Shown: piece by piece, positions 1 through 64,000 of the stretch | Layout: each line of letters opens with the position of its first letter | Position numbering within the stretch: the first letter of the stretch is position 1 | Assembly (NCBI RefSeq): GCF_001194135.2 | Contig: NC_068999.1 | Span: forward strand, 32,953,910-33,017,909 | DNA: 64,000 nt | Source of the DNA: Octopus bimaculoides | Taxonomy: Eukaryota | Direction: 5' to 3' | The notes under the pieces: generated by a model | Databases searched by the model: none | Told to the model about the DNA's origin: nothing | What the model saw: only the letters and a program-made list of their open reading frames with translations | Made by a program: the position numbers and the translations under genes

Positions 1-466
1 AAATTGAAGTTCACAGGGCTTTCTGAATGACATACCTAAATATAAAAGTACCTTGATTTTTTTTCAGTTGTGTGGCTCACCTGATGATGTACCATATCTC
101 ATGAAACCTGCTTCTTGGGAAAATGTTGACCATGCCTGGTCTAATGTGTTCATGTGTCCATCCTTCTTTAAAACAGTAGGAGTGTAATTTATTCACATTT
201 TGCTGCTATTTATAGTGAAATGGCTGATATCCAGATTATTTTATGTGGAAGCAAGAAAAGTACTGTATGTCTTTGTAAAGAAACTTAGCCATTTTTCTCT
301 CACTTCCTTAACTCTTTCATTTTCCTTCCTTTCTGTAATCACTCAATCCACATCTCTTCTTCCTCTTTCGCCCCCTTCTCTTTCTCTCTCTCTCTCTCTC
401 TCTCCCATGCTGATTTCCACAGAAACCATTAGTAGCAAACATATGACATTGCCAATGTTGCTCTGT

Positions 467-480
467 GTTGCCATGACAAC
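467..480. promoter_or_regulatory. RFX X-box-like palindrome GTTGCCATGACAAC
   Basis: One mismatch from the symmetric X-box GTTGCCATGGCAAC. Function not shown. Confidence 0.3.
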
Positions 481-1254
481 CAAATTCCTCATCACCCTAT
501 CCATTCTGTGGCCAGCTACAGTGGCACACTGGGGGACTGACTGTTATTCAGGTTTACACCAATTATCAGTTTATTGTAAAATAACTCCTCCCTTTTTACT
601 GGATTTTCTTCATTATTCTTTTTTCTTATTTTCGCAAATAATTCTTTCATTATCAGTCAAATCAATCATTAACCTATTCTTTCTATGATCTTAAGAAAAG
701 CATGACCATCACAGCCTCCCATTTGTATTATCTAAGGTCTTTTATTAATTTATAATAAAAAAGATTTTTGGGGGGGGTTTTTTTCCCTGTTTTAGTATTA
801 CTTCTCATGCTGTAACTACACTTTGGAAAGCATTAATGTTACCACACAGAAAAGATTCCCTTCCTCTCTGCTTATGTAAAGAAATATGAGATCTAATGTC
901 TAAGAAAAAAAATATCAATTTTTATCACTTTTCTATTGCCACCTCCCTCATGTCTCCCTTCATATCTATCTTTCCCTGCCTCCATTTAATCCCTCTCACC
1001 CTGCTCTCACTATGTTATTGGAAGAGGAATCAGTGCCACATTCTGGTTGAAGAAGTTGACACCTCTCATTCAATGTTTTTCCTGTTCTTTGAGAAGACCT
1101 AGCTTTTACTCTGCATTTATGGAGATCACGTAACTGTGTGTTGGTAGGGATGATTAACAGGATTGATTTAATTGATTTATTAGAAATGTTATGCAGAAGA
1201 ATCCCAAGAACTGGTCTTCAGTGACAGAACAGTGCTAATATTAATAACAATGGT

Positions 1255-1830
1255 TTTAAATGTTGGCACATGGCTGGCAATTTTAGGAGGAGGGTATCAG
1301 TCGATCACATTGACCTCACTGCTCAACTGGTACTTATTTTGAGAATTCCAAGGCAAATTTGATCTTGGCAGAATTGAAATGTCACTAAGCATTTTGTTTG
1401 ACATGCTAATGTTTCTGCCAACTTGCCACCTTAATAATGCTTTCAAATTTTGGCACAGGGCTAGCAGTTTGTGAAGGGAGGGAGAAGTTGATTACATCAA
1501 CTCCAGTATTTGGCTGGTACTTATTTTATGGACCCTGAAAGGATGAAAGCAGAGCCAACCTCAGCAGAATTTGAATTCAGTGTATGAAGACAGAGAAAAT
1601 GCTGCGAAGCAGTTTACCTGGCCTGTTAATGATTCTGCCAGCTCACTGCCTTAATAATTTCAAAAACACACAAAAGGAATGTGTAGTTCAGTCAATCAAT
1701 CCCAGTGCCTAACTGGTACTTTATTTTATCAACCCCAATATTTGACTGCTTCTTTATTTTATTGACCCCTGAGTAGTGAAAGGTAATGTCTGCTCTGTGG
1801 AATTTAATTCAGGATGCTCAGTCCTAATCA
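1255..1830 (-). mobile_element. Head-to-tail array of the (ATT)n-tailed SINE family, reverse orientation
   Basis: Reverse complements of the family motifs (ctggtacttatttt, ggatgaaa, gaatttgaa, ctgccagctc). Confidence 0.8.
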
Positions 1831-2169
1831 GGTGATATCACTCTTCATTCCTCCTACATTTTCACACTCAGGTGTCTTCCATATGCAGCTTAGACCCCTC
1901 ACACCAAATTTGTGCTGACCCTTGCACTGAAAACTCAAAACATCTTCCAAAGTTATCATGATAATCTTGTGTCCATAACAGCACAAGCACATGATCACTT
2001 CACATATTGCGGAAATATTATGGCACCTTAAACATGAGAACCCTCCCCTTAACAATTTCAATCCTCTACAAAACTCTAGTGAGATTCACAGTGGAAAACT
2101 GCTTGCAGCTTCAGGGCTTTGCTGATGCTACATATACAGGTTTCTTAGACGGTTTCCAAAGGAAACCCA

Positions 2170-2500
2170 CTTGACAAATTGGCATAAAGTCACTCACAAA
2201 CAAGACTCCAACTTCTCACTCAATTATATTGCATCCTCTCTCAATGTTTACTGCTGCTACTACAATGGCCTCTGCTTCTCAAATCTATCTGGTCTCTTAC
2301 CACCTCCATTTGACACATGCAACATACTCAACTCTCTTCCTCCCATCACTCATATTTTGTCCTCCTGCTCTCATGCAGACCCTACACTGATCACTACACC
2401 AGCCCTTCCTCCCTTGAACTTCTGAAATTCTATTCCTGTGCATGTTTTTCTGACTGGGAGTGAACCTGTCAGATTTAACATTTATGTTCTCCTGAGTGGA
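2170..2500 (+). mobile_element. L2/CR1-group LINE 3' ORF2 remnant
   Basis: ASSLNVYCCYYNGLCFSNLSGLLPPP resembles the (A)SLSLFYRYYNGxCSxELxxLVPP motif, followed by a decayed PRT..WNS.P.HVF-like stretch. Confidence 0.6.
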
Positions 2501-4242
2501 AGAGAGATTTGATTGAGTGACCACCTATAAGCTTCCGTGGTGGCTTGTAGTCCACAGTAGAACAAGCAGTTCTCATACTTGAAACACTGATCAACTGCTT
2601 TGATTCAATCAGAATACATTGGAGTGGGGTGGCTGTTATGTAACAATAATTAGAAAGAGAATCTCTCTCTCTAAACTACATAGTGTGTATGAGAAAAATA
2701 ACCAACAATCCAGAGAAACTAGCAATGGTCAAGCTATCAGGAAGAAAGCAAAACAAAAAAGTATATCAAGTTGTGGTCCATGAGGAGAGTTCTGACATTT
2801 CAATCAGGGAAATTCTTTGAAGAATTTAAGATGATCTCTGTCTAAAACACCAAAATTCCCTTCCTGCAATGCATAAACTTATTTGACTAGCTTTCTGTAA
2901 CAGGTCATCTTAGTCTGGGTAAAAAATATATCAAATGATGATGATAGTACATCATCATCATCATCGTTTAACATCCACCTTCCATGCAGGCATGGGTTGG
3001 ACGGCTTGACAGGCTATGTTCATTAATATTGCACAGCTAATTATCATAACTTACTTGATGATAGTTAAGCAAATTACAGTAAATCATTCACTGTTGTTAC
3101 ACTATCACAGATGTTTCATTTGTATGTGAGTGTGTTGTTGCCAAATTGATAACATCATGTGATCTGCACTGACCAAACTTCAGCCCAGTACCCAGAAGTC
3201 ATCTTGGTCTCCTCCCTATTCTATGAGCCTGATGAGTTAGGTCTGTTTTTAAGCTACATGGAGCTGAATCAAACTGTTATTAAAAAATAAATGTGTATAT
3301 ATTATTTAATAACAGGCACAGGCATGGGTGTGTTGTAAGAACTACATTGTTTCGGGTTCAGTTCCACTGCATGACATGTCTTCTACCATAGCCTTTGACT
3401 AACCAAAGCCTTGTGAGTAGATTTAGTAGAGGGAAATTGAAAGAAGCTAGTTGTAATGCCTTGAAGGATCTTTAGTCATATGAATCCCTCCTGTCCTTAA
3501 GTTTTTTTTAAACCTGGTGGTTCTTATTCCATTGGTTTCTTTTGTTGAACCACTAAGTTACAGGGACATAAAACACCAACACCAGTTGTGGTGTGGAGTT
3601 GGTCTTCAAACTCCATACATGGATAGCCAACATAGTTGAGTTACTTTTGTTGATGTGCCAGAAAGAACCTGGGTGGTTTACATAACAACTTTTTTAGATC
3701 ACCTTTGCATAACTCAGTGTAATTCTTTTCAATTAAGTTATTTTGAAGCATTGCTGTTACTCCTGCCTTGTATATGACAGAGTTTATCACACACACCTGG
3801 TCATGTGGACAAGCTTCAGAGTCTTGACAGTTGCAACTGGGAGTAGGCTCTTGGTGATTTTTATGAGTCATAGTGTTCTTCATATTGTGTGATATTTTAA
3901 TTGAGCATCTATTAAAAATTTTCCTGTATTTGTGAATTTTGAGGAAATGCTTGCTAAAAGAATCAGGAATATCTTGCCTACATTAGTCTTAATATTTAGA
4001 GAGAAAGGAGGGCCAAACCAAATTATTTTTCTAGGTTTATTTTTAGGTCCATTTTTGATTCAGGTTTTTACTTGAAGGATTGTGATATATCTTATCTTTG
4101 AAGCCGCCGTTAGCTAGGGCATTGTTATAGTAGGGGACATGGAACTATTAGTTCTTTTGGTTTACATATTAAATTGATATTTATCTCTTGTGCCACATGA
4201 AAAGTACCCAGTTTATTCTGTAAAGTGGTTGGCATTAGGAAG

Positions 4243-4515
4243 GGCATCCAGCCATAAAAACCATGGCAAAACAGCCAGTGGAGTTTGGTGCAGTCCTCTG
4301 GTTTGCCAGCTTCTGTCAGGTCTTCCAACCCATGCCAGTATGGAAAACCAACATAAGAATGATGGTGATGATATTATATATGTAATCATCATCGTCAATA
4401 TGGCTTAATGGCTGTTTTCCATGTTGGCATAAGTTTGGATGTCTCGACAGGAGCTTGCTAGCCAGAGGACTGCACCAAACTCCACTGTGTTTTGGCGTGG
4501 ATTTTATGGCTAGAT

Positions 4516-4518
<3 letters not shown>
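4243..4518. repeat. Tail-to-tail inverted pair of RTE-like 3' tails forming a ~115-bp stem
   Basis: 4243-4357 (gcatccagccataaaa..cagtggagtttggtgcagtcctctgg..atggaaaac) pairs with 4403-4518 (gttttccatg..ccagaggactgcaccaaactccactg..ttttatggctagatgc). Confidence 0.85.
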
Positions 4519-4579
<61 letters not shown>

Positions 4580-4638
4580 NNNNNNNNNNNNNNNNNNNNN
4601 NNNNNNNNNNNNNNNNNNNNNNNNNNNNNNNNNNNNNN

Positions 4639-4722
<84 letters not shown>

Positions 4723-6079
4723 CGTATACATGCATGTACACACTCACACATATTTATACACGTATATACTAGCAGCTAAGCCCGGTTTCACCCGGTTGGT
4801 TTGGATGATGTGACTGTAAAACCTGCTCTGTGTAAGCATTTGACTTTTTTGGGCACGCTTATGTTAAAAAATAATTTTAGAATGACTTTTTTCTGTCAAA
4901 ACGCTAAAAATAACTGACCAAATCAAAAAATAAACCCAAATACTAAGCAAACAAAGATGAACCATCCCACTTCCATTGCGCACGCACACACAAACACACA
5001 CACACACATTCACATATCCCCCTTTTACATACACACATATTCACAGAGTTGAAGCGCTGTTTGATTTTTATTTTCAGTATACAATTTTCATCATCCCACT
5101 ACCAAGTATGACATCACCCCTTCCTTTCTCATTCAAAAACACAAGAGTATTATTATAGTACATTATCTCTGTAACCATGGGAGCTATGAAAAAAACACAA
5201 AGTCCAGCATCACCACCGGATCATTCTACACATCTGTGTANNNNNNNNNNNNNNNNNNNNNNNNNNNNNNNNNNNNNNNNNNNNNNNNNNNNNNNNNNNN
5301 NNNNNNNNNNNNNNNNNNNNNNNNNNNNNNNNNNNNNNNNNNNNNNNNNNNNNNNNNNNNNNNNNNNNNNNNNNNNNNNNNNNNNNNNNNNNNNNNNNNN
5401 NNNNNNNNNNNNNNNNNNNNNNNNNNNNNNNNNNNNNNNNNNNNNNNNNNNNNNNNTATATATATATATATATATATGGCATAACTTTCATTTGCTTTTT
5501 AGGTGTATAATTCTGTTTCTTGCAATGATGATCTTGTCTTCTAGTACATTCATAAAAAGAAATACAAAAGGAGTGAGAGTGCACAAAATCAGTGTCAGTT
5601 TATTGTTTGCATTCCTCTGCTTTATATTTTTTATTCAATTGATGTTGAAAGTTCTTCAAACTCCCTGGCTGTTCTCCATCTCAGCTAGGCCAGTGTTCTC
5701 TCAACAATACACTCACACACCTGATACTTTATTGAATTTCTTTAATAACTCACTTGTCACAACTGCTTATATCATATTCAAGTAAATACTGCTTTTGAAA
5801 GCAAGCTCCGCTTAAGTTAACAAGCGTTACGACAACAACTTAGGGTCTCTTCTACTTCTCTCTCTCTCCTCCTCTCTCTCTCTCTCTCCACTGATTTATT
5901 GCTGCTATGTAGCAGCTGTCTTTACCACTCTGTGCATTTCTGCAATTATTCCTCGACAACAACTTATGCCTAGTCTTCAATTCCTTCAGCAATTATTACA
6001 GCTCTTCAAGAACTAGCTTGAGCTGGCTTTGCATTTAGCAATAAGCCTCTTGTGTTCTCTCTCTCTCTCTCTGTCTTTT

Positions 6080-6165
6080 TCTCTTTCTCTCTCCTCACTC
6101 TTTCTCTTTCTCTCTCCTCACTCTTTCTCTTTCTCTCTCCTCACTCTTTCTCTTCCTCTCCCTCC
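6080..6165. repeat. 23-bp pyrimidine tandem repeat (~3.5 copies)
   Basis: ctctctcctcactctttctcttt repeated. Confidence 0.8.
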
Positions 6166-6641
6166 CTGTTAATTTCTCCCTCATTATCAAGTTCTCTCTG
6201 TTGAACTAATGATGTCGATGTTTTTATCTCAGGTGGCTTTGACAGATAAGTCATATAACCATGCCACAGGAAATAAAGATAACTTGTGTATTTGCTTATT
6301 TGTACTTGTGTACGTACACACACACACACACACACATTTAAACTAGACACATATGTAAACACATGATGCACATACATTAACACACACACACACAAACTAC
6401 ATACATATGTAAACGCATGATGCACATACATTCACCATGCACACGTGTGTGTGTGTGTGTGCATGTGTGTTTTACAATATTGTTTAATATGAAACACACT
6501 TAATTTTTCCTTCTATATTTATAATGTTCATTTGCGATTACAGTGCCCTAGATTTATCATCATCATTATTATTACTTTAGAAAGACAAAAAAAAAAAACA
6601 AAAACAGACAAATGCATTAACCTTATTTCTTGTTGCTTCAG

Positions 6642-6968
6642 GATTTTTGCCTGTTGATTGTGTGCTTTTAATTTTTGTTGTTTCTTTTACATGGATATTT
6701 TTAAAAAGTACTAAAATATAAAATGCCTGCCGTCCCCATTCTCTCCTCCCTCCCCTGGTAACTCCCTCTACCCATCTTTAATGAAGTTGTGGAAAATGCT
6801 TGAATTCGATTCTGCTATGTATGGAAGCTTCAGGGGCCAGAATCTCCTCTCCCTCAACTCCACCTTCTCTTTCTCCTTTTTCATATTGAATGCAGTTGTG
6901 GTGGTGATGGGTTTTTTTTTAAAGCTTCACACATCTAATAAGTTAGTGCTAGTTATGTTGAGGCACAG
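6642..6968 (+). CDS. Candidate 5' exon of Dlg ending ...MLRH + R (frame open from ATG 6781; nearest ATG 6955)
   Basis: TTAAC (6617-6621) and ccttatttcttgttgcttcAG acceptor (6640-6641). CAG|GTAACA donor at 6969 falls in phase 2 of ORF 6781..6972. It follows a CpG/CT-repeat patch at ~5800-6460. Confidence 0.3.
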
Positions 6969-8118
6969 GTAACAGCATTCAGTAATGGTGTACTTCGTAA
7001 TAAATAGACTTTTTTTTTTATTTGTACAAAATGCCAAAAAATAAATAATAAAAGAAGAAAAAGGAAAATCTATTGATTCCAGTAATTAAGTTTCTGGTCA
7101 TGGATCTCTTCAAATGTTCCTGTGTTGTTAATAATAAATGTCAATATATTTTATGAATATACCACGAACAGACTGTTGCATATGAACACAAACACACACA
7201 CACATTCCTGCCTGCCGCCACTCACTCACCCACTCTCTCTTTTCTATTCTTCCACTTTGTCTTTTTGTCTATCTCTTTCCCTACATTTTCTCTAAAAGTA
7301 GTTATATTAAAATGTCTTGATATTTTCATTGTATGTTTAAGACAATTTTAATTTAATGTGTATTATTCCAAATATCATTTGCTTATAGTTAAAGTTGGTT
7401 GGATTCCAAAATGTGGAAAATGGTGACATTGGCATAAGTTTATTACAAAATAAAAATAAAAGAAGAAATAAAAACAAATAACGGTAAATGAAAGAAGAAA
7501 CAAAAGTGAAAATAATTGACATTTAAACAAGTGTTGGGCAGTGACATTCTTTGAAGAAATATTTCTCTTGATAAAGAAAACCTTCACTGACCTATATGTA
7601 AGACAGCACTTAATCAACTGGACAAAACAACTAAGATATTTCTTTAGATGGACAAGATAAAGATTGTCTATTTAAAGAATTACTGACTTTACCTGCTCAT
7701 TAGTGGAGTTCTAATTGAGCAGTTTTAACCATTTCAACTCCTCTGATCAACATTTTTTCCCTATTATTTGGTTTTTACTTTTATTGATTTATTTTGTTTC
7801 TTAACAAATATATAACTATTATTTAACTCCCTGTCATTGTTTTACAAATATATTACAATTGTTTACTTCCCTTTTGTCTGTCTATATATGTAGAATTGTT
7901 ATCACCATACAGTGATAACATTCTCTTACAGTTTCAGTTAATCATTGAAATGGTTCAGTTAAATAACTGATATTTTCTTATTTTTTGATAAAATAAAATG
8001 GTGTTTGGAATACAGTTTTAAGGATTCTTCCATAATTCTGTAAAGAAAGTTGACATTTGGATCTAAATATACCATCTCACTTGAAACTGCACAGGAATAT
8101 GGGAAATTTTAGGTGAGA

Positions 8119-8375
8119 TGGTAATTGAAGACCAGAGGTGGTCTCAGATGAATTAGTAACTAAGAAACAGAGGTAGTTTCAGGTAAGTTGGTAATTTTAG
8201 ACCAGAAGTGGTCCTTATTTGGTAACTTAGAACCAACATTGGTTTTAGGTAAATTGGTAACTTAGGACTAAAGATTGTTTCAAGTGTATTAGTAACTTGG
8301 AACCAAGGGTGGTCTCAGATGGCAATGTAACTTCAGGCTTGGGGAAGTTGGTGACTGAACCAAGTATGGTTTGAG
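8119..8375. repeat. Degenerate ~35-bp minisatellite (~8 units)
   Basis: Units such as ggtaattgaagaccagaggtggtctcagatgaatt / agtaactaagaaacagaggtagtttcaggtaagtt / ggtaacttagaaccaacattggttttaggtaaatt. Confidence 0.8.
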
Positions 8376-8485
8376 GCATATTGTTGTTGCAGATGTTAAG
8401 CATTTTATATAATATTGGAAGGGATAAGTGAATAGCGACTGGGTTATGGTACCTGAAGTATGTCCAGTAACACTTGTTTATTTGT

Positions 8486-8700
8486 GTGTCCTTGCAAAAC
8501 GTGACTAATACTGTAAATCCCTTGCAATACATAATTAATGCTACATGTCCTTGCGAGACATCGATAATGCTACATGAACCCTGTAAGATATGACATATGC
8601 TACATACCTATATGACTAATACTACATGTCCTTTGTAAGAGACACAACTAATGTTTCAGGTCCTTTGCAAGACATAACTAATACCTCATGTCTGTTGCAA
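8486..8700. repeat. Degenerate ~29-30-bp minisatellite (~7 units)
   Basis: Approximate consensus actaatactacatgtccttgcaagacata. Confidence 0.75.
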
Positions 8701-11700
8701 CACTGATGCCAGAGATGCCAACAGTAGGTATCATTTTGAGACAGATAAACTGAGGAATAAAAATAAAATTGTTACAATATATTTATTTATTTAGTTAACC
8801 TGTCTGAACAGATTTCGCTACCATTCCAAGTTTTACATAGCTTTCCTCAAGTCCATACAATGGATCTAATGATTTCCTGCTTCTGCTACTCCTGGTATTT
8901 TGCTATGGTGCCCCAAGGGTGATAATAGAACACAAAAGCAGTTGAGCTTTAAATATTTATTATCTCCCCTTTACTGTTTTTTTTTTTTTTAGGTTGTGTT
9001 GTAAGCACTGAATCTACCAATTACACATCTATTGTTTATTGATAGTGGATTTAACTTTCTATTTGTGATTGTTCCAAATATCAGTTATTCTGCTGCTACT
9101 GCTTATATCATGGCAAGAATATGTTCACTAAACCACAATAGCAATATTCTGACAGCACTAGTAAAAAGAACCAAAATCTTACCCTGAGAGTTAAAAAATA
9201 TAGAAAACATCTAGCCAGCTTCCTCCTCTCGTGTAACAACGAACTTGATTTCTTAAAAACTTTCCATCATTTGTTGTCCTCATCTTTTTGTCATGTTCAT
9301 TCTTGTAAGGGTTTGATAAGTTTGGTTTATCAAATTAATGTATCCAAGATAATGTAGTCCTTGCATTTTTAGAATGTAAGATATAATTTGAGGGTAATTT
9401 TGTTACTATTTTTAGCAAGTCAAGTAACCAAGTATATCCCTCCCTGTCTCTGCTTTATTGGAATCATTGTTTAGCAATTAGTATCTCTTGAAGTAATGTT
9501 TCTGACATGTCAGTAACTGTAATCATAGTGATAAACAGAGCAGTTTATTGTATATAACATAGCCTCATACATACTGTGTATAAGATAACCTCTTAGATAC
9601 TATATATATATATATATATATATAATATGATATAGCTATACAGATACTGTATATAACATTGCTTTAGTTAATCATTTAACTGCAAAATTAAATTTCATGG
9701 CTATACCAGTAAGGATGTTAAGAATCTACCAAAAAAAAAGAAATATTTTCTGCAAGTCACGTTGCCTCAATAAACTTGACATAACTTGACAAAAAAATAG
9801 TTAGAAACATGACATTCCTCAACAAAAGATAGAATAGTATATAAAACTGCTATCTTCAGTCAAGGATAATGAAATTTTGAGAGTATATCTGATTTTTGTA
9901 GTAAAACAGTTAAAATGTGATACTGTATATAACACATCCTCAGTTAAGATGTGAAATTCATAGATAATACATGTAACATATAGCACCAATTAAGAAGTAT
10001 TCATGGATAATCTTGCACACCATGTGAACTTGTATATTAATATCCAAAGTTGTTCTTTGTGACACACTTGCTGTAGATCAGTGTTGCATGAAGGGAGTGG
10101 CACTGTTTATATAGTACAAGACTTGTCGTTGACATGTCCTCCACAAGGTCTCAACAAGGAAATAACTTTCATTCTAGCCATTCCAAAGTAACTCTGTTCT
10201 TTTGAGATTCAACTAATTAGGAAATACTTATGGATTCTCTACTGAGTCTATATTGAGCTGTGTTATTGTGTTGGGGAACAGGGGTTATGGTATTTAGATT
10301 GCTATTGTTTGTAGCATCCAGTACTACATTAACTTGGAAGTTATTGGCCCTGGATGTAGAGAGGAGTTGAGTCCACCTACACTGGTTCTTGTAGTATGTC
10401 CACCCACCACTTGTTCTTTGATGGATCCACAGTGAATTCTCCTTGTTTAAATGCTGATGTCTGTTTCTGACTATGTCATATGAAGTTAGTGAAATAATTC
10501 AGTTTTAGCTGTCTTTTCTAACATCAACATCTCTCATGCTTTCTGATTGATAGTAGAACATAACTAATTCTACTCATTTCAATATCAACCTAGTATTTCT
10601 GTCTCAAGTTCCACAACCCTGTTAATACCTTATTCTTCTTTCTCAAAATATTTTTCAAGCAACATTTAAGGTTTGCTATGATTTCACTTCATGTGTTAGT
10701 TTACTGGCCATTAACAACATCTTTATAATCTTTGTTGACAGAAACTTTCAATCATTATTGTATCAAGACACTAATTTATGTATGCAGAACAATTTCCTGT
10801 AAGCTTTCATAATTCTTATCTACTATATATTCTGTGAATGGTGCAGAGTTTGTGTTAAGTTTCAAGAGGTTTTTGAGGGCCAACTGAATATGTGAGAAAG
10901 AAATCTCACTTTGAATATGACAGCAGTCTATTTTGTGCTTCCGTTCTAGATGGTCTGTTAACTATTTTTCATAGCTTAGTAAACAAAGACATAGAATGAA
11001 GTGTAGCAGAATGAAACACCTGCACTGAAATTGAAGTGAAAATCTGTGAATAAGAATTGAACTCATGTTCCTGTGATCCCAGGTTGAATTCCATTGTCTG
11101 TTCCACTAATGTTTATTCCTTCTACTATAGTTACAACCAAACATTCCAGTATGTTTATATATGATAACATTTAGGTGGTTGTTGTGTAATAAGTTATCGC
11201 TGCAACATTTTAACATCATATTTTATCTAACTTACAGAAACAACATTCTTCTTGTTTCTGTCTTTCTTGCACAATTCCAGTCAATCTTCTTTGCCATTGT
11301 CTGTAGTTCTACCCTTTCTCGATAAGCTGATAGAAAAGTTTTCTGGCATTATCTGCTATCTCTTTATGGACAAACCTGTCTTTTGTTTGCATTACAATAA
11401 CTTAAGCGCCTTCTTTCACTCAAACTTAGTTAAACATCTGTTCTGCTTTCACATTTCTTTGTTTTCCCTTTCCCTCCTCACCCCCAACTCTACGGCAGTA
11501 ATGTACTTATGAATATATGATAATGCCTTCACTACCACATAACACCACGTCCTTACCTCTGCACATTAAGGGCTTACTCCCACCCTTTATTGCCAAACAT
11601 CTTAACCACCACACTGCAAGTCCTCACTACCTTACTATGCCACTTCATATCTCCTCTTCCAAGCTGCAACATGTGTCTAATTGCCGCACAATTTATCATC

Positions 11701-11711
11701 ACTGTTGTGAA

Positions 11712-12018
11712 GGCCCGTGGCTCAGTGGTTAGGGCATTCCGCTCACGATCGTAAGGTCGTGAGTTCAATTCCCGGCGACGCGTTGTGTCCTTCAGCAAGA
11801 CACTTTCTTTCACATTGCTCCAGTCCACTCAGCTGGCAAAAATGAGTAGTACCTGTATTTCAAAGGGCCAGCCTTGTCACGCTGAGTCTCCCTGAGAGCT
11901 GCGTTAGGGGTACACGTGTCTGTGGATTGCTCAGTCATTTGCATGTTAATTTCATGAGCAGGCTGTTCCGTTGATCGCATCAGCTGGGACCCTCGTCGTC
12001 GTAACCGACAGAGTGCTC
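11712..12018 (+). mobile_element. tRNA-derived SINE (apparently full length, CpG-rich, so probably young)
   Basis: A box TGGCTCAGTGG and B box GAGTTCAATTCC, followed by ttgtgtccttcagcaagacact and a SINE body. Confidence 0.85.
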
Positions 12019-12889
12019 CTATCATCACTGCTACATTATGCCACCATGCAACATGCCCTCACTACGAAACCTCACAACATTCATGATGTGTGCAAGTTAT
12101 TTATTCTCTAAAAATCATATGTCAACCACTGCACTATCTTGTACATTTATTAAACTTTAAAAGGTAGTCATCTCTCATAAGTTTAGTAAAAGATGATGAT
12201 GTCAGAATAATGTTGAAGTATGTCTGGAGTCATCTCATTTACTGGTTGTATGCAAGAAATGTTATTAGCCATTGATCAATATCTTTTCTCCTCAGTACAT
12301 ACTTACTACTAGTTACTTATTTTAATGTTTTATGTTTAAATAAGTTAATATTAACTTGCTGATGATAGAACACCTGATTTGTACATTTATCAAACTATTG
12401 TTTTTGCTGTTTGTGTAACAGTACTAAATAATTAGTCCCTCCTGAATTATCTATTTCATTTTGTCAACTCGACATCAGAAAGGGCTAAAGACAAGCACTT
12501 TCCTCTTTGGCCAAGCACTCATCAACTTTTTCAAGTTTCACTTGAAAAGGAAGTTGAGGGTGGAGAGGGATGTGTTGCTTTGTAGCAAGTTTGTTGAAAG
12601 GTGGGTGAATGTTGGAAGAATGGCCAGTATGAAAGGACCAATTCTGAGCATGCATCTGTAAACAAAAGAAGGGCTCTTGCCTTATTGTTCAGGCACCTGT
12701 GACTTTTGTAGGTTTTTTCATGAGGTCCTATTGGGAGTTTTAAATTGTTTAATTTTTAATCGTTATATATACTGTTTACATGTAAAACCCATTGTATCAT
12801 CCTGTTTTTGTCTTTTATGTTGTTGTATGTCTCTCGGTAATTTTATGTAAGCCCTTGTGGCCAATAAACAAATTATTATTATTATTATT

Positions 12890-13320
12890 ATTATTATGAG
12901 TGGTGGATTGGCAGAATTTTTAAACCGTTGAGCAAAATACCTTGTGGTATTTCTTCTAGTTCTTTACGTTCTGAGTTCAAATTCTGACAAGGTCAACTTT
13001 ACTTTCATTCTTCTGGGATCAATAAAGTACCAGTCAAGTACTGGGTCAATTTACTCAAAATAACCCCTCCTCTCAAAATTACTAGCCTTGTGCCTAAATT
13101 GAAAGCAATTATTGCAAAATTGTTAGCACACCAAACGAAATGCTTGGCAGTATTTTGTGTGTCTTTACATTCTGAGTTCATTTTCCGCTGAGTCAACTTC
13201 ACCTTTCATCTTTTTGGGGTTGATAAAATAAGCACCAGTTGAACACTGGGGCCAATGTAATCAACGTATCCCCTCCCCCAAAACTGCTGACCATGAGCCA
13301 AAATTTGAAAACCTGATTAT
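12890..13320 (+). mobile_element. (ATT)n-tailed SINE array (~2 copies)
   Basis: Repeated ttctgagttcaaatt..ctttcatc..taaa.taagtaccag motifs separated by (ATT)n. Confidence 0.8.
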
Positions 13321-13329
13321 TATTATTAT

Positions 13330-13890
13330 TATTGAGTGAGAGAGCAGTGCATGCCATCACAGTGACCCAGGAGTACAAATATATGAAGCCCAATATACCC
13401 ATCTGATAAGAACACCAGGCACACACATCACAACCATATGTGCATGACATGGTCATCTCATATCAAGATAAACAGCACATCAGCTTGCAGGTGGGACCCA
13501 GTTAGAATGTTTTTCAGGTTGAGTATCCCATCCTGTTCAAAGGTCCCTGAATAAAGGTTGCTTCAGGATGTTGAATGAAACACCTGTGTTTCCAGAGGTG
13601 AATTATTCAAACCCCAAAAGAATTCCTCTCAGCACATGGCTATGATGCTCCCCCACTATTTCTGCTTGTGATCAGAGATGCACATATCATTACCCACAAA
13701 GGGACATGCTCAACTAGTTATGGTCAAACAATTGACAAGCAAATCTGTGGTATTGAGCAGAATATTTGCTGTAGCCCCATGTTTTACTCTCCAAGACAAA
13801 ACATGTACATGGTAATACTCCTAATCAGCTAACATCAGAAGACATGAGAGCCACTGTCTGGTACCGCATCAGGGCAGTTATTATTATTAA
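13330..13890. mobile_element. Unclassified ~560-bp insertion embedded in (TTA)n on both sides
   Basis: Bounded by ttattattattattatt (~13315-13333) and gttattattattaa (~13877-13890), and splits a SINE array. Only one copy is in the window. Confidence 0.4.
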
Positions 13891-14620
13891 GGTGGCGAGC
13901 TGGCAGAATCATCAGCACCCCGGGCAAAATGCTTAGTGGCATTTTGGTGTCTTTACATTCTGTGTTCAAATTCTGTCATGGTCGACTTCGCCCTTCATCC
14001 TTTCAAGGTCAGTAAAATAAGTTCCAGTTGTGTATTGGGATTGATGTAATTGACTATCCCTCTTCTCCAAATTTCAGGCCTAGTGCTTATAGTAGAAAGG
14101 ATTATTATTATTGTTATTCCGCGGAGTTCGACTTTACCTTTCATCCTTTCTGGGTCGATAAATTAAGTACCAGTGTAACACTGGGAGTTACGTACTAAAC
14201 TAGTCCTCTCCCCCAAAATTTCAGGCCTTGTGCCTTTCGTAGAAAGGATTATTATTACTGAAGGTAGCAAGCTGGCAGAATCATTAGCATGCCAGGCAAA
14301 ATGTTTAGTGGTATTTCACTCATCTTTACATTCTGAGTTCAAATTCCACCGAGGTCAGCTTTGCTTTTCATCCTTTTGGGGTTGATAAATTAAGTACCAG
14401 TGAAACACTGGGCTTGATATAATCGACTTGTTCCCTCTCCTCAAATTTCAGCCCTTGTCCCTTTAGTAGAAAAGATTATTATTATTATTCTGCAGAGGTC
14501 GACTTTGCCTTTCATCCTTTCAGGATCAATAAAGTACCAGTGAAATACTGGGGTTGATGTAATCAACTTCTCCTCTGTCCTAAAATTTCAGGCATTGTGC
14601 CTATGATCGAAAAATTAGTA
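13891..14620 (+). mobile_element. (ATT)n-tailed SINE array (4 head-to-tail copies, some 5'-truncated)
   Basis: Unit ggtggcgagctggcagaatc..aaatgcttag..gagttcaaatt..ctttcatccttt..aagtaccag..agtagaaaggattattatt recurs four times. Confidence 0.85.
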
Positions 14621-15679
14621 GTAGTAGCAGTATTTGGTGGTGCTTTGTTTCTTTAATAAAAACCAACTTTATATGAAGGACCTGGTTCCTAACGAAGAAA
14701 TAAATCTCCATTGCTGGATGTGTGTGTGTGTACATATGCATACATTGTATGCATGCATTTGTATGCGTGATATTGAATCAGGAATAATGTGTTGATAATG
14801 AACGATACAGAGAAATTGTTTTTTCTTTTGTTTTTCATTTTGTTGGTTTCTTGCAAGTAAGTCGAAGTTTTAAAGGAGATATTTCTTATTGAATCAAAAC
14901 TGAAATCGATCTGTGCATGCTCACATGTACACACAAACACATACACTCATCATATATGTAAAATATCGCACACATTGAAATAGATTCTTGCATATATATT
15001 TTGACTGAAATAATCTAATCTCTCGCACTCTCATTTTGGCAGGCAGACATACAAATGCAGCATCACACACACTCATACACACTTGTTCTTGCAAAGATAC
15101 ATATGCAACATCTCTCTCTCTCGCTCTCTCTCACACATTTGCTTTTTCTTAAAGTGACACACACATACACGTTCAACATTACTCTCACACACACACAAGC
15201 TCCCCTCCTGCCTTCTCACATACCAATATAGCATCTATCGATCCTCTATTGGTTATTTTGTTGAGATATGATGGATGACTTCACGCTGCCCTGCCTGTCA
15301 CCACTCCCACCTCCTCCATCACCACTGTCTATCACTATTGTACACTGATCTCCGCATCCATCTGCCAGCCTCCTTCTCCCTGGGTCTGTTGTCATGGTGT
15401 TGCCCGTCTGTGAGTTCTTCACATTAACAACAACCACAATACTGATTTACATAATGGCTTAAAAGCAAGGTTTCAACCTCCCTCCCTTTCTCCCTCACAC
15501 CACTCTCTTTCATTGCTTTTTACCCTCTGCCTATTATTATTATTATTCCTACTAAGTTTATTGTTATTATGATGTTTATAGTTATGGTTATTGTGGACTT
15601 TATTGTTATTATAGTTTTTATTACTATTTATTGTGCCTAAAATTAGAAACAATTAAAAATTATTATTATTATTATTATT

Positions 15680-16490
15680 AGGCTAGTGGATTGGCAGAAT
15701 TGTTAGATCATTGGACAGACTACCTTGCAATATATGGTTTTGCCCTTTATATTTTGGATTCAAATCCTGCCGAGCTCAACTTTGCTTTACTTCCCTCCAC
15801 CACTCAAATACTCAGGTTGCCATAATTGACTCCTCCTTCTTTCCTTATGCTTATGTTTGAAATTATTATTATTACTATTAATATTAAGTTTGCAAGCTGG
15901 AAGAAATACTTAGCGGTATTTCTTCTCAGTTCAAATTCTGCTGAAGTCAACTTTGCTTTTCATCCTTTCTAGGTCGATAAAATAAGTATCAGTTGAGTAC
16001 TGAGGGTCAATGTTATCAGTTTACTCCCTCCCATGAAATTGCTGGTCTTGTGCCAAAATTTGAAACTATTGTTACTATTATAGTACCAGTAGAACACTGG
16101 GGTCGATGTAATCGACTCCTCCCTTCCCCCAAAATTGCTGCCCTTGTGACAAAATTTGAAATCATTATTATTATGACGATGATGAAGGTGGTGAACTGGC
16201 AGAATCATTAGCACTCCGGTAAAAGTCTTCTGGCTCATTATGTTCTGTGTTCAAATGCTGCCAAGGTTACCCATGCCTTTCATCCTTTCAGGGTGAATAA
16301 ATAAGTACCAGTCAAGTACAATGCAATCAACTACTCCCCACTCCCTCAAAATTGCTAGCCTCATGCTAAAAGTAGAAAGAATTATTATTATTATGAAGAT
16401 GATTAGCTGGCAGAATTGTTAGCTCATCAGACAAAATGCTTAGCGACGTTTCTTCTAGTTCTTTACATTCAGAGTTCAGACTCTGCCAAA
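15680..16490 (+). mobile_element. (ATT)n-tailed SINE array (~5 partial copies)
   Basis: Same motifs repeated with (ATT)n spacers, abutting the Tx1/L1 remnant. Confidence 0.8.
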
Positions 16491-16604
16491 AAAAGGTGTT
16501 TAAAAGGGCCTGTTAGAAAACATTCACCAGTAGAGAAGTCTGGAACATCTGGGCTTCTCAAAAATCAAGGTGAGTAGCCTCCTCTTTTTCTTTCTCCAAC
16601 TAGC

Positions 16605-18900
16605 ATGACCATGCTGAGAGTGCAATGTGTGAATGTTCATGATCTGGAGTTAGCTTGGAAGCAAGGTCACTTGATTTAGATGTCGCCACCATTTCTGAAA
16701 CAAGAATTTCCAGAAAACAACCTCTGGTGTCCATTTTGAAGACTGAAAAGATATTCTCATCCTGTGGTCTTTCAGAGCAGGTGGTGGTGTAGCTGTGCTA
16801 TTCTGGAAATCCTTACATCTCCAAGTATTGGCATTTTCTTGGACCTGGAGAGTAAGGTGGTGGCCCTGGACGTGATTGTCAGTGAAGGTGGCGTCTTTAA
16901 ACTGTTTGCTGTTTATGTTCCACAAGGGGCTGGAAAACCAGATTTCTTAAAGGGTCTAGAAACATTATTGGAAACATCTTACACTTTAGTACTAGTGGGG
17001 GGCTGTAGGATACACAGAAGGACTGTGTGAGTCTTGTACATAGCAGAAGTGGGTGTAAAAGCCTTGGTAATCTGTCAGAAACTTACAGCTGTCTGATAGG
17101 TACCAACAGGAATTCCTTGACATGCCACTGTGGAAATGGTGCAACCATTACAGGTCATCCTGAACAACTAGATTTTTAGATAAGAGGATAGGGACAGTAT
17201 AGGTTGTCCACAATTCAAATTGGTTGGCTACTCAGAGCACAAGTTTGCGATCTGCACAGTCAATTTAGATACGACCCAGTTACTGGAAGTTGAACAAGTC
17301 CTTACTGGCATGCAAAAACCTAGAAGAATTAGTAAAGGTATCGCAACCAATGTGCTAGTGGCATGAATGACCTTGACCTTTTTTCTTTTTTTTTTTGAGG
17401 AGAAACAAAAGCTGTTTTGTCAGAGTTAAGTCTGGTGTGCTCAAACACAAAGGAACTAAAGTCATCTGATGAGCCTGAATGGTGGAGATGCAGCATGGCA
17501 ACAAGACTACAGTCAAATCTTTAACAGTTCAGGACAGGTGCATGCTACTTGGTTACGAGCATATGCATGTGGCTTTCCAGCAGTTCTTTGTGTGGCTGTT
17601 TGGGGAGGGCAACGGGTCAATGGCAGTAGTGGGCTTTAGTTTGTACCTGCAGCTCTCAGCAGCAGCAGCAGACACAAGGTTCTGCAAAAAAGCCGATAAC
17701 AGACACTGAAGTACAGGAGGCAATGAACAACAGCACAGGTAATAAATCACCTGGTTTGGATGGTCTGCCCTATGAATTCTGTGTTCATGCCATATTTGAT
17801 GGCTTCTAGGCTGACATCTACCATAACTGGCAGCAGAATGGGAGAATTGCTAGTGCTGTTAGTCGGGGCGTGGTAATACTGTTGAGGAAGTATGCCAACA
17901 ATGGAGATTTTCTAGGGAATTTTCAGTCCATAACTGTTAAACACAGATTTGGGCCAAGGTGTTCATGAAAAGGTGGTGCTTATTATCATGAGTATGGTCA
18001 GGGAAGCACAAACGTGCGCAATCCTCAACAGGTCTATCCATGACAACCTCCACCATCTTAGAGAGGGATGGGACTAAAGCTAGCTTTGGTGGGACCCTGG
18101 TCAATTTGGATCAGTCCAAAGCATTCGATAGAGTTGATCATGGAAGCTATCCTCAGACTGGATTGCTGCAATGCACAGCAACACCAAATTGGTGGTCAAA
18201 ATAAACAGCTACCTAATAGACACATTTCACATCATACACATGGTCTATCAGGGCTGCCCACTGTCACCTCTTCTGTATGTACTGGCTCTTGAGCCATTGC
18301 TGCCTGCAGAAGTTGGAACTGGTAAGGAGCATCCCTTTCAAACTGGGACAAAGGAGGGCAGTGTCAGCATGTGTGGATGACATCACCATCATGGTGTAGG
18401 ATGCATTCTAAAGAAACATGTGTTGGCTGTAGGGGTGAAAATCAATCCCAACAAGTCAATGGGCTTGCCACTGGGTACCTGGAGAGGCAGGTCAATGCTG
18501 TCAGACAGTGGCATCAGATGCTAGACTGAGAGACTAGTTAAACTACTTGGTGTCTGGTTTGGTCCCAATCTCCGAGTTGATAAGAACTGGGATGAGGTGA
18601 TGAACAGGGTGGCCAGTCTTATCCAGAAATGGGCAGAGAGAAAGTTGTCTCTGAAAGGTTGGACAAAGGTGGAAAATGCCTCCATTGTCTCCGTCATCAT
18701 TTATTGCCTCATCATCATGCTTTGCCCCAGTTACTGCTTGATCAGATTGGAGCATCTCTTGTTTATTTTCTTGTGGAAGGCACACATTCCAATGGTGAGG
18801 CAGTCAGTCTGCTGCCTGGAACAATTTCTGGACAGTGAACATGTGTGAGCTCTATTTGTGAGGCGCATCTTTCTGCAGCTCCTCTCTTTTATAGAAGTGT
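16605..18900 (+). mobile_element. Degraded Tx1/L1-clade non-LTR retrotransposon ORF2 (AP endonuclease + reverse transcriptase), with frameshifts and stops
   Basis: Fragments read across frames: MTMLRVQCVNV (APE start, 16605), RAGGGVAVLF, KVVALDVIV..FKLFAVYVPQG, NKSPGLDGLPYEF (~17745), SIHDNLH, NLDQSKAFDRVDH (~18103), QGCPLSPLLYVLALEPLL, SACVDDITIMV (YADD equivalent), VKLLGVWFGP..WAERKLSLKG. Confidence 0.9.
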
Positions 18901-18964
18901 AGTCCTTAGTGAAGGATAGACTGAGACTGGGCGCTGGCACTTATAATGTCGTCAGGCCTATTAT

Positions 18965-20230
18965 GATTAAGGCATCGAGCTGGCAGAATCATTATTGCAC
19001 CAGGCAAAATGCTTAGTGGCATTTCATCCTATTTTATTTGAATTCAAATGCTGCTGAGATCAACTTTGCTTTTCATTCTTTTTGTGTGTGAGGTGGGAGG
19101 TCAATAAAATAAGTACCAGTTGAGCACTGAGGTCAATGTAATCAACTTGCCTCTTGCTCTCGAAAAATACTACCCTTGTGGCAAAATTTGAAACCATTAG
19201 CACGCCAGGTGAAATGCTTAGTGGTATTTCGTCTGCTGCTACGTTCTGAGTTCAAATTCCACCAAGGTCGACTTTGCCTTTCATCCTTTCAGGGTTGATA
19301 AAATTAGCACCAGTTACACACTGGGGTTGATGTAATCAACTTAATCCCTTCCCCCAAATTTGAGGCCTGGTGCTTCCAGTAGAAAGGATTATTATTATTA
19401 TTATTTCAAATTTTAGCACAAGGCCAGCAATTTTTGTGGGAGGGGTTTAGTATATTACATCAACCCCAGTGCTCAAATAGCATTTGCTTTATTGACCTGG
19501 GAAGGCTCCATTAAGTACCCATTGAGCACCAGGGTTGATGAACTAACCACCTTCCCATAAAATTGCTGGCCTTGTGCCAAAATGTAAAACCATTATTATC
19601 GTTACGAAGGCAACAAAATGGTAGAACTGTTCACACACTGGACTTAGCAGCATTTCTTTCAGCTTTACATTCTTTGTTTAAACTCTGCCAAGGTCAACTT
19701 TGCCTTTTATCCTTTCAGAATTGATAAAATAAGTACCAGCTGAGAACTGGGATTGATGTGATCAACTAACCACACTCCCGTATAAAATTTCAGGTCTTGT
19801 GCTTATAGCAGAAAGGATTGTTATTGGAGTGGTGAATGAGAATCAGTGGAGCATCAGATAAAATGCCTAGCAATATCTGGTTGCTTTTTTTTAAAGAATT
19901 GTTATCATGCCATGCAAAATACTTAGTGACATTTCATTTGTCTTTATGTTCTGAGTTCAAATTCCACCAAGACCAACTTTATCTCTCATCCTTTTGGGGT
20001 CAATAAAATAAGTACCAGTTGAGTACTGTGACCAATTTTATTGACCCCACCCCCTGAAATTACTGGCCTTGTACAAAAATTTGCTATTAGTATCTTTAAC
20101 TTGTTGAGTTCAAATCTTTCTGGGGCCAGCTATGCATTTCATTCTTTTGTGGTTAATAAATGTCCTGGGATCAATTTCATTGCCTGTTTCTTCCTCGCAA
20201 AATTTGAACTCTTGTACCTCTATCGGAAAT
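18965..20230 (+). mobile_element. (ATT)n-tailed SINE array (~6 copies, mostly +, one short reverse piece ~19400-19500)
   Basis: Same family motifs. The copy at ~19200-19400 is close to the apparent consensus. Confidence 0.8.
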
Positions 20231-21117
20231 GTTTATCATATTTGCAGATTCAATCCTGATTCTCCCAGGATTTGTAGCAGATTATTTCAGAATACATGAC
20301 CTTTTTCTGCAAACCCATTATCATCCAAATCTCAGTTCCAGTCTCTCTCTTTAACATTTCTTTGTTTTATAGAAATTTTCTTCCATATGGAAGCCTATTG
20401 CTTTGTTTTGATGTAGAAAATTATTAGTATTGGTGTTTATACACAGTGCTAACTTTTTTTTTGGGTGGGGGGTGCATCTTGAACATTAGAACTTCCTTTG
20501 TCAATGGTATGTTTTATTTTCTTGTCTCAGGTAGCCAAATTCCTTACCATATATTATATGTGCAGGCTGCAATATCTAATGCTTTGAGCTAAAACTAATT
20601 CTTAGTTGAAATTACAACCAACAAGGCCAGTGGTTCTGACAGTGTCTCTTGCATTACTTTCAAACATTGTACCACAGAGTTAAGTCCTGGTCCTGACAAC
20701 CCTCAAATATTGTATCATAAAGCTAGTCCCTCTGTTCACTGAACTCCTCAATCTCTCCTTTTCTACAGAAAACTCCTGCTGACTCTCCTGAAGGACAGAT
20801 CTTAAAATAGTCCTCCAATGAAGATATGCTAATTTTGTGTTTTTCAGCAAGAAAACACTACTCAAATCAAGAAAATATCATTGCATCAGACCACACCTTA
20901 ATCATGAAAATCATTCATCTACAGCCCTCACAGTTGCTAGTTGTTGGATCTCATTATTACTGTCAATCTCCTTGACCCTTTAACTTTAAAATTAAATTTC
21001 ATGGTTATTCCAGAACTGATGTTAAATATCTACCAAAAAATAGAAATGATATTTTCTGCAAGTCATATCGCATCAGTCAACTTGATATATTTCAACAAAA
21101 TATAGTTTTAGATACGA

Positions 21118-21510
21118 TCATCATCATCATCATCATCGTTTAATGTCCGCTTTCCATGCTAGCATGGGATGGACGATCTGACTGAGGACTGGTGAATCAG
21201 ATGGCTACACCAGGCTCCAATCTGATTTGCCAGAGTTTCTACAGCTGGATGCCCTTCCCAACGCCAACCACTCTGAGAGTGTAGTGGGTGCTTTTATGTG
21301 CCACCAGCACGAAGGCCAGTCAGGTGGTACTGGCAATGGCCACGCTCAAAATGGTGCATTTTATGTGCCACCTGCACAGGAGCCAGTCCAGCGGCACTGG
21401 CAATGATCTCGCTCAAATGTCTTTACACGTGCCAGGAAACGACGCTGGGCACAGGTGCCATCACGATTTCGCTTTCGCTTGCCCAAACAGGTTTTCGCAA
21501 GCTGAGTTTT
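21118..21510 (-). mobile_element. 3' tail of an RTE-like LINE (or derived SINE) with a (CAT)n end
   Basis: (cat)n cgtttaatgtccgctttccatgctagcatggg..ggatgcccttcccaacgccaaccac. Related copies at ~2945-3015, 4215-4520, 40860-41180, 48700-48790, 59870-60130 and 63590-63780. The RTE assignment is from recollection of the family, not a database search. Confidence 0.7.
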
Positions 21511-21659
21511 GTGTCCAAAATAGATTGGTCTATAACACTGCTTTCTGGTAAGTGTAATGAAATTATGAGTGAATATATCTCATTTTCATTGTAAAAGATT
21601 TAATATAGCTCAGACAACATACTATCAATTGGCTCTTCTCTTCAGAGCCAGAAGACATA

Positions 21660-22110
21660 TCACATACACCCCAACAATTATTGACAACCCTCCTCCTCCA
21701 GATGAGGCCAACAATGGAATATTGCCCCTACATCTGAGACAGTACTACAACTGCACATACTGATGTCCTAAACTTCATCCAGAAAACGGCCAACCAATCG
21801 TCCTTAGAAACACTTTAGCCTCTGGTTTATAGACTTGCCCTCTTAGCCCCTCTGCTTTTTCTATTATTGTAATGGCTGCCACTCCTTGGCTCTACTTAGC
21901 CTTATGCTATTCTCACTCAAGCATTCCTGACTCAATTGTTTCTCCTCCTCCCATCACCCTTGTTGTATCCACCCACTCCCAGGCCTCACATTTATCAACT
22001 ACACCCAAGTCCTACCTTCTCAGAACATTCGCTCTGTGGAACTTCCTTTCTGCTCACGTCTTTCCTGCAGGTGTTTTCTTCGGCTCCAGAACATTAATGG
22101 TATTTATCTC
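21660..22110 (+). mobile_element. L2/CR1-group LINE 3' ORF2 remnant
   Basis: FYYCNGCHSLALLSLM and RTFALWNFLSAHVFP motifs. A possible upstream RT piece (KSPGPDN) lies at ~20682. Confidence 0.6.
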
Positions 22111-22479
22111 ACTGTTCTAGAGGGACTTGCAAAGATCTTGGACCTTACCTCTTCCTCCAAACTCAGCACAAGAAAAAACATGAGAAGAGTAAGGAAAAAT
22201 TTACCTCAGAGACAAGTCCCAAAAAGTTCACTAGACAAAAAATGAAATTGTTTGAGTAGGATTTAATACCTTGTAGTTATGGTGACAATTCTTAGTATGT
22301 TTCAGTTTTATTTAGATCTCTTCAGTGAAACATGGACAACATAATGCTATCTAATCAGAAAGCAACTCAAAGAATGGTTTTATACAGAAGTCTAGTATCT
22401 CATAAAACAAAATTCTTTTCTTTTAATTTTGAGGTAATTTAGTTTTCCTATGTTTTTAATACTGTGCAATTTTGTGTAC

Positions 22480-22905
22480 ACACACACATATCGTTCGATG
22501 TATCTATATGTCGATATATAAGCGTTGTCTGTGACTAAGTTTCTACCTGTCTCAAAGCTTATCCAAGCGGTGTGAACAAGACGAGTTTCACAGTCCATTT
22601 TTATATATTTGGCTTATTGCCAGTATTGAATTCTTTCATCAGTAAATATTTTGTTATCATATAACGTGAGTTCACAACTTGATACACGTGCATATAACTG
22701 TTGGTTAGTTTCTAGGTGTATGTGTAGATGTCTCTGTACTTGTATGAAAGTGTATGTGTATTTGCAAGGAATTGTGTGTATACTTGTATGGAAGGATGTG
22801 TATGTGTTTGATTAGACCTCAGTGTAAGAATACTCGACATTGTGTCACATAATACGTAGATATTGCCACAATGAATTGAGAAGGCTTTGCTTGTGCTACA
22901 CATGC

Positions 22906-22938
<33 letters not shown>

Positions 22939-23120
22939 TACATATACCCGCGCGCGCGCGCATTACAGTAAATTCTATTTCTTGATGGGTATGTGGTTTA
23001 TGTGCTTTAGCTGCCTGTATAGCAACTACCTGTGGCTGGTACTGAGAACACACACACACACAGGTAAAACGACCTGTAGTGATAACGAAAGGAGTATGAT
23101 ATTACACACACATTTATATA

Positions 23121-23151
<31 letters not shown>

Positions 23152-24665
23152 GTATCTCTAGCAGCAGCGCTGTTGTAGAGGACACTGGCAGTTAGTGCTG
23201 CTGTTGCTGCTGCTGATGGTGGTGGTGGCGTTGTTTAGCCCCAGGTTAACCGATTCAGCAGATCTATGAGCAAAGGCAATCCAGTTGTGACTATTATGTC
23301 TCTTTAAGGGTAACTAAGATTATTTTACTTAATGTCTTTTTATTTTATTTAACGCGGTATTATGATTTGAGGGAGATTCGGCTGTTATTTCTAGCAGTCG
23401 AGCGGGTGCATAGAAGCTTCCCTCATTGTTTCAAGATGATGATGATGATGATGGTGGCGGCAGGAATGTTTAACCTGATGCAAGTACTGGGAGTGGGGTA
23501 GTGGTAATTTGCACCGGGAAGACGGCGGCAGCAGCAGCAGCAGCAACGGAGTCGGCGGGTCGACGATAGAATCGCGGGAATAAGAAGGAGGAGGAAAGAG
23601 GAGGAGAAGGATGAGGTGGCTACCAGTGGTGAATAAACTGCAGACGTTGTGGTCGCCTACTAGCGACTGACTTACAACATCATTATCAACAACAGTAGCA
23701 ACAACAAAAACAACTACAACAGGTTACCAAGATGAAACAAACCTCGGACTGCTGACAACACCCTCTCCACTCCTGGGGGGAGGTCTCTCTTTTATATACA
23801 TCTCTCTCTCTTTCTCTCTATCTTTTTATTTGAACAATTAACCTTAATTTTTATTAATCTGTTATACATATATACACATTTCATATTACACAGACGCATA
23901 TACATATTAGCTGGATATATATATATGTGCATGCGTATATATAATTTATATACACAAAGTCAGTAATATATATATTGTAGTAGAGTTGGGGAAGGCGCCC
24001 AACATGATTCGTCAGCGTTGACTTCTACACTGCAACAGATAGATACATAGATAGCCCTCTCTATCTACCTCTACACCCCGATAGGCATAGAAATCTCATT
24101 CTCTGCTTCTCTTTATATATATATTTTGCTCTATCTATTTTTATATATCTCTCCCTATCTATCTGTCTATCTATCTGTGTCTGTCTCTCCGTGTGAAACT
24201 GGTTGTTTTAAAAATCTCTTTTGGAAATGTTTTACCTGCTGCTGTTTGCTGCCACAATTACTTCTTCTACCATCGCTACCACCAACCGTACCTACCTCTA
24301 ACTAAACAACAATATTATAAAGCAGTCTCTGTCACATAATATATAGACATCTTTCTCTCTGTGCATGTCTCTCTCTCTTATTCTCTCTCTCTTGTGTGTC
24401 CCAAACCTCGGCATTCCAATTCTACAATCTGTCGCTAAACAATTTCAACAGTCGGCTTTAAGAAGAGACTTATTCCAGTCTCGGCAGGCTTATGACACTA
24501 CCGATGAAGGCCGTCACGAGGTAGGTGAACATATCTCTCCCTCTCTCTCTCTCTCTTTGTCTACCTATCTATTTTATTTATTTTCATCTCTCTCCGACTC
24601 TTTATCTATCTCTATCGCATTGCTGCAGAACTACACTTACCTTTGCTCCAGCTCTCTCTCTCTCT

Positions 24666-24703
<38 letters not shown>

Positions 24704-25519
24704 CGCCTCTATTTTCATTACCTTAACTGTCTCTCCTCTCCAAACTATTCCCGCACCGACTCCTGCAAACTATTGCGCGCACACACACACACACACACCT
24801 ATATATTTATCTCTCTATCTCACACATATTTTGCAACTAAAGCTTCCCTTACAACTGTAGTACTTGTACTTCGTAAATTTTACAGACTCTCAATTATATT
24901 ACTACTGCTGTTACTACATGTAGTAATAGTAGTACTATATAGTAGTTCCATTGCTAATCCAAACACGCCCACGTTCGATTCTCAACCATTTGCATTGTTT
25001 TTCTTCTGTTTGCCTTCTTTCAATTCTCGATGTCAGTTTAGTAGCAAATGTAATTTTGATTTTCGTATATTTTTGTATAAGTTAAACAACCTATGATGTG
25101 TGTGTGTGACATTGTCAACACTGCTCTCTCTCTCTCTCTCTCTCCCGTACACAAACATTTCTCTCTTCAATAAACCAGTCTTTGGAATGGTTATTCTTTT
25201 ATTTGTTTCAGTCATTTGACTGCGAGAAAAAATAAATAAATAAATAACTGTCTTCTACGAGTGTTTGTTTACCCATGTTGGGTGAACTTAGTGTCTAAGA
25301 ATAGCATTTAATCTAACCATTCTAAATTCCTTGCTAACTCATTTCAGTCATAACCATCATCTCCAGGAAGGATTCCTGTCTTTTATGCAGTCGTGGGGTG
25401 GGTCTGGTGTTAATCAGATCTTCGTAACATGTTGCTTGATGAATCCATTTCCTTAAAAATAATACAATACTTTTGGACGGTATTTTTCTGTTTCGCTCTT
25501 ATAGAATTCTAGGGTGGAT

Positions 25520-25564
<45 letters not shown>

Positions 25565-25760
25565 TGTATTTTCATTTTCTCTGTCGGGTAGCGCTTGTCT
25601 GGATTGTAAGAATACAAGAACTGTTCACTCTGAGCATATTACTTGGGGTACTGCTGAACAAAATGGCGAAGATTTCCAAATCCAGTAATATAGTTTGGGA
25701 TTTATTTTCATGTCTTATTCTGATTCGTCAACAATGGATCTCGCCTTTTTATATTTCACT
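22480..25760. promoter_or_regulatory. CpG-retaining (putatively unmethylated) region; probable internal promoter
   Basis: By eye, CG dinucleotides are frequent here (e.g. cccgcgcgcgcgc ~22950, cggcggcag...gtcggcgggtcgacgatagaatcgcggg 23520-23580, 24410-24520) but scarce in the flanking non-repeat DNA. The region has (CT)n/(CA)n tracts and a strong donor at 24521. CpG density was not computed. Confidence 0.6.
24492..24520 (+). CDS. Candidate coding part of an alternative 5' exon of Dlg (MTLPMKAVT + R across the junction)
   Basis: ATG ACA CTA CCG ATG AAG GCC GTC ACG AG|GTAGGT: strong donor at 24521 in phase 2, matching the PDZ3 exon. There is an in-frame TAA upstream at 24459-24461. The exon lies in the main CpG-retaining region. 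Splicing is inferred, not shown. Confidence 0.55.
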
Positions 25761-26672
25761 AATTCCATTTCGTCTAATTACAATTAGATATATATATTTT
25801 TAAAGCCTGCGTATTGTTATTATTAGTATTATTATCATCATCATCCGCTACCACCCTACCTCTCCATCCCCTGCACACTGCAATAAAATTTAGTTTAATA
25901 TCAGTTTCGGTGAGATTGATATCTACCCTGTAGTTCATTTTTATCTGTAACACACAACTACAATAGACTTTTAATTAATATAAAATATATTGAAATTTAT
26001 TTTTAGTTTCTGTGGCAAATGTCTTTTTAGTTTTGCCTCTTTAAGTGGCACCAACTTGTTATAAGAACATCTGATGGCTGCTTTTGGTTCCACTCTAACG
26101 ATTGATAGAAAAAGAAAACATTCAGTTTGTTGCTATACATGGATCTGGATCTCTTTAAAAATGAGCCTGCAAAATCATAGTGGTAGTTGTAATAATAATA
26201 GTAATAGTAATAATAATAATAATTGAATCTCGTAATAATGTACTTTTCGTGACTTATACTTCCCTACTTCAGGCATGGAAGAGAAGATACTCAACAGAAG
26301 TGTATAAGATTTCAGCTATTTTCGGCCACTCCCAGCTCTTCAGACTGTACATTTCTTACTCAACCCAGCATTTATATTTTCTTACAGAACTGTTTCTTAT
26401 TCAAAACTTATCATAACCAGATTTTTTTTGCTTCTTGCCATTGTTCTTGCAACCTTCTTATAACCTGTTCAACCCCTGCTATCACCACTCCCTCTCTCAT
26501 CACCATCACTAAGTTAAATTGTGTGTAGGTGCTTCTAATAGTACAAAAACATTTGCAATGCTTGTGATGAAAATGTAAGGTTTAATGTGTATGTTTATCT
26601 CTATATATATATGTGTGTGTGTGTGTGAAGAGAGAGGGAGAGGGGTATGTATCTGTGTATGTTTAGATATAC

Positions 26673-26746
<74 letters not shown>

Positions 26747-26989
26747 AGCTATACTCTCTTCCCTCGTTAGAGCTTTTCATAGCATAGAATAATAGAGACC
26801 TGAGTTGTTACTGTGTCACAATCTAAGCTGGAGTGTACATATCAACAATAAAGTTGACATGGCCTACAGAATGTGCTCATGGATCCTTAGAACTTTCCAA
26901 TCTCACGATCCTGCTATCATCTTTCTCTTTTCCACATTTGCTTGATTCAGCCCACTGGGGTCTCCCTACACATAACAAAACATTTTGAA

Positions 26990-27450
26990 AGTTGAAGCCT
27001 CCAGAGGTTGATTACAAAAAGAAATAAAAACAAATGGCACAACAGGCCTTGATTACTAGGATTACTTATGAAAAACAAATATTCAAACTCTATTCTCTCC
27101 AACACTTCTATGAATGCTTCATCATTTGTACAATTAGAAAATATTTCATCAGCATTGTCCAAACAGTGATGGTACCAAATTCACAAGTTACCCAAAGAAA
27201 GTTAAGGCCCTGTGTTGTATGTCTTGCACAAAATAAAATCAAGAGCTCACATGACAAAACATTGGAGCACAACTTCTTTTTAAAATTCTACTGGTCCTGC
27301 TTTATTCAGAATTATCCCAAAAGAAATCCAAGAAAAAGATCTTGTAACACTCAAATAGTACCTGGACAAATTCCTCCAAGAAATATTTTAAAAACCCACC
27401 AATACCTGGATACATTTCAGAAAACAACACCACCCTGCTGAAGTTGATTG
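26990..27450 (+). mobile_element. Non-LTR LINE ORF2 C-terminal remnant (L2/CR1/Jockey group)
   Basis: FKLYSLQHFYECFIICTIRK and TGPALFRIIPKEIQEKDLVTLK*YLDKFLQEI...IPGYISENNTTLL. Confidence 0.65.
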
Positions 27451-28529
27451 CAATATTTCAAAACATGACTGAGGGTTACTCCTGGTGTAATGATCCAGAG
27501 AAGTACTTAATGCAAACTTAATGGTGGAGTTTATTTGGGTTGATCCAGTTACTTGTTACAACTATTTGTGTGTGTGTGTGTGTGTAGTTTAAATGTTTTG
27601 TGTGTATGATATATATTGTATATTTATAAATAATTGGATAGAGTTAGTGTATTATAAAGTCTCAAAATTTGAGAACTCGGGACGTTTAGTATATCATAAT
27701 ATATAAATATATATATACCACACACCTACATGTTAGCAGAATTCAGTTTTGGACAGTGTAAATGCTGTTATCTTTGTCATATATATGGAAGATAAGACAC
27801 ATTCAAGTGTATTTGCCTACCCACAAATCCATGTGTGTGTGTGTGTGTGTATATATATATTATATATATATATATATTATATATATATATATATAAATAA
27901 ATAGATAAGGAGAGAGAGAGGAGACAGAAATACGAAGTGGTTGTGGCTTTGAAGTTTTGCTGGCAGTTGTTTGACAGACAGAAACTACTTCTCTATTGAA
28001 TCCTTTTGCAGTGTATGTCACCTGTATGTTGTAAGAGGCTAGTAAAAAGGTTGCCAGGAGTAACAAATGCTTCAGAAATCTTGCCCAACCCATACCAGTA
28101 TATAAAAGAAGACATAAACAAATGATCATATGAACACATTTAGCATGCTTTAGCTTTTCATCTGAAGCCAATGTTGTATGCTCAAATATATACACTTCGG
28201 TGGAGGGATTTTTTTGTGTGTAAATCATAGAAAACTTATGTTTTTTTTTTGTTTTTTGGGTTTTTTTTACATTTAAATCCCTATAATATCCCATGTAATT
28301 AATTCTTTGGGATCAATTATTACTCCAGTAGACAGTTGGATCTTAGTTTTGGTTGGCCATTCATATTGTATTCACAGCTCTATTGGAATTTCCCGCTGAT
28401 ACAACATTTGTATGCTGTGAATCAATAAATATATATCTTTTTGTTTGCCCACTTTCTAGTTGCCAGCTATAAAGTTTGTTTGAAAACCAGTAACTTTGAA
28501 TTGTACTGGCTTCTCTATGTTATTCTGTG

Positions 28530-28720
28530 TTACTGTAGATGTTGTTGCCTTCCTTTAGCATTACAGTAGAGACTTTTGCCTTTATATTGCAGTAAAGGTT
28601 ACTGCTTTCCCTGTTGCACTGTTACAGAAGGTACTGTTGCTTTTACTATGACAGCAGATGTTTTTGTTTTCACTGTTACAGTAGATGCTCTATCATAGAT
28701 GCTGTTGCCATCACTGTCTT
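28530..28720. repeat. Degenerate ~27-bp minisatellite
   Basis: Units like acagtagatgctgttgctttcactgtt. Confidence 0.65.
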
Positions 28721-29254
28721 GCCTTGAGTCACATCAGCTTTTTCTTTATAGTGTTTATGATTTATTTGACATTTATCCACTTATCATTGCTACTTAGAAC
28801 ATGAAAATGTTTGTCTTTGGTGGAATTTCTTATCAGTTGAAATCAATCTGTGTGAAGTGTTTGTGTGTGTATTTATAAGTAATTCAATTTTTTTTCACAT
28901 TCAGTACTTAGGAAACTCCAGTTTCACATTTTCAGGCTAGAGCTTTTGTCTTTCTTCTGTAATACTAAGTGAAAATAGAAATGTTTAATGTTTCTTATTA
29001 TAATGACACAAAATAACATATAGAGTTGATGAAAATGAGCCTTTGTCAATGACACTAGCAATGTAAAAGAAATAAAACAAGTTGGAACTATACAGTTCAA
29101 CCTTAGGTGTCTTACTGTTTCTTGAGATTTGATTTGGTTTCAAGTTTGGCACATTCCATAGTGCCATAAACATTGAAATCCTTTGAAACAAGGCACACAC
29201 ACCTTTAATGACCCAGTGTTCATCCTAACTTGGAATATTTATCCCAATTTCACA

Positions 29255-29578
29255 TGGCTCAGTGGTTAGAATGTCGGGCTCACAATCATGAGGTAGTGAA
29301 TTCGATTCCTGGACCAGGTTGTGTGTTGTGTTCTTGAGCAAGAAACTTTATTTCATGTTGCTCCAGTTCACTCATATGTAGAAATGAGTTGCAATGTCAC
29401 TGGTGCCAAGCTGTGATGGCTCTTGCCTTTCCTTTGGATAACACCGGTGACATGGAGAGGGAAGGCTGGTATGCATAGGTGACTGCTGGTCTTCCATAAA
29501 CAATCTTACCTGGACTTGTACCTTGGAGGGGAACTTTCTAGGTGCAATCCCATGGTCATTCATGACTGAAGTGGGTCA
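29255..29578 (+). mobile_element. tRNA-derived SINE
   Basis: TGGCTCAGTGG A box and GAATTCGATTCC B box. The body is shared with 37711-38070 (reverse) and 60340-60500. Confidence 0.85.
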
Positions 29579-30559
29579 TGTTTTTAACATTGAGTAGTTG
29601 GTCCAAAGTAACCTTTCTGTTACGTATGTTGTATAGAAGTAAAAAAATGTGCTCCTCTCTAGTTGATCATCATTTTCCATTCATTTTCTCATGTTTGTTC
29701 AGAGTGGATGGATCCTCTCCCCCACAGCATCCTGCCAACTTCTGTTCTTTTGACACCTTTTTTGGAAGGTTCTGCATCAGATAATATTTTTCAATTTCAT
29801 TGCCACAGTACCAGCTACTTGCAAGTGTCCTATACTCCTTCTCTTGCACTTTTATTACTTCTCACCTGAAAGTTCAAGCCACACCTTAAAGTTCAGTTTC
29901 TCTCTATACTGATATTTCTGTTACAACTGTTACACATTCATGGCTTAGGTTCAAGGTTTGTTGGCCACATGTCCCACTTAAGCTGGTCTCTTGTCTAACA
30001 GTGATGTCTGTTGTGAAGTCACACTCTTAGTGAATTGAAAATAGTTTCTGTTATTTGTTGATTCATAACAATGGTCAGTTTGGCCACACAGGAAGATAAT
30101 TTGGACTCTATCATCACAAATTAGTTAGATATCCAACTGATTTAGGACAGCAGTGACTCATGATTTAATTGTTCAACCTTTCTCGTCTTCCCATTTTGAA
30201 CTGTTGCAGTGGATTTCAACCAGTTCTTAAACATGTTTATGTCTTAGGCACCAACACGTGTGAAGCTCACATTAACACATTGTGGGCTATATTCATTCCT
30301 GTGTTGTGTATAATGTATTTTGAATTTTATTTAAACTTTCGGTGCAGAGCTCATATGGTATACTTTTTTTATAATGTGATTACCAGTTATAATATGTCTT
30401 CAACAAAGTTTTTAAGTATCTTTGTTTCATTCTTGGTTGTTTACAAATAAATTCACACACTGTCATTATGTTTACTTCAAGTTATCTAATTGACATGACT
30501 GTTTCACCTCTAGGTAACTATCAATCAACTGCAAGACTGACTTGGCGTTCTTAGGCAGT

Positions 30560-30784
30560 ATAACCCTTTGGCATTTAATCCAGCCATATCTAGTCCAAAT
30601 ATTCTATCTGTTTTACATTAAAACTAATCAGATCCAAACCTCTCACACCTATCCTACAATATCATTCTAAGAATATACAAACATACCATTGAAATCTTGA
30701 AACTACAAGATAATGTGTTAATTCAAAACTGTGTGAATAAATAAGCAATACATTTGACAAAATTCTGAATGCTAAAAGGGTTAA
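30560..30784. mobile_element. piggyBac-like MITE
   Basis: Ends taaccctttggcatt ... aatgctaaaagggttaa: CCCTT TIRs with TTAA-like flanks. Confidence 0.65.
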
Positions 30785-33700
30785 ACCTCTGTCTAATCCT
30801 ACGTTTAACATTCAGCTGAATTACCATACAGCAGTGTTGTTACTTTTTGTGATGTTAGCAAGGGCATGACATAGTTTCTACAGTGAAAGTATTTCCTAAC
30901 TTTTACATGTTAATGATTGCTGTTGCTTTACTTGGATCTTAATTTGCTGGTAACCATCTATGGAATGGTTCGAAACATAAAATTATGAAATTATCTCCTA
31001 GTTGTGAGAAGAGATTAATAATTTTAACTCTGATCCAGTTAGCCTATGATGAAAATTGTTTCGGCCATAACAATCTCATTTACTTTTTCAAAGTTACCAG
31101 CATAACTAGGACTGCATTATCCAGTGTACTGTACGTTCTGTTAAAGATGTAACTTTGAGAGCGGTTTGGCTTAAGTTTCTAACTGATTAGCTACATAGAG
31201 GAGACTTTCTCATTAGTTCAGTGAAGGAATGGTTGGGAAAGATGGAATATCATCACCTTGTGTATGTGTATAACGAATGTACAAATATTAAAAAAAAAAA
31301 AGATAGTACATCGATTTGTTCAAAGCTGATGTCTCATCCATTACTACTCAGTTTCTCACTCTGTACATTTCTTCTAGTGGAAAAATAATGAACTCTGTGT
31401 GTGTAAATAACAGAAATGTTTCAATAGTTAGGATTGTCAAGATTTGTTACCTTTGTTGTTAAGAAATTGTTTTTCCACTTTCTACTAGAGGTAGAGTATA
31501 GGAAAACATTTTTATGGAACAAGTAGTGTATGGCAATGAGAGTACCATGTGGCACACAAAGAGACAAACCTAAAAGGTACCTGCCACAAGCTTCACAGCA
31601 TCTGTGAAACCTTACCCTGTACTACCAAGAAGGAATTTCAAGATTGTCTTCTTGGTATGTCTATCAGGCTTATCATGAGGGCTCAAAACAACTGGTGTGA
31701 GCACAAGACCAAAATAAGAAATCTGTGGGCACATCTCTACCATCTCTATTGTTTCTCAACGAAAGGTAAGCTCTTATGACTGCTACTTTTGTACCAAACT
31801 CCAGACCATTTCAGATGTTATATTTTGGAGAATTCTGCACCCTAATAGAGAGTGAAAACTGTTCAATTGGATTAATGTCAGTGATAGAGACACAAGATGA
31901 AATTGATCAAACAAGCCTAATGGTGGGCCGAGATTCCTAGCATGACATAGTGAATTGCATCTCAATTTTGGTCATTTGAAGAGCATGATCTGTGAGTACT
32001 GTCTGATAGTGAGTAACACAAGCTGTGAATATTGTGAGTATATATAAGACTTGAAGAACTAGTTTGGTGTAATATTTTGTTGAGTATGCAATGTTAAATT
32101 TTGGGGTGGAGAAAGTACCATTAAATGAGTTATCAATGTTATTGACAGGTTATTTTACAGCAGTTTAAACATTGAAGATGAATGAAGGATGTATGTATAC
32201 CTGATGGTCAGTGACTACAGACTGTAAAATACTATTTAATCAAATATGAGGGTATTAAGGCTCCCCAAAGGAGTTTTTACATGTGTATTGATATCAGTCG
32301 ATGTAAGCCAATGTTGTCTCCTCTCACAATGGTTTTACTTTATTCTGATGTTTTTACATATTTCACACATAAGCTCTTTTGATATAAACCTGCCTGAAGT
32401 TACTCCTGATATTACAATACAAATTTTCTCTTAAAGTGATCTAAATTAAAACCGTCCATCAAAATTTCATGTTAATTTGTGTTCCAAACACCAGCTTAAT
32501 AATGAGTTATTTGACTAAATTCATCATTATTTCTAAAATCAACTAAAACAGTTTATTTCAACAGAAATAAAGTAACAAAAGGATTAAATATTTTGGCATT
32601 CTTGTAGAATAGAGTTAGGAATTGTTTACCACAAAAAAAAAAAAGCTAATTTCTTCAGATCTGTATGTTTTAGGCATCAGAGATATGAAGGGGGGGGTAA
32701 GTGTGGGGGCATCTCACCTCATAACTTTTCAGTTTTGACTTTTCCCTGAAAATCATTTTTTTTAATGCTTAAAAGGTACAGCTCCAAAGAAATTATGTTC
32801 TGACTCTATGCTGTAGGAATGCCAATATATTTTATCAATTATGAATTATTGTTTCAAAAATATATTAAAGGTGTTTAATTTGCAGATCAAGTTTTTGAGT
32901 GCAAATATTTAGATAATTAGTTTTCAGTCGTTTTAAATGGAGTGGTATTGCAACACTCAAGCATATCACATTTCTGATCCTCTACATTTGACCTGCTAAA
33001 TGTAGAAACTGTATCTTCCTCAAATTGCACCTTACCATCTTGAAAAAAGGAAACATAAATTGGACAACATAGTCTTTGATAGATCTAGGGTTAAGTAATA
33101 ATCACCTTAAACTAACTGTTATAGTAAACTATCAATTTAACTTTTCTGCCTTATTGTTGCTTGTCTTAAGATCTTTCAGTAAAAATACCATATAAGACCA
33201 GTATAATGTTTTGGTTTTTTTTTCTTATAAAACTCATGTAGTTGTAAAGTATGTCTCTGTTGAATTTTCTGATTTACTAGATTAGCCCTTTCTGTCCTCT
33301 TATACTTCCATAGTCAGGTTGGTGCCAGATCTTACTTGTTAAGTTCTCTTTTTACACAGTTTGGCATTCTGGAGTTCTCTTCTTGCACATTTTTTTCTGC
33401 AGCCTTTAACTTGCAAATATTCCTGAGGAACATTTGCAAGTTGAAGGCTGCTGGAAAGACTCTAGTCACAATCCCTTCCTTCAAACCGAACCAATAAAGT
33501 AATAAAATAAAATTTTTTGTGAAAAATATTTGGTAAATGAGGATTCTTTGAGCCTGCATTGTCAATTTGACATGAATAAGTATCCCTGAATGAAAGCAAG
33601 TTGAGGAAGTTTATGCCATAAAAAGAAAAGAACATTAACTTGAAGAATAACAATTGATTTGGAAATGTGCCAAGTGTATGGTGGGATAAGAAGGAACTTC

Positions 33701-34039
33701 CTGCTAACCCACTTTATATATACTATGTATATCAGCTTTTCTTTAAGTAGCTTCCATTAAAACATTCTGGGATTTTGCAAGATAAGAAGTGTTTGATAAA
33801 ATGCAATAATGATTTATTTTATTAAAAAAAGAAAAATGTTTTTTTTTTCACCATTATCAAAATAAGTTACTAGCAAATTTATGGAAATTCTACAGGTTTC
33901 ATTAGTGAAAGCTGAGAACTGTAGTTGTGATGATGGAGATGACAGCAAATGGCAGGCAAGACAGAGAGGGGGTGGAGTGAGAGAGGGAGTTCTGATGAAT
34001 GTTAGTAGAGGTAGTCAGAGTGAAAGATAGGACAAAAAG

Positions 34040-34579
34040 NNNNNNNNNNNNNNNNNNNNNNNNNNNNNNNNNNNNNNNNNNNNNNNNNNNNNNNNNNNNN
34101 NNNNNNNNNNNNNNNNNNNNNNNNNNNNNNNNNNNNNNNNNNNNNNNNNNNNNNNNNNNNNNNNNNNNNNNNNNNNNNNNNNNNNNNNNNNNNNNNNNNN
34201 NNNNNNNNNNNNNNNNNNNNNNNNNNNNNNNNNNNNNNNNNNNNNNNNNNNNNNNNNNNNNNNNNNNNNNNNNNNNNNNNNNNNNNNNNNNNNNNNNNNN
34301 NNNNNNNNNNNNNNNNNNNNNNNNNNNNNNNNNNNNNNNNNNNNNNNNNNNNNNNNNNNNNNNNNNNNNNNNNNNNNNNNNNNNNNNNNNNNNNNNNNNN
34401 NNNNNNNNNNNNNNNNNNNNNNNNNNNNNNNNNNNNNNNNNNNNNNNNNNNNNNNNNNNNNNNNNNNNNNNNNNNNNNNNNNNNNNNNNNNNNNNNNNNN
34501 NNNNNNNNNNNNNNNNNNNNNNNNNNNNNNNNNNNNNNNNNNNNNNNNNNNNNNNNNNNNNNNNNNNNNNNNNNNNNNN

Positions 34580-34641
<62 letters not shown>
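34040..34641. other. Assembly gap (N) flanked by (CT)n(TA)n microsatellite; similar gaps at ~4580, ~5241, ~37840, ~39660 and ~53832
   Basis: N runs are adjacent to (CT)n, (TA)n or (CA)n tracts, typical of short-read draft scaffolds. Confidence 0.95.
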
Positions 34642-34647
<6 letters not shown>

Positions 34648-35569
34648 CTTTTGTCCATGTTGTTGTTGTTCTATTATGACTATATCCAAGTCATCGTTTC
34701 TTTATTTTATTGATAACCAGCAACAAAAACCATCATCTTAGACTAACAGATCCTGCTAGGAAACTATTGAGTGATTGAGTTGATTAAAATACACACTATA
34801 TATTCACTTGTTTAACAACAAACATCTGAGAATTGATTTATCTATGTCACACACACACACACACACACACACACATGCAAACTTATAATTCCTTGGGTTT
34901 TTCATTAAGTGTAAATAGCTTCTTGGAATCTGTTCAATTGATGTCTAAAATCTCAAAAGAATTGGTCTCTCTTTTGCTTTATTTATTTCTTTTTTTGATT
35001 TTTAAAAATATATTGTTGATTTCCATAGCAATAGAAATCTGTGGCGGATGACATTAATGGGTCGTTAAAGTGTTGCTAGTTAGTTGGCTATAGACAGCTT
35101 ATCGACCGCTGCTGATGATGGTTGAGTGTGGTGATGGTGGCGTGGTTGCATTCATTTTTTGTTTTTTTGTCTTTTCTTCAGTTTCTCTGGTCAGATCCTA
35201 TCCAATCATTTCAGAGTCCTAACTTGTTGATATTGTGCTTAGAATGTGGAGGAATATCAACAAAAATAAACAACGTCCAACTTTGTGGAATAGAAAAGAT
35301 TTTAGTTCATATTGTGATGGTAGTTGTTGTTGCTATTATAAAGTATGGACAAAATGTATTTGGTTACTTTGTTGTATTTTCATATTCTTAGTTTTATCCT
35401 AAGTCCAAAGAAAGTTGCCAATAAAGGAATCTCACGTTCGTGTGTATCAATATCACAGCTTGGTTTTATATCTTTAACCCTTTCTACACAAACCTATCTC
35501 ATATTTTAGGATACAGATCTCTCAATTTACACTGTATTTTAAAATTTTTTATCATAATTTTGTGAAAGA

Positions 35570-35840
35570 CTCATTTTGTTATGTTCCTTATACTATTATG
35601 ATATACCAAGGTATATGTATTGTTAAACTTCATCTTAATATGCCAATATACAGTTATTCTTTGTTCTGTCCCAAATACCATCTTAATATACTAATATATA
35701 TTTGTTTTTAGCTATGTTCCAACCAGCTTCTAAATATACCAATTTACATATTAGTCTCTTATGTCCTAAAAGCCATCTTTGTCCCTAACCATATTCTAAA
35801 TATTCTAAATATATATCTTTTGTTATTCCAGACACCAAAT
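35570..35840. repeat. Degenerate ~48-bp AT-rich tandem repeat
   Basis: Recurrent atcttaatata.caatata.a...tt.tgt.cc..a..cc units. Confidence 0.6.
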
Positions 35841-35954
35841 TCAAAAAGCTGGTTATTTTGTCAAATACCTCCACCTCCACATCTTAATTATTTTAATTCA
35901 ATTAAAACACATAGACAATATATCCCATTAGAAATATGAGTCTGAAAGGATCAG

Positions 35955-36180
35955 TGCTCTATCATCTACAATATTCCATCATTCCTGTGCATCCTATCAA
36001 ATTATTCATGGTTGAGTGGTTAAGATGGTGAATCAGTGGTCTGCATAAGTACACAAGTACTTAATTATATCATCTCTAACTTTCCACAATTCCTATACAT
36101 TATGTCTATCAAATCATTTGTAGTTGGCTGGTCAAGATGCCGAACTAATAGTCTGTATGAGTACACAAGTACTTATATAG
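35955..36180. repeat. Diverged ~115-bp tandem duplication
   Basis: Two copies of ...ctatcaaat.att..t.gttg..tggt.aagatg..gaa...gt..g.at.agtacacaagtactta. Confidence 0.7.
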
Positions 36181-36317
36181 ACTAGTGTAGCCTGTGTGAC
36201 TGTAACACAGTATCTACTACAACATTTCAGCTACCCTGGATAGCCACACGCTCACACTCTCACAATGGTCATCAACTCAAAAGACAACAGTCCTATATAT
36301 ATATATATATATATATA

Positions 36318-36733
36318 TAGTCAAAAGAAGAAAAGAAAATGGAGGTAAGGGAGTTAGCAATTATTTGCTATTAACAAATTGGTCATCTTTGCTTCTTACA
36401 GCTGTTTCAATTAATACTCAGTAATTTAATTACAAATTTGTACATTAGATTTGCATTTGTTACATGAGCATAATTTCATCAGAAAAAAAAATGTACTTTG
36501 GGATGTTATATGTGAAATGAATTGATAGGTCCACATTTAACATCCGAAGGTACATTTTTTTCTCTCTGATGAAATTATGCTCATGTCACATAAATGTAAA
36601 TTTAATGTACAAATTTGTAATTAGATTATTGAGTATTAATTGAAACTGCTGTAAGAAGCAAAGATGACCAATTTGCTAATAATAAATAATTGTTAACTCC
36701 CTTATCACCATTTTCTTTTCTTCTTTTAACTGG
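36318..36733. mobile_element. Fold-back element (~200-bp arms, ~25-nt loop)
   Basis: aaaagaagaaaagaaaatggaggtaagggagttagc...catcagaaaaaaaaatgtac pairs with gtacatttttttctctctgatg...gttaactcccttatcaccattttcttttcttctttt. Confidence 0.9.
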
Positions 36734-36866
36734 ATATAAACTATATGCTTAATATATCTTTTTAAGGGAATTTCATTCCACAACACTACTAGATATTGAA
36801 CCAGCATTTCCTTGGATGCAACCATCCCTTCACGAGATTAACATATCCTCTAATTAAATTTACAAA

Positions 36867-37347
36867 TCCGAGGTCTGATCAATAAATATCCAGACTATTG
36901 CCATAGTAACGAAGCTAATGCACACAGAGTGAAGCCACTTGGCACAGATTGACTTTGGACTCTGCTGTGCATGCACACTAAGTTTTAATGTTCTACTCAC
37001 TTCCATTTACAGCAGTGCTTGGGAGGAAGGTTTGCAGCTGACCAAAAAGGCACAAAATCTCCTTAATTGTATCGAGAACAATGAAAACTTTGTGTAGGCC
37101 TCTGAATAGAATCGCCAAGCTTTTGGCAAAATTTGCTGCAGATTCTCTGCTCAACTTTCTCTGTCATGGTCAATGTGACAATCACATGCTACACACGTAT
37201 TTTCCAAGCACTGCTGTAAGCAGTAGGAGTGAGCTAGAATGTTAAAACTTAGTGCTCAAGGTCAATCTGTGTCAAGCAACTTCTCTCTGCATGCTTTAGC
37301 TTCGTTACTATGGCAATAGTCCAGATGCTTATTGATCAGACCACGTA
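36867..37347. mobile_element. Mariner-type MITE with ~150-bp imperfect terminal inverted repeats
   Basis: The left end cgaggtctgatcaataaatatccagactattgccatagtaacgaagcta...cagcagtgcttgg pairs with the right end ccaagcactgctg...tagcttcgttactatggcaatagtccagatgcttattgatcagaccacg, which is followed by TA. Confidence 0.85.
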
Positions 37348-37710
37348 TATATATATATAATGGAAGGAGGGATATCCAGATTTTCAAAAATATCCAACTT
37401 ATACAAAAGTAAAACAATCAGTTGCATGACTTTTAAATGCCTTTGTAGTGCATCAGTCTCGTGTTTTTAATGTTACATCACAAAATATCTGAAAGTTGAA
37501 TCAAACTTTGAAGTGGTGTTGTGTTGCATCCATGATTGGCCTCTTCAGCTTTAATTTCCTCAGCCAGTTAGATTAATATGTTCCACTCCCGCTTCAGGGT
37601 GAACTCCTAGATTGTGTGAATAGGAATCCTGTGAGGAAACTCTCAAGTAATCCATGATTTTCTTTGAATATCAATGGTCTTGTTCCATACTTCTTGGTAA
37701 GGGTAAAGGT

Positions 37711-38070
37711 AAAAGACCCCCTTTGGTTATGAATGACCATGGGATTGCATCTAGAAAGTTCCCCTTGGAGGTACAAGTCAGGCAAATTTGTTTATGGAAG
37801 ACCAGCAATCACCTGTGCATATTAGCCTCCCCTCTCCACNNNNNNNNNNNNNNNNNNNNNNNNNNNNNNNNNNNNNNNNNNNNNNNNNNNNNNNNNNNNN
37901 NNNNNNNNNNNNNNNNGCATCAGTGATGTTGCAACTCATTTCTACAACTGAGTGAACTGTAGCAATGTGAAATAAAGTGTCTTGCTCAAGAACACAACAC
38001 ACAGCCCAGTTCGGGAATCAAACTCTCTACCTCATGACTGTGAGCCTGATGCTCTAATCACTGAGCCATG
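37711..38070 (-). mobile_element. tRNA-derived SINE (reverse copy, interrupted by an N gap)
   Basis: Reverse complement of the 29255-29578 family; the head reads tggctcagtgattagagcatcaggctc on the minus strand. Confidence 0.8.
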
Positions 38071-38674
38071 CAGTCCCCTGGGGCATAGGCCATCAACAAT
38101 CTCCCTCCATGCATCCCTGTTCTAGACCTTCCTCTGCAGTTGTCTGCTACCATTATCCCCACTTGTGTCCCATCCCACTCTTAGCATGTCACTCAGAGAA
38201 TTCCAGAAATTCACTGAGCTCAGATTTGCTTTGGTTTTTTCCAACATTTCTGTTGTTGTGTGATTTTTATGGGTTTTTGTAGAGTTTTTATAGGTCTTTT
38301 TAAAGGTTTTTGTAGAGCAAAGCTTCCCACCACATGCCAAGTCCCTGAACCCCCTCACCCACTAATCTGGATGACCAGGGGCTACTCTTTGAGCTGCCCA
38401 GCATGACTGAACCTGTTAAGGAGGTTGAACCCTCAGCCAGTATGGCCCTCAGGGTCATAAATGCATGAAAGCTCTCTAACCATGGCAAAGCAGCAGTCAG
38501 TGAGGGGAACCTGATGCTCTTGTTTATATCTGTTCAGGGTAACATGTGGTCTATATTGTTACTAAATGCGTTACTTACCACATAGAAAAAAGCTGTTGTT
38601 ATGTCAGAAACTTCACCTTTGCAACAATTTGAAGATATTTCAATAATCGATGTCGATAGAATTTATAAAACATA

Positions 38675-39067
38675 GGCGCAGGAGTGGCTGTGTGGTAAGT
38701 AGCTTGCTTACCAACCGCATGGTTCCGGGTTCAGTCCCACTGCGTGGCACCTTGGGCAAGTGTCTTCTACTATAGCCTCGGGCCGACCAAAGCCTTGTGA
38801 GTGGATTTGGTAGATGGAAACTGAAAGAAGCCCGTCGTATATATGTATATATATATGTATATGTGTGTGTCTGTGTTTGTTCCCCCAACAACGCTTGACA
38901 ACTGATGCTGGTGTGTTTCCGTCCCCGTAACTTAGCAGTTCGGCAAAAGAGACCGATAGAATAAGTACTAGGCTTCCAAAGAATAAGTCCTGGGGTCGAT
39001 TTGCTCGACTAAAGGCGGTGCTACAGCATGGCCACAGTCAAATGACTGAAACAAGTAAAAGAGTAAA
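38675..39067 (+). mobile_element. tRNA-derived SINE with a central (TA/TG)n tract, apparently full length
   Basis: ggcgcaggagtggctgtgtggtaag..gggttcagtcccactgcgtggcaccttgggcaagtgtcttctactatagcc head/core and ...gactgaaacaagtaaaaga tail. Partial related copies at ~3320-3460, ~39400-39870 (reverse) and ~44520-44590 (reverse). Confidence 0.85.
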
Positions 39068-39704
39068 CTTTTGATAGTACATGAATTAATTCTCTTTTTG
39101 AAATTGGATCTTGATGCACATAAATGCTATAAATAATAACATGTAAATATTGGGTTGAAAATCCATTTTGGATAGAAATATTTGAAGGCTACCTATGGGA
39201 TATGAACCCACATCTTTTGTAGACATAACAAGAATTATTTCAACATGACATAGGCAGTCTCCAACTGCTAAAATGTGGTCACATCCCACTGCAATCAGTC
39301 TGGAGTTGCTGTGTCTATGGTTAAATATACTGAATTCTACTGTTAGAGGTTTGCCTACTGCAAGCACCTGTTCTCCAACTCTTTGAAGAAACTCAGTTGT
39401 GAAAGCTTAGTCTCCAATCCAGGTTATCCTTTTAATATCACAGAAACCATATCTCTTATCTTTTGTTTCAGTCATTAGACCATGGCCGTACTGGGACAGT
39501 ACTTACAAGGGTTCTTAGTTGAATGACTTGACCCCAGTACTTATATAGCCTGTTACTTGTTCTGATGCTCTTTTGCTGAATCAGTAAGTTTCTGGAGTGT
39601 AATCATTTAACACCAGTCATCAAACAATAGCCGGGGACAAACAGATGCACGGATCTCTCNNNNNNNNNNNNNNNNNNNNNNNNNNNNNNNNNNNNNNNNN
39701 NNNN

Positions 39705-39747
<43 letters not shown>

Positions 39748-42559
39748 AAATGGGTTTTTTTCAATTTCTCTCCAACAAATCCACTCACAGGCTTTGGTCA
39801 GCCCAAGGTGCCACACTCTAGAACTGAACCTGGAACCATGTATTTGGAAAGCAAAAAGCCAAATGTGTTTCAAGTGGGTTGAAGTTGGTCAGTTTTGACT
39901 TGTACTGGACTACTGCTTGATCCAGTTATTTAAATTTAACTGTCTGACACACCTGTACAATGGGTATATAACAGTAAGCCAGATATCCAGCTGTAATATA
40001 AACCATACCATTCACATATTTCTGAAACCCACTCCATGCCACTGACATACTCTAACATACTTCTCCACTTCTCACATACTCTATACTGCTACATAAACCA
40101 TACCATTTCATATGTAAGGACTGATGTTCCTATCTTTCTGAATGACTTTATTTCATATCATACATGAAATGGAATGTTTTTCAGTCTAAACTGGATCACA
40201 TTTTATTGTCTAGAAACTGGCTTATCTTTCATAGCATTCCCTAAATTATATACACCTCAACACACACAGATTTACTACAGCTGACCTATAAATGATTTAT
40301 AATATTAGCTCATTAATTTGTTTAAGAAATATAGTCAACAGGATTGGTCCTGATACATTACTGGTATTTAAACACTGACATCAAGGAGATACAAAGTTAA
40401 ACCATGGTAGTAATTAAACTCAAAATGTAGAGGGTTGAAACTAAATTGTGAAAGACATTTACTCTGGTCGTAACAATTTAACCATACCATCGCATAATTT
40501 ATTAATGATGATGGTCATTTTGATGATAATATTGTAATGGAAGCTCAGAGCCCTACATTTTGGGAACATAGTATAGTTGATTTGATATGATGTATATCTG
40601 TTATTTTATCACTCCACCTTCTTGGTTTCACAAAAACCAAGTTATCCCTTGCAAAGGTCCATTTCTACATAATCTAAATATGTTACAGTATATATTTATT
40701 GTTGTAGAACATTAATAATACTTTCATAATTAATGTCTTACATTTAATCACACAACATTTATGGCATGGATGCAGTTGATATGTTTCTAGTATCTGACCA
40801 GTATTTTATTTATCGTGGAAGACCTCAGCTACATTCTCAGAAGGGAATCTAAAGGAATCATCATCATCATCATCCTTTAACAGTCTGTTTTCCATGCTGG
40901 CATGGGTTGGACAGTTTGACCAGGGCTGGCAAGCTGGAGACCTGCTCCAGATTCCGTTCTGATTTGGCTTCATTTCTACAGTTGGATGCCTTTCCTTATG
41001 CCAACCACTCTACAGAGTGTGCTGGGTGCTTTTAATGTGGCTCTAGCATGAGCTCTTTTACGTGATACCAGCACAGGGCTCTTGTAGGCCAATCCACTTC
41101 AGCAGGAGATGCAACCTTAATACTTCTGCTGTGGAGGATAAATCATCTTGAGTACAGTAAGGTGCCAGGTATCCCAGTCCTTTGTCAGTAAGGCACCAGG
41201 ATATTTCAAAGAAATCCTTTCATAGATATAACCTATTTCAAGTTTTTTTTTTACTAAAATTATACTCGGTTACTTTTACTGGCAGAACGAAGGGCAATGT
41301 TTGTTTGCTTGTTAGTGTTTTAGTGAGGAATGGGTGTTGTCAATGCAAGTGTATGTTATTGGTATTTAACCAGAGGAAACAACCATGAAGATATTTGGAA
41401 CAAAAATATAGGGTACAAATAAATTAAAACATTTGTTAGCACTGTTTCTATGGTAATATCTGAAACGTGGTTTGAAAAAGTTAAAGTTGTCAGCTCTGCC
41501 TTTATCACCATCACTACTGTCATCACTGTAATCACTACCATCACCATCATTTCTGTCATTGTCAGCAACACCATCACATTCATCCTCCATTATCACCATA
41601 GTTGAAATGTTATACAACATAGTGGAATGTTATATATTTGAGACTATCCCTTCCTCCCACACATTTCCTTTGTTGTTGTTAGTCAAGTGCTCCAGTTCCG
41701 TTTGTCTCTCTCTCTCACTATGTTAACCATGATGGGGATTTCCTCACCCATGTGCCAGCAGCACTTAGTGTTTACTACCATGTCTCTGTCTGCAGAAATG
41801 ACCTTTCTACTAAATTACTGTCACTTCCTACCTCAACTTCATTATTTAGCTCTGCCACACTGCACTTATGTTAGCAAACATAGTATTTACTACCCAGTGA
41901 CTATTTTCTCATTTACACACCACTTCCTTCTCGGCATAAACTCCATCCTCTATTATATCTACTTATAACTATGTATATATAAAGAGTATGTTTGTGTTGG
42001 AGCAATCACCACTGCCATTGACAAAAACTTAGCATTTTACTATGGACTGCCAATGAGTTTTAACATTCTCTAATACATATGTCTGTGTGTATATGTATGT
42101 ATGTTGGTTTGTTTGTTTGTTTAGTGTCCAGTTTTTCATACTAGCATAGGTTGCTGAATTGGGACTTATTTGAAGAAAGATCTTACAGTCAGATGCTCTT
42201 CCTGTCACTAACTTTAACCTGTTTTTCAAGTAAGGGATTTTTTTATTGCATATGTTTTCAGAAGTACAGATTGACCTTTCATTATGTCAACATGGAATGT
42301 AAACATCATTATTTAGACTCGGAGTAACAAACTGTAGAATATCATCAACATTCACTGACAATTAGCACATGCAACAAGTTTTTTACACTTACCTTCTACA
42401 AAATTCACTTACCCAAAATGCCATGCAGAATAACCAAATTAGAAACCACTTGACTAGGAAACAAATTTCTTATGGTTCCCAACCACATGGTTCTAGGTTC
42501 ATTTACCAGTGGATGGGCAAATTGATTTGCAGACAGATGAGTTGCTGCACAACTGAACT

Positions 42560-43330
42560 GTGATCACAGTGCATCACCCAAAGACTTTGAGCATTGGAAA
42601 GTATGTGCAAAGTGGGTATCTTGGCAGTTGACACCAGATTTGAAGGATAGAAATCTGTCTGCTCTGATCTGCTGGAAATATCTAAGGCCAATGTGATGAA
42701 AAGTGGGCATGTGTTTATTGTTTGGAAATAAAGGCTTAGTCAATGGAATGGAATCACTCCTGTACTCCAAAGCCATAGCCTGTGATTAGCACAGAAAATT
42801 ATGATGACTGTTGTTTGGGTTGATAAGGGCATTATTCTCTTTGATTTTCTGGAACATAGCTATACTTTAACTCGAAAAGCTTAGATAAACCAATAGGAGA
42901 AAGAGTCTGAACAAAAATCTGAAAATTATTCACATTCACCATGACAATATGTGAACACACGTGTCTTTGCAACAAATCAAGTAACTGATAAATGAAGCTG
43001 GTCAGTTGATCCATCATATAGCCTTGATCTGGTGTCCTCCAACTTCTACCTGTTTTGTCCAATGAAGGATGGTCTTTGAAGATAATTTGATGACCATAGA
43101 TAATGTGAAAGCTGCTGTGAAGAAGTGGGTTCAAGAATGCACACTTTGAATTTTTTTCAAAGAGGATTCATGAGTTTAGTTCAAAGATGACACAAAGGCC
43201 TGGCTTGTAATGAAGACCATGTTGAATACAAAAGAAGAGTTACTCCACCAACATGTGAAATTTGAATGATGTATGTCAGTTTATAAAAACATTTTGCCCA
43301 CTTTTATATTATTTTCAGTATCACCCTCAT
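42560..43330 (+). mobile_element. Degraded mariner (Tc1/mariner) transposase pseudogene
   Basis: KVCAKWVSWQLT (cf. WVPR/HEL), KIMMTVVWVDKGIILFDFLE, IHHDNM (HDNA), PSYSLDLVSSNFYLFCPMKDGL (YSPDLAPSDF), FFQRGFMSLVQR*HK...DHVE. Multiple stops and frameshifts. Confidence 0.85.
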
Positions 43331-43719
43331 GTGTCAAAACAGTTGAAAAAGAAAAAAAAAAAAAACGAAAACAAAGCATGAGTGCGATATATCTGATCAC
43401 CACTTCAGATGAGTACTTCAAATGAGTATGAAGTATCTTGGCATTTTGGAACTTAGTCCTTTTTCAGAAAGAACAGGAGAAAAAATAGAGAGTGAGAGTG
43501 TGTAAAAATAAAAATAATTAAGAGAAGGTCACTGGAAGAAGGTGAACGGCAAAAAGGCAGGTGGAAAATATATAGATGAGAGATAAAGACCAGAACAACT
43601 ATACTGAGAAAGAGTGATGGTGTGTGTTTGAAAAAAGTTAGTGTTAGGAATTCTGAGGAAATAAGTATGTGCCATATGAGGAGGTGAGATGTATTTTGGG
43701 TGGGGCTTTTTTCTTTACA

Positions 43720-44300
43720 TCATCTATTACTTGTTTGGTTTCCGATACTTGCATTAATGTGTGTTCTCCAGTGCAACATATTCTCACTGGTTGTGCTCAT
43801 TTGTCATTTCCTTCGTATGATTCAGTTCTTTAAGGTCAGCCTTCACTACTTCTTACCATGTGTTCCTCAGTCTTCTTTTCCAGCAGGTTCCTTCCACTTG
43901 GGATCCCATCACTTAGCAGCACTTCTTTACCCAGCTGTCATCATCCACACTCATCATATATCTGTACCTCTGCAGTCTTCTTTATTCTGCACTATATCTG
44001 ATTCGTTTATTTGTATTCTGTTGTTCAAGTACACTATCATCATTCATTTAGTAATACCAATAGAAAGACAACAGTGAACTTGCTTTGGGGAGTGGAAGGT
44101 CTTGCCAATGCCAACCAACACTACTTTCTTTGGAGTCTGTTTGATCATATGAACCACAAAACTCTGCAAACTCATCTGTTTCACTATACCCAACTTCAAA
44201 TGTCTCAACTGAGAGTTGCACTACACCACATTTGGCTTTTCCACTCTCCACAGCAAGTTCACTGTACTCTTTTTTATCGATTTTATTAAGTAATACAAGT
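43720..44300 (-). mobile_element. RTE-clade LINE RT C-terminal remnant
   Basis: The minus strand reads MMSVDDDSWVKKCC..VEGTCWKRRLRNTW*EVVKADLKELNHTKEMT (cf. RMDEDSWVKKC..VEG..GRGRPRKTWxEVV..DL). Confidence 0.7.
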
Positions 44301-44857
44301 CTTGTTGATGTAAACCAACACTAGTCACTGGAATCTGTTTGATTTGCTGTATCCTTGCACCTCATCTGTATTCAATGCCCATCTTTTCAACTATTCAACA
44401 TTGTCCTTCATATATGTGCATCATGGTCTCCCTTGTGATTGTAGGGAGAATCTCTTTGTTTGCTATCAGAGATAATTATTCCATGGGTTCTCTTACTCTT
44501 AACATATTCCCGTTTCTGCCGTTCTGCTGTTTTGTTCTCTTACTTGTTTCAGTCATTTGACTGCGGCCATGCTGGAGCACCGCCTTTATATTTCTTATTA
44601 AAATAATTTAATCTGTACCTGTGCATGATTTTTTTCTAAAGGCAAAACTATTGGTTAACTCTTAGCACACTGCTAGTCCTTCCTCTAACTATCACATCAT
44701 ACCAATGCAAAACTATCAATTCTCTAAGTTTCACTTTTCTAAATTTCACTTTTTAACAATGTAAACAGGAAGTTGGTTCAGTTTCACTTCAGGCAGTGTG
44801 GGAGAGTTAGTTACTGAGTGATTGGAAAATGTAAGAGATACAAAGAGAGTGAAGGAA

Positions 44858-44899
<42 letters not shown>

Positions 44900-45578
44900 G
44901 GTGTCTGTCTGAAAGAATAATTTGGATTTCATAATACATTTGGTGAATTTGAAGTATCAAGACTAAAGATTATATTCACATGATAGATTACTTAGTGATG
45001 CAAAGACATAGCTAAAGGAAAGTTGTTGATCAGTTGAAAAAGATATCCAAAGTTCCTTTTGTATTGTGGTAATGGAGAAGGAAGTACTACAACCTGTTGC
45101 CTCTTTATGTAAACAGCAGATATGTCATCACACTTTCTTAAAGATGGCATGTTAGCGCTGTTGTATGTGTGTGTGCGTGCACACATGCACAAATGTGTTT
45201 CTATGTTTGTACCTGTTTTTTTTCCGTGCGTATATATATACAAATAAGTGAGCTATGTTGTGTGTGTGTGTGTGTGTGTGTCTCTACAACAGTTCATTAT
45301 GTGTGTGTTTGTGTGTGTACATGTTAGCTAGCTACTAATTCTTTGAGAAACTAAATCTTCACTCTACTACTACTACTACCACCACCACCTCCACCATATT
45401 TAACTTGCGTTAGTAGTTACAGTTGCTTGCTCTACCTTCAAGTCTCTTACCTCATTTACTGTTTTCTATTTAAAGAGTATATTGCTGACTGAAGTAAATC
45501 TAGCTTCCATTCTATCTAACTACACACACATCTCTACTGTAATTGCCCAATTTACTCTGATCCAGTTAAGGTCACATG

Positions 45579-45614
<36 letters not shown>

Positions 45615-46257
45615 GTAGTGATTAGCTGGCTTCAGACATTACAGCTAAGGTTATGTTGAAGCACTGCCTTATGTAATGTCAGCTATCTATAAAATCCATT
45701 TGTTACCTTTCAGTATTTCTATTTCACTTAGAATTGTTGTTGTCATTTAACCCCAGTTCAGCCTTGATTGAGCCAATGAGACAACTCAGCCTTGGTTATT
45801 CCTCTTAAATTCTTATATAAAAGAATGTAGTTTTTATGCACTATATATTTTTGCTTTTAGAAGATGATTGGGTATAATTTGAGGAAGATATTGCTGCTAT
45901 TTCTGTCAAATTAAGTAGCTACATAGCTTCCTAGTTAAAGTTATTAGAAGAATCAGTTTTCATCATCTTCACCGCAGCTGTTATCGTCTTTAAATGTGAT
46001 CCATAAAAATTACTGTCTTTCTCTCTCTGCTTATTTGATTCTTTCTCTTTATCTGTCCATGTGTTTGTCTACTTCTGTCTTTCTCTTTCACTTTCTCTGT
46101 CTCATATTTTCTCTGATATCAAAAATTAAGCCGTATGACAAAGGGATGTTTTTCCACTGTTGACCTGTTGTTATTCCCTTCTCTTCCACCGCTGTCTGTT
46201 AACCTGTCATCTCTCTCCCTTCTTTGCTAACTCATCATCTCTTCTCTCTCACCACAG

Positions 46258-46425
46258 TGTCTGTTAACTTATCTTGGATTTGGTTGCTATTATTATTTTC
46301 AATGAACTGATAAGGTGGGGTCTTTTGTAATATTATCGTATAGTTGTCCATGGTAATTGGATGGGATGGAGAATGGATAAATACTATCTGGGAACTGATA
46401 TGAGCTATGAAAGTATGAATGGAAG
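46258..46425 (+). CDS. Candidate start-codon-containing exon of Dlg (5'UTR plus MGWRMDKYYLGTDMSYESMNG + R; CDS 46361-46425)
   Basis: GCTAAC branch point (46226-46231), pyrimidine tract and cacAG acceptor (46256-46257). In-frame stops at 46265 and 46328, then ATG 46361 open to AG|GTGTGT (donor 46426, phase 2). CpG cluster immediately downstream (gcgcgc, acgtt, tcga). Confidence 0.5.
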
Positions 46426-46569
46426 GTGTGTGTGTCTGTGCATGCGCGCGCATACGTTAAAATAACGTAATTGTATTAGCTAACTGTTGTCTAGGAAATG
46501 TCGAAATGAGTATAAAGGTTGTTAGTGCTTTTAGTAGTAAAAATTGTTTCTGATTTAGGTACAGGTCCT

Positions 46570-47250
46570 AAAATTTAAGGGCAGGATTATATCCACTCCC
46601 TAGTACTTTTACTTGATTTTATTGACATTGACCTTGGAAGTATGAAAAGCAAGGTGAGCCTCTGTGGGATTTGAACTCAGAACGTAAAGACGGATGAAAT
46701 GCTGCTAAGCATTTTGCCCAGTGTACTAACGATTCAGAAAGCTCACCACCTTAATAATAATATTAATAATAATGGTTTCAAATTTTGGGAGAGGGAGTTA
46801 GTCAAATACATAGACTCTAGTGCTCAACTAGTACTTATTTTATCGACCTTGAAGGAATGAAAGGCAGAGTCAACCCCAGCAACATTTGAACTCATGAAGT
46901 CAGAAGAAATGCTGCTAATCATTTTTTCCACCAAGGCAATGATTCTGTCTGCTTGACACCCTTTCTGCCCTAGGTGTCAGGAAGACCCTTGGCAAGAAAT
47001 AGAAACAGAATTGAAAGATGATGATAATGAAAATAATGATAATAACAATAATTTCTGATTTAGATGCAAGATGTGCAGTTTTCCAAGACAGGATTAGTTG
47101 ATTACATCAACCTCAGTACTCGACATCTTTGTTTTATTACTCAAAAAGGATGAAAGACAAAGTTGACTTTGGTTGGACTTGAATTCAGAACTTAAAGAGC
47201 TAAAAGAAATACTGCATTTTTACCTGATGCACTAACAATCAATCAACCAA
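46570..47250 (-). mobile_element. (ATT)n-tailed SINE array, reverse orientation (3-4 copies)
   Basis: gaactcagaacgtaaagacggatgaaatgctgctaagcattttgccc and tagtacttattttatcgacc are reverse complements of the family motifs. Confidence 0.8.
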
Positions 47251-48224
47251 CCTCTAATAGTAATAATGATGATTTCAAAGCCACACATTCTTAAGGGACA
47301 TGCATTGTGAATTTAATTGAATATTTAATTTAAACATAAATTGTATGTTGCCAGTAGTACTCTTCTGGTGCTGTGGGATGAAAACAAAGTTGAATCCAAT
47401 TGGTTTTCAACTCAAAATTGTAAAGGATCACAGCTAAACGCTGTTGAGCTTTTTTCAGTTGTTTTATTACTGCCACAAGGGCATCATAGGGAAAACTTCA
47501 CCTGGACAAATTACAAAAGCTGTTGGGGAGGTTTTACGATTTAAAAAGAAAAAAGGCATAAAGAACATACAGTGAAATGAAATCATTTCAATGGTGGGAG
47601 ATTGGTAAATGTTTAAGCCTAACCAAGGAACCCCACTGATCTCAAATAATGGGAGCAGCAGCCACCTAAGCCCAATCAAAGAACTGCACAGATATCAAGG
47701 TACTTTGATTATGAAGGGCAAGTGTCCTTTTCCAGCATAACCTACATTGAATATAAATTAATCAAATATTTGCTGGGATTGGCAAGTCACTTATTCAGAG
47801 ATATAATGTGATGATGTAACCTGATTCATATATGATATTACACATTCTCTTCAATGATATTTGCAGATTCAAATACAACTATGGCATTCATTCTTTTAAA
47901 ACTTTTTAGTTGGCCCTGGTCAAGTAGGTATTCCAACTAAACCTACCTTGTGTTTTTTTGTGCTATGATAGATAGTCTTTGCTTTGTTATCTAATCGTAT
48001 AGTTTTTCTAAAATAGCAGGTTGTGATCAAGATGCTATTTCTAGTTGATTGAGCAACCTTATAGGTGCTGTCTCGTGGGTTTGTTTAGAGTTCAATATAT
48101 CAAGGAAGATCTTGAATACCACAGTCTTATTCCTTCTACCACTATTTCCTCTGTAAATATGTGAGTCTTTAGGATTTAAAATTGCTTACTTGCCATTTAG
48201 CTTATCAAATACCACCTGAGATCA

Positions 48225-48257
<33 letters not shown>

Positions 48258-49499
48258 ATGAGAGGCTTAATTAATAGCAACAGGATGGTTTTTACAACCA
48301 ACAAAATAGAATAAAAAGTGTGATTCTCTTAGTTTCTGGAACATCTAAATTGTTGAAATAACCAGTTGTTTGCATTTACCATGCAGCTACTGAACGTGTG
48401 CGCACACACACACACAATGAATTTTGCTTTACAGCTGCTGATTTCAGACTCAGCCTCATTGTATGGCACAATAGATGAGTGTCTTCTGCTACAACCATGG
48501 GCTGACCAATGCCTTATAAGCACATTTGGTAGGCAGGACACTATACAAAGCCTCTCTTGCACATGTATATGCATTTGTCTGTGTGAATGTTTACGTTCTG
48601 TGCTTGAAATCTGGATGGTGATGTTTCTTGACACTTTCCTGTTGATAAAATTCTCTAGTAGCTAAGCGTTTTAAAGGCAAGTGAAAACAAGTGCTAGCAA
48701 CCAGAAGGGCATCCAGCTGTAAGGCAAAACCTCAATAGTATTTATATAACCCATGCTAGCATGGAAAAACAGATGTAAAACAGATGAATGAATATCACTT
48801 CATAATGAGCTGCCTATTAAGTTGATGACATGTGAAACATTTGATAACTCTTTATTGTGATATGTTTTACTTGCTGAATGCTATTGTAATTAGGATTGGC
48901 AGTTAATTAGAGTAGAAATTTAGTTTGTAAGGAGGTGCGGGTGAATGTGGTTGTTATACTCATATTTGTATATTGAAGAGGAAATAGTTTCTGTCATTTC
49001 AATATCTATGAAGTCCAATACCATTGTATTCCAATTAATAATGAAGGGTTTTTTTTAGGCCATTGGGATACAACTTCTAATTTATGAGCTAGGTGGCAAA
49101 ATAGGATAATGTATCATATTGAGACTTTTCCCTCTCAAATGTTTGTCGGTGTGAGTACTTCAGTAATGGTGAACTATGTTATACATTTAGTCCTGTGGAG
49201 TTTGTAGGTTCAAATAAAGATAGAATCTATTGTGTTTTGAAAATATTCTGAGCTGATTTGCTGCTTTTGTAATAAAGTCTGAATAGGACAGGATTTATTA
49301 ACATCATTAATAAAATGCATTGGCTTCAGCTGGAAATCTCATTGCTCAACTTACAGAAGAGCTATAAATTATAAAATTCTAACAAGAACCACACTTACTT
49401 GGTCTTGAAACATGAACTGATCGTTTTTACATGGTCACAAAGACACTGAATTATAAGGAGGAAGTGGGTAGTTGTGAGTTGATAATTTATATTATTATT

Positions 49500-49940
49500 A
49501 TTAGAGCTGACAGAATCGTTAGCATGCCAGGCAAAATGCTTAGCAGTATTTCATTTGCCACTACATTCTAAGTTCAAATTTCGGCAGGGTCAACTTTGAC
49601 TTTCATCCTTTCGGGGTCAATAAAGTACCAGTTGAGTATGGGGGACTGGGAGGGCATTGAGTAGCCCTCTTCCTCCTAATTTCAGGCCATGTTCCTACAG
49701 TGGAGAGGATTATTATTATTGGGATTATTATGTTATGCAGCAAACTGGCAAAATCATTAGCATGCCAGACAAAATGCTTAGTGACATTTCATCTGGCTTT
49801 ACATTCTAAGGTCAAATTTTACTGAGTTTGATTTGCCTCTCCTCCTTTTGAGGTCAATAAATTAAGTACCATTTGACCATTGTGGTCAATATAATCAATT
49901 AACCCTCTCCTACAAAATTTCTATTGTAGAAAGGATGATT
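49500..49940 (+). mobile_element. (ATT)n-tailed SINE pair
   Basis: Two tandem copies beginning gagctgacagaatcgttagcatgccaggcaaaatgcttag. Confidence 0.8.
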
Positions 49941-50273
49941 ACTGGTAGAGGTCGGGGAGGGTGTAATATAAAGAACAGCCTAGAGATCTAGCACAGTTTG
50001 AACACAGAATAGTGAGATGTCAAATTAGTCTCTTTTAATGAATTTGGTCAAAGCAAATTGACTACTTTAGGCTCACCATAACAAATTGAATATGATCATT
50101 ACATTGTCATCACCATTTAACATCATTTTCCATGCTGACTTTGGTTGGATAAGGATGGTATTTGAAGTGATCTAAGAAATGTGTCATAAAAAAAACCTGC
50201 GAAGTTTGAGTGTTACTGTTGAGATGCTTCTTCTTAAATCCCTAGCTGGCAACTGGGGCAAGATTCTGTCCTC

Positions 50274-50640
50274 TCAACAATATACTGCTGTGGGTGCTTC
50301 TGGATGACGGACTCTGGTGATGTTATTCCACGCTTTCTCATCCATGGCGCTGACCTTAGCATGCTTGAGGTCAAGGTGCTGCAACTTCAGATCTTTCTCA
50401 ATTTTTATTTCGCCCATGTCTTCTTTGGTGCACTGCGCTTGATTCTCCAATGCATTTGTCGCTGCTGCCATAAAAGTTGGTGTGATAGTCTTCCAGTGCT
50501 CATCCTGCAGATGTGGCCAAACCACTGTAGCCAGAATTACTGGAGTTCGTCTTCAATGGTTTGTTGTCACTGGTATTGTTTTCAGATGTTGTTTGGGATT
50601 TGGTTGCGTAGAGAGACACCCACAGTGAATATGGATGGAG
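50274..50640 (-). mobile_element. RTE-like LINE 3' ORF remnant
   Basis: Minus-strand ORF ...KIEKDLKLQHLDLKHAKVSAMDEKAWNNI resembles the RTE C-terminal DL....A.DR..W motif. Some CpGs are retained. Confidence 0.5.
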
Positions 50641-53327
50641 AAAACTAAAGTGATGTTAGTGACAAAGAACAAAAGGATTGAGAACTCTTGGTACTAAATG
50701 ACATACACCATTGTTTTTTTCTATCCATATATATAACTACAGCAGTAGCATAAGTTCATGTTATGAACCTCAGATCAATAATTAAACTAATTTTAGCTTT
50801 CAACTAGAATCTAAAGATTTCTTTGATTAGTACCTGACTCAGACATCATATTCTTCCTTCCTTTCTCTGCATATCATGCCAATTAATTTTTTTGAATTTC
50901 ATGTTTTCCCTTTTTTCTCTTCATTTTGAAATAGGCACCAATTCTATTTAATCTTCTCTTTTCCTATTTACCAAATTGTTCATGAAATTTTTGCAATTTT
51001 CTCTGCCCTTGTTTTTTATTTTTTTATTTTTTTCTCTCAAACCCATTAATTCATCTCCCTCTTCTTTGCACAACTCCTTCCTATGAATCATTCACAAATT
51101 AAATTCCTTCTAACGTAACAAAAATTCCAGATAATTTCCTTGTCTAATTAATTGTAACCACCTCCTCCTCCTCCTCCTTTCTCAAGTGCTACTGATACTG
51201 CATTTTATTTTTTTAGTTACATTTATTTATGTCTTCTCTAAAATCTTCAGTCCTTCCCTTGTCTGCTACCAAACATTATTCATCATCACTTGCTGTCTAA
51301 TGTCTATGTTCCGATGTTGCCATCGTTATCTGTGGAAATTAGAAGGAAATTAAGGAAAATATTTTCTGCTTTGTAGCATTCATTTACCTTATTTATAAAA
51401 TGCAATTGCTTGTTATTTTATAACATTCATCTAAATTATTTATAAAAAAGTGACATTCTGTTATTTCATGAGTGTCTGAAGTATCTCTGTTACTCCATAC
51501 TCTATAAATTATTTTAAAACTGCTTAATAAACAAAAATATTAAAAATGGGACACTCACACCACTGCCACACTAAATAAAAACATTCAATACCCCACCGCT
51601 CCATCATGTGATGTAAATTTGATTATTTCAAGTTTCACAATTGAATAATTCTTTGGTTAATATAACCTTTACAGTTTTAAAACACAGGAGTATATCACCT
51701 GCTTACACAATATATGTATGATTACTCGAGAGTGAGAGGTGTACATATACATGTGTCTTGGACACTGGTATGGTTGAGTTGTTATTCGGCTTGCTTTGCA
51801 ATCATGTGGTCTGGTTCCAGATCCTGTGCCCACTGCATCACATCTTGTTCAAATATCTGTTACTTTGACCATGGATTGACCCCAAAGGTTACCAGTGAAG
51901 TTAAGTAGTATGAAACCGTAGAAACCCTCATATGGATTGTGCTTGTATTTCAAAGGTCCAACCTTACTGCACTAATTCTGCTTAAGAATTACATTTAGGG
52001 TATATATGTCTGTGGAATACTCAGACAATACTTACACAATAATTCATTAAGTAGGTAATTTAGTTAATGAAGCAACTGGAGTGCTCATTAATAAAACAGA
52101 TGTAAGATCTGTGTGTGTGTGTACGCATCTATGTGTATTATGCTTTATTAAAACATTGAGCCCAGCAATATGTGTATCTGTGTGTGTGCATCTATTGCAT
52201 GTGTATATGTGAATGTATTTGTGTGTGTCATCATTTTACATCATGGATTGTCAAGGTCTGCATCACCTTGCACACACATCAGAAGAGATACTTTGTTGTG
52301 TATAACTTGTAGTGTGGACTACTTGTTGATTCTTGTGCTACTGATACTGGTGTGGAGGACAAAATGTAGCCTTTCTTGTACACACTTCATCTGATTCCTG
52401 TTGTATCCACTCAGTTTCACAGCTCATCTGTCATTTGACAACATATCACAACCAGCAGATTGTTTATTTGATTTCTTTCCAGCCTTCACATATCTTCTAC
52501 AGTCAGTGTTTGTGTTTTACTACTATGTAACATTGTACTTTGTACATAAATATCATACAATTTGCTCATTCTTTCAAAGAAAGAGTACCCTTATGCCAAT
52601 CTGAGGTTATAAACCCCTTGGATGTTTTCTACCTATGCTGGCTGTTTTGCTTTTGGATCATTTGATTCCACTGCTTGATAGGTCCCCAAGATAGTGAAAG
52701 CTGTCAACTTCTGAAGATTTGAAAGGATTTATTCCAACAGTGAGTGGAACTGCTACTCTATTTCATCTGCTACATGCAAAATCATTCTTCTCTGTCAGTC
52801 TGCTTGTGCACTCATAGTTTACATTTGTTAACGTGTGTGTGTATTTATAACATGAACTGAAGTAAAGATATCATCAAAAGAATGGTGGTTATTTATATTC
52901 TAGTTTAGAATATGGTTCAACCTGTTGAGCCATAACACAGCACCAACTGAGATGAGAGAGGGTGGCAGCTATAAAAATTCAGCCACTAACCTTGTTCTAT
53001 TTTGACTGTAAACATCATTGAAACTTTCTACCCACAGCTCTTGCACCATAGATTATAAATATTTCAATATTCTAAATGATTGTGTTTACACTAGCGTTAA
53101 TAAATACACAAGCACATTGATACTTACCATTGCCACTTAATTTTAAGTATTTGATATTACTTCAGGTATCATGTTTTGCAAACTTTATTCAACCATTATG
53201 TCAAAGCATTCCTTGGCTACGTTCTCTCAGCATTTTCCAATATGTGTGTACACATGCGTGTGTGAGTTTGCAGGCATAGTCATGTGCTTAACGAGTTCAT
53301 TTTCAGCTTTGTGGTTCCTGGGTTGGT

Positions 53328-55278
53328 TGAAGTACTAGTCCACTACTAGAGTCAAGTCTTTTCTTTCTTCCATTCTTTCTGAAGGAAATTAGCTATGGTC
53401 AAACCTGGATAAAGATGGGTTCTATCAAGTCTAAAAATGCCAAGAGTGACAAGAGTTTTAACATTGTCTTTACTAATGACATCAACTGTTGATGATCACA
53501 AATAGGTGGCAACACCAGTCACAGTTAATCTTAAGGTGCTAGTTGATATTGTAGTGACATAAAAATAAAATGTGCAAGTCTGGTAGTTTAGGAGATTACT
53601 TTCAACTTTATGGTCTTCCTACAATTCATATTGATGGATTGACTTCACTGACATCTCTCAATTGCAGTGCGTTTATATTCTAGCAAAGAAAGAAAAAAAA
53701 ATCTGTTTTCATCTTTCTACAGACTTAAATATAGAAGTCATGGTAAGGAGATATCAGATATTACCAGGATTATGGCAATAACTGATATATATATATGGTG
53801 TGTGTATGTATATATATATATATATATATATNNNNNNNNNNNNNNNNNNNNNNNNNNNNNNNNNNNNNNNNNNNNNNNNNNNNNNNNNNNNNNNNNNNNN
53901 NNNNNNNNNNNNNNATCACTAAGCAGTGTTTAGGCATAAGCAAAAATTAGGTAAGTTAAAATATGTTTGTGACATATCAGTCTTGAGTGGCAGATAATAG
54001 AATATATATGAACCATTTATATATATGTTTCCATTTATAAAAGTATGTGTGTGTGTACATATATATATTAGTTTGTAAATATGTGCATATGACTGTCTGT
54101 GTTTGTGTGTATGTATATTTCATTTTGATCAAGTCAGTCTTGCTTGTTGGGGCACAGGGTCTTCAGACCACACACAACCAAGTATGCATACAAAAAATAT
54201 ACAAAGGTGCACACACACACACACACACACGTGTACACTTATATATACACAGGCAAGTACATACTTGGTGAACATGTGGCAATATCTCTTCCTTCATATA
54301 TATATGCAAAATTTAGGTTAGTCAAAATATGTTTGTGACGTATTTCAAATGCTAAAAGGCAAATACACTGCAGTGAAAATACCCCGTTTGTTTAGTGTTG
54401 CCATCTATCAGGAATCCCAGACATCAATGTATCGAGTTCATTGACTCTTGTCATGGGATGTACCTAAGAGAGGCAACTCTGAACAAACTTATAAAGCAAC
54501 AGCTTTATGTAAAATTCAGTAAACACGTTGACTGATTTACACTAGTAGATTGCCCATTTGAGGGAAATAACAAAATGTTAGTGCTATTGATAAAAGTCAA
54601 TAAACTCAAACCATCAATGTCTGGGATTCCTGATAGATGGCGAAACTGAACAAACCTTTGCCATAAGATGGTGACACTAAACAAACCTTTGCCATAAGAG
54701 AGATATTTTCACCATGGTAACTGTACTGTATTTACCTGTTAGCAGTTGAAATATGTCACAAACCTATTTCAACTAACCTAGTTTTTGCTTATGCCTAAAC
54801 ACTGCTTAGCGATAACATTTCATTTTATATATATATATATATACACACACAATATATATATATCAGTTATTGCTATAATCCTGGTAATATCTGATATCTC
54901 CTTACCATGACTTCTATATTTAAGTCTGTAGAAAGATGAAAATAGATTTTTTTTTTCTTTCTTTGCTAGAATATAAACACACTGCAATTGAGAGATATCA
55001 GTGAAGTCAATTCATCAAACATGAATTGTAGGAAGACCATAAAGTTGAAAGTAATCTCCTAAACTACCAGACTTGCACACTTTATTTTTATGTCACTACA
55101 ATATCAACTAGCACCTTAAGATTAACTGTGACTGGTGTTGCCACCTATTTGTGATCATCAACAGTTGATGTCATTAGTAAAAACATCAATGTTAAAACTC
55201 TTGTCACTCTCCTCCTGAATTCCTTAAGTTTCTTTGTTACATAAACACAACAACTGCATTTAAGGCTTACTGTGAGCA

Positions 55279-55341
<63 letters not shown>

Positions 55342-55613
55342 TGTATGTGTAGGTGAAATAAACATCAGAGATGCTTTACCCCATGCAGAGACTGCAGGGG
55401 CTGTTCAGAGGTTTTGCAAGCTCTTCTTAGAAATATTAACCCTTGGACACTCAGCTCTTTGCTAGAGTCATAAAGGTCCATTGTGGCATATGGCATTTTG
55501 GCATTTTTAGACTTGATGGAACCCATCTTTATCCAGGTTTGACCATAGCTAATTTCCTTCAGAAAGAGTGTAAGAAAGGAAAGACTTGACTCTAGTAGTG
55601 GACTAGCACTTCA
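53328..55613. repeat. Large nested inverted duplication
   Basis: 53328-53443 pairs with 55498-55613, 53444-~53815 with ~54835-55209, and 53915-53976 with 54751-54813. The arms differ by scattered substitutions and small indels. Confidence 0.9.
54306..54788. mobile_element. MITE-like element with long imperfect TIRs at the centre of the inverted duplication
   Basis: gcaaaatttaggttagtcaaaatatgtttgtgac...gccatctatcaggaatcccagacat pairs with atgtctgggattcctgatagatggc...gtcacaaacctatttcaactaacctagtttttgc. There is an internal ~30-bp direct duplication at ~54649-54699. Confidence 0.7.
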
Positions 55614-57329
55614 CTTATTCCCAAAACAAGGAAAGGCAAAATGACCACGGTAGAATTTAAACTCTGAATACAGAAAATGAGCAATTATCACAAACTAATC
55701 AATCCAATCTTCTAACAACTCTGCCATAACGAGGTTTTGTGTTTCCCTCCACTGCAGAGCACACTGGACAAATATCTTCTACCATTGCATCAGGTCAACC
55801 CAAGCTGTGAATGAAATTAGGTGTCCAGAAACTGTATGTTAACCTAGCAGATGAATTTTAACTACAATTCAAATGGCTGCCTCTTGCACCCTTATTACAC
55901 CTCTTGATTACATGCCTATGGGACACTCTGCTGTTTATATTATAATTCAATGAATAGGTTGCACTATACATTACTAAAAGGAGATGATTTCTCTTTATAC
56001 CTCACAAAAGAAAATATATACACTGGTACAACTGTGTGTTCAACATTGGTTAATGGTACTGTGTTGTAGAGGTCATTTGGCTGCAACTCACTGCTGGTCC
56101 AGCAGACAAGTGGCCAGACCATTCCAGTCCTGGTGTACTTGTCTTTCATTCAAACTTGGTGTATTGATAGCTATATTCTCATATATATCTTTATTCTTTT
56201 AAAAACAATAATGTAATTTGAGGATGTTGCTGCTACTATTTCTAGTAGGTTGAGTGACCACATTGAAACTCCCTCATTAGCTTCTTTGCCATTTGTAAGA
56301 AGACATAGAAATAAGGTGAACCAACACTAATGTTTTTTACCATGTTGTCGTAATGATCCCGCATCAGTTTAATACCTTGATAAATATAAAAATGTATGTC
56401 ATGCTTTTAAAAATAAACAACTCATTTTATTTTATTGTTTTATTAAACTAATTATGGATTTCAAAATGTTTTTATGGATACACTTAGAATAATCTATGAT
56501 GTACTTTGTAACTGCTTACAATGCTGGTTAAATTATATCATGATGTTGAATGATTTACAATGAGCAATATCTCATGACCTGCCGGTAGAAAAACATTGTC
56601 CATGCCTGCAGTAGGTTATGATTTGAGAATTTCGTTACTGCTTCTAACAAATCAAGTAATTGGTGTAGAAGCTGGTTATTGATATTGATGGTGTTGGATT
56701 GGTAGAAGAGTTGTATTGTATTATTTAGTTATGCCTCTTCACACTGTAAAATGCTGGGTGTCACTTCAATCAAGTAGGCCCTTCACTTTTAAATTTACGT
56801 GTTTGTTCCAGTGTAGAAAGTGTTGTTGTTGTTTGGTGCATGGAGTATTTCTTCCTGAATTACTTGATTTTTTTTTTTTTTTTCCACCTACAAAGGGCTT
56901 CAGAATATTTAAATGGCCACCCAATTACATGAGAAAAAAAAGATTCATCCTTAACTATTTTATTGTGTACATATGTTTTTGAAAAAGATCTATTTTGCTT
57001 TGTTTAGTGATTCAATATGTCTATCTGTGTAGTAGTTAGAGAAGGTGTTAGCCACAATAGAGATAACTGTGAATACATCCTCCTTCTCAAAATGTCTTGT
57101 GACCACATAAACGGATTTTCAAAAACTGACAGGCACAGTTACAAAGACAATGATAAATGACAATAACAACTGATCTTTTGCTTGTATTGTGACATGGAAT
57201 AACTACATGCAAAATGAAAAGAGAGCTTCTTGTTCAAAGAATTTAGCCAAGAAAGAGCAAAGTAGAAAGAGACATTTCTCTGTTTTACAAAAATGGGAAT
57301 ATTTTTATTTGTCCTTGAAAGGGTAGTTT

Positions 57330-57800
57330 GAGGGAACCTGGCCAATATGTGGAAGAATGTATGGTCCCTCAATATGGCCAGGGTATATAGAAGTATGTGC
57401 TTATCTAAGACTGACAATGAAGCATGAAGGCAGATATGGCTGTACACTATATACCTAGCCATCAGATAGTGCTGCAATACATGGACAGAAGACAATGGTG
57501 TTGACGTAGATCTTTGGCTTGTTGATTTGTAGCACAGTATTGGCAGGTCAGGCGCACAGAGATGATCAAACAAGTAGGAGTTTTCATGCTCATCCAAATC
57601 CAAATGATCCCTACCTACTAAACTACAAGGCTGTCCAAGAGTTATCCCTTATTACGAGAGCACAGAGGAAGTCAATCAGAATGGTGGTGGAGGGCAGACG
57701 GTCCAGTTACTGTGGGTGTTTGTGGTTGCTTGAACCACACCAGGACCACATGCTGAGGTAGAGGAAAGTGTATAAAAGAAATGAGGGTGGCAGTAAACAG
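57330..57800 (+). mobile_element. Degraded LINE ORF1-like remnant with a decayed CCHC zinc knuckle
   Basis: IRMVVEGRR followed, after a frameshift, by VCGCLNHTRTTC (decayed CX2CX4HX4C). Confidence 0.45.
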
Positions 57801-58319
57801 CAGCAAATGATTATGACTACTGTTTATACCACACCACCACCAATTGCAGCTTTATTAATAGTCATGACACTTACTGATGAGGGAAGGGATTGAAATGACA
57901 GCATGGTCTTCCTTCAGCACATCCTCTTGTGATGGTGGAGAGAAAATGATACATGAAGTAATATGGGAGGATCAAGGAGAGGTAGCAAGGAAAAGAAAAG
58001 AAGGACTCAAAAAGAGATTGTAAATTGAAAGTACATAGGTTACTGGAAATTCCTTGTCGAAGAGATCTCCACCCACAAGGCGAGAATAAATTTCACAGCT
58101 AAATAATTATAGATGGTTGATGAAAACCACACAAACTACCTAATAAGAGCTAAAGGAGAATTGCCTGCAGGATGTTGGAGACCTCATGATTTGACTTTGA
58201 TCAAAGATTCTCTTGAGCAATTTTAAAGGGTTCAATATAGAAGCTAATTGAAGCTAGAGGTGGGCAGAGTCATGGGGTACTCTGATCATACTTAAGTGGT
58301 TGCTTCTTGTCCCTTTGTG

Positions 58320-58708
58320 AATATGTTTGTGCCATGGTCAGAATTGCTTTTCTTCATTTCAGGGATGAAAAAATTAAGTACCAACCAATTACTGGGGTGA
58401 AACAAAATCAACTGACCCTCTTCCCTTGAAATTACTGGCCTTGTGCCAAAATTTGAAGCCATTATTTATTTATTTGTTATTATTATTAATACGCCAGGCA
58501 AAATGCTTAGTAGCATTTTGTCCATCTTTATGTTCTGAGTTCAAATTCCACTGAGGTCAGCTTTGATTTTCATCCTTTCGGGGTCGGTAAATTGAGTACC
58601 AGTGAAACACTAGAGTGGATGTAATCGACTGGTCCCCTCCCCTGAAATTTCAGGTTTTGCACCTTTAGTAGAAATTATTATTATTATTGTTATTGTTATT
58701 CTTCTTCT

Positions 58709-58771
<63 letters not shown>

Positions 58772-59200
58772 GAAGGTGGCAAGTTAGCAGAATCATTAGG
58801 AATGTTGAGCAAAATGCCTAGCTGTATTTCTTCTGGGTTTTTACATTCTGAGTTCAAATTCCTTTGAAGATGGTTTTGCCTTTCATCTTTTCAGAGTTGA
58901 TAAAATAAATACAAGTTGAGCGCTGGGGTTGATGTAATTGACTTATCCCTTCCCCAAATATTGCTGGTCTCATCCTAGAATTTGAAACTATTATCGCCAT
59001 CATCATTATTGAGTGGCAAACTGGCAAAATCATTTGAGCATAAAAAGAAATACTTTGTGATATTTGTTGTGGCTCTTTATATTCTCTTGCTTAGCCCAAC
59101 TTTGCTTTTCATCCTGCCAAGGCCAATAAATTACACTACCAGTCACATAGTGGTATTAACTACCCCTTCTTTGTGTCTGGATCTGAAATCATTATTATTG
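58320..59200 (+). mobile_element. (ATT)n-tailed SINE array ending immediately upstream of the PDZ3-exon branch point
   Basis: About 4 copies with a (TAA)n(TTA)n tract at ~58700-58770. The last tail (attattattgttgttgttgctgctg) abuts TACTAAT at 59219. Confidence 0.8.
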
Positions 59201-59218
59201 TTGTTGTTGCTGCTGTTT

Positions 59219-59254
59219 TACTAATTTCTCCATTCTTTCTTCTTATAATTTCAG
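59219..59254 (+). promoter_or_regulatory. Branch point (TACTAAT) and polypyrimidine tract / 3' splice site of the Dlg PDZ3 exon
   Basis: TACTAAT at 59219-59225, followed by ttctccattctttcttcttataatttcag, ~30 nt upstream of the acceptor AG. Confidence 0.8.
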
Positions 59255-59411
59255 AGAACCAAGAAGAATAGTTCTAAACAAAGGCTCGACTGGTCTAGGA
59301 TTTAATATTGTTGGTGGTGAAGATGGAGAAGGGATTTTTGTTTCATTCATTTTGGCAGGGGGACCTGCCGATCTCAGTGGAGAGCTTCGACGAGGTGACC
59401 AAATACATTCG
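59255..59411 (+). CDS. dlg1: Internal coding exon of a Discs-large (Dlg1/SAP97/PSD-95 family) MAGUK; N-terminal part of PDZ3 including the GLGF loop
   Basis: Manual translation: A|GAA CCA AGA AGA... = (R)[52 protein letters not shown], nearly identical to vertebrate DLG1-4 and fly Dlg PDZ3. It is flanked by a pyrimidine-rich ttcAG acceptor (AG 59253-59254) and a G|GTAAGT donor (GT 59412-59413). Length is 157 nt = 1 + 52 codons, so it enters in phase 2 and exits in phase 0. Confidence 0.97.
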
Positions 59412-60329
59412 GTAAGTTTCCTATGCTTATTTTAATACAGTTCACATGTCTCTTGTTATCCATAGCATAAATGTTTTGTCACTGGTTTCTGTACTGTTAA
59501 GTGGATGTGAGATTAGACAGCACGGAAAGCTTTCTCCTATGGAAGAAAGTAAATCTTGGAACTGCAAAATAATGAGCTACTTCCCAATCTTCCACATAGC
59601 ACTTCAGCTATATACATACAGTCCGGTGAACTACACCACCTACTTATAGCTGTGGTACCAAGTTACAGCTAGGTGAACTCAGTGAAGTCAACCTAGCTGT
59701 TAAACATCTGGGCCTATGACACAAAACAATACTTCTGATATAGGAACCACTGACTTTCAGGTTCATTGCTTCATTATATTTGGGCACTTATCTGTAGTAC
59801 TTTCGAGTAATTCTAAATTTTTATCATGAGCTGAATCACAAGTACATCAAGTGAGTCATCATCAATATTTAAAATCCATTTTCAATGCTGGCATGGGTTG
59901 GATGGCTTGACAGGAACTGGCAACACCAGGTTCCATAGTCTGTTTTGGTTTGGTTTCTATAAATGGATGCCTTTCCTAATGCCAACTACTTTACAGAGTG
60001 TACTAGGTGTTTTTTACGTGGCACCATTATCATTGCATTTTGCATGACACCAGCACCCACACCAATGCTTTTTAAGTGGTACTTTGGTTTTAGAATCTCA
60101 GTTCTGTTGTAGTGGGTGGGTCTTCTCGAGTACAGTCAATTGATTCATGTTCCTATAAATCTATGTTAACAACACGTTGCTTGTTATACTCCTTATATTA
60201 CAGTACTCCTCCTACTCTCACACGTATCGTTTCTGTCTTCATTCTTCAGTCATTTTTGACACACAATCATTCTTCATTTGCAGCCTAGAAACCCTCTGAT
60301 ATGTGTTATAATGGCATGTCACTGACGCT

Positions 60330-60500
60330 AAGTCATTGCTTTTCTCTTGGATAACATTGGTGGCATGGAGAGGGGAGACTGGTATGCATAGGTAACTGCT
60401 GGCCTCCCATAAACAACCTTTCCCGGACTTGTGCCTTGGAGGAGAACTTTTTGGGGGCAATCGGCATGGTCATTTGTGACCAAAGGAGGGTCTTTTTCTT
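60330..60500 (+). mobile_element. 5'-truncated SINE fragment (29255 family)
   Basis: Shares ggagaggg..gctggtatgcataggt.actgctgg..ccataaacaa with 29440-29560. Confidence 0.75.
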
Positions 60501-61539
60501 TACTTCTATACTCTGTGCTAGAAATAAGTCGAGTTTCTTTCAAATCCCATTCTATTGTCTTAAAGTAGGAAGAATGTATTGGACGATGGTAGTTTTAAAT
60601 GTATTTCATCTGAGAAGAAGAGACATGTTGCAATGATCAAAGCTAGAATAACTTTGATCATAGCTCTGTTCAATCAGGACTGACCTAGGGCTAAACAACC
60701 ACACATAATTTGGTAATGAAGACAATCAGCGTCAAGGTGGAAGAAGTCTGAAGTAGTTTAATGACTGGTGTCATTTGATTGTTATTTATGAAGCTAGACA
60801 ACGCTGGGTCAACCTGCTTTTAGTAATAAATAACTTTGTTTAATGCTTCAGTTTTGTGAGAGAGAAGTGCAGGGGTAGGTATAGTCAGTTGACTCAATCC
60901 TTGTATATTACTGTATAGTGAACTTCTCAGCACACAGCCAGGCTGTGGATGTTTTTAATGGAAAGTTATAGTTGATTGAGGTGATATTGTTGTTTAGCAC
61001 CTGGTCAGCTCTGATTGATCAAATATGTTCCAATCATGATCATTTCATTGCTTTACATAAGCAAGACTACATTGTCCAACATGCCCTTCCTTTTTAAGAT
61101 TGTAGGTTATGCTGTCAGGGAGATTTTATCTGTTTTTTCTATTAGATCAAGTTACCATGTAAAACTTCTTTCATTAGCCTCAGGACTGTTTGGCCAACCT
61201 TTGACAATAAATAAACAACAGAGCCCATCCTATCAGGATTTGAATGCAAACATTAAGTTATTTGTAGTTAACATGAAGGGAAATATAATCAGTTACTGAT
61301 AATTAGTCAATTAACTGTTAATTATCAACTCTTCAGAGACAAAATGGTAAGCATAGTTTGGTTGGACTGAAACTAGAAAAATCTGAGGCAGCAAATGCTC
61401 TACTGCACCAATAAAGAATTTCCTGTTGTCGTTTTGCTAACCACACACTCCTATAATTTTTTACTGTCTTTCAGCTAACTCCACACCACTATATCCTCTT
61501 ATTCATTTGGCCACTATTAATGTTCATCATCATCATCAG

Positions 61540-61710
61540 CCCTTTTATTACTATATTTCTATCAAAATACATCGCTTTGTTTCAATTGATTTGGAAATAA
61601 TAAGAATTTAGTAAAATATCTTTGTCATTATTACACTGGTGTTTGGGGTACAAATTAAAATGAAATTTTAAAAGGTAGCTTCAAATGAGATCACTTAAAA
61701 ACTTCAAGTT
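61540..61710. mobile_element. MITE arm fragment; inverted copy at ~32410-32590
   Basis: Similar to the reverse complement of 32410-32590 (tggtgtttgg..aaatt..atgaaatttt..agatcactt). Confidence 0.55.
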
Positions 61711-63431
61711 TGTAGCATAGATCCAAGAACAGACTCAGGTGTGTTGGTATCAAAAAGGTTAAAACTAGTGGAATGACAGATGAATCTGTAACACAATGGA
61801 TTACAATATTCAGTTAGATTCTGTGTTAAAATCTTATCAGGTGCTACTTTATTCTCACTTTTCAATAGAATGAAATGCCAGTCAAATACTAGGATTGATA
61901 TCATCAGCTATCACTTCTCCACATATTTCTGGTCATGTCTCTAAGTTTCATCTTGGCAATTTTTTTTAGTACTCAGACCATCTCTGTGCAGCTAGGAGAT
62001 ACACCTATGATATGTTTGTGATTCCATTTTAAACAAGTCATTTACTTGTGATCAATATGGTGACAAATGTGATAACCTGTTATAATTTTTTTTTTTTTTT
62101 CATTCTTTGTTTTTCCACTGTAGGTATGCATTGGATAGATTTGTAATGTTTCATCGCATGACACATCTCTATTTAATGTCTCATTTATATGTTTATATCT
62201 TCACATCTAACCTGACTACTTCTTAACAACTCTCCCTTCATCAATCTCTCCATGGATACCTTCCACTATCTTTTAGATTTGTTTGTATGCTGCAGATAGT
62301 GTAGCTTTGCTAAACCTGAAATAGTCACACATTATATTTAGGCAAATATAATTACTGTTAGCTAGTTGTATCCTTTCAAGTACAAACCCCATCTAACATA
62401 AAATAGAAATGTTATTTATAGTTGAGCTGGCACCAATACCTCTACCAAACAGACAAAATAATGACTCCCCAGCTGTTTGAGGGAGGTCAAAACTATGACT
62501 TTTACACCCAAAAATCTAACATGTTAACCACCCCATTGTCACACCTCCGTTTCAATTAACTGTTATTTGAGCAAGTTTCTTGTATATTGATTTGGTATTG
62601 ATCTCCTTATCTAGCTATGATAACCTAATCGATGAACCTACAAATCACTCTCTCTCTCTCTCACAAACTCTATTTAGTAGAAGTAGCAACATTAACTTTT
62701 CTTCATGTTATGTTGCTGCTGCTACTGTTGTAGTTAGTTGTAAATCTGTTTCTTGTAATGTAGGGCTGAGAAATGGTAGGTTTATTGAACTATTCCTTGC
62801 TATTTTGCATCATCTGTACTTCCTCTCACTTGCTGTCACAACAAACCATATAATGGAATCACTACAAATAGATCAATATCTTCAACAATCAAAATCTTCT
62901 CAATTCGATTGATATTTAAAAAATATTTTTATAAAGTATCATCATTGTCCTTGCTTAAATTCTTAAAACATTTGCACAAAAGATGAATTAAATTTTTTTC
63001 ATACCAATTGCTGTGAGCTTTAAGGTATTGATCAAACTCACCCTACTGCAACCCTAGTATTGTGCCTCTTTCCTTTTGTTTCTTTACTCGACATGACCTC
63101 AGTCGGTTTGGTCCTACAAATTTTTTATGATGAAATGGCTTTGGAAATGAGATTTATCAAGAGGCTCAGCTGTTGAGATGAGAGAATGTTTAATATTTCT
63201 ATCATTTAATAAGGGTTTGAACTGAAGCAAATATAGTGTAGATATAAAAGTAATTTTTTAAATATCTTTATCTCTACAGATGAGGTTTGTGATCTGGAGA
63301 AAAAAATGTTATACCACTTAAACATTTATTGAATTAAATATATAAATTAAGAAACTGCAGACCATGTTCTGTCAGCTGGTATAAATCAATGGTAAATACT
63401 GATAATCAATTATCAAGTCATTGGCAACATT

Positions 63432-63494
<63 letters not shown>

Positions 63495-64000
63495 AAAAAA
63501 TGGAGGTGATGACAAGTGACCAAAACTTCTAGTGTTTTGCTGTGCTTCAGAAGATATGTCAAAGCTAAGTGAAATCATAGTCATGGCCCATGACGGCAAC
63601 ATGTAAAAGACACCCAGTACACTCTGTAGAGTTGTTGGTGTTAGGAAGGGCATCCAGCCATAGGAACCAAGCCAAAACAAACAACTTAGAGCCTAGTGCA
63701 ACTCTCAAGCTTCCCAGCTCCGGTCAAACTGTCTAACCCATGCCAGTATGGAAAACAGACGTTAAATGATGATGATTATGATATATGTGTGTGTGTGTAT
63801 ATAAATATAAATATAGTGTTTGTTCAGCTTTATGTTCATTTTTCCTTGTTAGAGTGGAGTTAGATGCAACTTATATGGCTGCTCCCCTGTCACCAACCTT
63901 TATCTTTTTCCTAAGTTTGGTATATTCCACTGATTCTCATGCATCTAAAGGTGACTATGTGATGTTTTGTTTACGATAAATTGTAAACAAAGATGTTTTT

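Follow-up and report, generated by a model that had tools for sequence, protein, structure and literature searches.

Does the octopus Dlg gene produce short scaffold proteins from promoters that lie within one of its own introns? This question is raised by a stretch of 64,000 nucleotides from Octopus bimaculoides (contig NC_068999.1, positions 32,953,910–33,017,909; hereafter the window), for which a preliminary description had proposed that several internal promoters and variable 5' exons feed one constant exon of the PDZ3 domain. In the following, coordinates are those of the window, and all features lie on its + strand, save the CpG island and the SINE cluster, to which no strand is assigned.

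The first exon of the Dlg PDZ3 domain is located at 59255–59411, as judged by sequence identity and by a match to the Pfam family PF00595 (PDZ; E about 1e-10). It measures 157 nt, contributes an A and 52 amino acids, and is bounded by ttcag|A GAA CCA ... TCG|gtaagt; its acceptor and polypyrimidine tract occupy 59225–59254 (ttctccattctttcttcttataatttcag). As the preliminary description had stated, the exon is entered in phase 2, with a single base finishing a split codon, and it is left at a clean codon boundary. The encoded sequence is 100% identical to the Dlg proteins of O. sinensis and O. bimaculoides over EPRR...QIHS, after which the annotated octopus proteins run on with SVNGIDL, and 87% identical to PDZ3 of PSD-95. 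The exon boundaries are likewise conserved, with entry one base before EPR and exit after ..(L/H)S: in genomic contigs of other animals, including vertebrates, read-through ORFs break at the same two positions. The residue at the junction between the PDZ2–PDZ3 hinge and PDZ3 is Arg in other molluscs and in vertebrates, as in R-EPRR, and the long cephalopod Dlg isoforms have Pro in place of this ancestral Arg.

Apart from this exon, no further Dlg exons were found in the 64-kb window, and the hinge exon (...TPRPLTDPDSP) lies outside of it. Positions 1–59254 therefore belong to the intron that separates the hinge exon from the PDZ3 exon; they form the 3' portion of this very long intron, which exceeds 59 kb, in the only Dlg gene of the octopus. 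In total, this gene extends over about 598 kb in O. sinensis and about 700 kb in O. bimaculoides v2, and no genes are nested within these 600–700 kb. The intron contains SINE copies, microsatellites and foldback repeats. Every assembly gap is situated in or beside a (CT)n or (TA)n microsatellite, and all of them leave the PDZ3 exon and the candidate exons discussed below intact; while sequence continuity across the gaps cannot be proven, they are intronic, and the reading frame across them is therefore irrelevant. An inverted duplication around the gap at 53832–53914 may reflect a local misassembly.

Within this intron, the coding part of a candidate alternative 5' exon is found at 24492–24520, which reads ATG ACA CTA CCG ATG AAG GCC GTC ACG AG | GTAGGT (29 nt) and encodes MTLPMKAVT plus AG. 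Its strong donor (GAG|GTAGGT; score 10.3) is in frame with 59255, and the junction with the A at this position reads R-EPRR. The resulting N-terminus, MTLPMKAVT-R-EPRR, is exactly that of XP_014780563.1 (P0358; disks large homolog 2-like isoform X3, Octopus bimaculoides), a PDZ3-SH3-GK protein of 484 aa that begins MTLPMKAVTREPRR and shares the identical PDZ3 exon. This entry is an older RefSeq model, predicted computationally on a fragmented assembly. The same old O. bimaculoides set includes a second annotated short N-terminus, MYKSVRNTKKKEPYYYDSRIP (MYKSV...), which we sought in the window and which is not encoded there.

The candidate exon also has an unusual sequence environment. Where the preliminary description had listed four CpG-retaining patches, we find one genuine CpG island, at 22300–25950, with about 95 CpG and an observed/expected ratio (o/e) of 0.6–1.1, as compared to a background of 0.19 (window median). 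This island, which harbors 24492–24520, is the sole real one in the window and, with its 3.6 kb, makes up about 6% of the intron. Its GC peak at 23150–23760 (GC up to 0.52; GCA/GCT/GGA/ATG trinucleotide runs) has the look of a core promoter or 5'UTR, and may represent a non-coding first exon. The island shows no repeat hallmarks, as it is not repeated in the window and has neither LTR nor TIR; it contains no ORF with a protein domain, and its ORFs are not on record in the assembly collection. The other three patches dissolve on closer inspection: that at 14.8–15.4 kb is part of a cluster of tRNA-derived SINEs (12900–16500; repeat families D4–D14), that at 5.8–6.5 kb is near background (o/e 0.12–0.53; 1–4 CpG per 250 nt), and that at 44.8–46.5 kb rises above background CpG solely in a short (CG)n run that closely follows the donor at 46425. 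CpG-rich patches in this intron can thus be mere recent insertions, since a young tRNA-derived SINE copy at 11620–12100 has retained its CpGs as well (o/e 0.7–0.8).

Because the candidate exon at 24492–24520 resides in this island and matches XP_014780563.1 exactly, we consider it plausible, with a probability of roughly one half, that one internal promoter gives rise to a short Dlg. The island would serve as this promoter, its transcript would be spliced from 24520 to 59255, and translation from the ATG at 24492 would yield the 484-aa PDZ3-SH3-GK protein, devoid of L27, PDZ1 and PDZ2. In O. bimaculoides, many methylated genes are free of methylation at their transcription start site and promoter (PMC9476566), and a 3.6-kb island within a CpG-depleted gene body, which is presumably methylated in the germline, is, at the level of sequence, consistent with this pattern. 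Octopus transposons, too, are largely unmethylated (PMC9476566), so that CpG retention could also stem from an enhancer or from a repeat that has escaped recognition, and the island could alternatively drive an antisense or non-coding transcript.

The latter possibilities form part of a broader alternative, which we take seriously while giving it less than even odds: nothing upstream of the PDZ3 exon in the window is functional, and the short RefSeq isoforms are annotation artefacts, a Dlg model that lacked its 5' end in the fragmented assembly having been supplied with a small ATG exon or extended by rare cryptic splice reads. The island would then act as an enhancer or as a promoter of non-coding or antisense transcripts, or would simply be repeat-rich DNA that is unmethylated. 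In favor of this view, short isoforms are confined to the old O. bimaculoides set; in the clusters of annotated proteins that we examined, a PDZ3-first isoform is absent from O. sinensis (X1–X11), O. vulgaris, Argonauta hians and O. bimaculoides v2, the last of which annotates a single Dlg product of 878 aa. The start codon at 24492 also has a weak Kozak context (C at −3), and an upstream ATG at 24365–24367 has a better one (G at −3). The latter opens an overlapping, out-of-frame ORF that passes the donor at 24520 in phase 0 and would terminate 16 codons after entering the PDZ3 exon. This upstream ATG would rival that at 24492, unless a transcript start or an acceptor lies within 24368–24491. 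The existence of CpG-rich young SINEs and the abundance of in-phase ATG–donor frames expected by chance point in the same direction. An artefact does not, however, readily account for the position of the predicted exon inside the only true CpG island of the intron, one that lacks the hallmarks of a repeat. Nor does it explain why nearer and stronger chance donors were passed over: donors that are stronger or nearer than that at 24520 are present at 36344, 43683 and 46425, and one of these would have been the likelier choice if the 5' end had been completed purely ab initio. Furthermore, two different short 5' ends are annotated, and the NCBI pipeline is not known to annotate such ends unless alignments support them.

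How much weight can be given to a matching reading frame as such? The preliminary description had pointed to three ATG-initiated frames with phase-2 AG|GT donors, and all three are present and give the peptides it named. In addition to that at 24492–24520, these are MLRH at 6957–6968 (AG|GTAACA; donor score 7.4) and MGWRMDKYYLGTDMSYESMNG at 46361–46425 (AG|GTGTGT; donor score 9.5). Yet such frames do not exceed the chance level. Positions 1–59254 contain 34 ATG-initiated phase-2 donor frames with a score of at least 6 on the + strand (12 of them giving Arg), where first-order Markov sequences lead us to expect 35.1 ± 5.6, and 17 with a score of at least 7, against 19.3 ± 4.3. The corresponding counts (score of at least 6) for phases 0 and 1 are 49 and 31, and those for phases 0, 1 and 2 on the reverse strand are 54, 44 and 55. 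We have therefore rejected the donors at 6968 and 46425 as ends of first exons, as they cannot be told apart from about 30 chance frames and have neither annotation support, with no annotated isoform starting with MLRH or MGWRM, nor a CpG island, the CpGs near 46425 stemming from the short (CG)n run. Of the internal promoters originally envisaged, this leaves the one associated with 24520 as a candidate.

The same numbers bear on the idea of an array, in which at least three internal promoters with their own variable first exons (6968, 24520, 46425 and perhaps more) would all feed into PDZ3 as the constant exon, much as in clustered protocadherins. In its favor, all three frames have the right phase and give the R-EPRR of other molluscs and vertebrates, a second annotated short N-terminus is encoded somewhere outside the window, and octopus Dlg does vary its first exon ahead of PDZ1, for example in the O. 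sinensis isoforms X9 and X10. Nevertheless, we regard such an array as highly improbable, given the chance-level counts, the single island and the lack of common features: comparison of the three candidates, each with 600 nt of upstream sequence, revealed neither shared sequence nor a common promoter motif (no match >14 nt; E ≥ 0.37). In addition, the peptide of the third candidate has no match among database proteins (targets up to 130 aa). In clustered protocadherins, the variable exons are large, paralogous and arranged in tandem, and each promoter has a conserved element. The octopus candidates, by contrast, are tiny, unrelated in sequence, as numerous as expected by chance and equipped with one promoter-like island at most, so that the resemblance does not go beyond the general principle of joining several first exons to a constant exon.

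The third candidate could also be read as a relic or an alternative version of the hinge exon. An AG at 46342–46343 opens a stop-free stretch of 82 nt (46344–46425) that ends in AG|GT, and its peptide includes the motif YLGTD, which we take to match the PDZ2–PDZ3 linker of PSD-95. This reading is barely credible. With 82 nt, a length not divisible by 3, the exon would disrupt the reading frame that follows the phase-2 hinge exon; moreover, the hinges of protostomes do not contain the YLGTD motif. The stretch has no match to Pfam PDZ_assoc, and in a comparison with 49 Dlg hinge sequences many control frames surpass its best score of 10.4 bits, results that effectively refute the interpretation.

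A more far-reaching version of the preferred reading, that of a promoter in the island, takes the second annotated N-terminus into account. Octopus Dlg might then have at least two internal promoters, that in the island and one further upstream driving MYKSVRNTKKKEPYYYDSRIP, both leading to PDZ3-SH3-GK scaffolds in which the ancestral Arg at the hinge–PDZ3 junction is restored. We put this forward as a doubtful extension.

The closest known counterpart of the single short form is found in mouse Dlg2 (PSD-93), where dedicated first exons far downstream in the gene are joined to a constant mid-gene exon and yield N-terminally truncated scaffolds: as shown by RT-PCR and RACE, the zeta-a and zeta-b first exons are spliced onto exon 15, and the eta first exons lie further downstream (PMC6389146). 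In the zeta form, a non-coding exon is followed by a small ATG exon that is joined to exon 15, which is common to all long isoforms (PMC6389146) and which we infer from this study, where it is not stated, to be the first PDZ3 exon. The octopus candidate is of the same type as far as sequence compatibility and the RefSeq prediction go: 24492–24520 is a candidate 5' exon with an ATG and a donor that would preserve the frame when joined to the first PDZ3 exon, whose boundaries are alike in octopus and vertebrates. Unlike the candidate, the eta form has no PDZ domain at all, and the N-terminal peptides of the mouse and octopus short forms are not similar in sequence. The two also differ in their support, which in mouse comes from RT-PCR, RACE or immunoblot, and in octopus is limited to a CpG island and a computationally predicted protein. 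Several promoters or first exons also converge on one constant exon in the alpha, beta, gamma, delta and epsilon forms of vertebrate DLG2 (PMC6389146) and in O. sinensis X9 and X10, but there the exons join before PDZ1, outside the window, and all three PDZ domains are kept. Among molluscs, Aplysia unc13 is comparable in being a synaptic scaffold gene with N-terminally truncated isoforms from intronic promoters, although it belongs to another gene family and is supported by a transcriptome (PMC9282427).

On a modest view, this class of isoforms is already known from mouse Dlg2 and the octopus product has already been predicted by NCBI; the practical value of our analysis lies in a precise junction, 24520^59255, and in the removal of two false candidates. 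A Dlg consisting only of PDZ3-SH3-GK would retain the PSG supramodule, which mediates partner binding and phase separation (PMC9490041, PMC7533695), and lose the receptor-binding PDZ1-2 tandem as well as the L27 multimerisation domain; it could therefore modulate or compete with the full-length scaffold. Octopus and Aplysia each have one gene of the Dlg1-4 type, compared to four in vertebrates, and isoforms from alternative promoters have been proposed as a means of scaffold diversification without gene duplication (PMC9282427). If the two internal promoters were real, they would constitute a parallel to mouse Dlg2 zeta, and PSG-only Dlg would either represent an isoform class that is ancient in Bilateria or have arisen convergently in two lineages with complex brains.

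The PDZ3 exon, the first exon of the third PDZ domain of Dlg, lies at 59255-59411 on the forward strand, where its limits can be read directly (ttcag/A GAA CCA AGA AGA ... CAT TCG/gtaagt). It measures 157 nt, its first base finishes a split codon and it is left at a codon boundary. Given these splice sites, a Pfam PDZ match and 87% identity of its product to PSD-95 PDZ3, both the exon and its phase-2 entry are as the preliminary description had them. Its boundaries are ancient, since the read-through genomic ORFs of many other animals stop at the same two points. Our homolog search keeps targets of at most about 1.75 times the query length, and short queries returned only short genomic ORF fragments; with the PDZ3 exon query padded with random residues, Octopus proteins were recovered. 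In O. sinensis, O. vulgaris, Argonauta hians and the new annotation of O. bimaculoides, every full-length Dlg isoform matches this exon without a difference and carries ...TPRPLT(D/E)PDSP before it. At the 59255 junction, the long cephalopod isoforms have Pro before EPRR (..DPDSP/EPRR; split codon CC+A; P0237, P0361, P0240, P0289, P0308). In other molluscs and in vertebrates, Arg precedes EPR(R/K) (..SR/EPRK, ..IPR/EPRR), and Arg would return at this junction in both predicted short octopus isoforms.

With PSD-95 domains and octopus proteins as tblastn queries, no exons for PDZ1, PDZ2, the hinge, SH3 or GK were found in the 64 kb, and 5-mer hinge matches at 2250, 7294, 11532 and 24193 could not be extended. 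As the window holds no other Dlg exon, 1-59254 is part of a single intron of more than 59 kb. The whole gene covers ~598 kb in O. sinensis and ~700 kb in O. bimaculoides v2, in both of which the gene listings show nothing nested in Dlg, and ~302 kb in A. hians. All six N runs lie within or adjoin (CT)n or (TA)n microsatellites, and none touches the PDZ3 exon or any candidate exon. The gaps being intronic, the reading frame across them is irrelevant; continuity across them cannot be proven. One gap (53832-53914) is surrounded by a large inverted repeat (53289-53822/54826-55652, arms 85-98% complementary), interpretable as a foldback element or, alternatively, as a misassembly of this site. A second, MITE-like inverted repeat (36312-36458/36592-36738; 147 nt, 90% complementary, spacing 133 nt) includes position 36344, where the highest-scoring of the intron's chance phase-2 donors is found. 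Numerous copies of a tRNA-derived SINE occupy 11620-12100 (forward strand), 12900-16500, 19000-20250, 46627-46850 (inverted), 49480-49920 and 58400-59010, and two of them precede the PDZ3 acceptor by 250-850 nt. Rfam and tRNA scans gave no matches.

It had been proposed that several internal promoters with variable 5' exons feed the constant PDZ3 exon, in the manner of clustered protocadherins. The three ATG-initiated frames on which this proposal was built, with phase-2 donors at 6968, 24520 and 46425, are indeed present, but as a set they do not exceed chance. Scored with a generic donor matrix on the forward strand of the intron, ATG-initiated phase-2 donors number 34 at a score of at least 6 (first-order Markov expectation 35.1 +/- 5.6), 17 at 7 or more (19.3 +/- 4.3) and eight at 9 or more (5.2 +/- 2.2). 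At the lowest of these thresholds, 12 of the 34 frames yield Arg at the junction; the forward strand has a further 49 frames in phase 0 and 31 in phase 1, and the reverse strand 54, 44 and 55 in phases 0, 1 and 2. No motif common to the three candidate regions was found. The YLGTD motif of the candidate ending at 46425 might have marked a remnant of a PDZ_assoc hinge, but a Pfam scan and comparison with Dlg hinges led us to reject this.

Likewise, just one of the four CpG-retaining patches described earlier is a genuine island. The window is strongly CpG-depleted (median o/e 0.19), and its sole true CpG island extends over 22.3-25.95 kb (o/e 0.6-1.1), with a GC peak at 23.3-23.8 kb. The 14.8-15.4 kb patch sits within a cluster of tRNA-derived SINE copies, and those at 5.8-6.5 and 44.8-46.5 kb are near the CpG background, save for a short (CG)n run just past the 46425 donor. 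Short (CG)n/(GC)n microsatellites at 22948-22961 and 46441-46452 raise the local CpG o/e, and the latter explains the apparent enrichment beside that donor. A young forward-strand SINE copy with its CpGs retained accounts for an additional CpG-rich patch (11.6-12.1 kb), so CpG-rich patches may be mere insertions. With in-phase frames at their expected number, candidate regions that share no motif and a single island, we consider an array of three or more internal first exons very improbable. The protocadherin likeness fails on each feature tested: the exons are not paralogous, there is no promoter per exon, and the frames are not in excess over chance.

One part of the earlier interpretation stands: a single internal promoter, with a first exon at 24492-24520, is plausible. 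Older O. bimaculoides RefSeq models (XP_014780561-67; 477-496 aa) comprise PDZ3, SH3 and GK only, and the N-terminus of XP_014780563.1 is the exact product of 24492-24520 joined to 59255. This candidate exon lies mid-island, ~0.7-1 kb downstream of the GC peak, which abounds in GCA/GGA/ATG trinucleotide runs, a feature it shares with many 5'UTRs. Within the peak, ATG AG/GTGGCT at 23611-23615 (forward strand) is also in frame and would give M-R-EPRR, with a weak donor (score 6.5). A transposon origin of the island was rejected, as neither an LTR nor a TIR was found, the island does not recur elsewhere in the window, and none of its ORFs carries a Pfam domain. In O. bimaculoides, 5mC marks the bodies of some genes, and in a large class of these the TSS and promoter are unmethylated (PMC9476566), so that an internal TSS free of methylation would be expected to resemble this island. 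We put the probability that an island-driven short Dlg isoform is real at about one in two.

The alternative, an annotation artefact that happens to coincide with an unrelated island, is a serious possibility, if a somewhat doubtful one. XP_014780563.1 is a computational model built on a fragmented assembly. In the protein clusters examined, a PDZ3-first isoform is missing from the 11 isoforms of O. sinensis, from O. vulgaris and A. hians, and from the later annotation of O. bimaculoides, whose one Dlg product measures 878 aa. Furthermore, ATG 24492 has C at -3 and would compete with an upstream ATG at 24365 (G at -3), whose frame crosses the 24520 donor in phase 0 and would stop 16 codons into the PDZ3 exon; speculatively, if a non-coding GC-peak exon were used, possible acceptors at ~24451, 24479 and 24488 would leave the 24365 ATG out of the transcript. 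On the other hand, an ab initio completion would explain the choice of 24520 less easily, since stronger or nearer chance donors existed at 36344, 43683 and 46425; aligned reads would fit this choice better.

The remaining short models among XP_014780561-67 begin with MYKSVRNTKKKEPYYYDSRIPREPRR; this second N-terminus (MYKSV...) is not encoded in the window, even as 4-mers. A 42-nt AG-bounded open stretch at 35569-35610 (forward strand; ..LILLCSLYYYDIP) ends in a phase-2 AG/GTATAT and, if used, would be an in-frame cassette. Its terminal YYYD--IPR recalls ..EPYYYDSRIP-R at the end of that N-terminus, a likeness that covers 35591-35610 (tblastn E = 3.9) and is probably due to chance.

Neither the RefSeq accessions of the short models nor a human DLG3 isoform with REPRK at its start, as mentioned in the preliminary description, turned up in the literature searched. 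Predicted proteins of 467-532 aa in total with an N-terminal PDZ3 exist in other taxa and may be fragments. Outside the window, O. sinensis X9 and X10 (P0353, P0236) have alternative first exons upstream of PDZ1, whose starts MILTCAVD... and MGTTFGRC..., joined to VDFEQDWEYEE, resemble vertebrate DLG2 N-terminal variants. Aplysia unc13 likewise has a family of promoters within introns (PMC9282427), and the PDZ3-SH3-GK supramodule is well documented in the literature. The closest counterpart is mouse Dlg2. Among its many alternative first exons, zeta-a (non-coding) and zeta-b (with an ATG) are spliced onto exon 15, common to all long isoforms, while eta1, eta2 and 15a give an SH3-GK-only protein; these alternative isoforms are supported by RT-PCR, RACE and immunoblot (PMC6389146). 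The octopus short isoform, already predicted by NCBI, would thus begin with the same kind of internal first exon as is already known from mouse Dlg2.

What the first reader, a model, noticed from the sequence alone, without database searches (positions are those of the whole stretch)
24459..24526. Micro coding 5' exon MTLPMKAVT|R with a strong phase-2 donor inside the CpG island
Seen: in-frame TAA (24459), then ATG 24492 and ATG 24504, then AG|GTAGGT. Joined to the PDZ3 exon this gives ...KAVTREPRR, which resembles the T-R-E-P-R junction of fly and vertebrate Dlg (EITREPR/DITREPR). An alternative reading uses the ttccAG acceptor at 24477-24478 to make a 42-nt symmetric cassette exon (24479-24520; LGRLMTLPMKAVT in phase 2).
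Basis: partly seen in the sequence, partly recalled or inferred. Interest (0 to 1): 0.72.

Follow-up and report, generated by a model that had tools for sequence, protein, structure and literature searches.

The report
Alternative first exon of octopus Dlg

Summary
There is a TAA at 24459, ATGs at 24492 and 24504, and a donor GAG|GTAGGT after 24520 that carries two bases of a split codon. Spliced across a 34,734-nt intron to the only Dlg exon in the window (first half of PDZ3, 59255-59411), it reads [26 protein letters not shown].

These 62 residues are identical to the N-terminus of XP_014780563.1, 'disks large homolog 2-like isoform X3' of Octopus bimaculoides. That model is 484 aa and has one PDZ, an SH3 and a guanylate-kinase domain.

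The exon lies in the window's main CpG-retaining stretch (22.5-26.25 kb, CpG o/e 0.67 against 0.20 elsewhere). In octopus, a gap like this in a methylated gene body is typical of transcription start sites.

So it is most likely a coding first exon driven by an intronic promoter. It would make a Dlg isoform that lacks the N-terminal region, PDZ1 and PDZ2.

- The sequence pattern alone is not rare: 3-6 such sites occur per strand in 64 kb.
- The T-R-E-P-R resemblance does not reflect orthology. The other annotated octopus isoforms read ...DPDSP|EPRR or ...DSRIPR|EPRR.
- The cassette reading has ordinary acceptors and no matching protein.

I could not inspect RNA reads. Verdict: already annotated, low interest.

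The parts
24492..24520 (+). Coding part of the alternative first exon: ATG ACA CTA CCG ATG AAG GCC GTC ACG AG, giving M T L P M K A V T plus two bases of Arg. A second in-frame ATG is at 24504.
   Evidence: The joined translation is identical to the first 62 aa of P0367 / XP_014780563.1.
24459..24461 (+). In-frame TAA that closes the frame upstream. If the exon is contiguous here, ATG 24492 is the first possible start.
24521..24526 (+). 5' splice site GTAGGT, with exon side GAG. It is the strongest + strand donor inside the CpG-retaining domain.
   Evidence: 10.4 bits, with the next best + strand donor in 22.5-26.4 kb at 9.3 bits.
24366..24491 (+). Inferred 5' UTR and start-site zone. It holds no ATG. 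An upstream ATG at 24365 would open a 68-codon overlapping reading frame in the spliced mRNA, so a translated isoform probably starts downstream of it.
   Evidence: This is an inference; no start-site data are available.
22501..26250 (.). CpG-retaining domain inside a CpG-depleted intron, presumed hypomethylated. Candidate intronic promoter.
   Evidence: o/e 0.67 against 0.20. In the octopus methylome, methylated gene bodies lack methylation at start sites (PMC9476566).
24521..59254 (+). Intron of 34,734 nt between the alternative first exon and the PDZ3 exon.
59255..59411 (+). Exon for the first half of Dlg PDZ3, (R)[52 protein letters not shown]. It is shared by all isoforms.
   Evidence: It is 100% identical to the O. 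sinensis, O. vulgaris and O. bimaculoides Dlg proteins.

Best explanation
Positions 24492-24520 are the coding end of an alternative first exon of the octopus Discs-large (Dlg) MAGUK gene.

Transcription would start in an intronic, CpG-retaining and presumably unmethylated promoter region, most likely within about 125 nt upstream of ATG 24492. The exon would be spliced from GAG|GTAGGT at 24520, across a 34.7-kb intron, to the PDZ3 exon at 59255. Translation from ATG 24492 (or 24504) would give a 484-aa, 54-kDa isoform made of PDZ3, SH3, the HOOK linker and the guanylate-kinase-like domain. It would lack the variable N-terminus (L27 or other), PDZ1 and PDZ2.

Shown:
- the sequence features and the phase fit;
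- identity to the RefSeq isoform X3 model;
- the domain content of that model;
- the CpG contrast.

Inferred:
- RNA reads underlie the model;
- the domain acts as a promoter, and where the start site lies;
- function. An isoform that keeps the PDZ3 and SH3-GK partners but cannot bind PDZ1/2 ligands or multimerise through its N-terminus could act as a specialised scaffold or a competing one.
For: - The joined CDS 24492-24520 + 59255-59411 translates to [20 protein letters not shown]...GDQIHS. This is identical to residues 1-62 of P0367 = XP_014780563.1, 'PREDICTED: disks large homolog 2-like isoform X3 [Octopus bimaculoides]'.
- P0367 differs from isoform X1 (P0366) only in its N-terminal exon.
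- Pfam on P0367 finds PDZ 15-90, SH3 129-188 and Guanylate_kin 294-470. The full-length isoform P0362 has three PDZ stretches.
- The in-frame stop at 24459, the two ATGs and the phase-matched donor are all present.
- The donor is the best + strand donor in the domain.
- The exon sits in the largest CpG-retaining domain of the window. In O. bimaculoides, one large class of genes has methylated bodies but unmethylated start sites and promoters (PMC9476566).
- No other Dlg exon lies in the 59 kb upstream of the PDZ3 exon. The exon is therefore isolated in a long intron, as expected of an internal start.
- The micro-exon region is single-copy within the window.
- Internal start sites and alternative coding first exons are documented for the DLG family (PMC6389146; PMC5518101). 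The Lygus hesperus UniProt entries P0222 and P0224, which I take from their accession series to be transcriptome-derived, begin with their own short N-terminus directly before PDZ3.
Against: - The only external support is a computational Gnomon model. It is held in this database solely through EukProt's copy of the older O. bimaculoides annotation. The exact protein is not recorded from NCBI, O. sinensis or O. vulgaris sources, and neither are four other HOOK-variant versions of it.
- No RNA reads, start-site data or orthologous DNA could be examined.
- The sequence pattern alone arises by chance 3-6 times per strand in 64 kb.
- Both ATGs have pyrimidine at -3 and A at +4, which is weak by the vertebrate Kozak rule.
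- The domain has G+C of only 0.373.
- Donors of equal strength lie on the opposite strand inside the domain, so the domain could serve another transcript.
Confidence: 0.75

Rival explanations
1. Chance open frame plus donor, with the RefSeq isoform X3 being an annotation artefact. Examples would be an ab initio 5' extension of a truncated model in a fragmented draft assembly, or a model built on rare or noisy splice reads. Under this view no meaningful protein isoform starts here.
For: - The pattern occurs 3 times on the + strand and 6 times on the control strand.
- The Kozak contexts are weak.
- The old O. bimaculoides models are all 5'-truncated relative to the 728-773-aa O. sinensis and O. 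vulgaris proteins.
- The X3 protein is recorded only from the older annotation copy.
Against: - The exon coincides with the main CpG-retaining domain.
- X3 differs from X1 only in the first exon. From my own knowledge of the NCBI pipeline, not checked here, alternative variants are normally emitted only when transcript alignments support them.
- A 29-nt coding exon 34.7 kb upstream is an unlikely ab initio choice.
Confidence: 0.12
2. The exon is an internal cassette micro-exon, 24479-24520 (42 nt) or 24488-24520 (33 nt). It would be included in full-length Dlg transcripts between the PDZ2-PDZ3 linker and PDZ3, inserting (P)LGRLMTLPMKAVT.
For: - Both candidate lengths are multiples of three.
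- The upstream exon of the full-length isoforms ends with two bases of a split codon (..DPDS + CC, read as Pro with the A of the PDZ3 exon). Insertion would therefore stay in frame.
- A CTAAAC branch-point-like motif lies about 40 nt upstream.
Against: - The acceptors are ordinary: 10/20 and 12/20 pyrimidines, against a mean of 10.0 for all AGs and 17/20 for the true PDZ3 acceptor.
- None of the nine octopus proteins in the cluster contains the peptide internally, and nor does any of the 481 retrieved proteins.
- A cluster representative carrying it would have ranked near the top, and none did.
- Caveat: O. sinensis isoforms X1-X8 were not seen.
Confidence: 0.06
3. The CpG-retaining domain is the promoter or regulatory region of something else, such as an antisense or non-coding transcript or an enhancer. 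The Dlg micro-exon would then be a minor by-product.
For: - Donors as strong or stronger lie on the - strand inside the domain: 24641 at 12.2 bits, 24296 at 10.4 and 25860 at 10.1.
- The densest CpG stretch (23.25-24.0 kb) lies 0.5-1.2 kb upstream of the exon.
- Several upstream ATGs would burden any mRNA that started there.
Against: - No Rfam family or tRNA was found.
- No protein-like ORF or Pfam hit was found in or beside the domain.
- The annotated product does use the exon.
Confidence: 0.07

Closest known systems
XP_014780563.1, disks large homolog 2-like isoform X3, Octopus bimaculoides (RefSeq Gnomon model; P0367 here)
   Same: Its N-terminus MTLPMKAVTREPRR... and the following PDZ3 residues are identical to the window's spliced translation over all 62 residues encoded here. 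It has the single-PDZ, SH3 and GK architecture.
   Different: Nothing differs at the sequence level; this is the same feature. It is a prediction, and I found no experimental characterisation of it.
Mouse Dlg2 (PSD-93) eta isoforms made from internal transcription start sites (PMC6389146)
   Same: An internal start site in a very long DLG gene yields an N-terminally truncated isoform of about 50 kDa that survives disruption of upstream exons.
   Different: The mouse eta isoform starts further downstream and lacks all three PDZ domains (SH3-GK only). The octopus isoform keeps PDZ3. The two first exons share no sequence.
Human and mouse DLG2 novel promoters and coding first exons (PMC5518101), and the alpha/beta/gamma... 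N-terminal variants of DLG genes
   Same: DLG genes use several promoters, each with its own short coding first exon spliced to common exons.
   Different: Those first exons join upstream of PDZ1 and change only the N-terminal targeting module. The octopus exon joins at PDZ3 and removes PDZ1-2.
Lygus hesperus PDZ-domain proteins A0A0K8SFE9 and A0A0K8T194 (P0224, P0222)
   Same: A Dlg product that begins with a private short N-terminus (MTKERQ...KILNK) joined directly to the EPR.. start of PDZ3. It is the same kind of truncation, in another protostome.
   Different: The N-terminal peptide is unrelated in sequence. P0224 also ends early, after the start of SH3. I did not examine its genomic structure.
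Canonical exon encoding the end of the PDZ2-PDZ3 linker in Dlg genes (vertebrate ..RYSPxPKxxLGDDDxT|R)
   Same: It ends in Thr plus two bases of the Arg codon, and it uses the conserved intron position before EPR.
   Different: The micro exon has no acidic run and no RYSP motif. The likely octopus counterpart of that exon is ..KKKEPYYYDSRIP|R, which resembles gastropod ..REPYFYDPRVR|R. That exon is not in the window.

Membership tests
Dlg-subfamily MAGUK gene (locus identity) | An exon encoding the Dlg-type PDZ3 N-terminal half, with the conserved intron position before EPR | tested here: met
It is 100% identical to octopus Dlg proteins. The same intron position appears in vertebrate and invertebrate genomic fragments.
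Dlg-subfamily MAGUK gene (locus identity) | The product carries PDZ, SH3 and guanylate-kinase-like domains in that order | tested here: met
   Pfam on P0367 gives PDZ 15-90, SH3 129-188 and Guanylate_kin 294-470. The SH3 and GK exons lie outside the window.
Alternative coding first exon with its own promoter | An initiator ATG with an in-frame upstream stop, and an open frame to a donor whose phase matches the common exon | tested here: met
Alternative coding first exon with its own promoter | A transcript or gene model that begins with this exon and joins it to the common exon | tested here: met
   XP_014780563.1 (P0367) begins MTLPMKAVTREPRR. This is a predicted model; the underlying reads were not seen.
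Alternative coding first exon with its own promoter | Direct evidence of transcription initiation at the exon (5'RACE, CAGE or capped reads) | not testable with these tools
   No cephalopod RNA or start-site data are reachable. A metagenome DNA scan for the exon found nothing.
Alternative coding first exon with its own promoter | Promoter-like chromatin or sequence context | tested here: inconclusive
   The CpG-retaining domain has o/e 0.67 against 0.20 elsewhere. This fits unmethylated start sites in methylated octopus gene bodies (PMC9476566). It is only a proxy, and the domain's G+C is low.
Alternative coding first exon with its own promoter | Conservation of the exon (ATG, frame, donor) in related species | not testable with these tools
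   The O. vulgaris gene spans 335.6 kb and no DNA was returned. The O. sinensis gene is recorded only under its longest product. Exact-sequence look-ups of the short isoform in other sources were negative.
Cassette micro-exon | A functional 3' splice site (polypyrimidine tract plus AG) at the exon's 5' edge | tested here: not met
   The counts are 10/20 and 12/20 pyrimidines, equal to the background of all AGs (mean 10.0). The true PDZ3 acceptor has 17/20, which is in the top 0.8%.
Cassette micro-exon | An isoform carrying the peptide internally | tested here: not met
   No LGRLM/TLPMK-containing protein other than P0367 is among the 481 retrieved proteins, and none is among the top-ranked proteins. 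Not all O. sinensis isoforms were seen.
Orthologue of the canonical linker-end exon (..DDEIT|R) | It is the exon used by full-length isoforms immediately before PDZ3, with the acidic/RYSP motif | tested here: not met
   Full-length octopus isoforms read ..RPLTDPDSP|EPRR. Another exon gives ..EPYYYDSRIPR|EPRR. The micro exon shares only the final Thr.

The most novel reading that the evidence does not exclude
The intronic promoter and its PDZ3-SH3-GK-only product could be an old, separately regulated 'half-Dlg' shared among protostomes; the Lygus proteins that begin directly before PDZ3 hint at this. It might have its own role in cephalopod neurons or epithelia. The same 29-42 nt might also serve as a cassette in full-length transcripts.
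Probability: 0.08. Interest if true: 0.4.

Novelty: already known. Interest (0 to 1): 0.12.

Why it matters
The result shows that a tool-free reading of raw sequence recovered a 29-nt coding first exon lying 34.7 kb from its partner exon. It also shows that a CpG-retaining gap in a CpG-depleted octopus gene body is a useful pointer to internal start sites.

Biologically, a single-PDZ Dlg isoform would add to scaffold diversity made from one gene. This bears on the argument that molluscs reach synaptic protein diversity through alternative transcripts rather than gene duplication (PMC9282427). However, the isoform is already in a public annotation, and alternative promoters are a well-known property of DLG genes. 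The finding therefore adds little.

Tried and rejected
**Protein searches**
- The first search used the 62-aa joined peptide. It returned only fragments of 109 aa or less, mostly intron read-through ORFs from genomic contigs.
- The second search used a 226-aa composite. It returned only proteins of 395 aa or less.
- From these two results I inferred that the tool keeps targets up to about 1.75 times the query length. I got round this with ten tandem copies of the 66-aa unit, which brought in the Octopus sinensis protein and, through its cluster, the O. bimaculoides models.
- The exhaustive representative search added nothing.

**Look-ups that failed or gave no DNA**
- Exact look-ups of three mechanical window ORFs found nothing. 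The assembly is therefore not in the gene-position collection.
- Look-ups of P0367 and P0338 found no gene record.
- P0361 gave a 335.6-kb gene but no DNA.

**Searches for other exons**
- I searched the window for a canonical '..DDEIT|R' exon, and for the ..DPDS and ..EPYYYDSRIP exons. None is present.

**Side branch**
- L001, a compact Dlg locus from an unidentified invertebrate, did not help with the junction.

**Other negatives**
- Rfam and tRNA scans were empty.
- The domain is not repeated within the window.
- Pfam on ten ORFs from GC- or CpG-rich patches was empty.
- The supplement of the PDZ3/CRIPT paper holds no octopus sequence.
- A metagenome scan for the exon found no hits.

**Rejected ideas**
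- The micro exon is the octopus counterpart of the canonical linker-end exon. The passing likeness of PMKAV to human DLG1 ..PVSKAV.. was recalled from memory and is not backed by any test.
- The domain is a transposon.

Full report
**Observation**

The stated features are all present.
- TAA is at 24459-24461.
- In-frame ATGs are at 24492 and 24504.
- The exon ends at 24520 in ACG AG|GTAGGT, so two bases of a codon are carried over.
- CAG| sites lie at 24476-24478 and 24485-24487.

The only recognisable Dlg exon in the window is the first half of PDZ3 at 59255-59411. Its acceptor is ttcag|A GAA CCA AGA AGA and its donor is TCG|GTAAGT. It begins with the third base of a codon, so AG from 24519-24520 plus A gives AGA, Arg. 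The joined reading is [26 protein letters not shown].... The intron is 34,734 nt.

**Is it more than chance?**

On the sequence alone, no.
- A simple donor weight matrix gives 10.4 bits for GAG|GTAGGT, against 13.0 for the consensus.
- Thirteen sites per strand in the 64 kb score at least as high.
- An ATG-started frame, closed upstream by a stop and open into such a donor with two bases of a split codon, occurs three times on the + strand. It occurs six times on the - strand, which cannot serve this gene.

Two things set this site apart: its position and an external match.

**Context**

The window is strongly CpG-depleted, with o/e 0.235 overall. The stretch 22501-26250 has o/e 0.67, against 0.20 for everything else. 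Its G+C is only 0.373, so it is a CpG-retaining domain rather than a vertebrate-type island.

The micro exon lies in the middle of this domain and contains four CpGs. The domain is single-copy within the window. It has no Rfam or tRNA hit and no protein-like ORF.

In O. bimaculoides, methylation is concentrated on a subset of gene bodies. A large class of genes has methylated bodies but unmethylated start sites and promoters (PMC9476566). A CpG-retaining gap inside a depleted intron therefore fits an internal start site. This is an inference, not a measurement.

**External evidence**

The first two protein searches returned only short fragments. I worked out that the tool keeps targets no longer than about 1.75 times the query, and then searched with ten tandem copies of the 66-aa unit.

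That search retrieved P0338, which is XP_029648068.1, Octopus sinensis disks large homolog 2 isoform X10. Its PDZ3 N-terminal half is 100% identical to the window's exon.

The 90% cluster of P0338 has nine members. Among them is P0367, which is XP_014780563.1, 'PREDICTED: disks large homolog 2-like isoform X3 [Octopus bimaculoides]', 484 aa. It begins [26 protein letters not shown]. The window's spliced translation equals its first 62 residues exactly.

P0367 has one PDZ (15-90), an SH3 (129-188) and a guanylate-kinase-like domain (294-470). The full-length isoforms have three PDZ stretches. Its calculated mass is 54.2 kDa.

**What the other isoforms say about the junction**

Three different upstream exons feed the same acceptor in the annotated proteins.
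- Full-length O. sinensis and O. vulgaris isoforms (P0338, P0361-P0363) read ...TFQRPTTPRPLTDPDSP|EPRR. Their upstream exon ends in CC, and the split codon is Pro.
- O. bimaculoides X1, X2, X4 and X6 begin MYKSVRNTKKKEPYYYDSRIPR|EPRR. This resembles an internal segment of a gastropod Dlg..IMHKTEGRREPYFYDPRVR|RDPRK (P0195). It is the more likely counterpart of the canonical exon that encodes the end of the PDZ2-PDZ3 linker.
- The third is the micro exon, used by X3.

Neither of the first two exons is in the window.

The T-R-E-P-R likeness is real. Vertebrates read ..DDDVT|R EPRK and ..DDDIT|R EPRK, and a spider reads ..ENFT|R EPRK. In octopus, however, it does not mark the canonical exon. I treat the shared Thr as coincidence.

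**The cassette alternative**

- The two candidate acceptors have 10/20 and 12/20 pyrimidines in the preceding 20 nt. This is the background value for all 3,418 AGs in the window (mean 10.0). The real PDZ3 acceptor has 17/20, in the top 0.8%.
- None of the 481 retrieved proteins carries the peptide internally.
- A cluster representative carrying LGRLMTLPMKAVT plus PDZ3 would have ranked near the top.
- O. sinensis isoforms X1-X8 were not seen, so the cassette is unsupported rather than excluded.

**Mechanism proposed**

An intronic promoter in the CpG-retaining domain would start a transcript whose first exon ends at 24520. Splicing to the PDZ3 exon places ATG 24492 in frame.

In such an mRNA, the upstream ATG at 24365 would open a 68-codon overlapping reading frame. 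No ATG lies between 24366 and 24491. A translated isoform therefore most likely starts in that 126-nt zone.

Both ATGs have weak contexts by the vertebrate Kozak rule. The next in-frame Met is about residue 104 of P0367 and would truncate PDZ3. Initiation within the micro exon is therefore what preserves a whole PDZ3.

From general knowledge of the family, the product would keep the ligands of PDZ3 and of the SH3-GK module. It would lose PDZ1/2 ligands and N-terminal multimerisation or targeting. Whether it acts as a specialised scaffold or a competitor is not known.

**Comparison with what is known**

- DLG genes are documented to use several transcription start sites and coding first exons (PMC6389146; PMC5518101).
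- Mouse Dlg2 eta is an internally initiated, truncated isoform of about 50 kDa, but it lacks all PDZ domains.
- Lygus hesperus UniProt entries begin with a private peptide directly before PDZ3 (P0222 and P0224). I infer from their accession series that they are transcriptome-derived.
- Alternative intronic promoters that generate scaffold diversity in molluscs have been described for Aplysia unc13 (PMC9282427).

The octopus exon is thus an ordinary instance of a known kind, and it is already annotated.

**Limits**

- The support is a predicted model. It reached this database only through EukProt's copy of the older O. bimaculoides annotation.
- The exact protein is not recorded from NCBI, O. 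sinensis or O. vulgaris sources. Four other HOOK-variant versions of it are also absent.
- From my own knowledge, the NCBI pipeline emits alternative variants only with transcript support, and X3 differs from X1 only in the first exon. I did not see the evidence line or any reads.
- No orthologous DNA could be obtained, so conservation is untested.

**Verdict**

- Observation: confirmed.
- Primary interpretation: supported by an independent annotation.
- Cassette alternative and orthology argument: not supported.
- Novelty: already known.
- Interest: low.

Noticed in passing
window 17630-18850 (+): A frameshifted remnant of a non-LTR retrotransposon reverse transcriptase. Fragments GNKSPGLDGLPYEF, LDQSKAFDRVDH, GCPLSPLLYVLALEPL, VDDITIMV and KLLGVWFG appear in successive frames. 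This explains the G+C rise at 17-19 kb. Pfam on three ORFs from this region was negative.
   Followed up: partly
window 21001-21500; 11001-12000; 14001-15000; 38001-39000: Further short CpG-rich patches lie outside the main domain, with 17 CpG in 500 nt and 23, 16 and 18 CpG per kb. Their nature is unknown. ORFs from two of them gave no Pfam hit.
   Followed up: partly
This rests on my recollection of the consensus and is untested.
   Followed up: no
window 24365: An upstream ATG in another frame would give a 68-codon overlapping uORF in the spliced mRNA, and several short uORFs lie further upstream. This constrains where a productive start site can be.
   Followed up: yes
not in the window (upstream of position 1, or in gaps): Two exons are absent from the 59 kb upstream of the PDZ3 exon. 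One encodes MYKSVRNTKKKEPYYYDSRIP, the N-terminus of O. bimaculoides isoforms X1, X2, X4 and X6. The other encodes ..RPLTDPDS of the full-length isoforms. The preceding intron is therefore longer than 59 kb, and the O. vulgaris gene spans 335.6 kb.
   Followed up: partly
window 4580-4638, 5241-5456, 34040-34579, 37840-37916, 39660-39704, 53832-53914: Runs of N mark assembly gaps in a draft assembly.
   Followed up: no
window 23150-23600; 24640-24800; 25525-25568; 24895-24941: Low-complexity features lie around the exon. They include CAG/CTG/GAT/GGA triplet runs in the densest CpG stretch, (CT)n and (CA)n tracts just downstream of the donor, a long run of T (about 44-46 nt), and a 47-nt imperfect palindrome (about 83% match).
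   Followed up: no
L001 18335-18900 (ENA ERZ21939214 ctg11216l, unidentified invertebrate): About four (four or five) tandem, diverged copies of the exon encoding the start of the guanylate-kinase domain (..YKRPVIILGP..) sit in a compact Dlg gene. They could be mutually exclusive exons or an assembly artefact.
   Followed up: no
tool behaviour: the search for homologous proteins appears to return only targets up to about 1.75 times the query length: 62 aa gave at most 109, 226 aa at most 395, and 660 aa at most 1087. Short queries therefore miss full-length eukaryotic proteins.
   Followed up: yes
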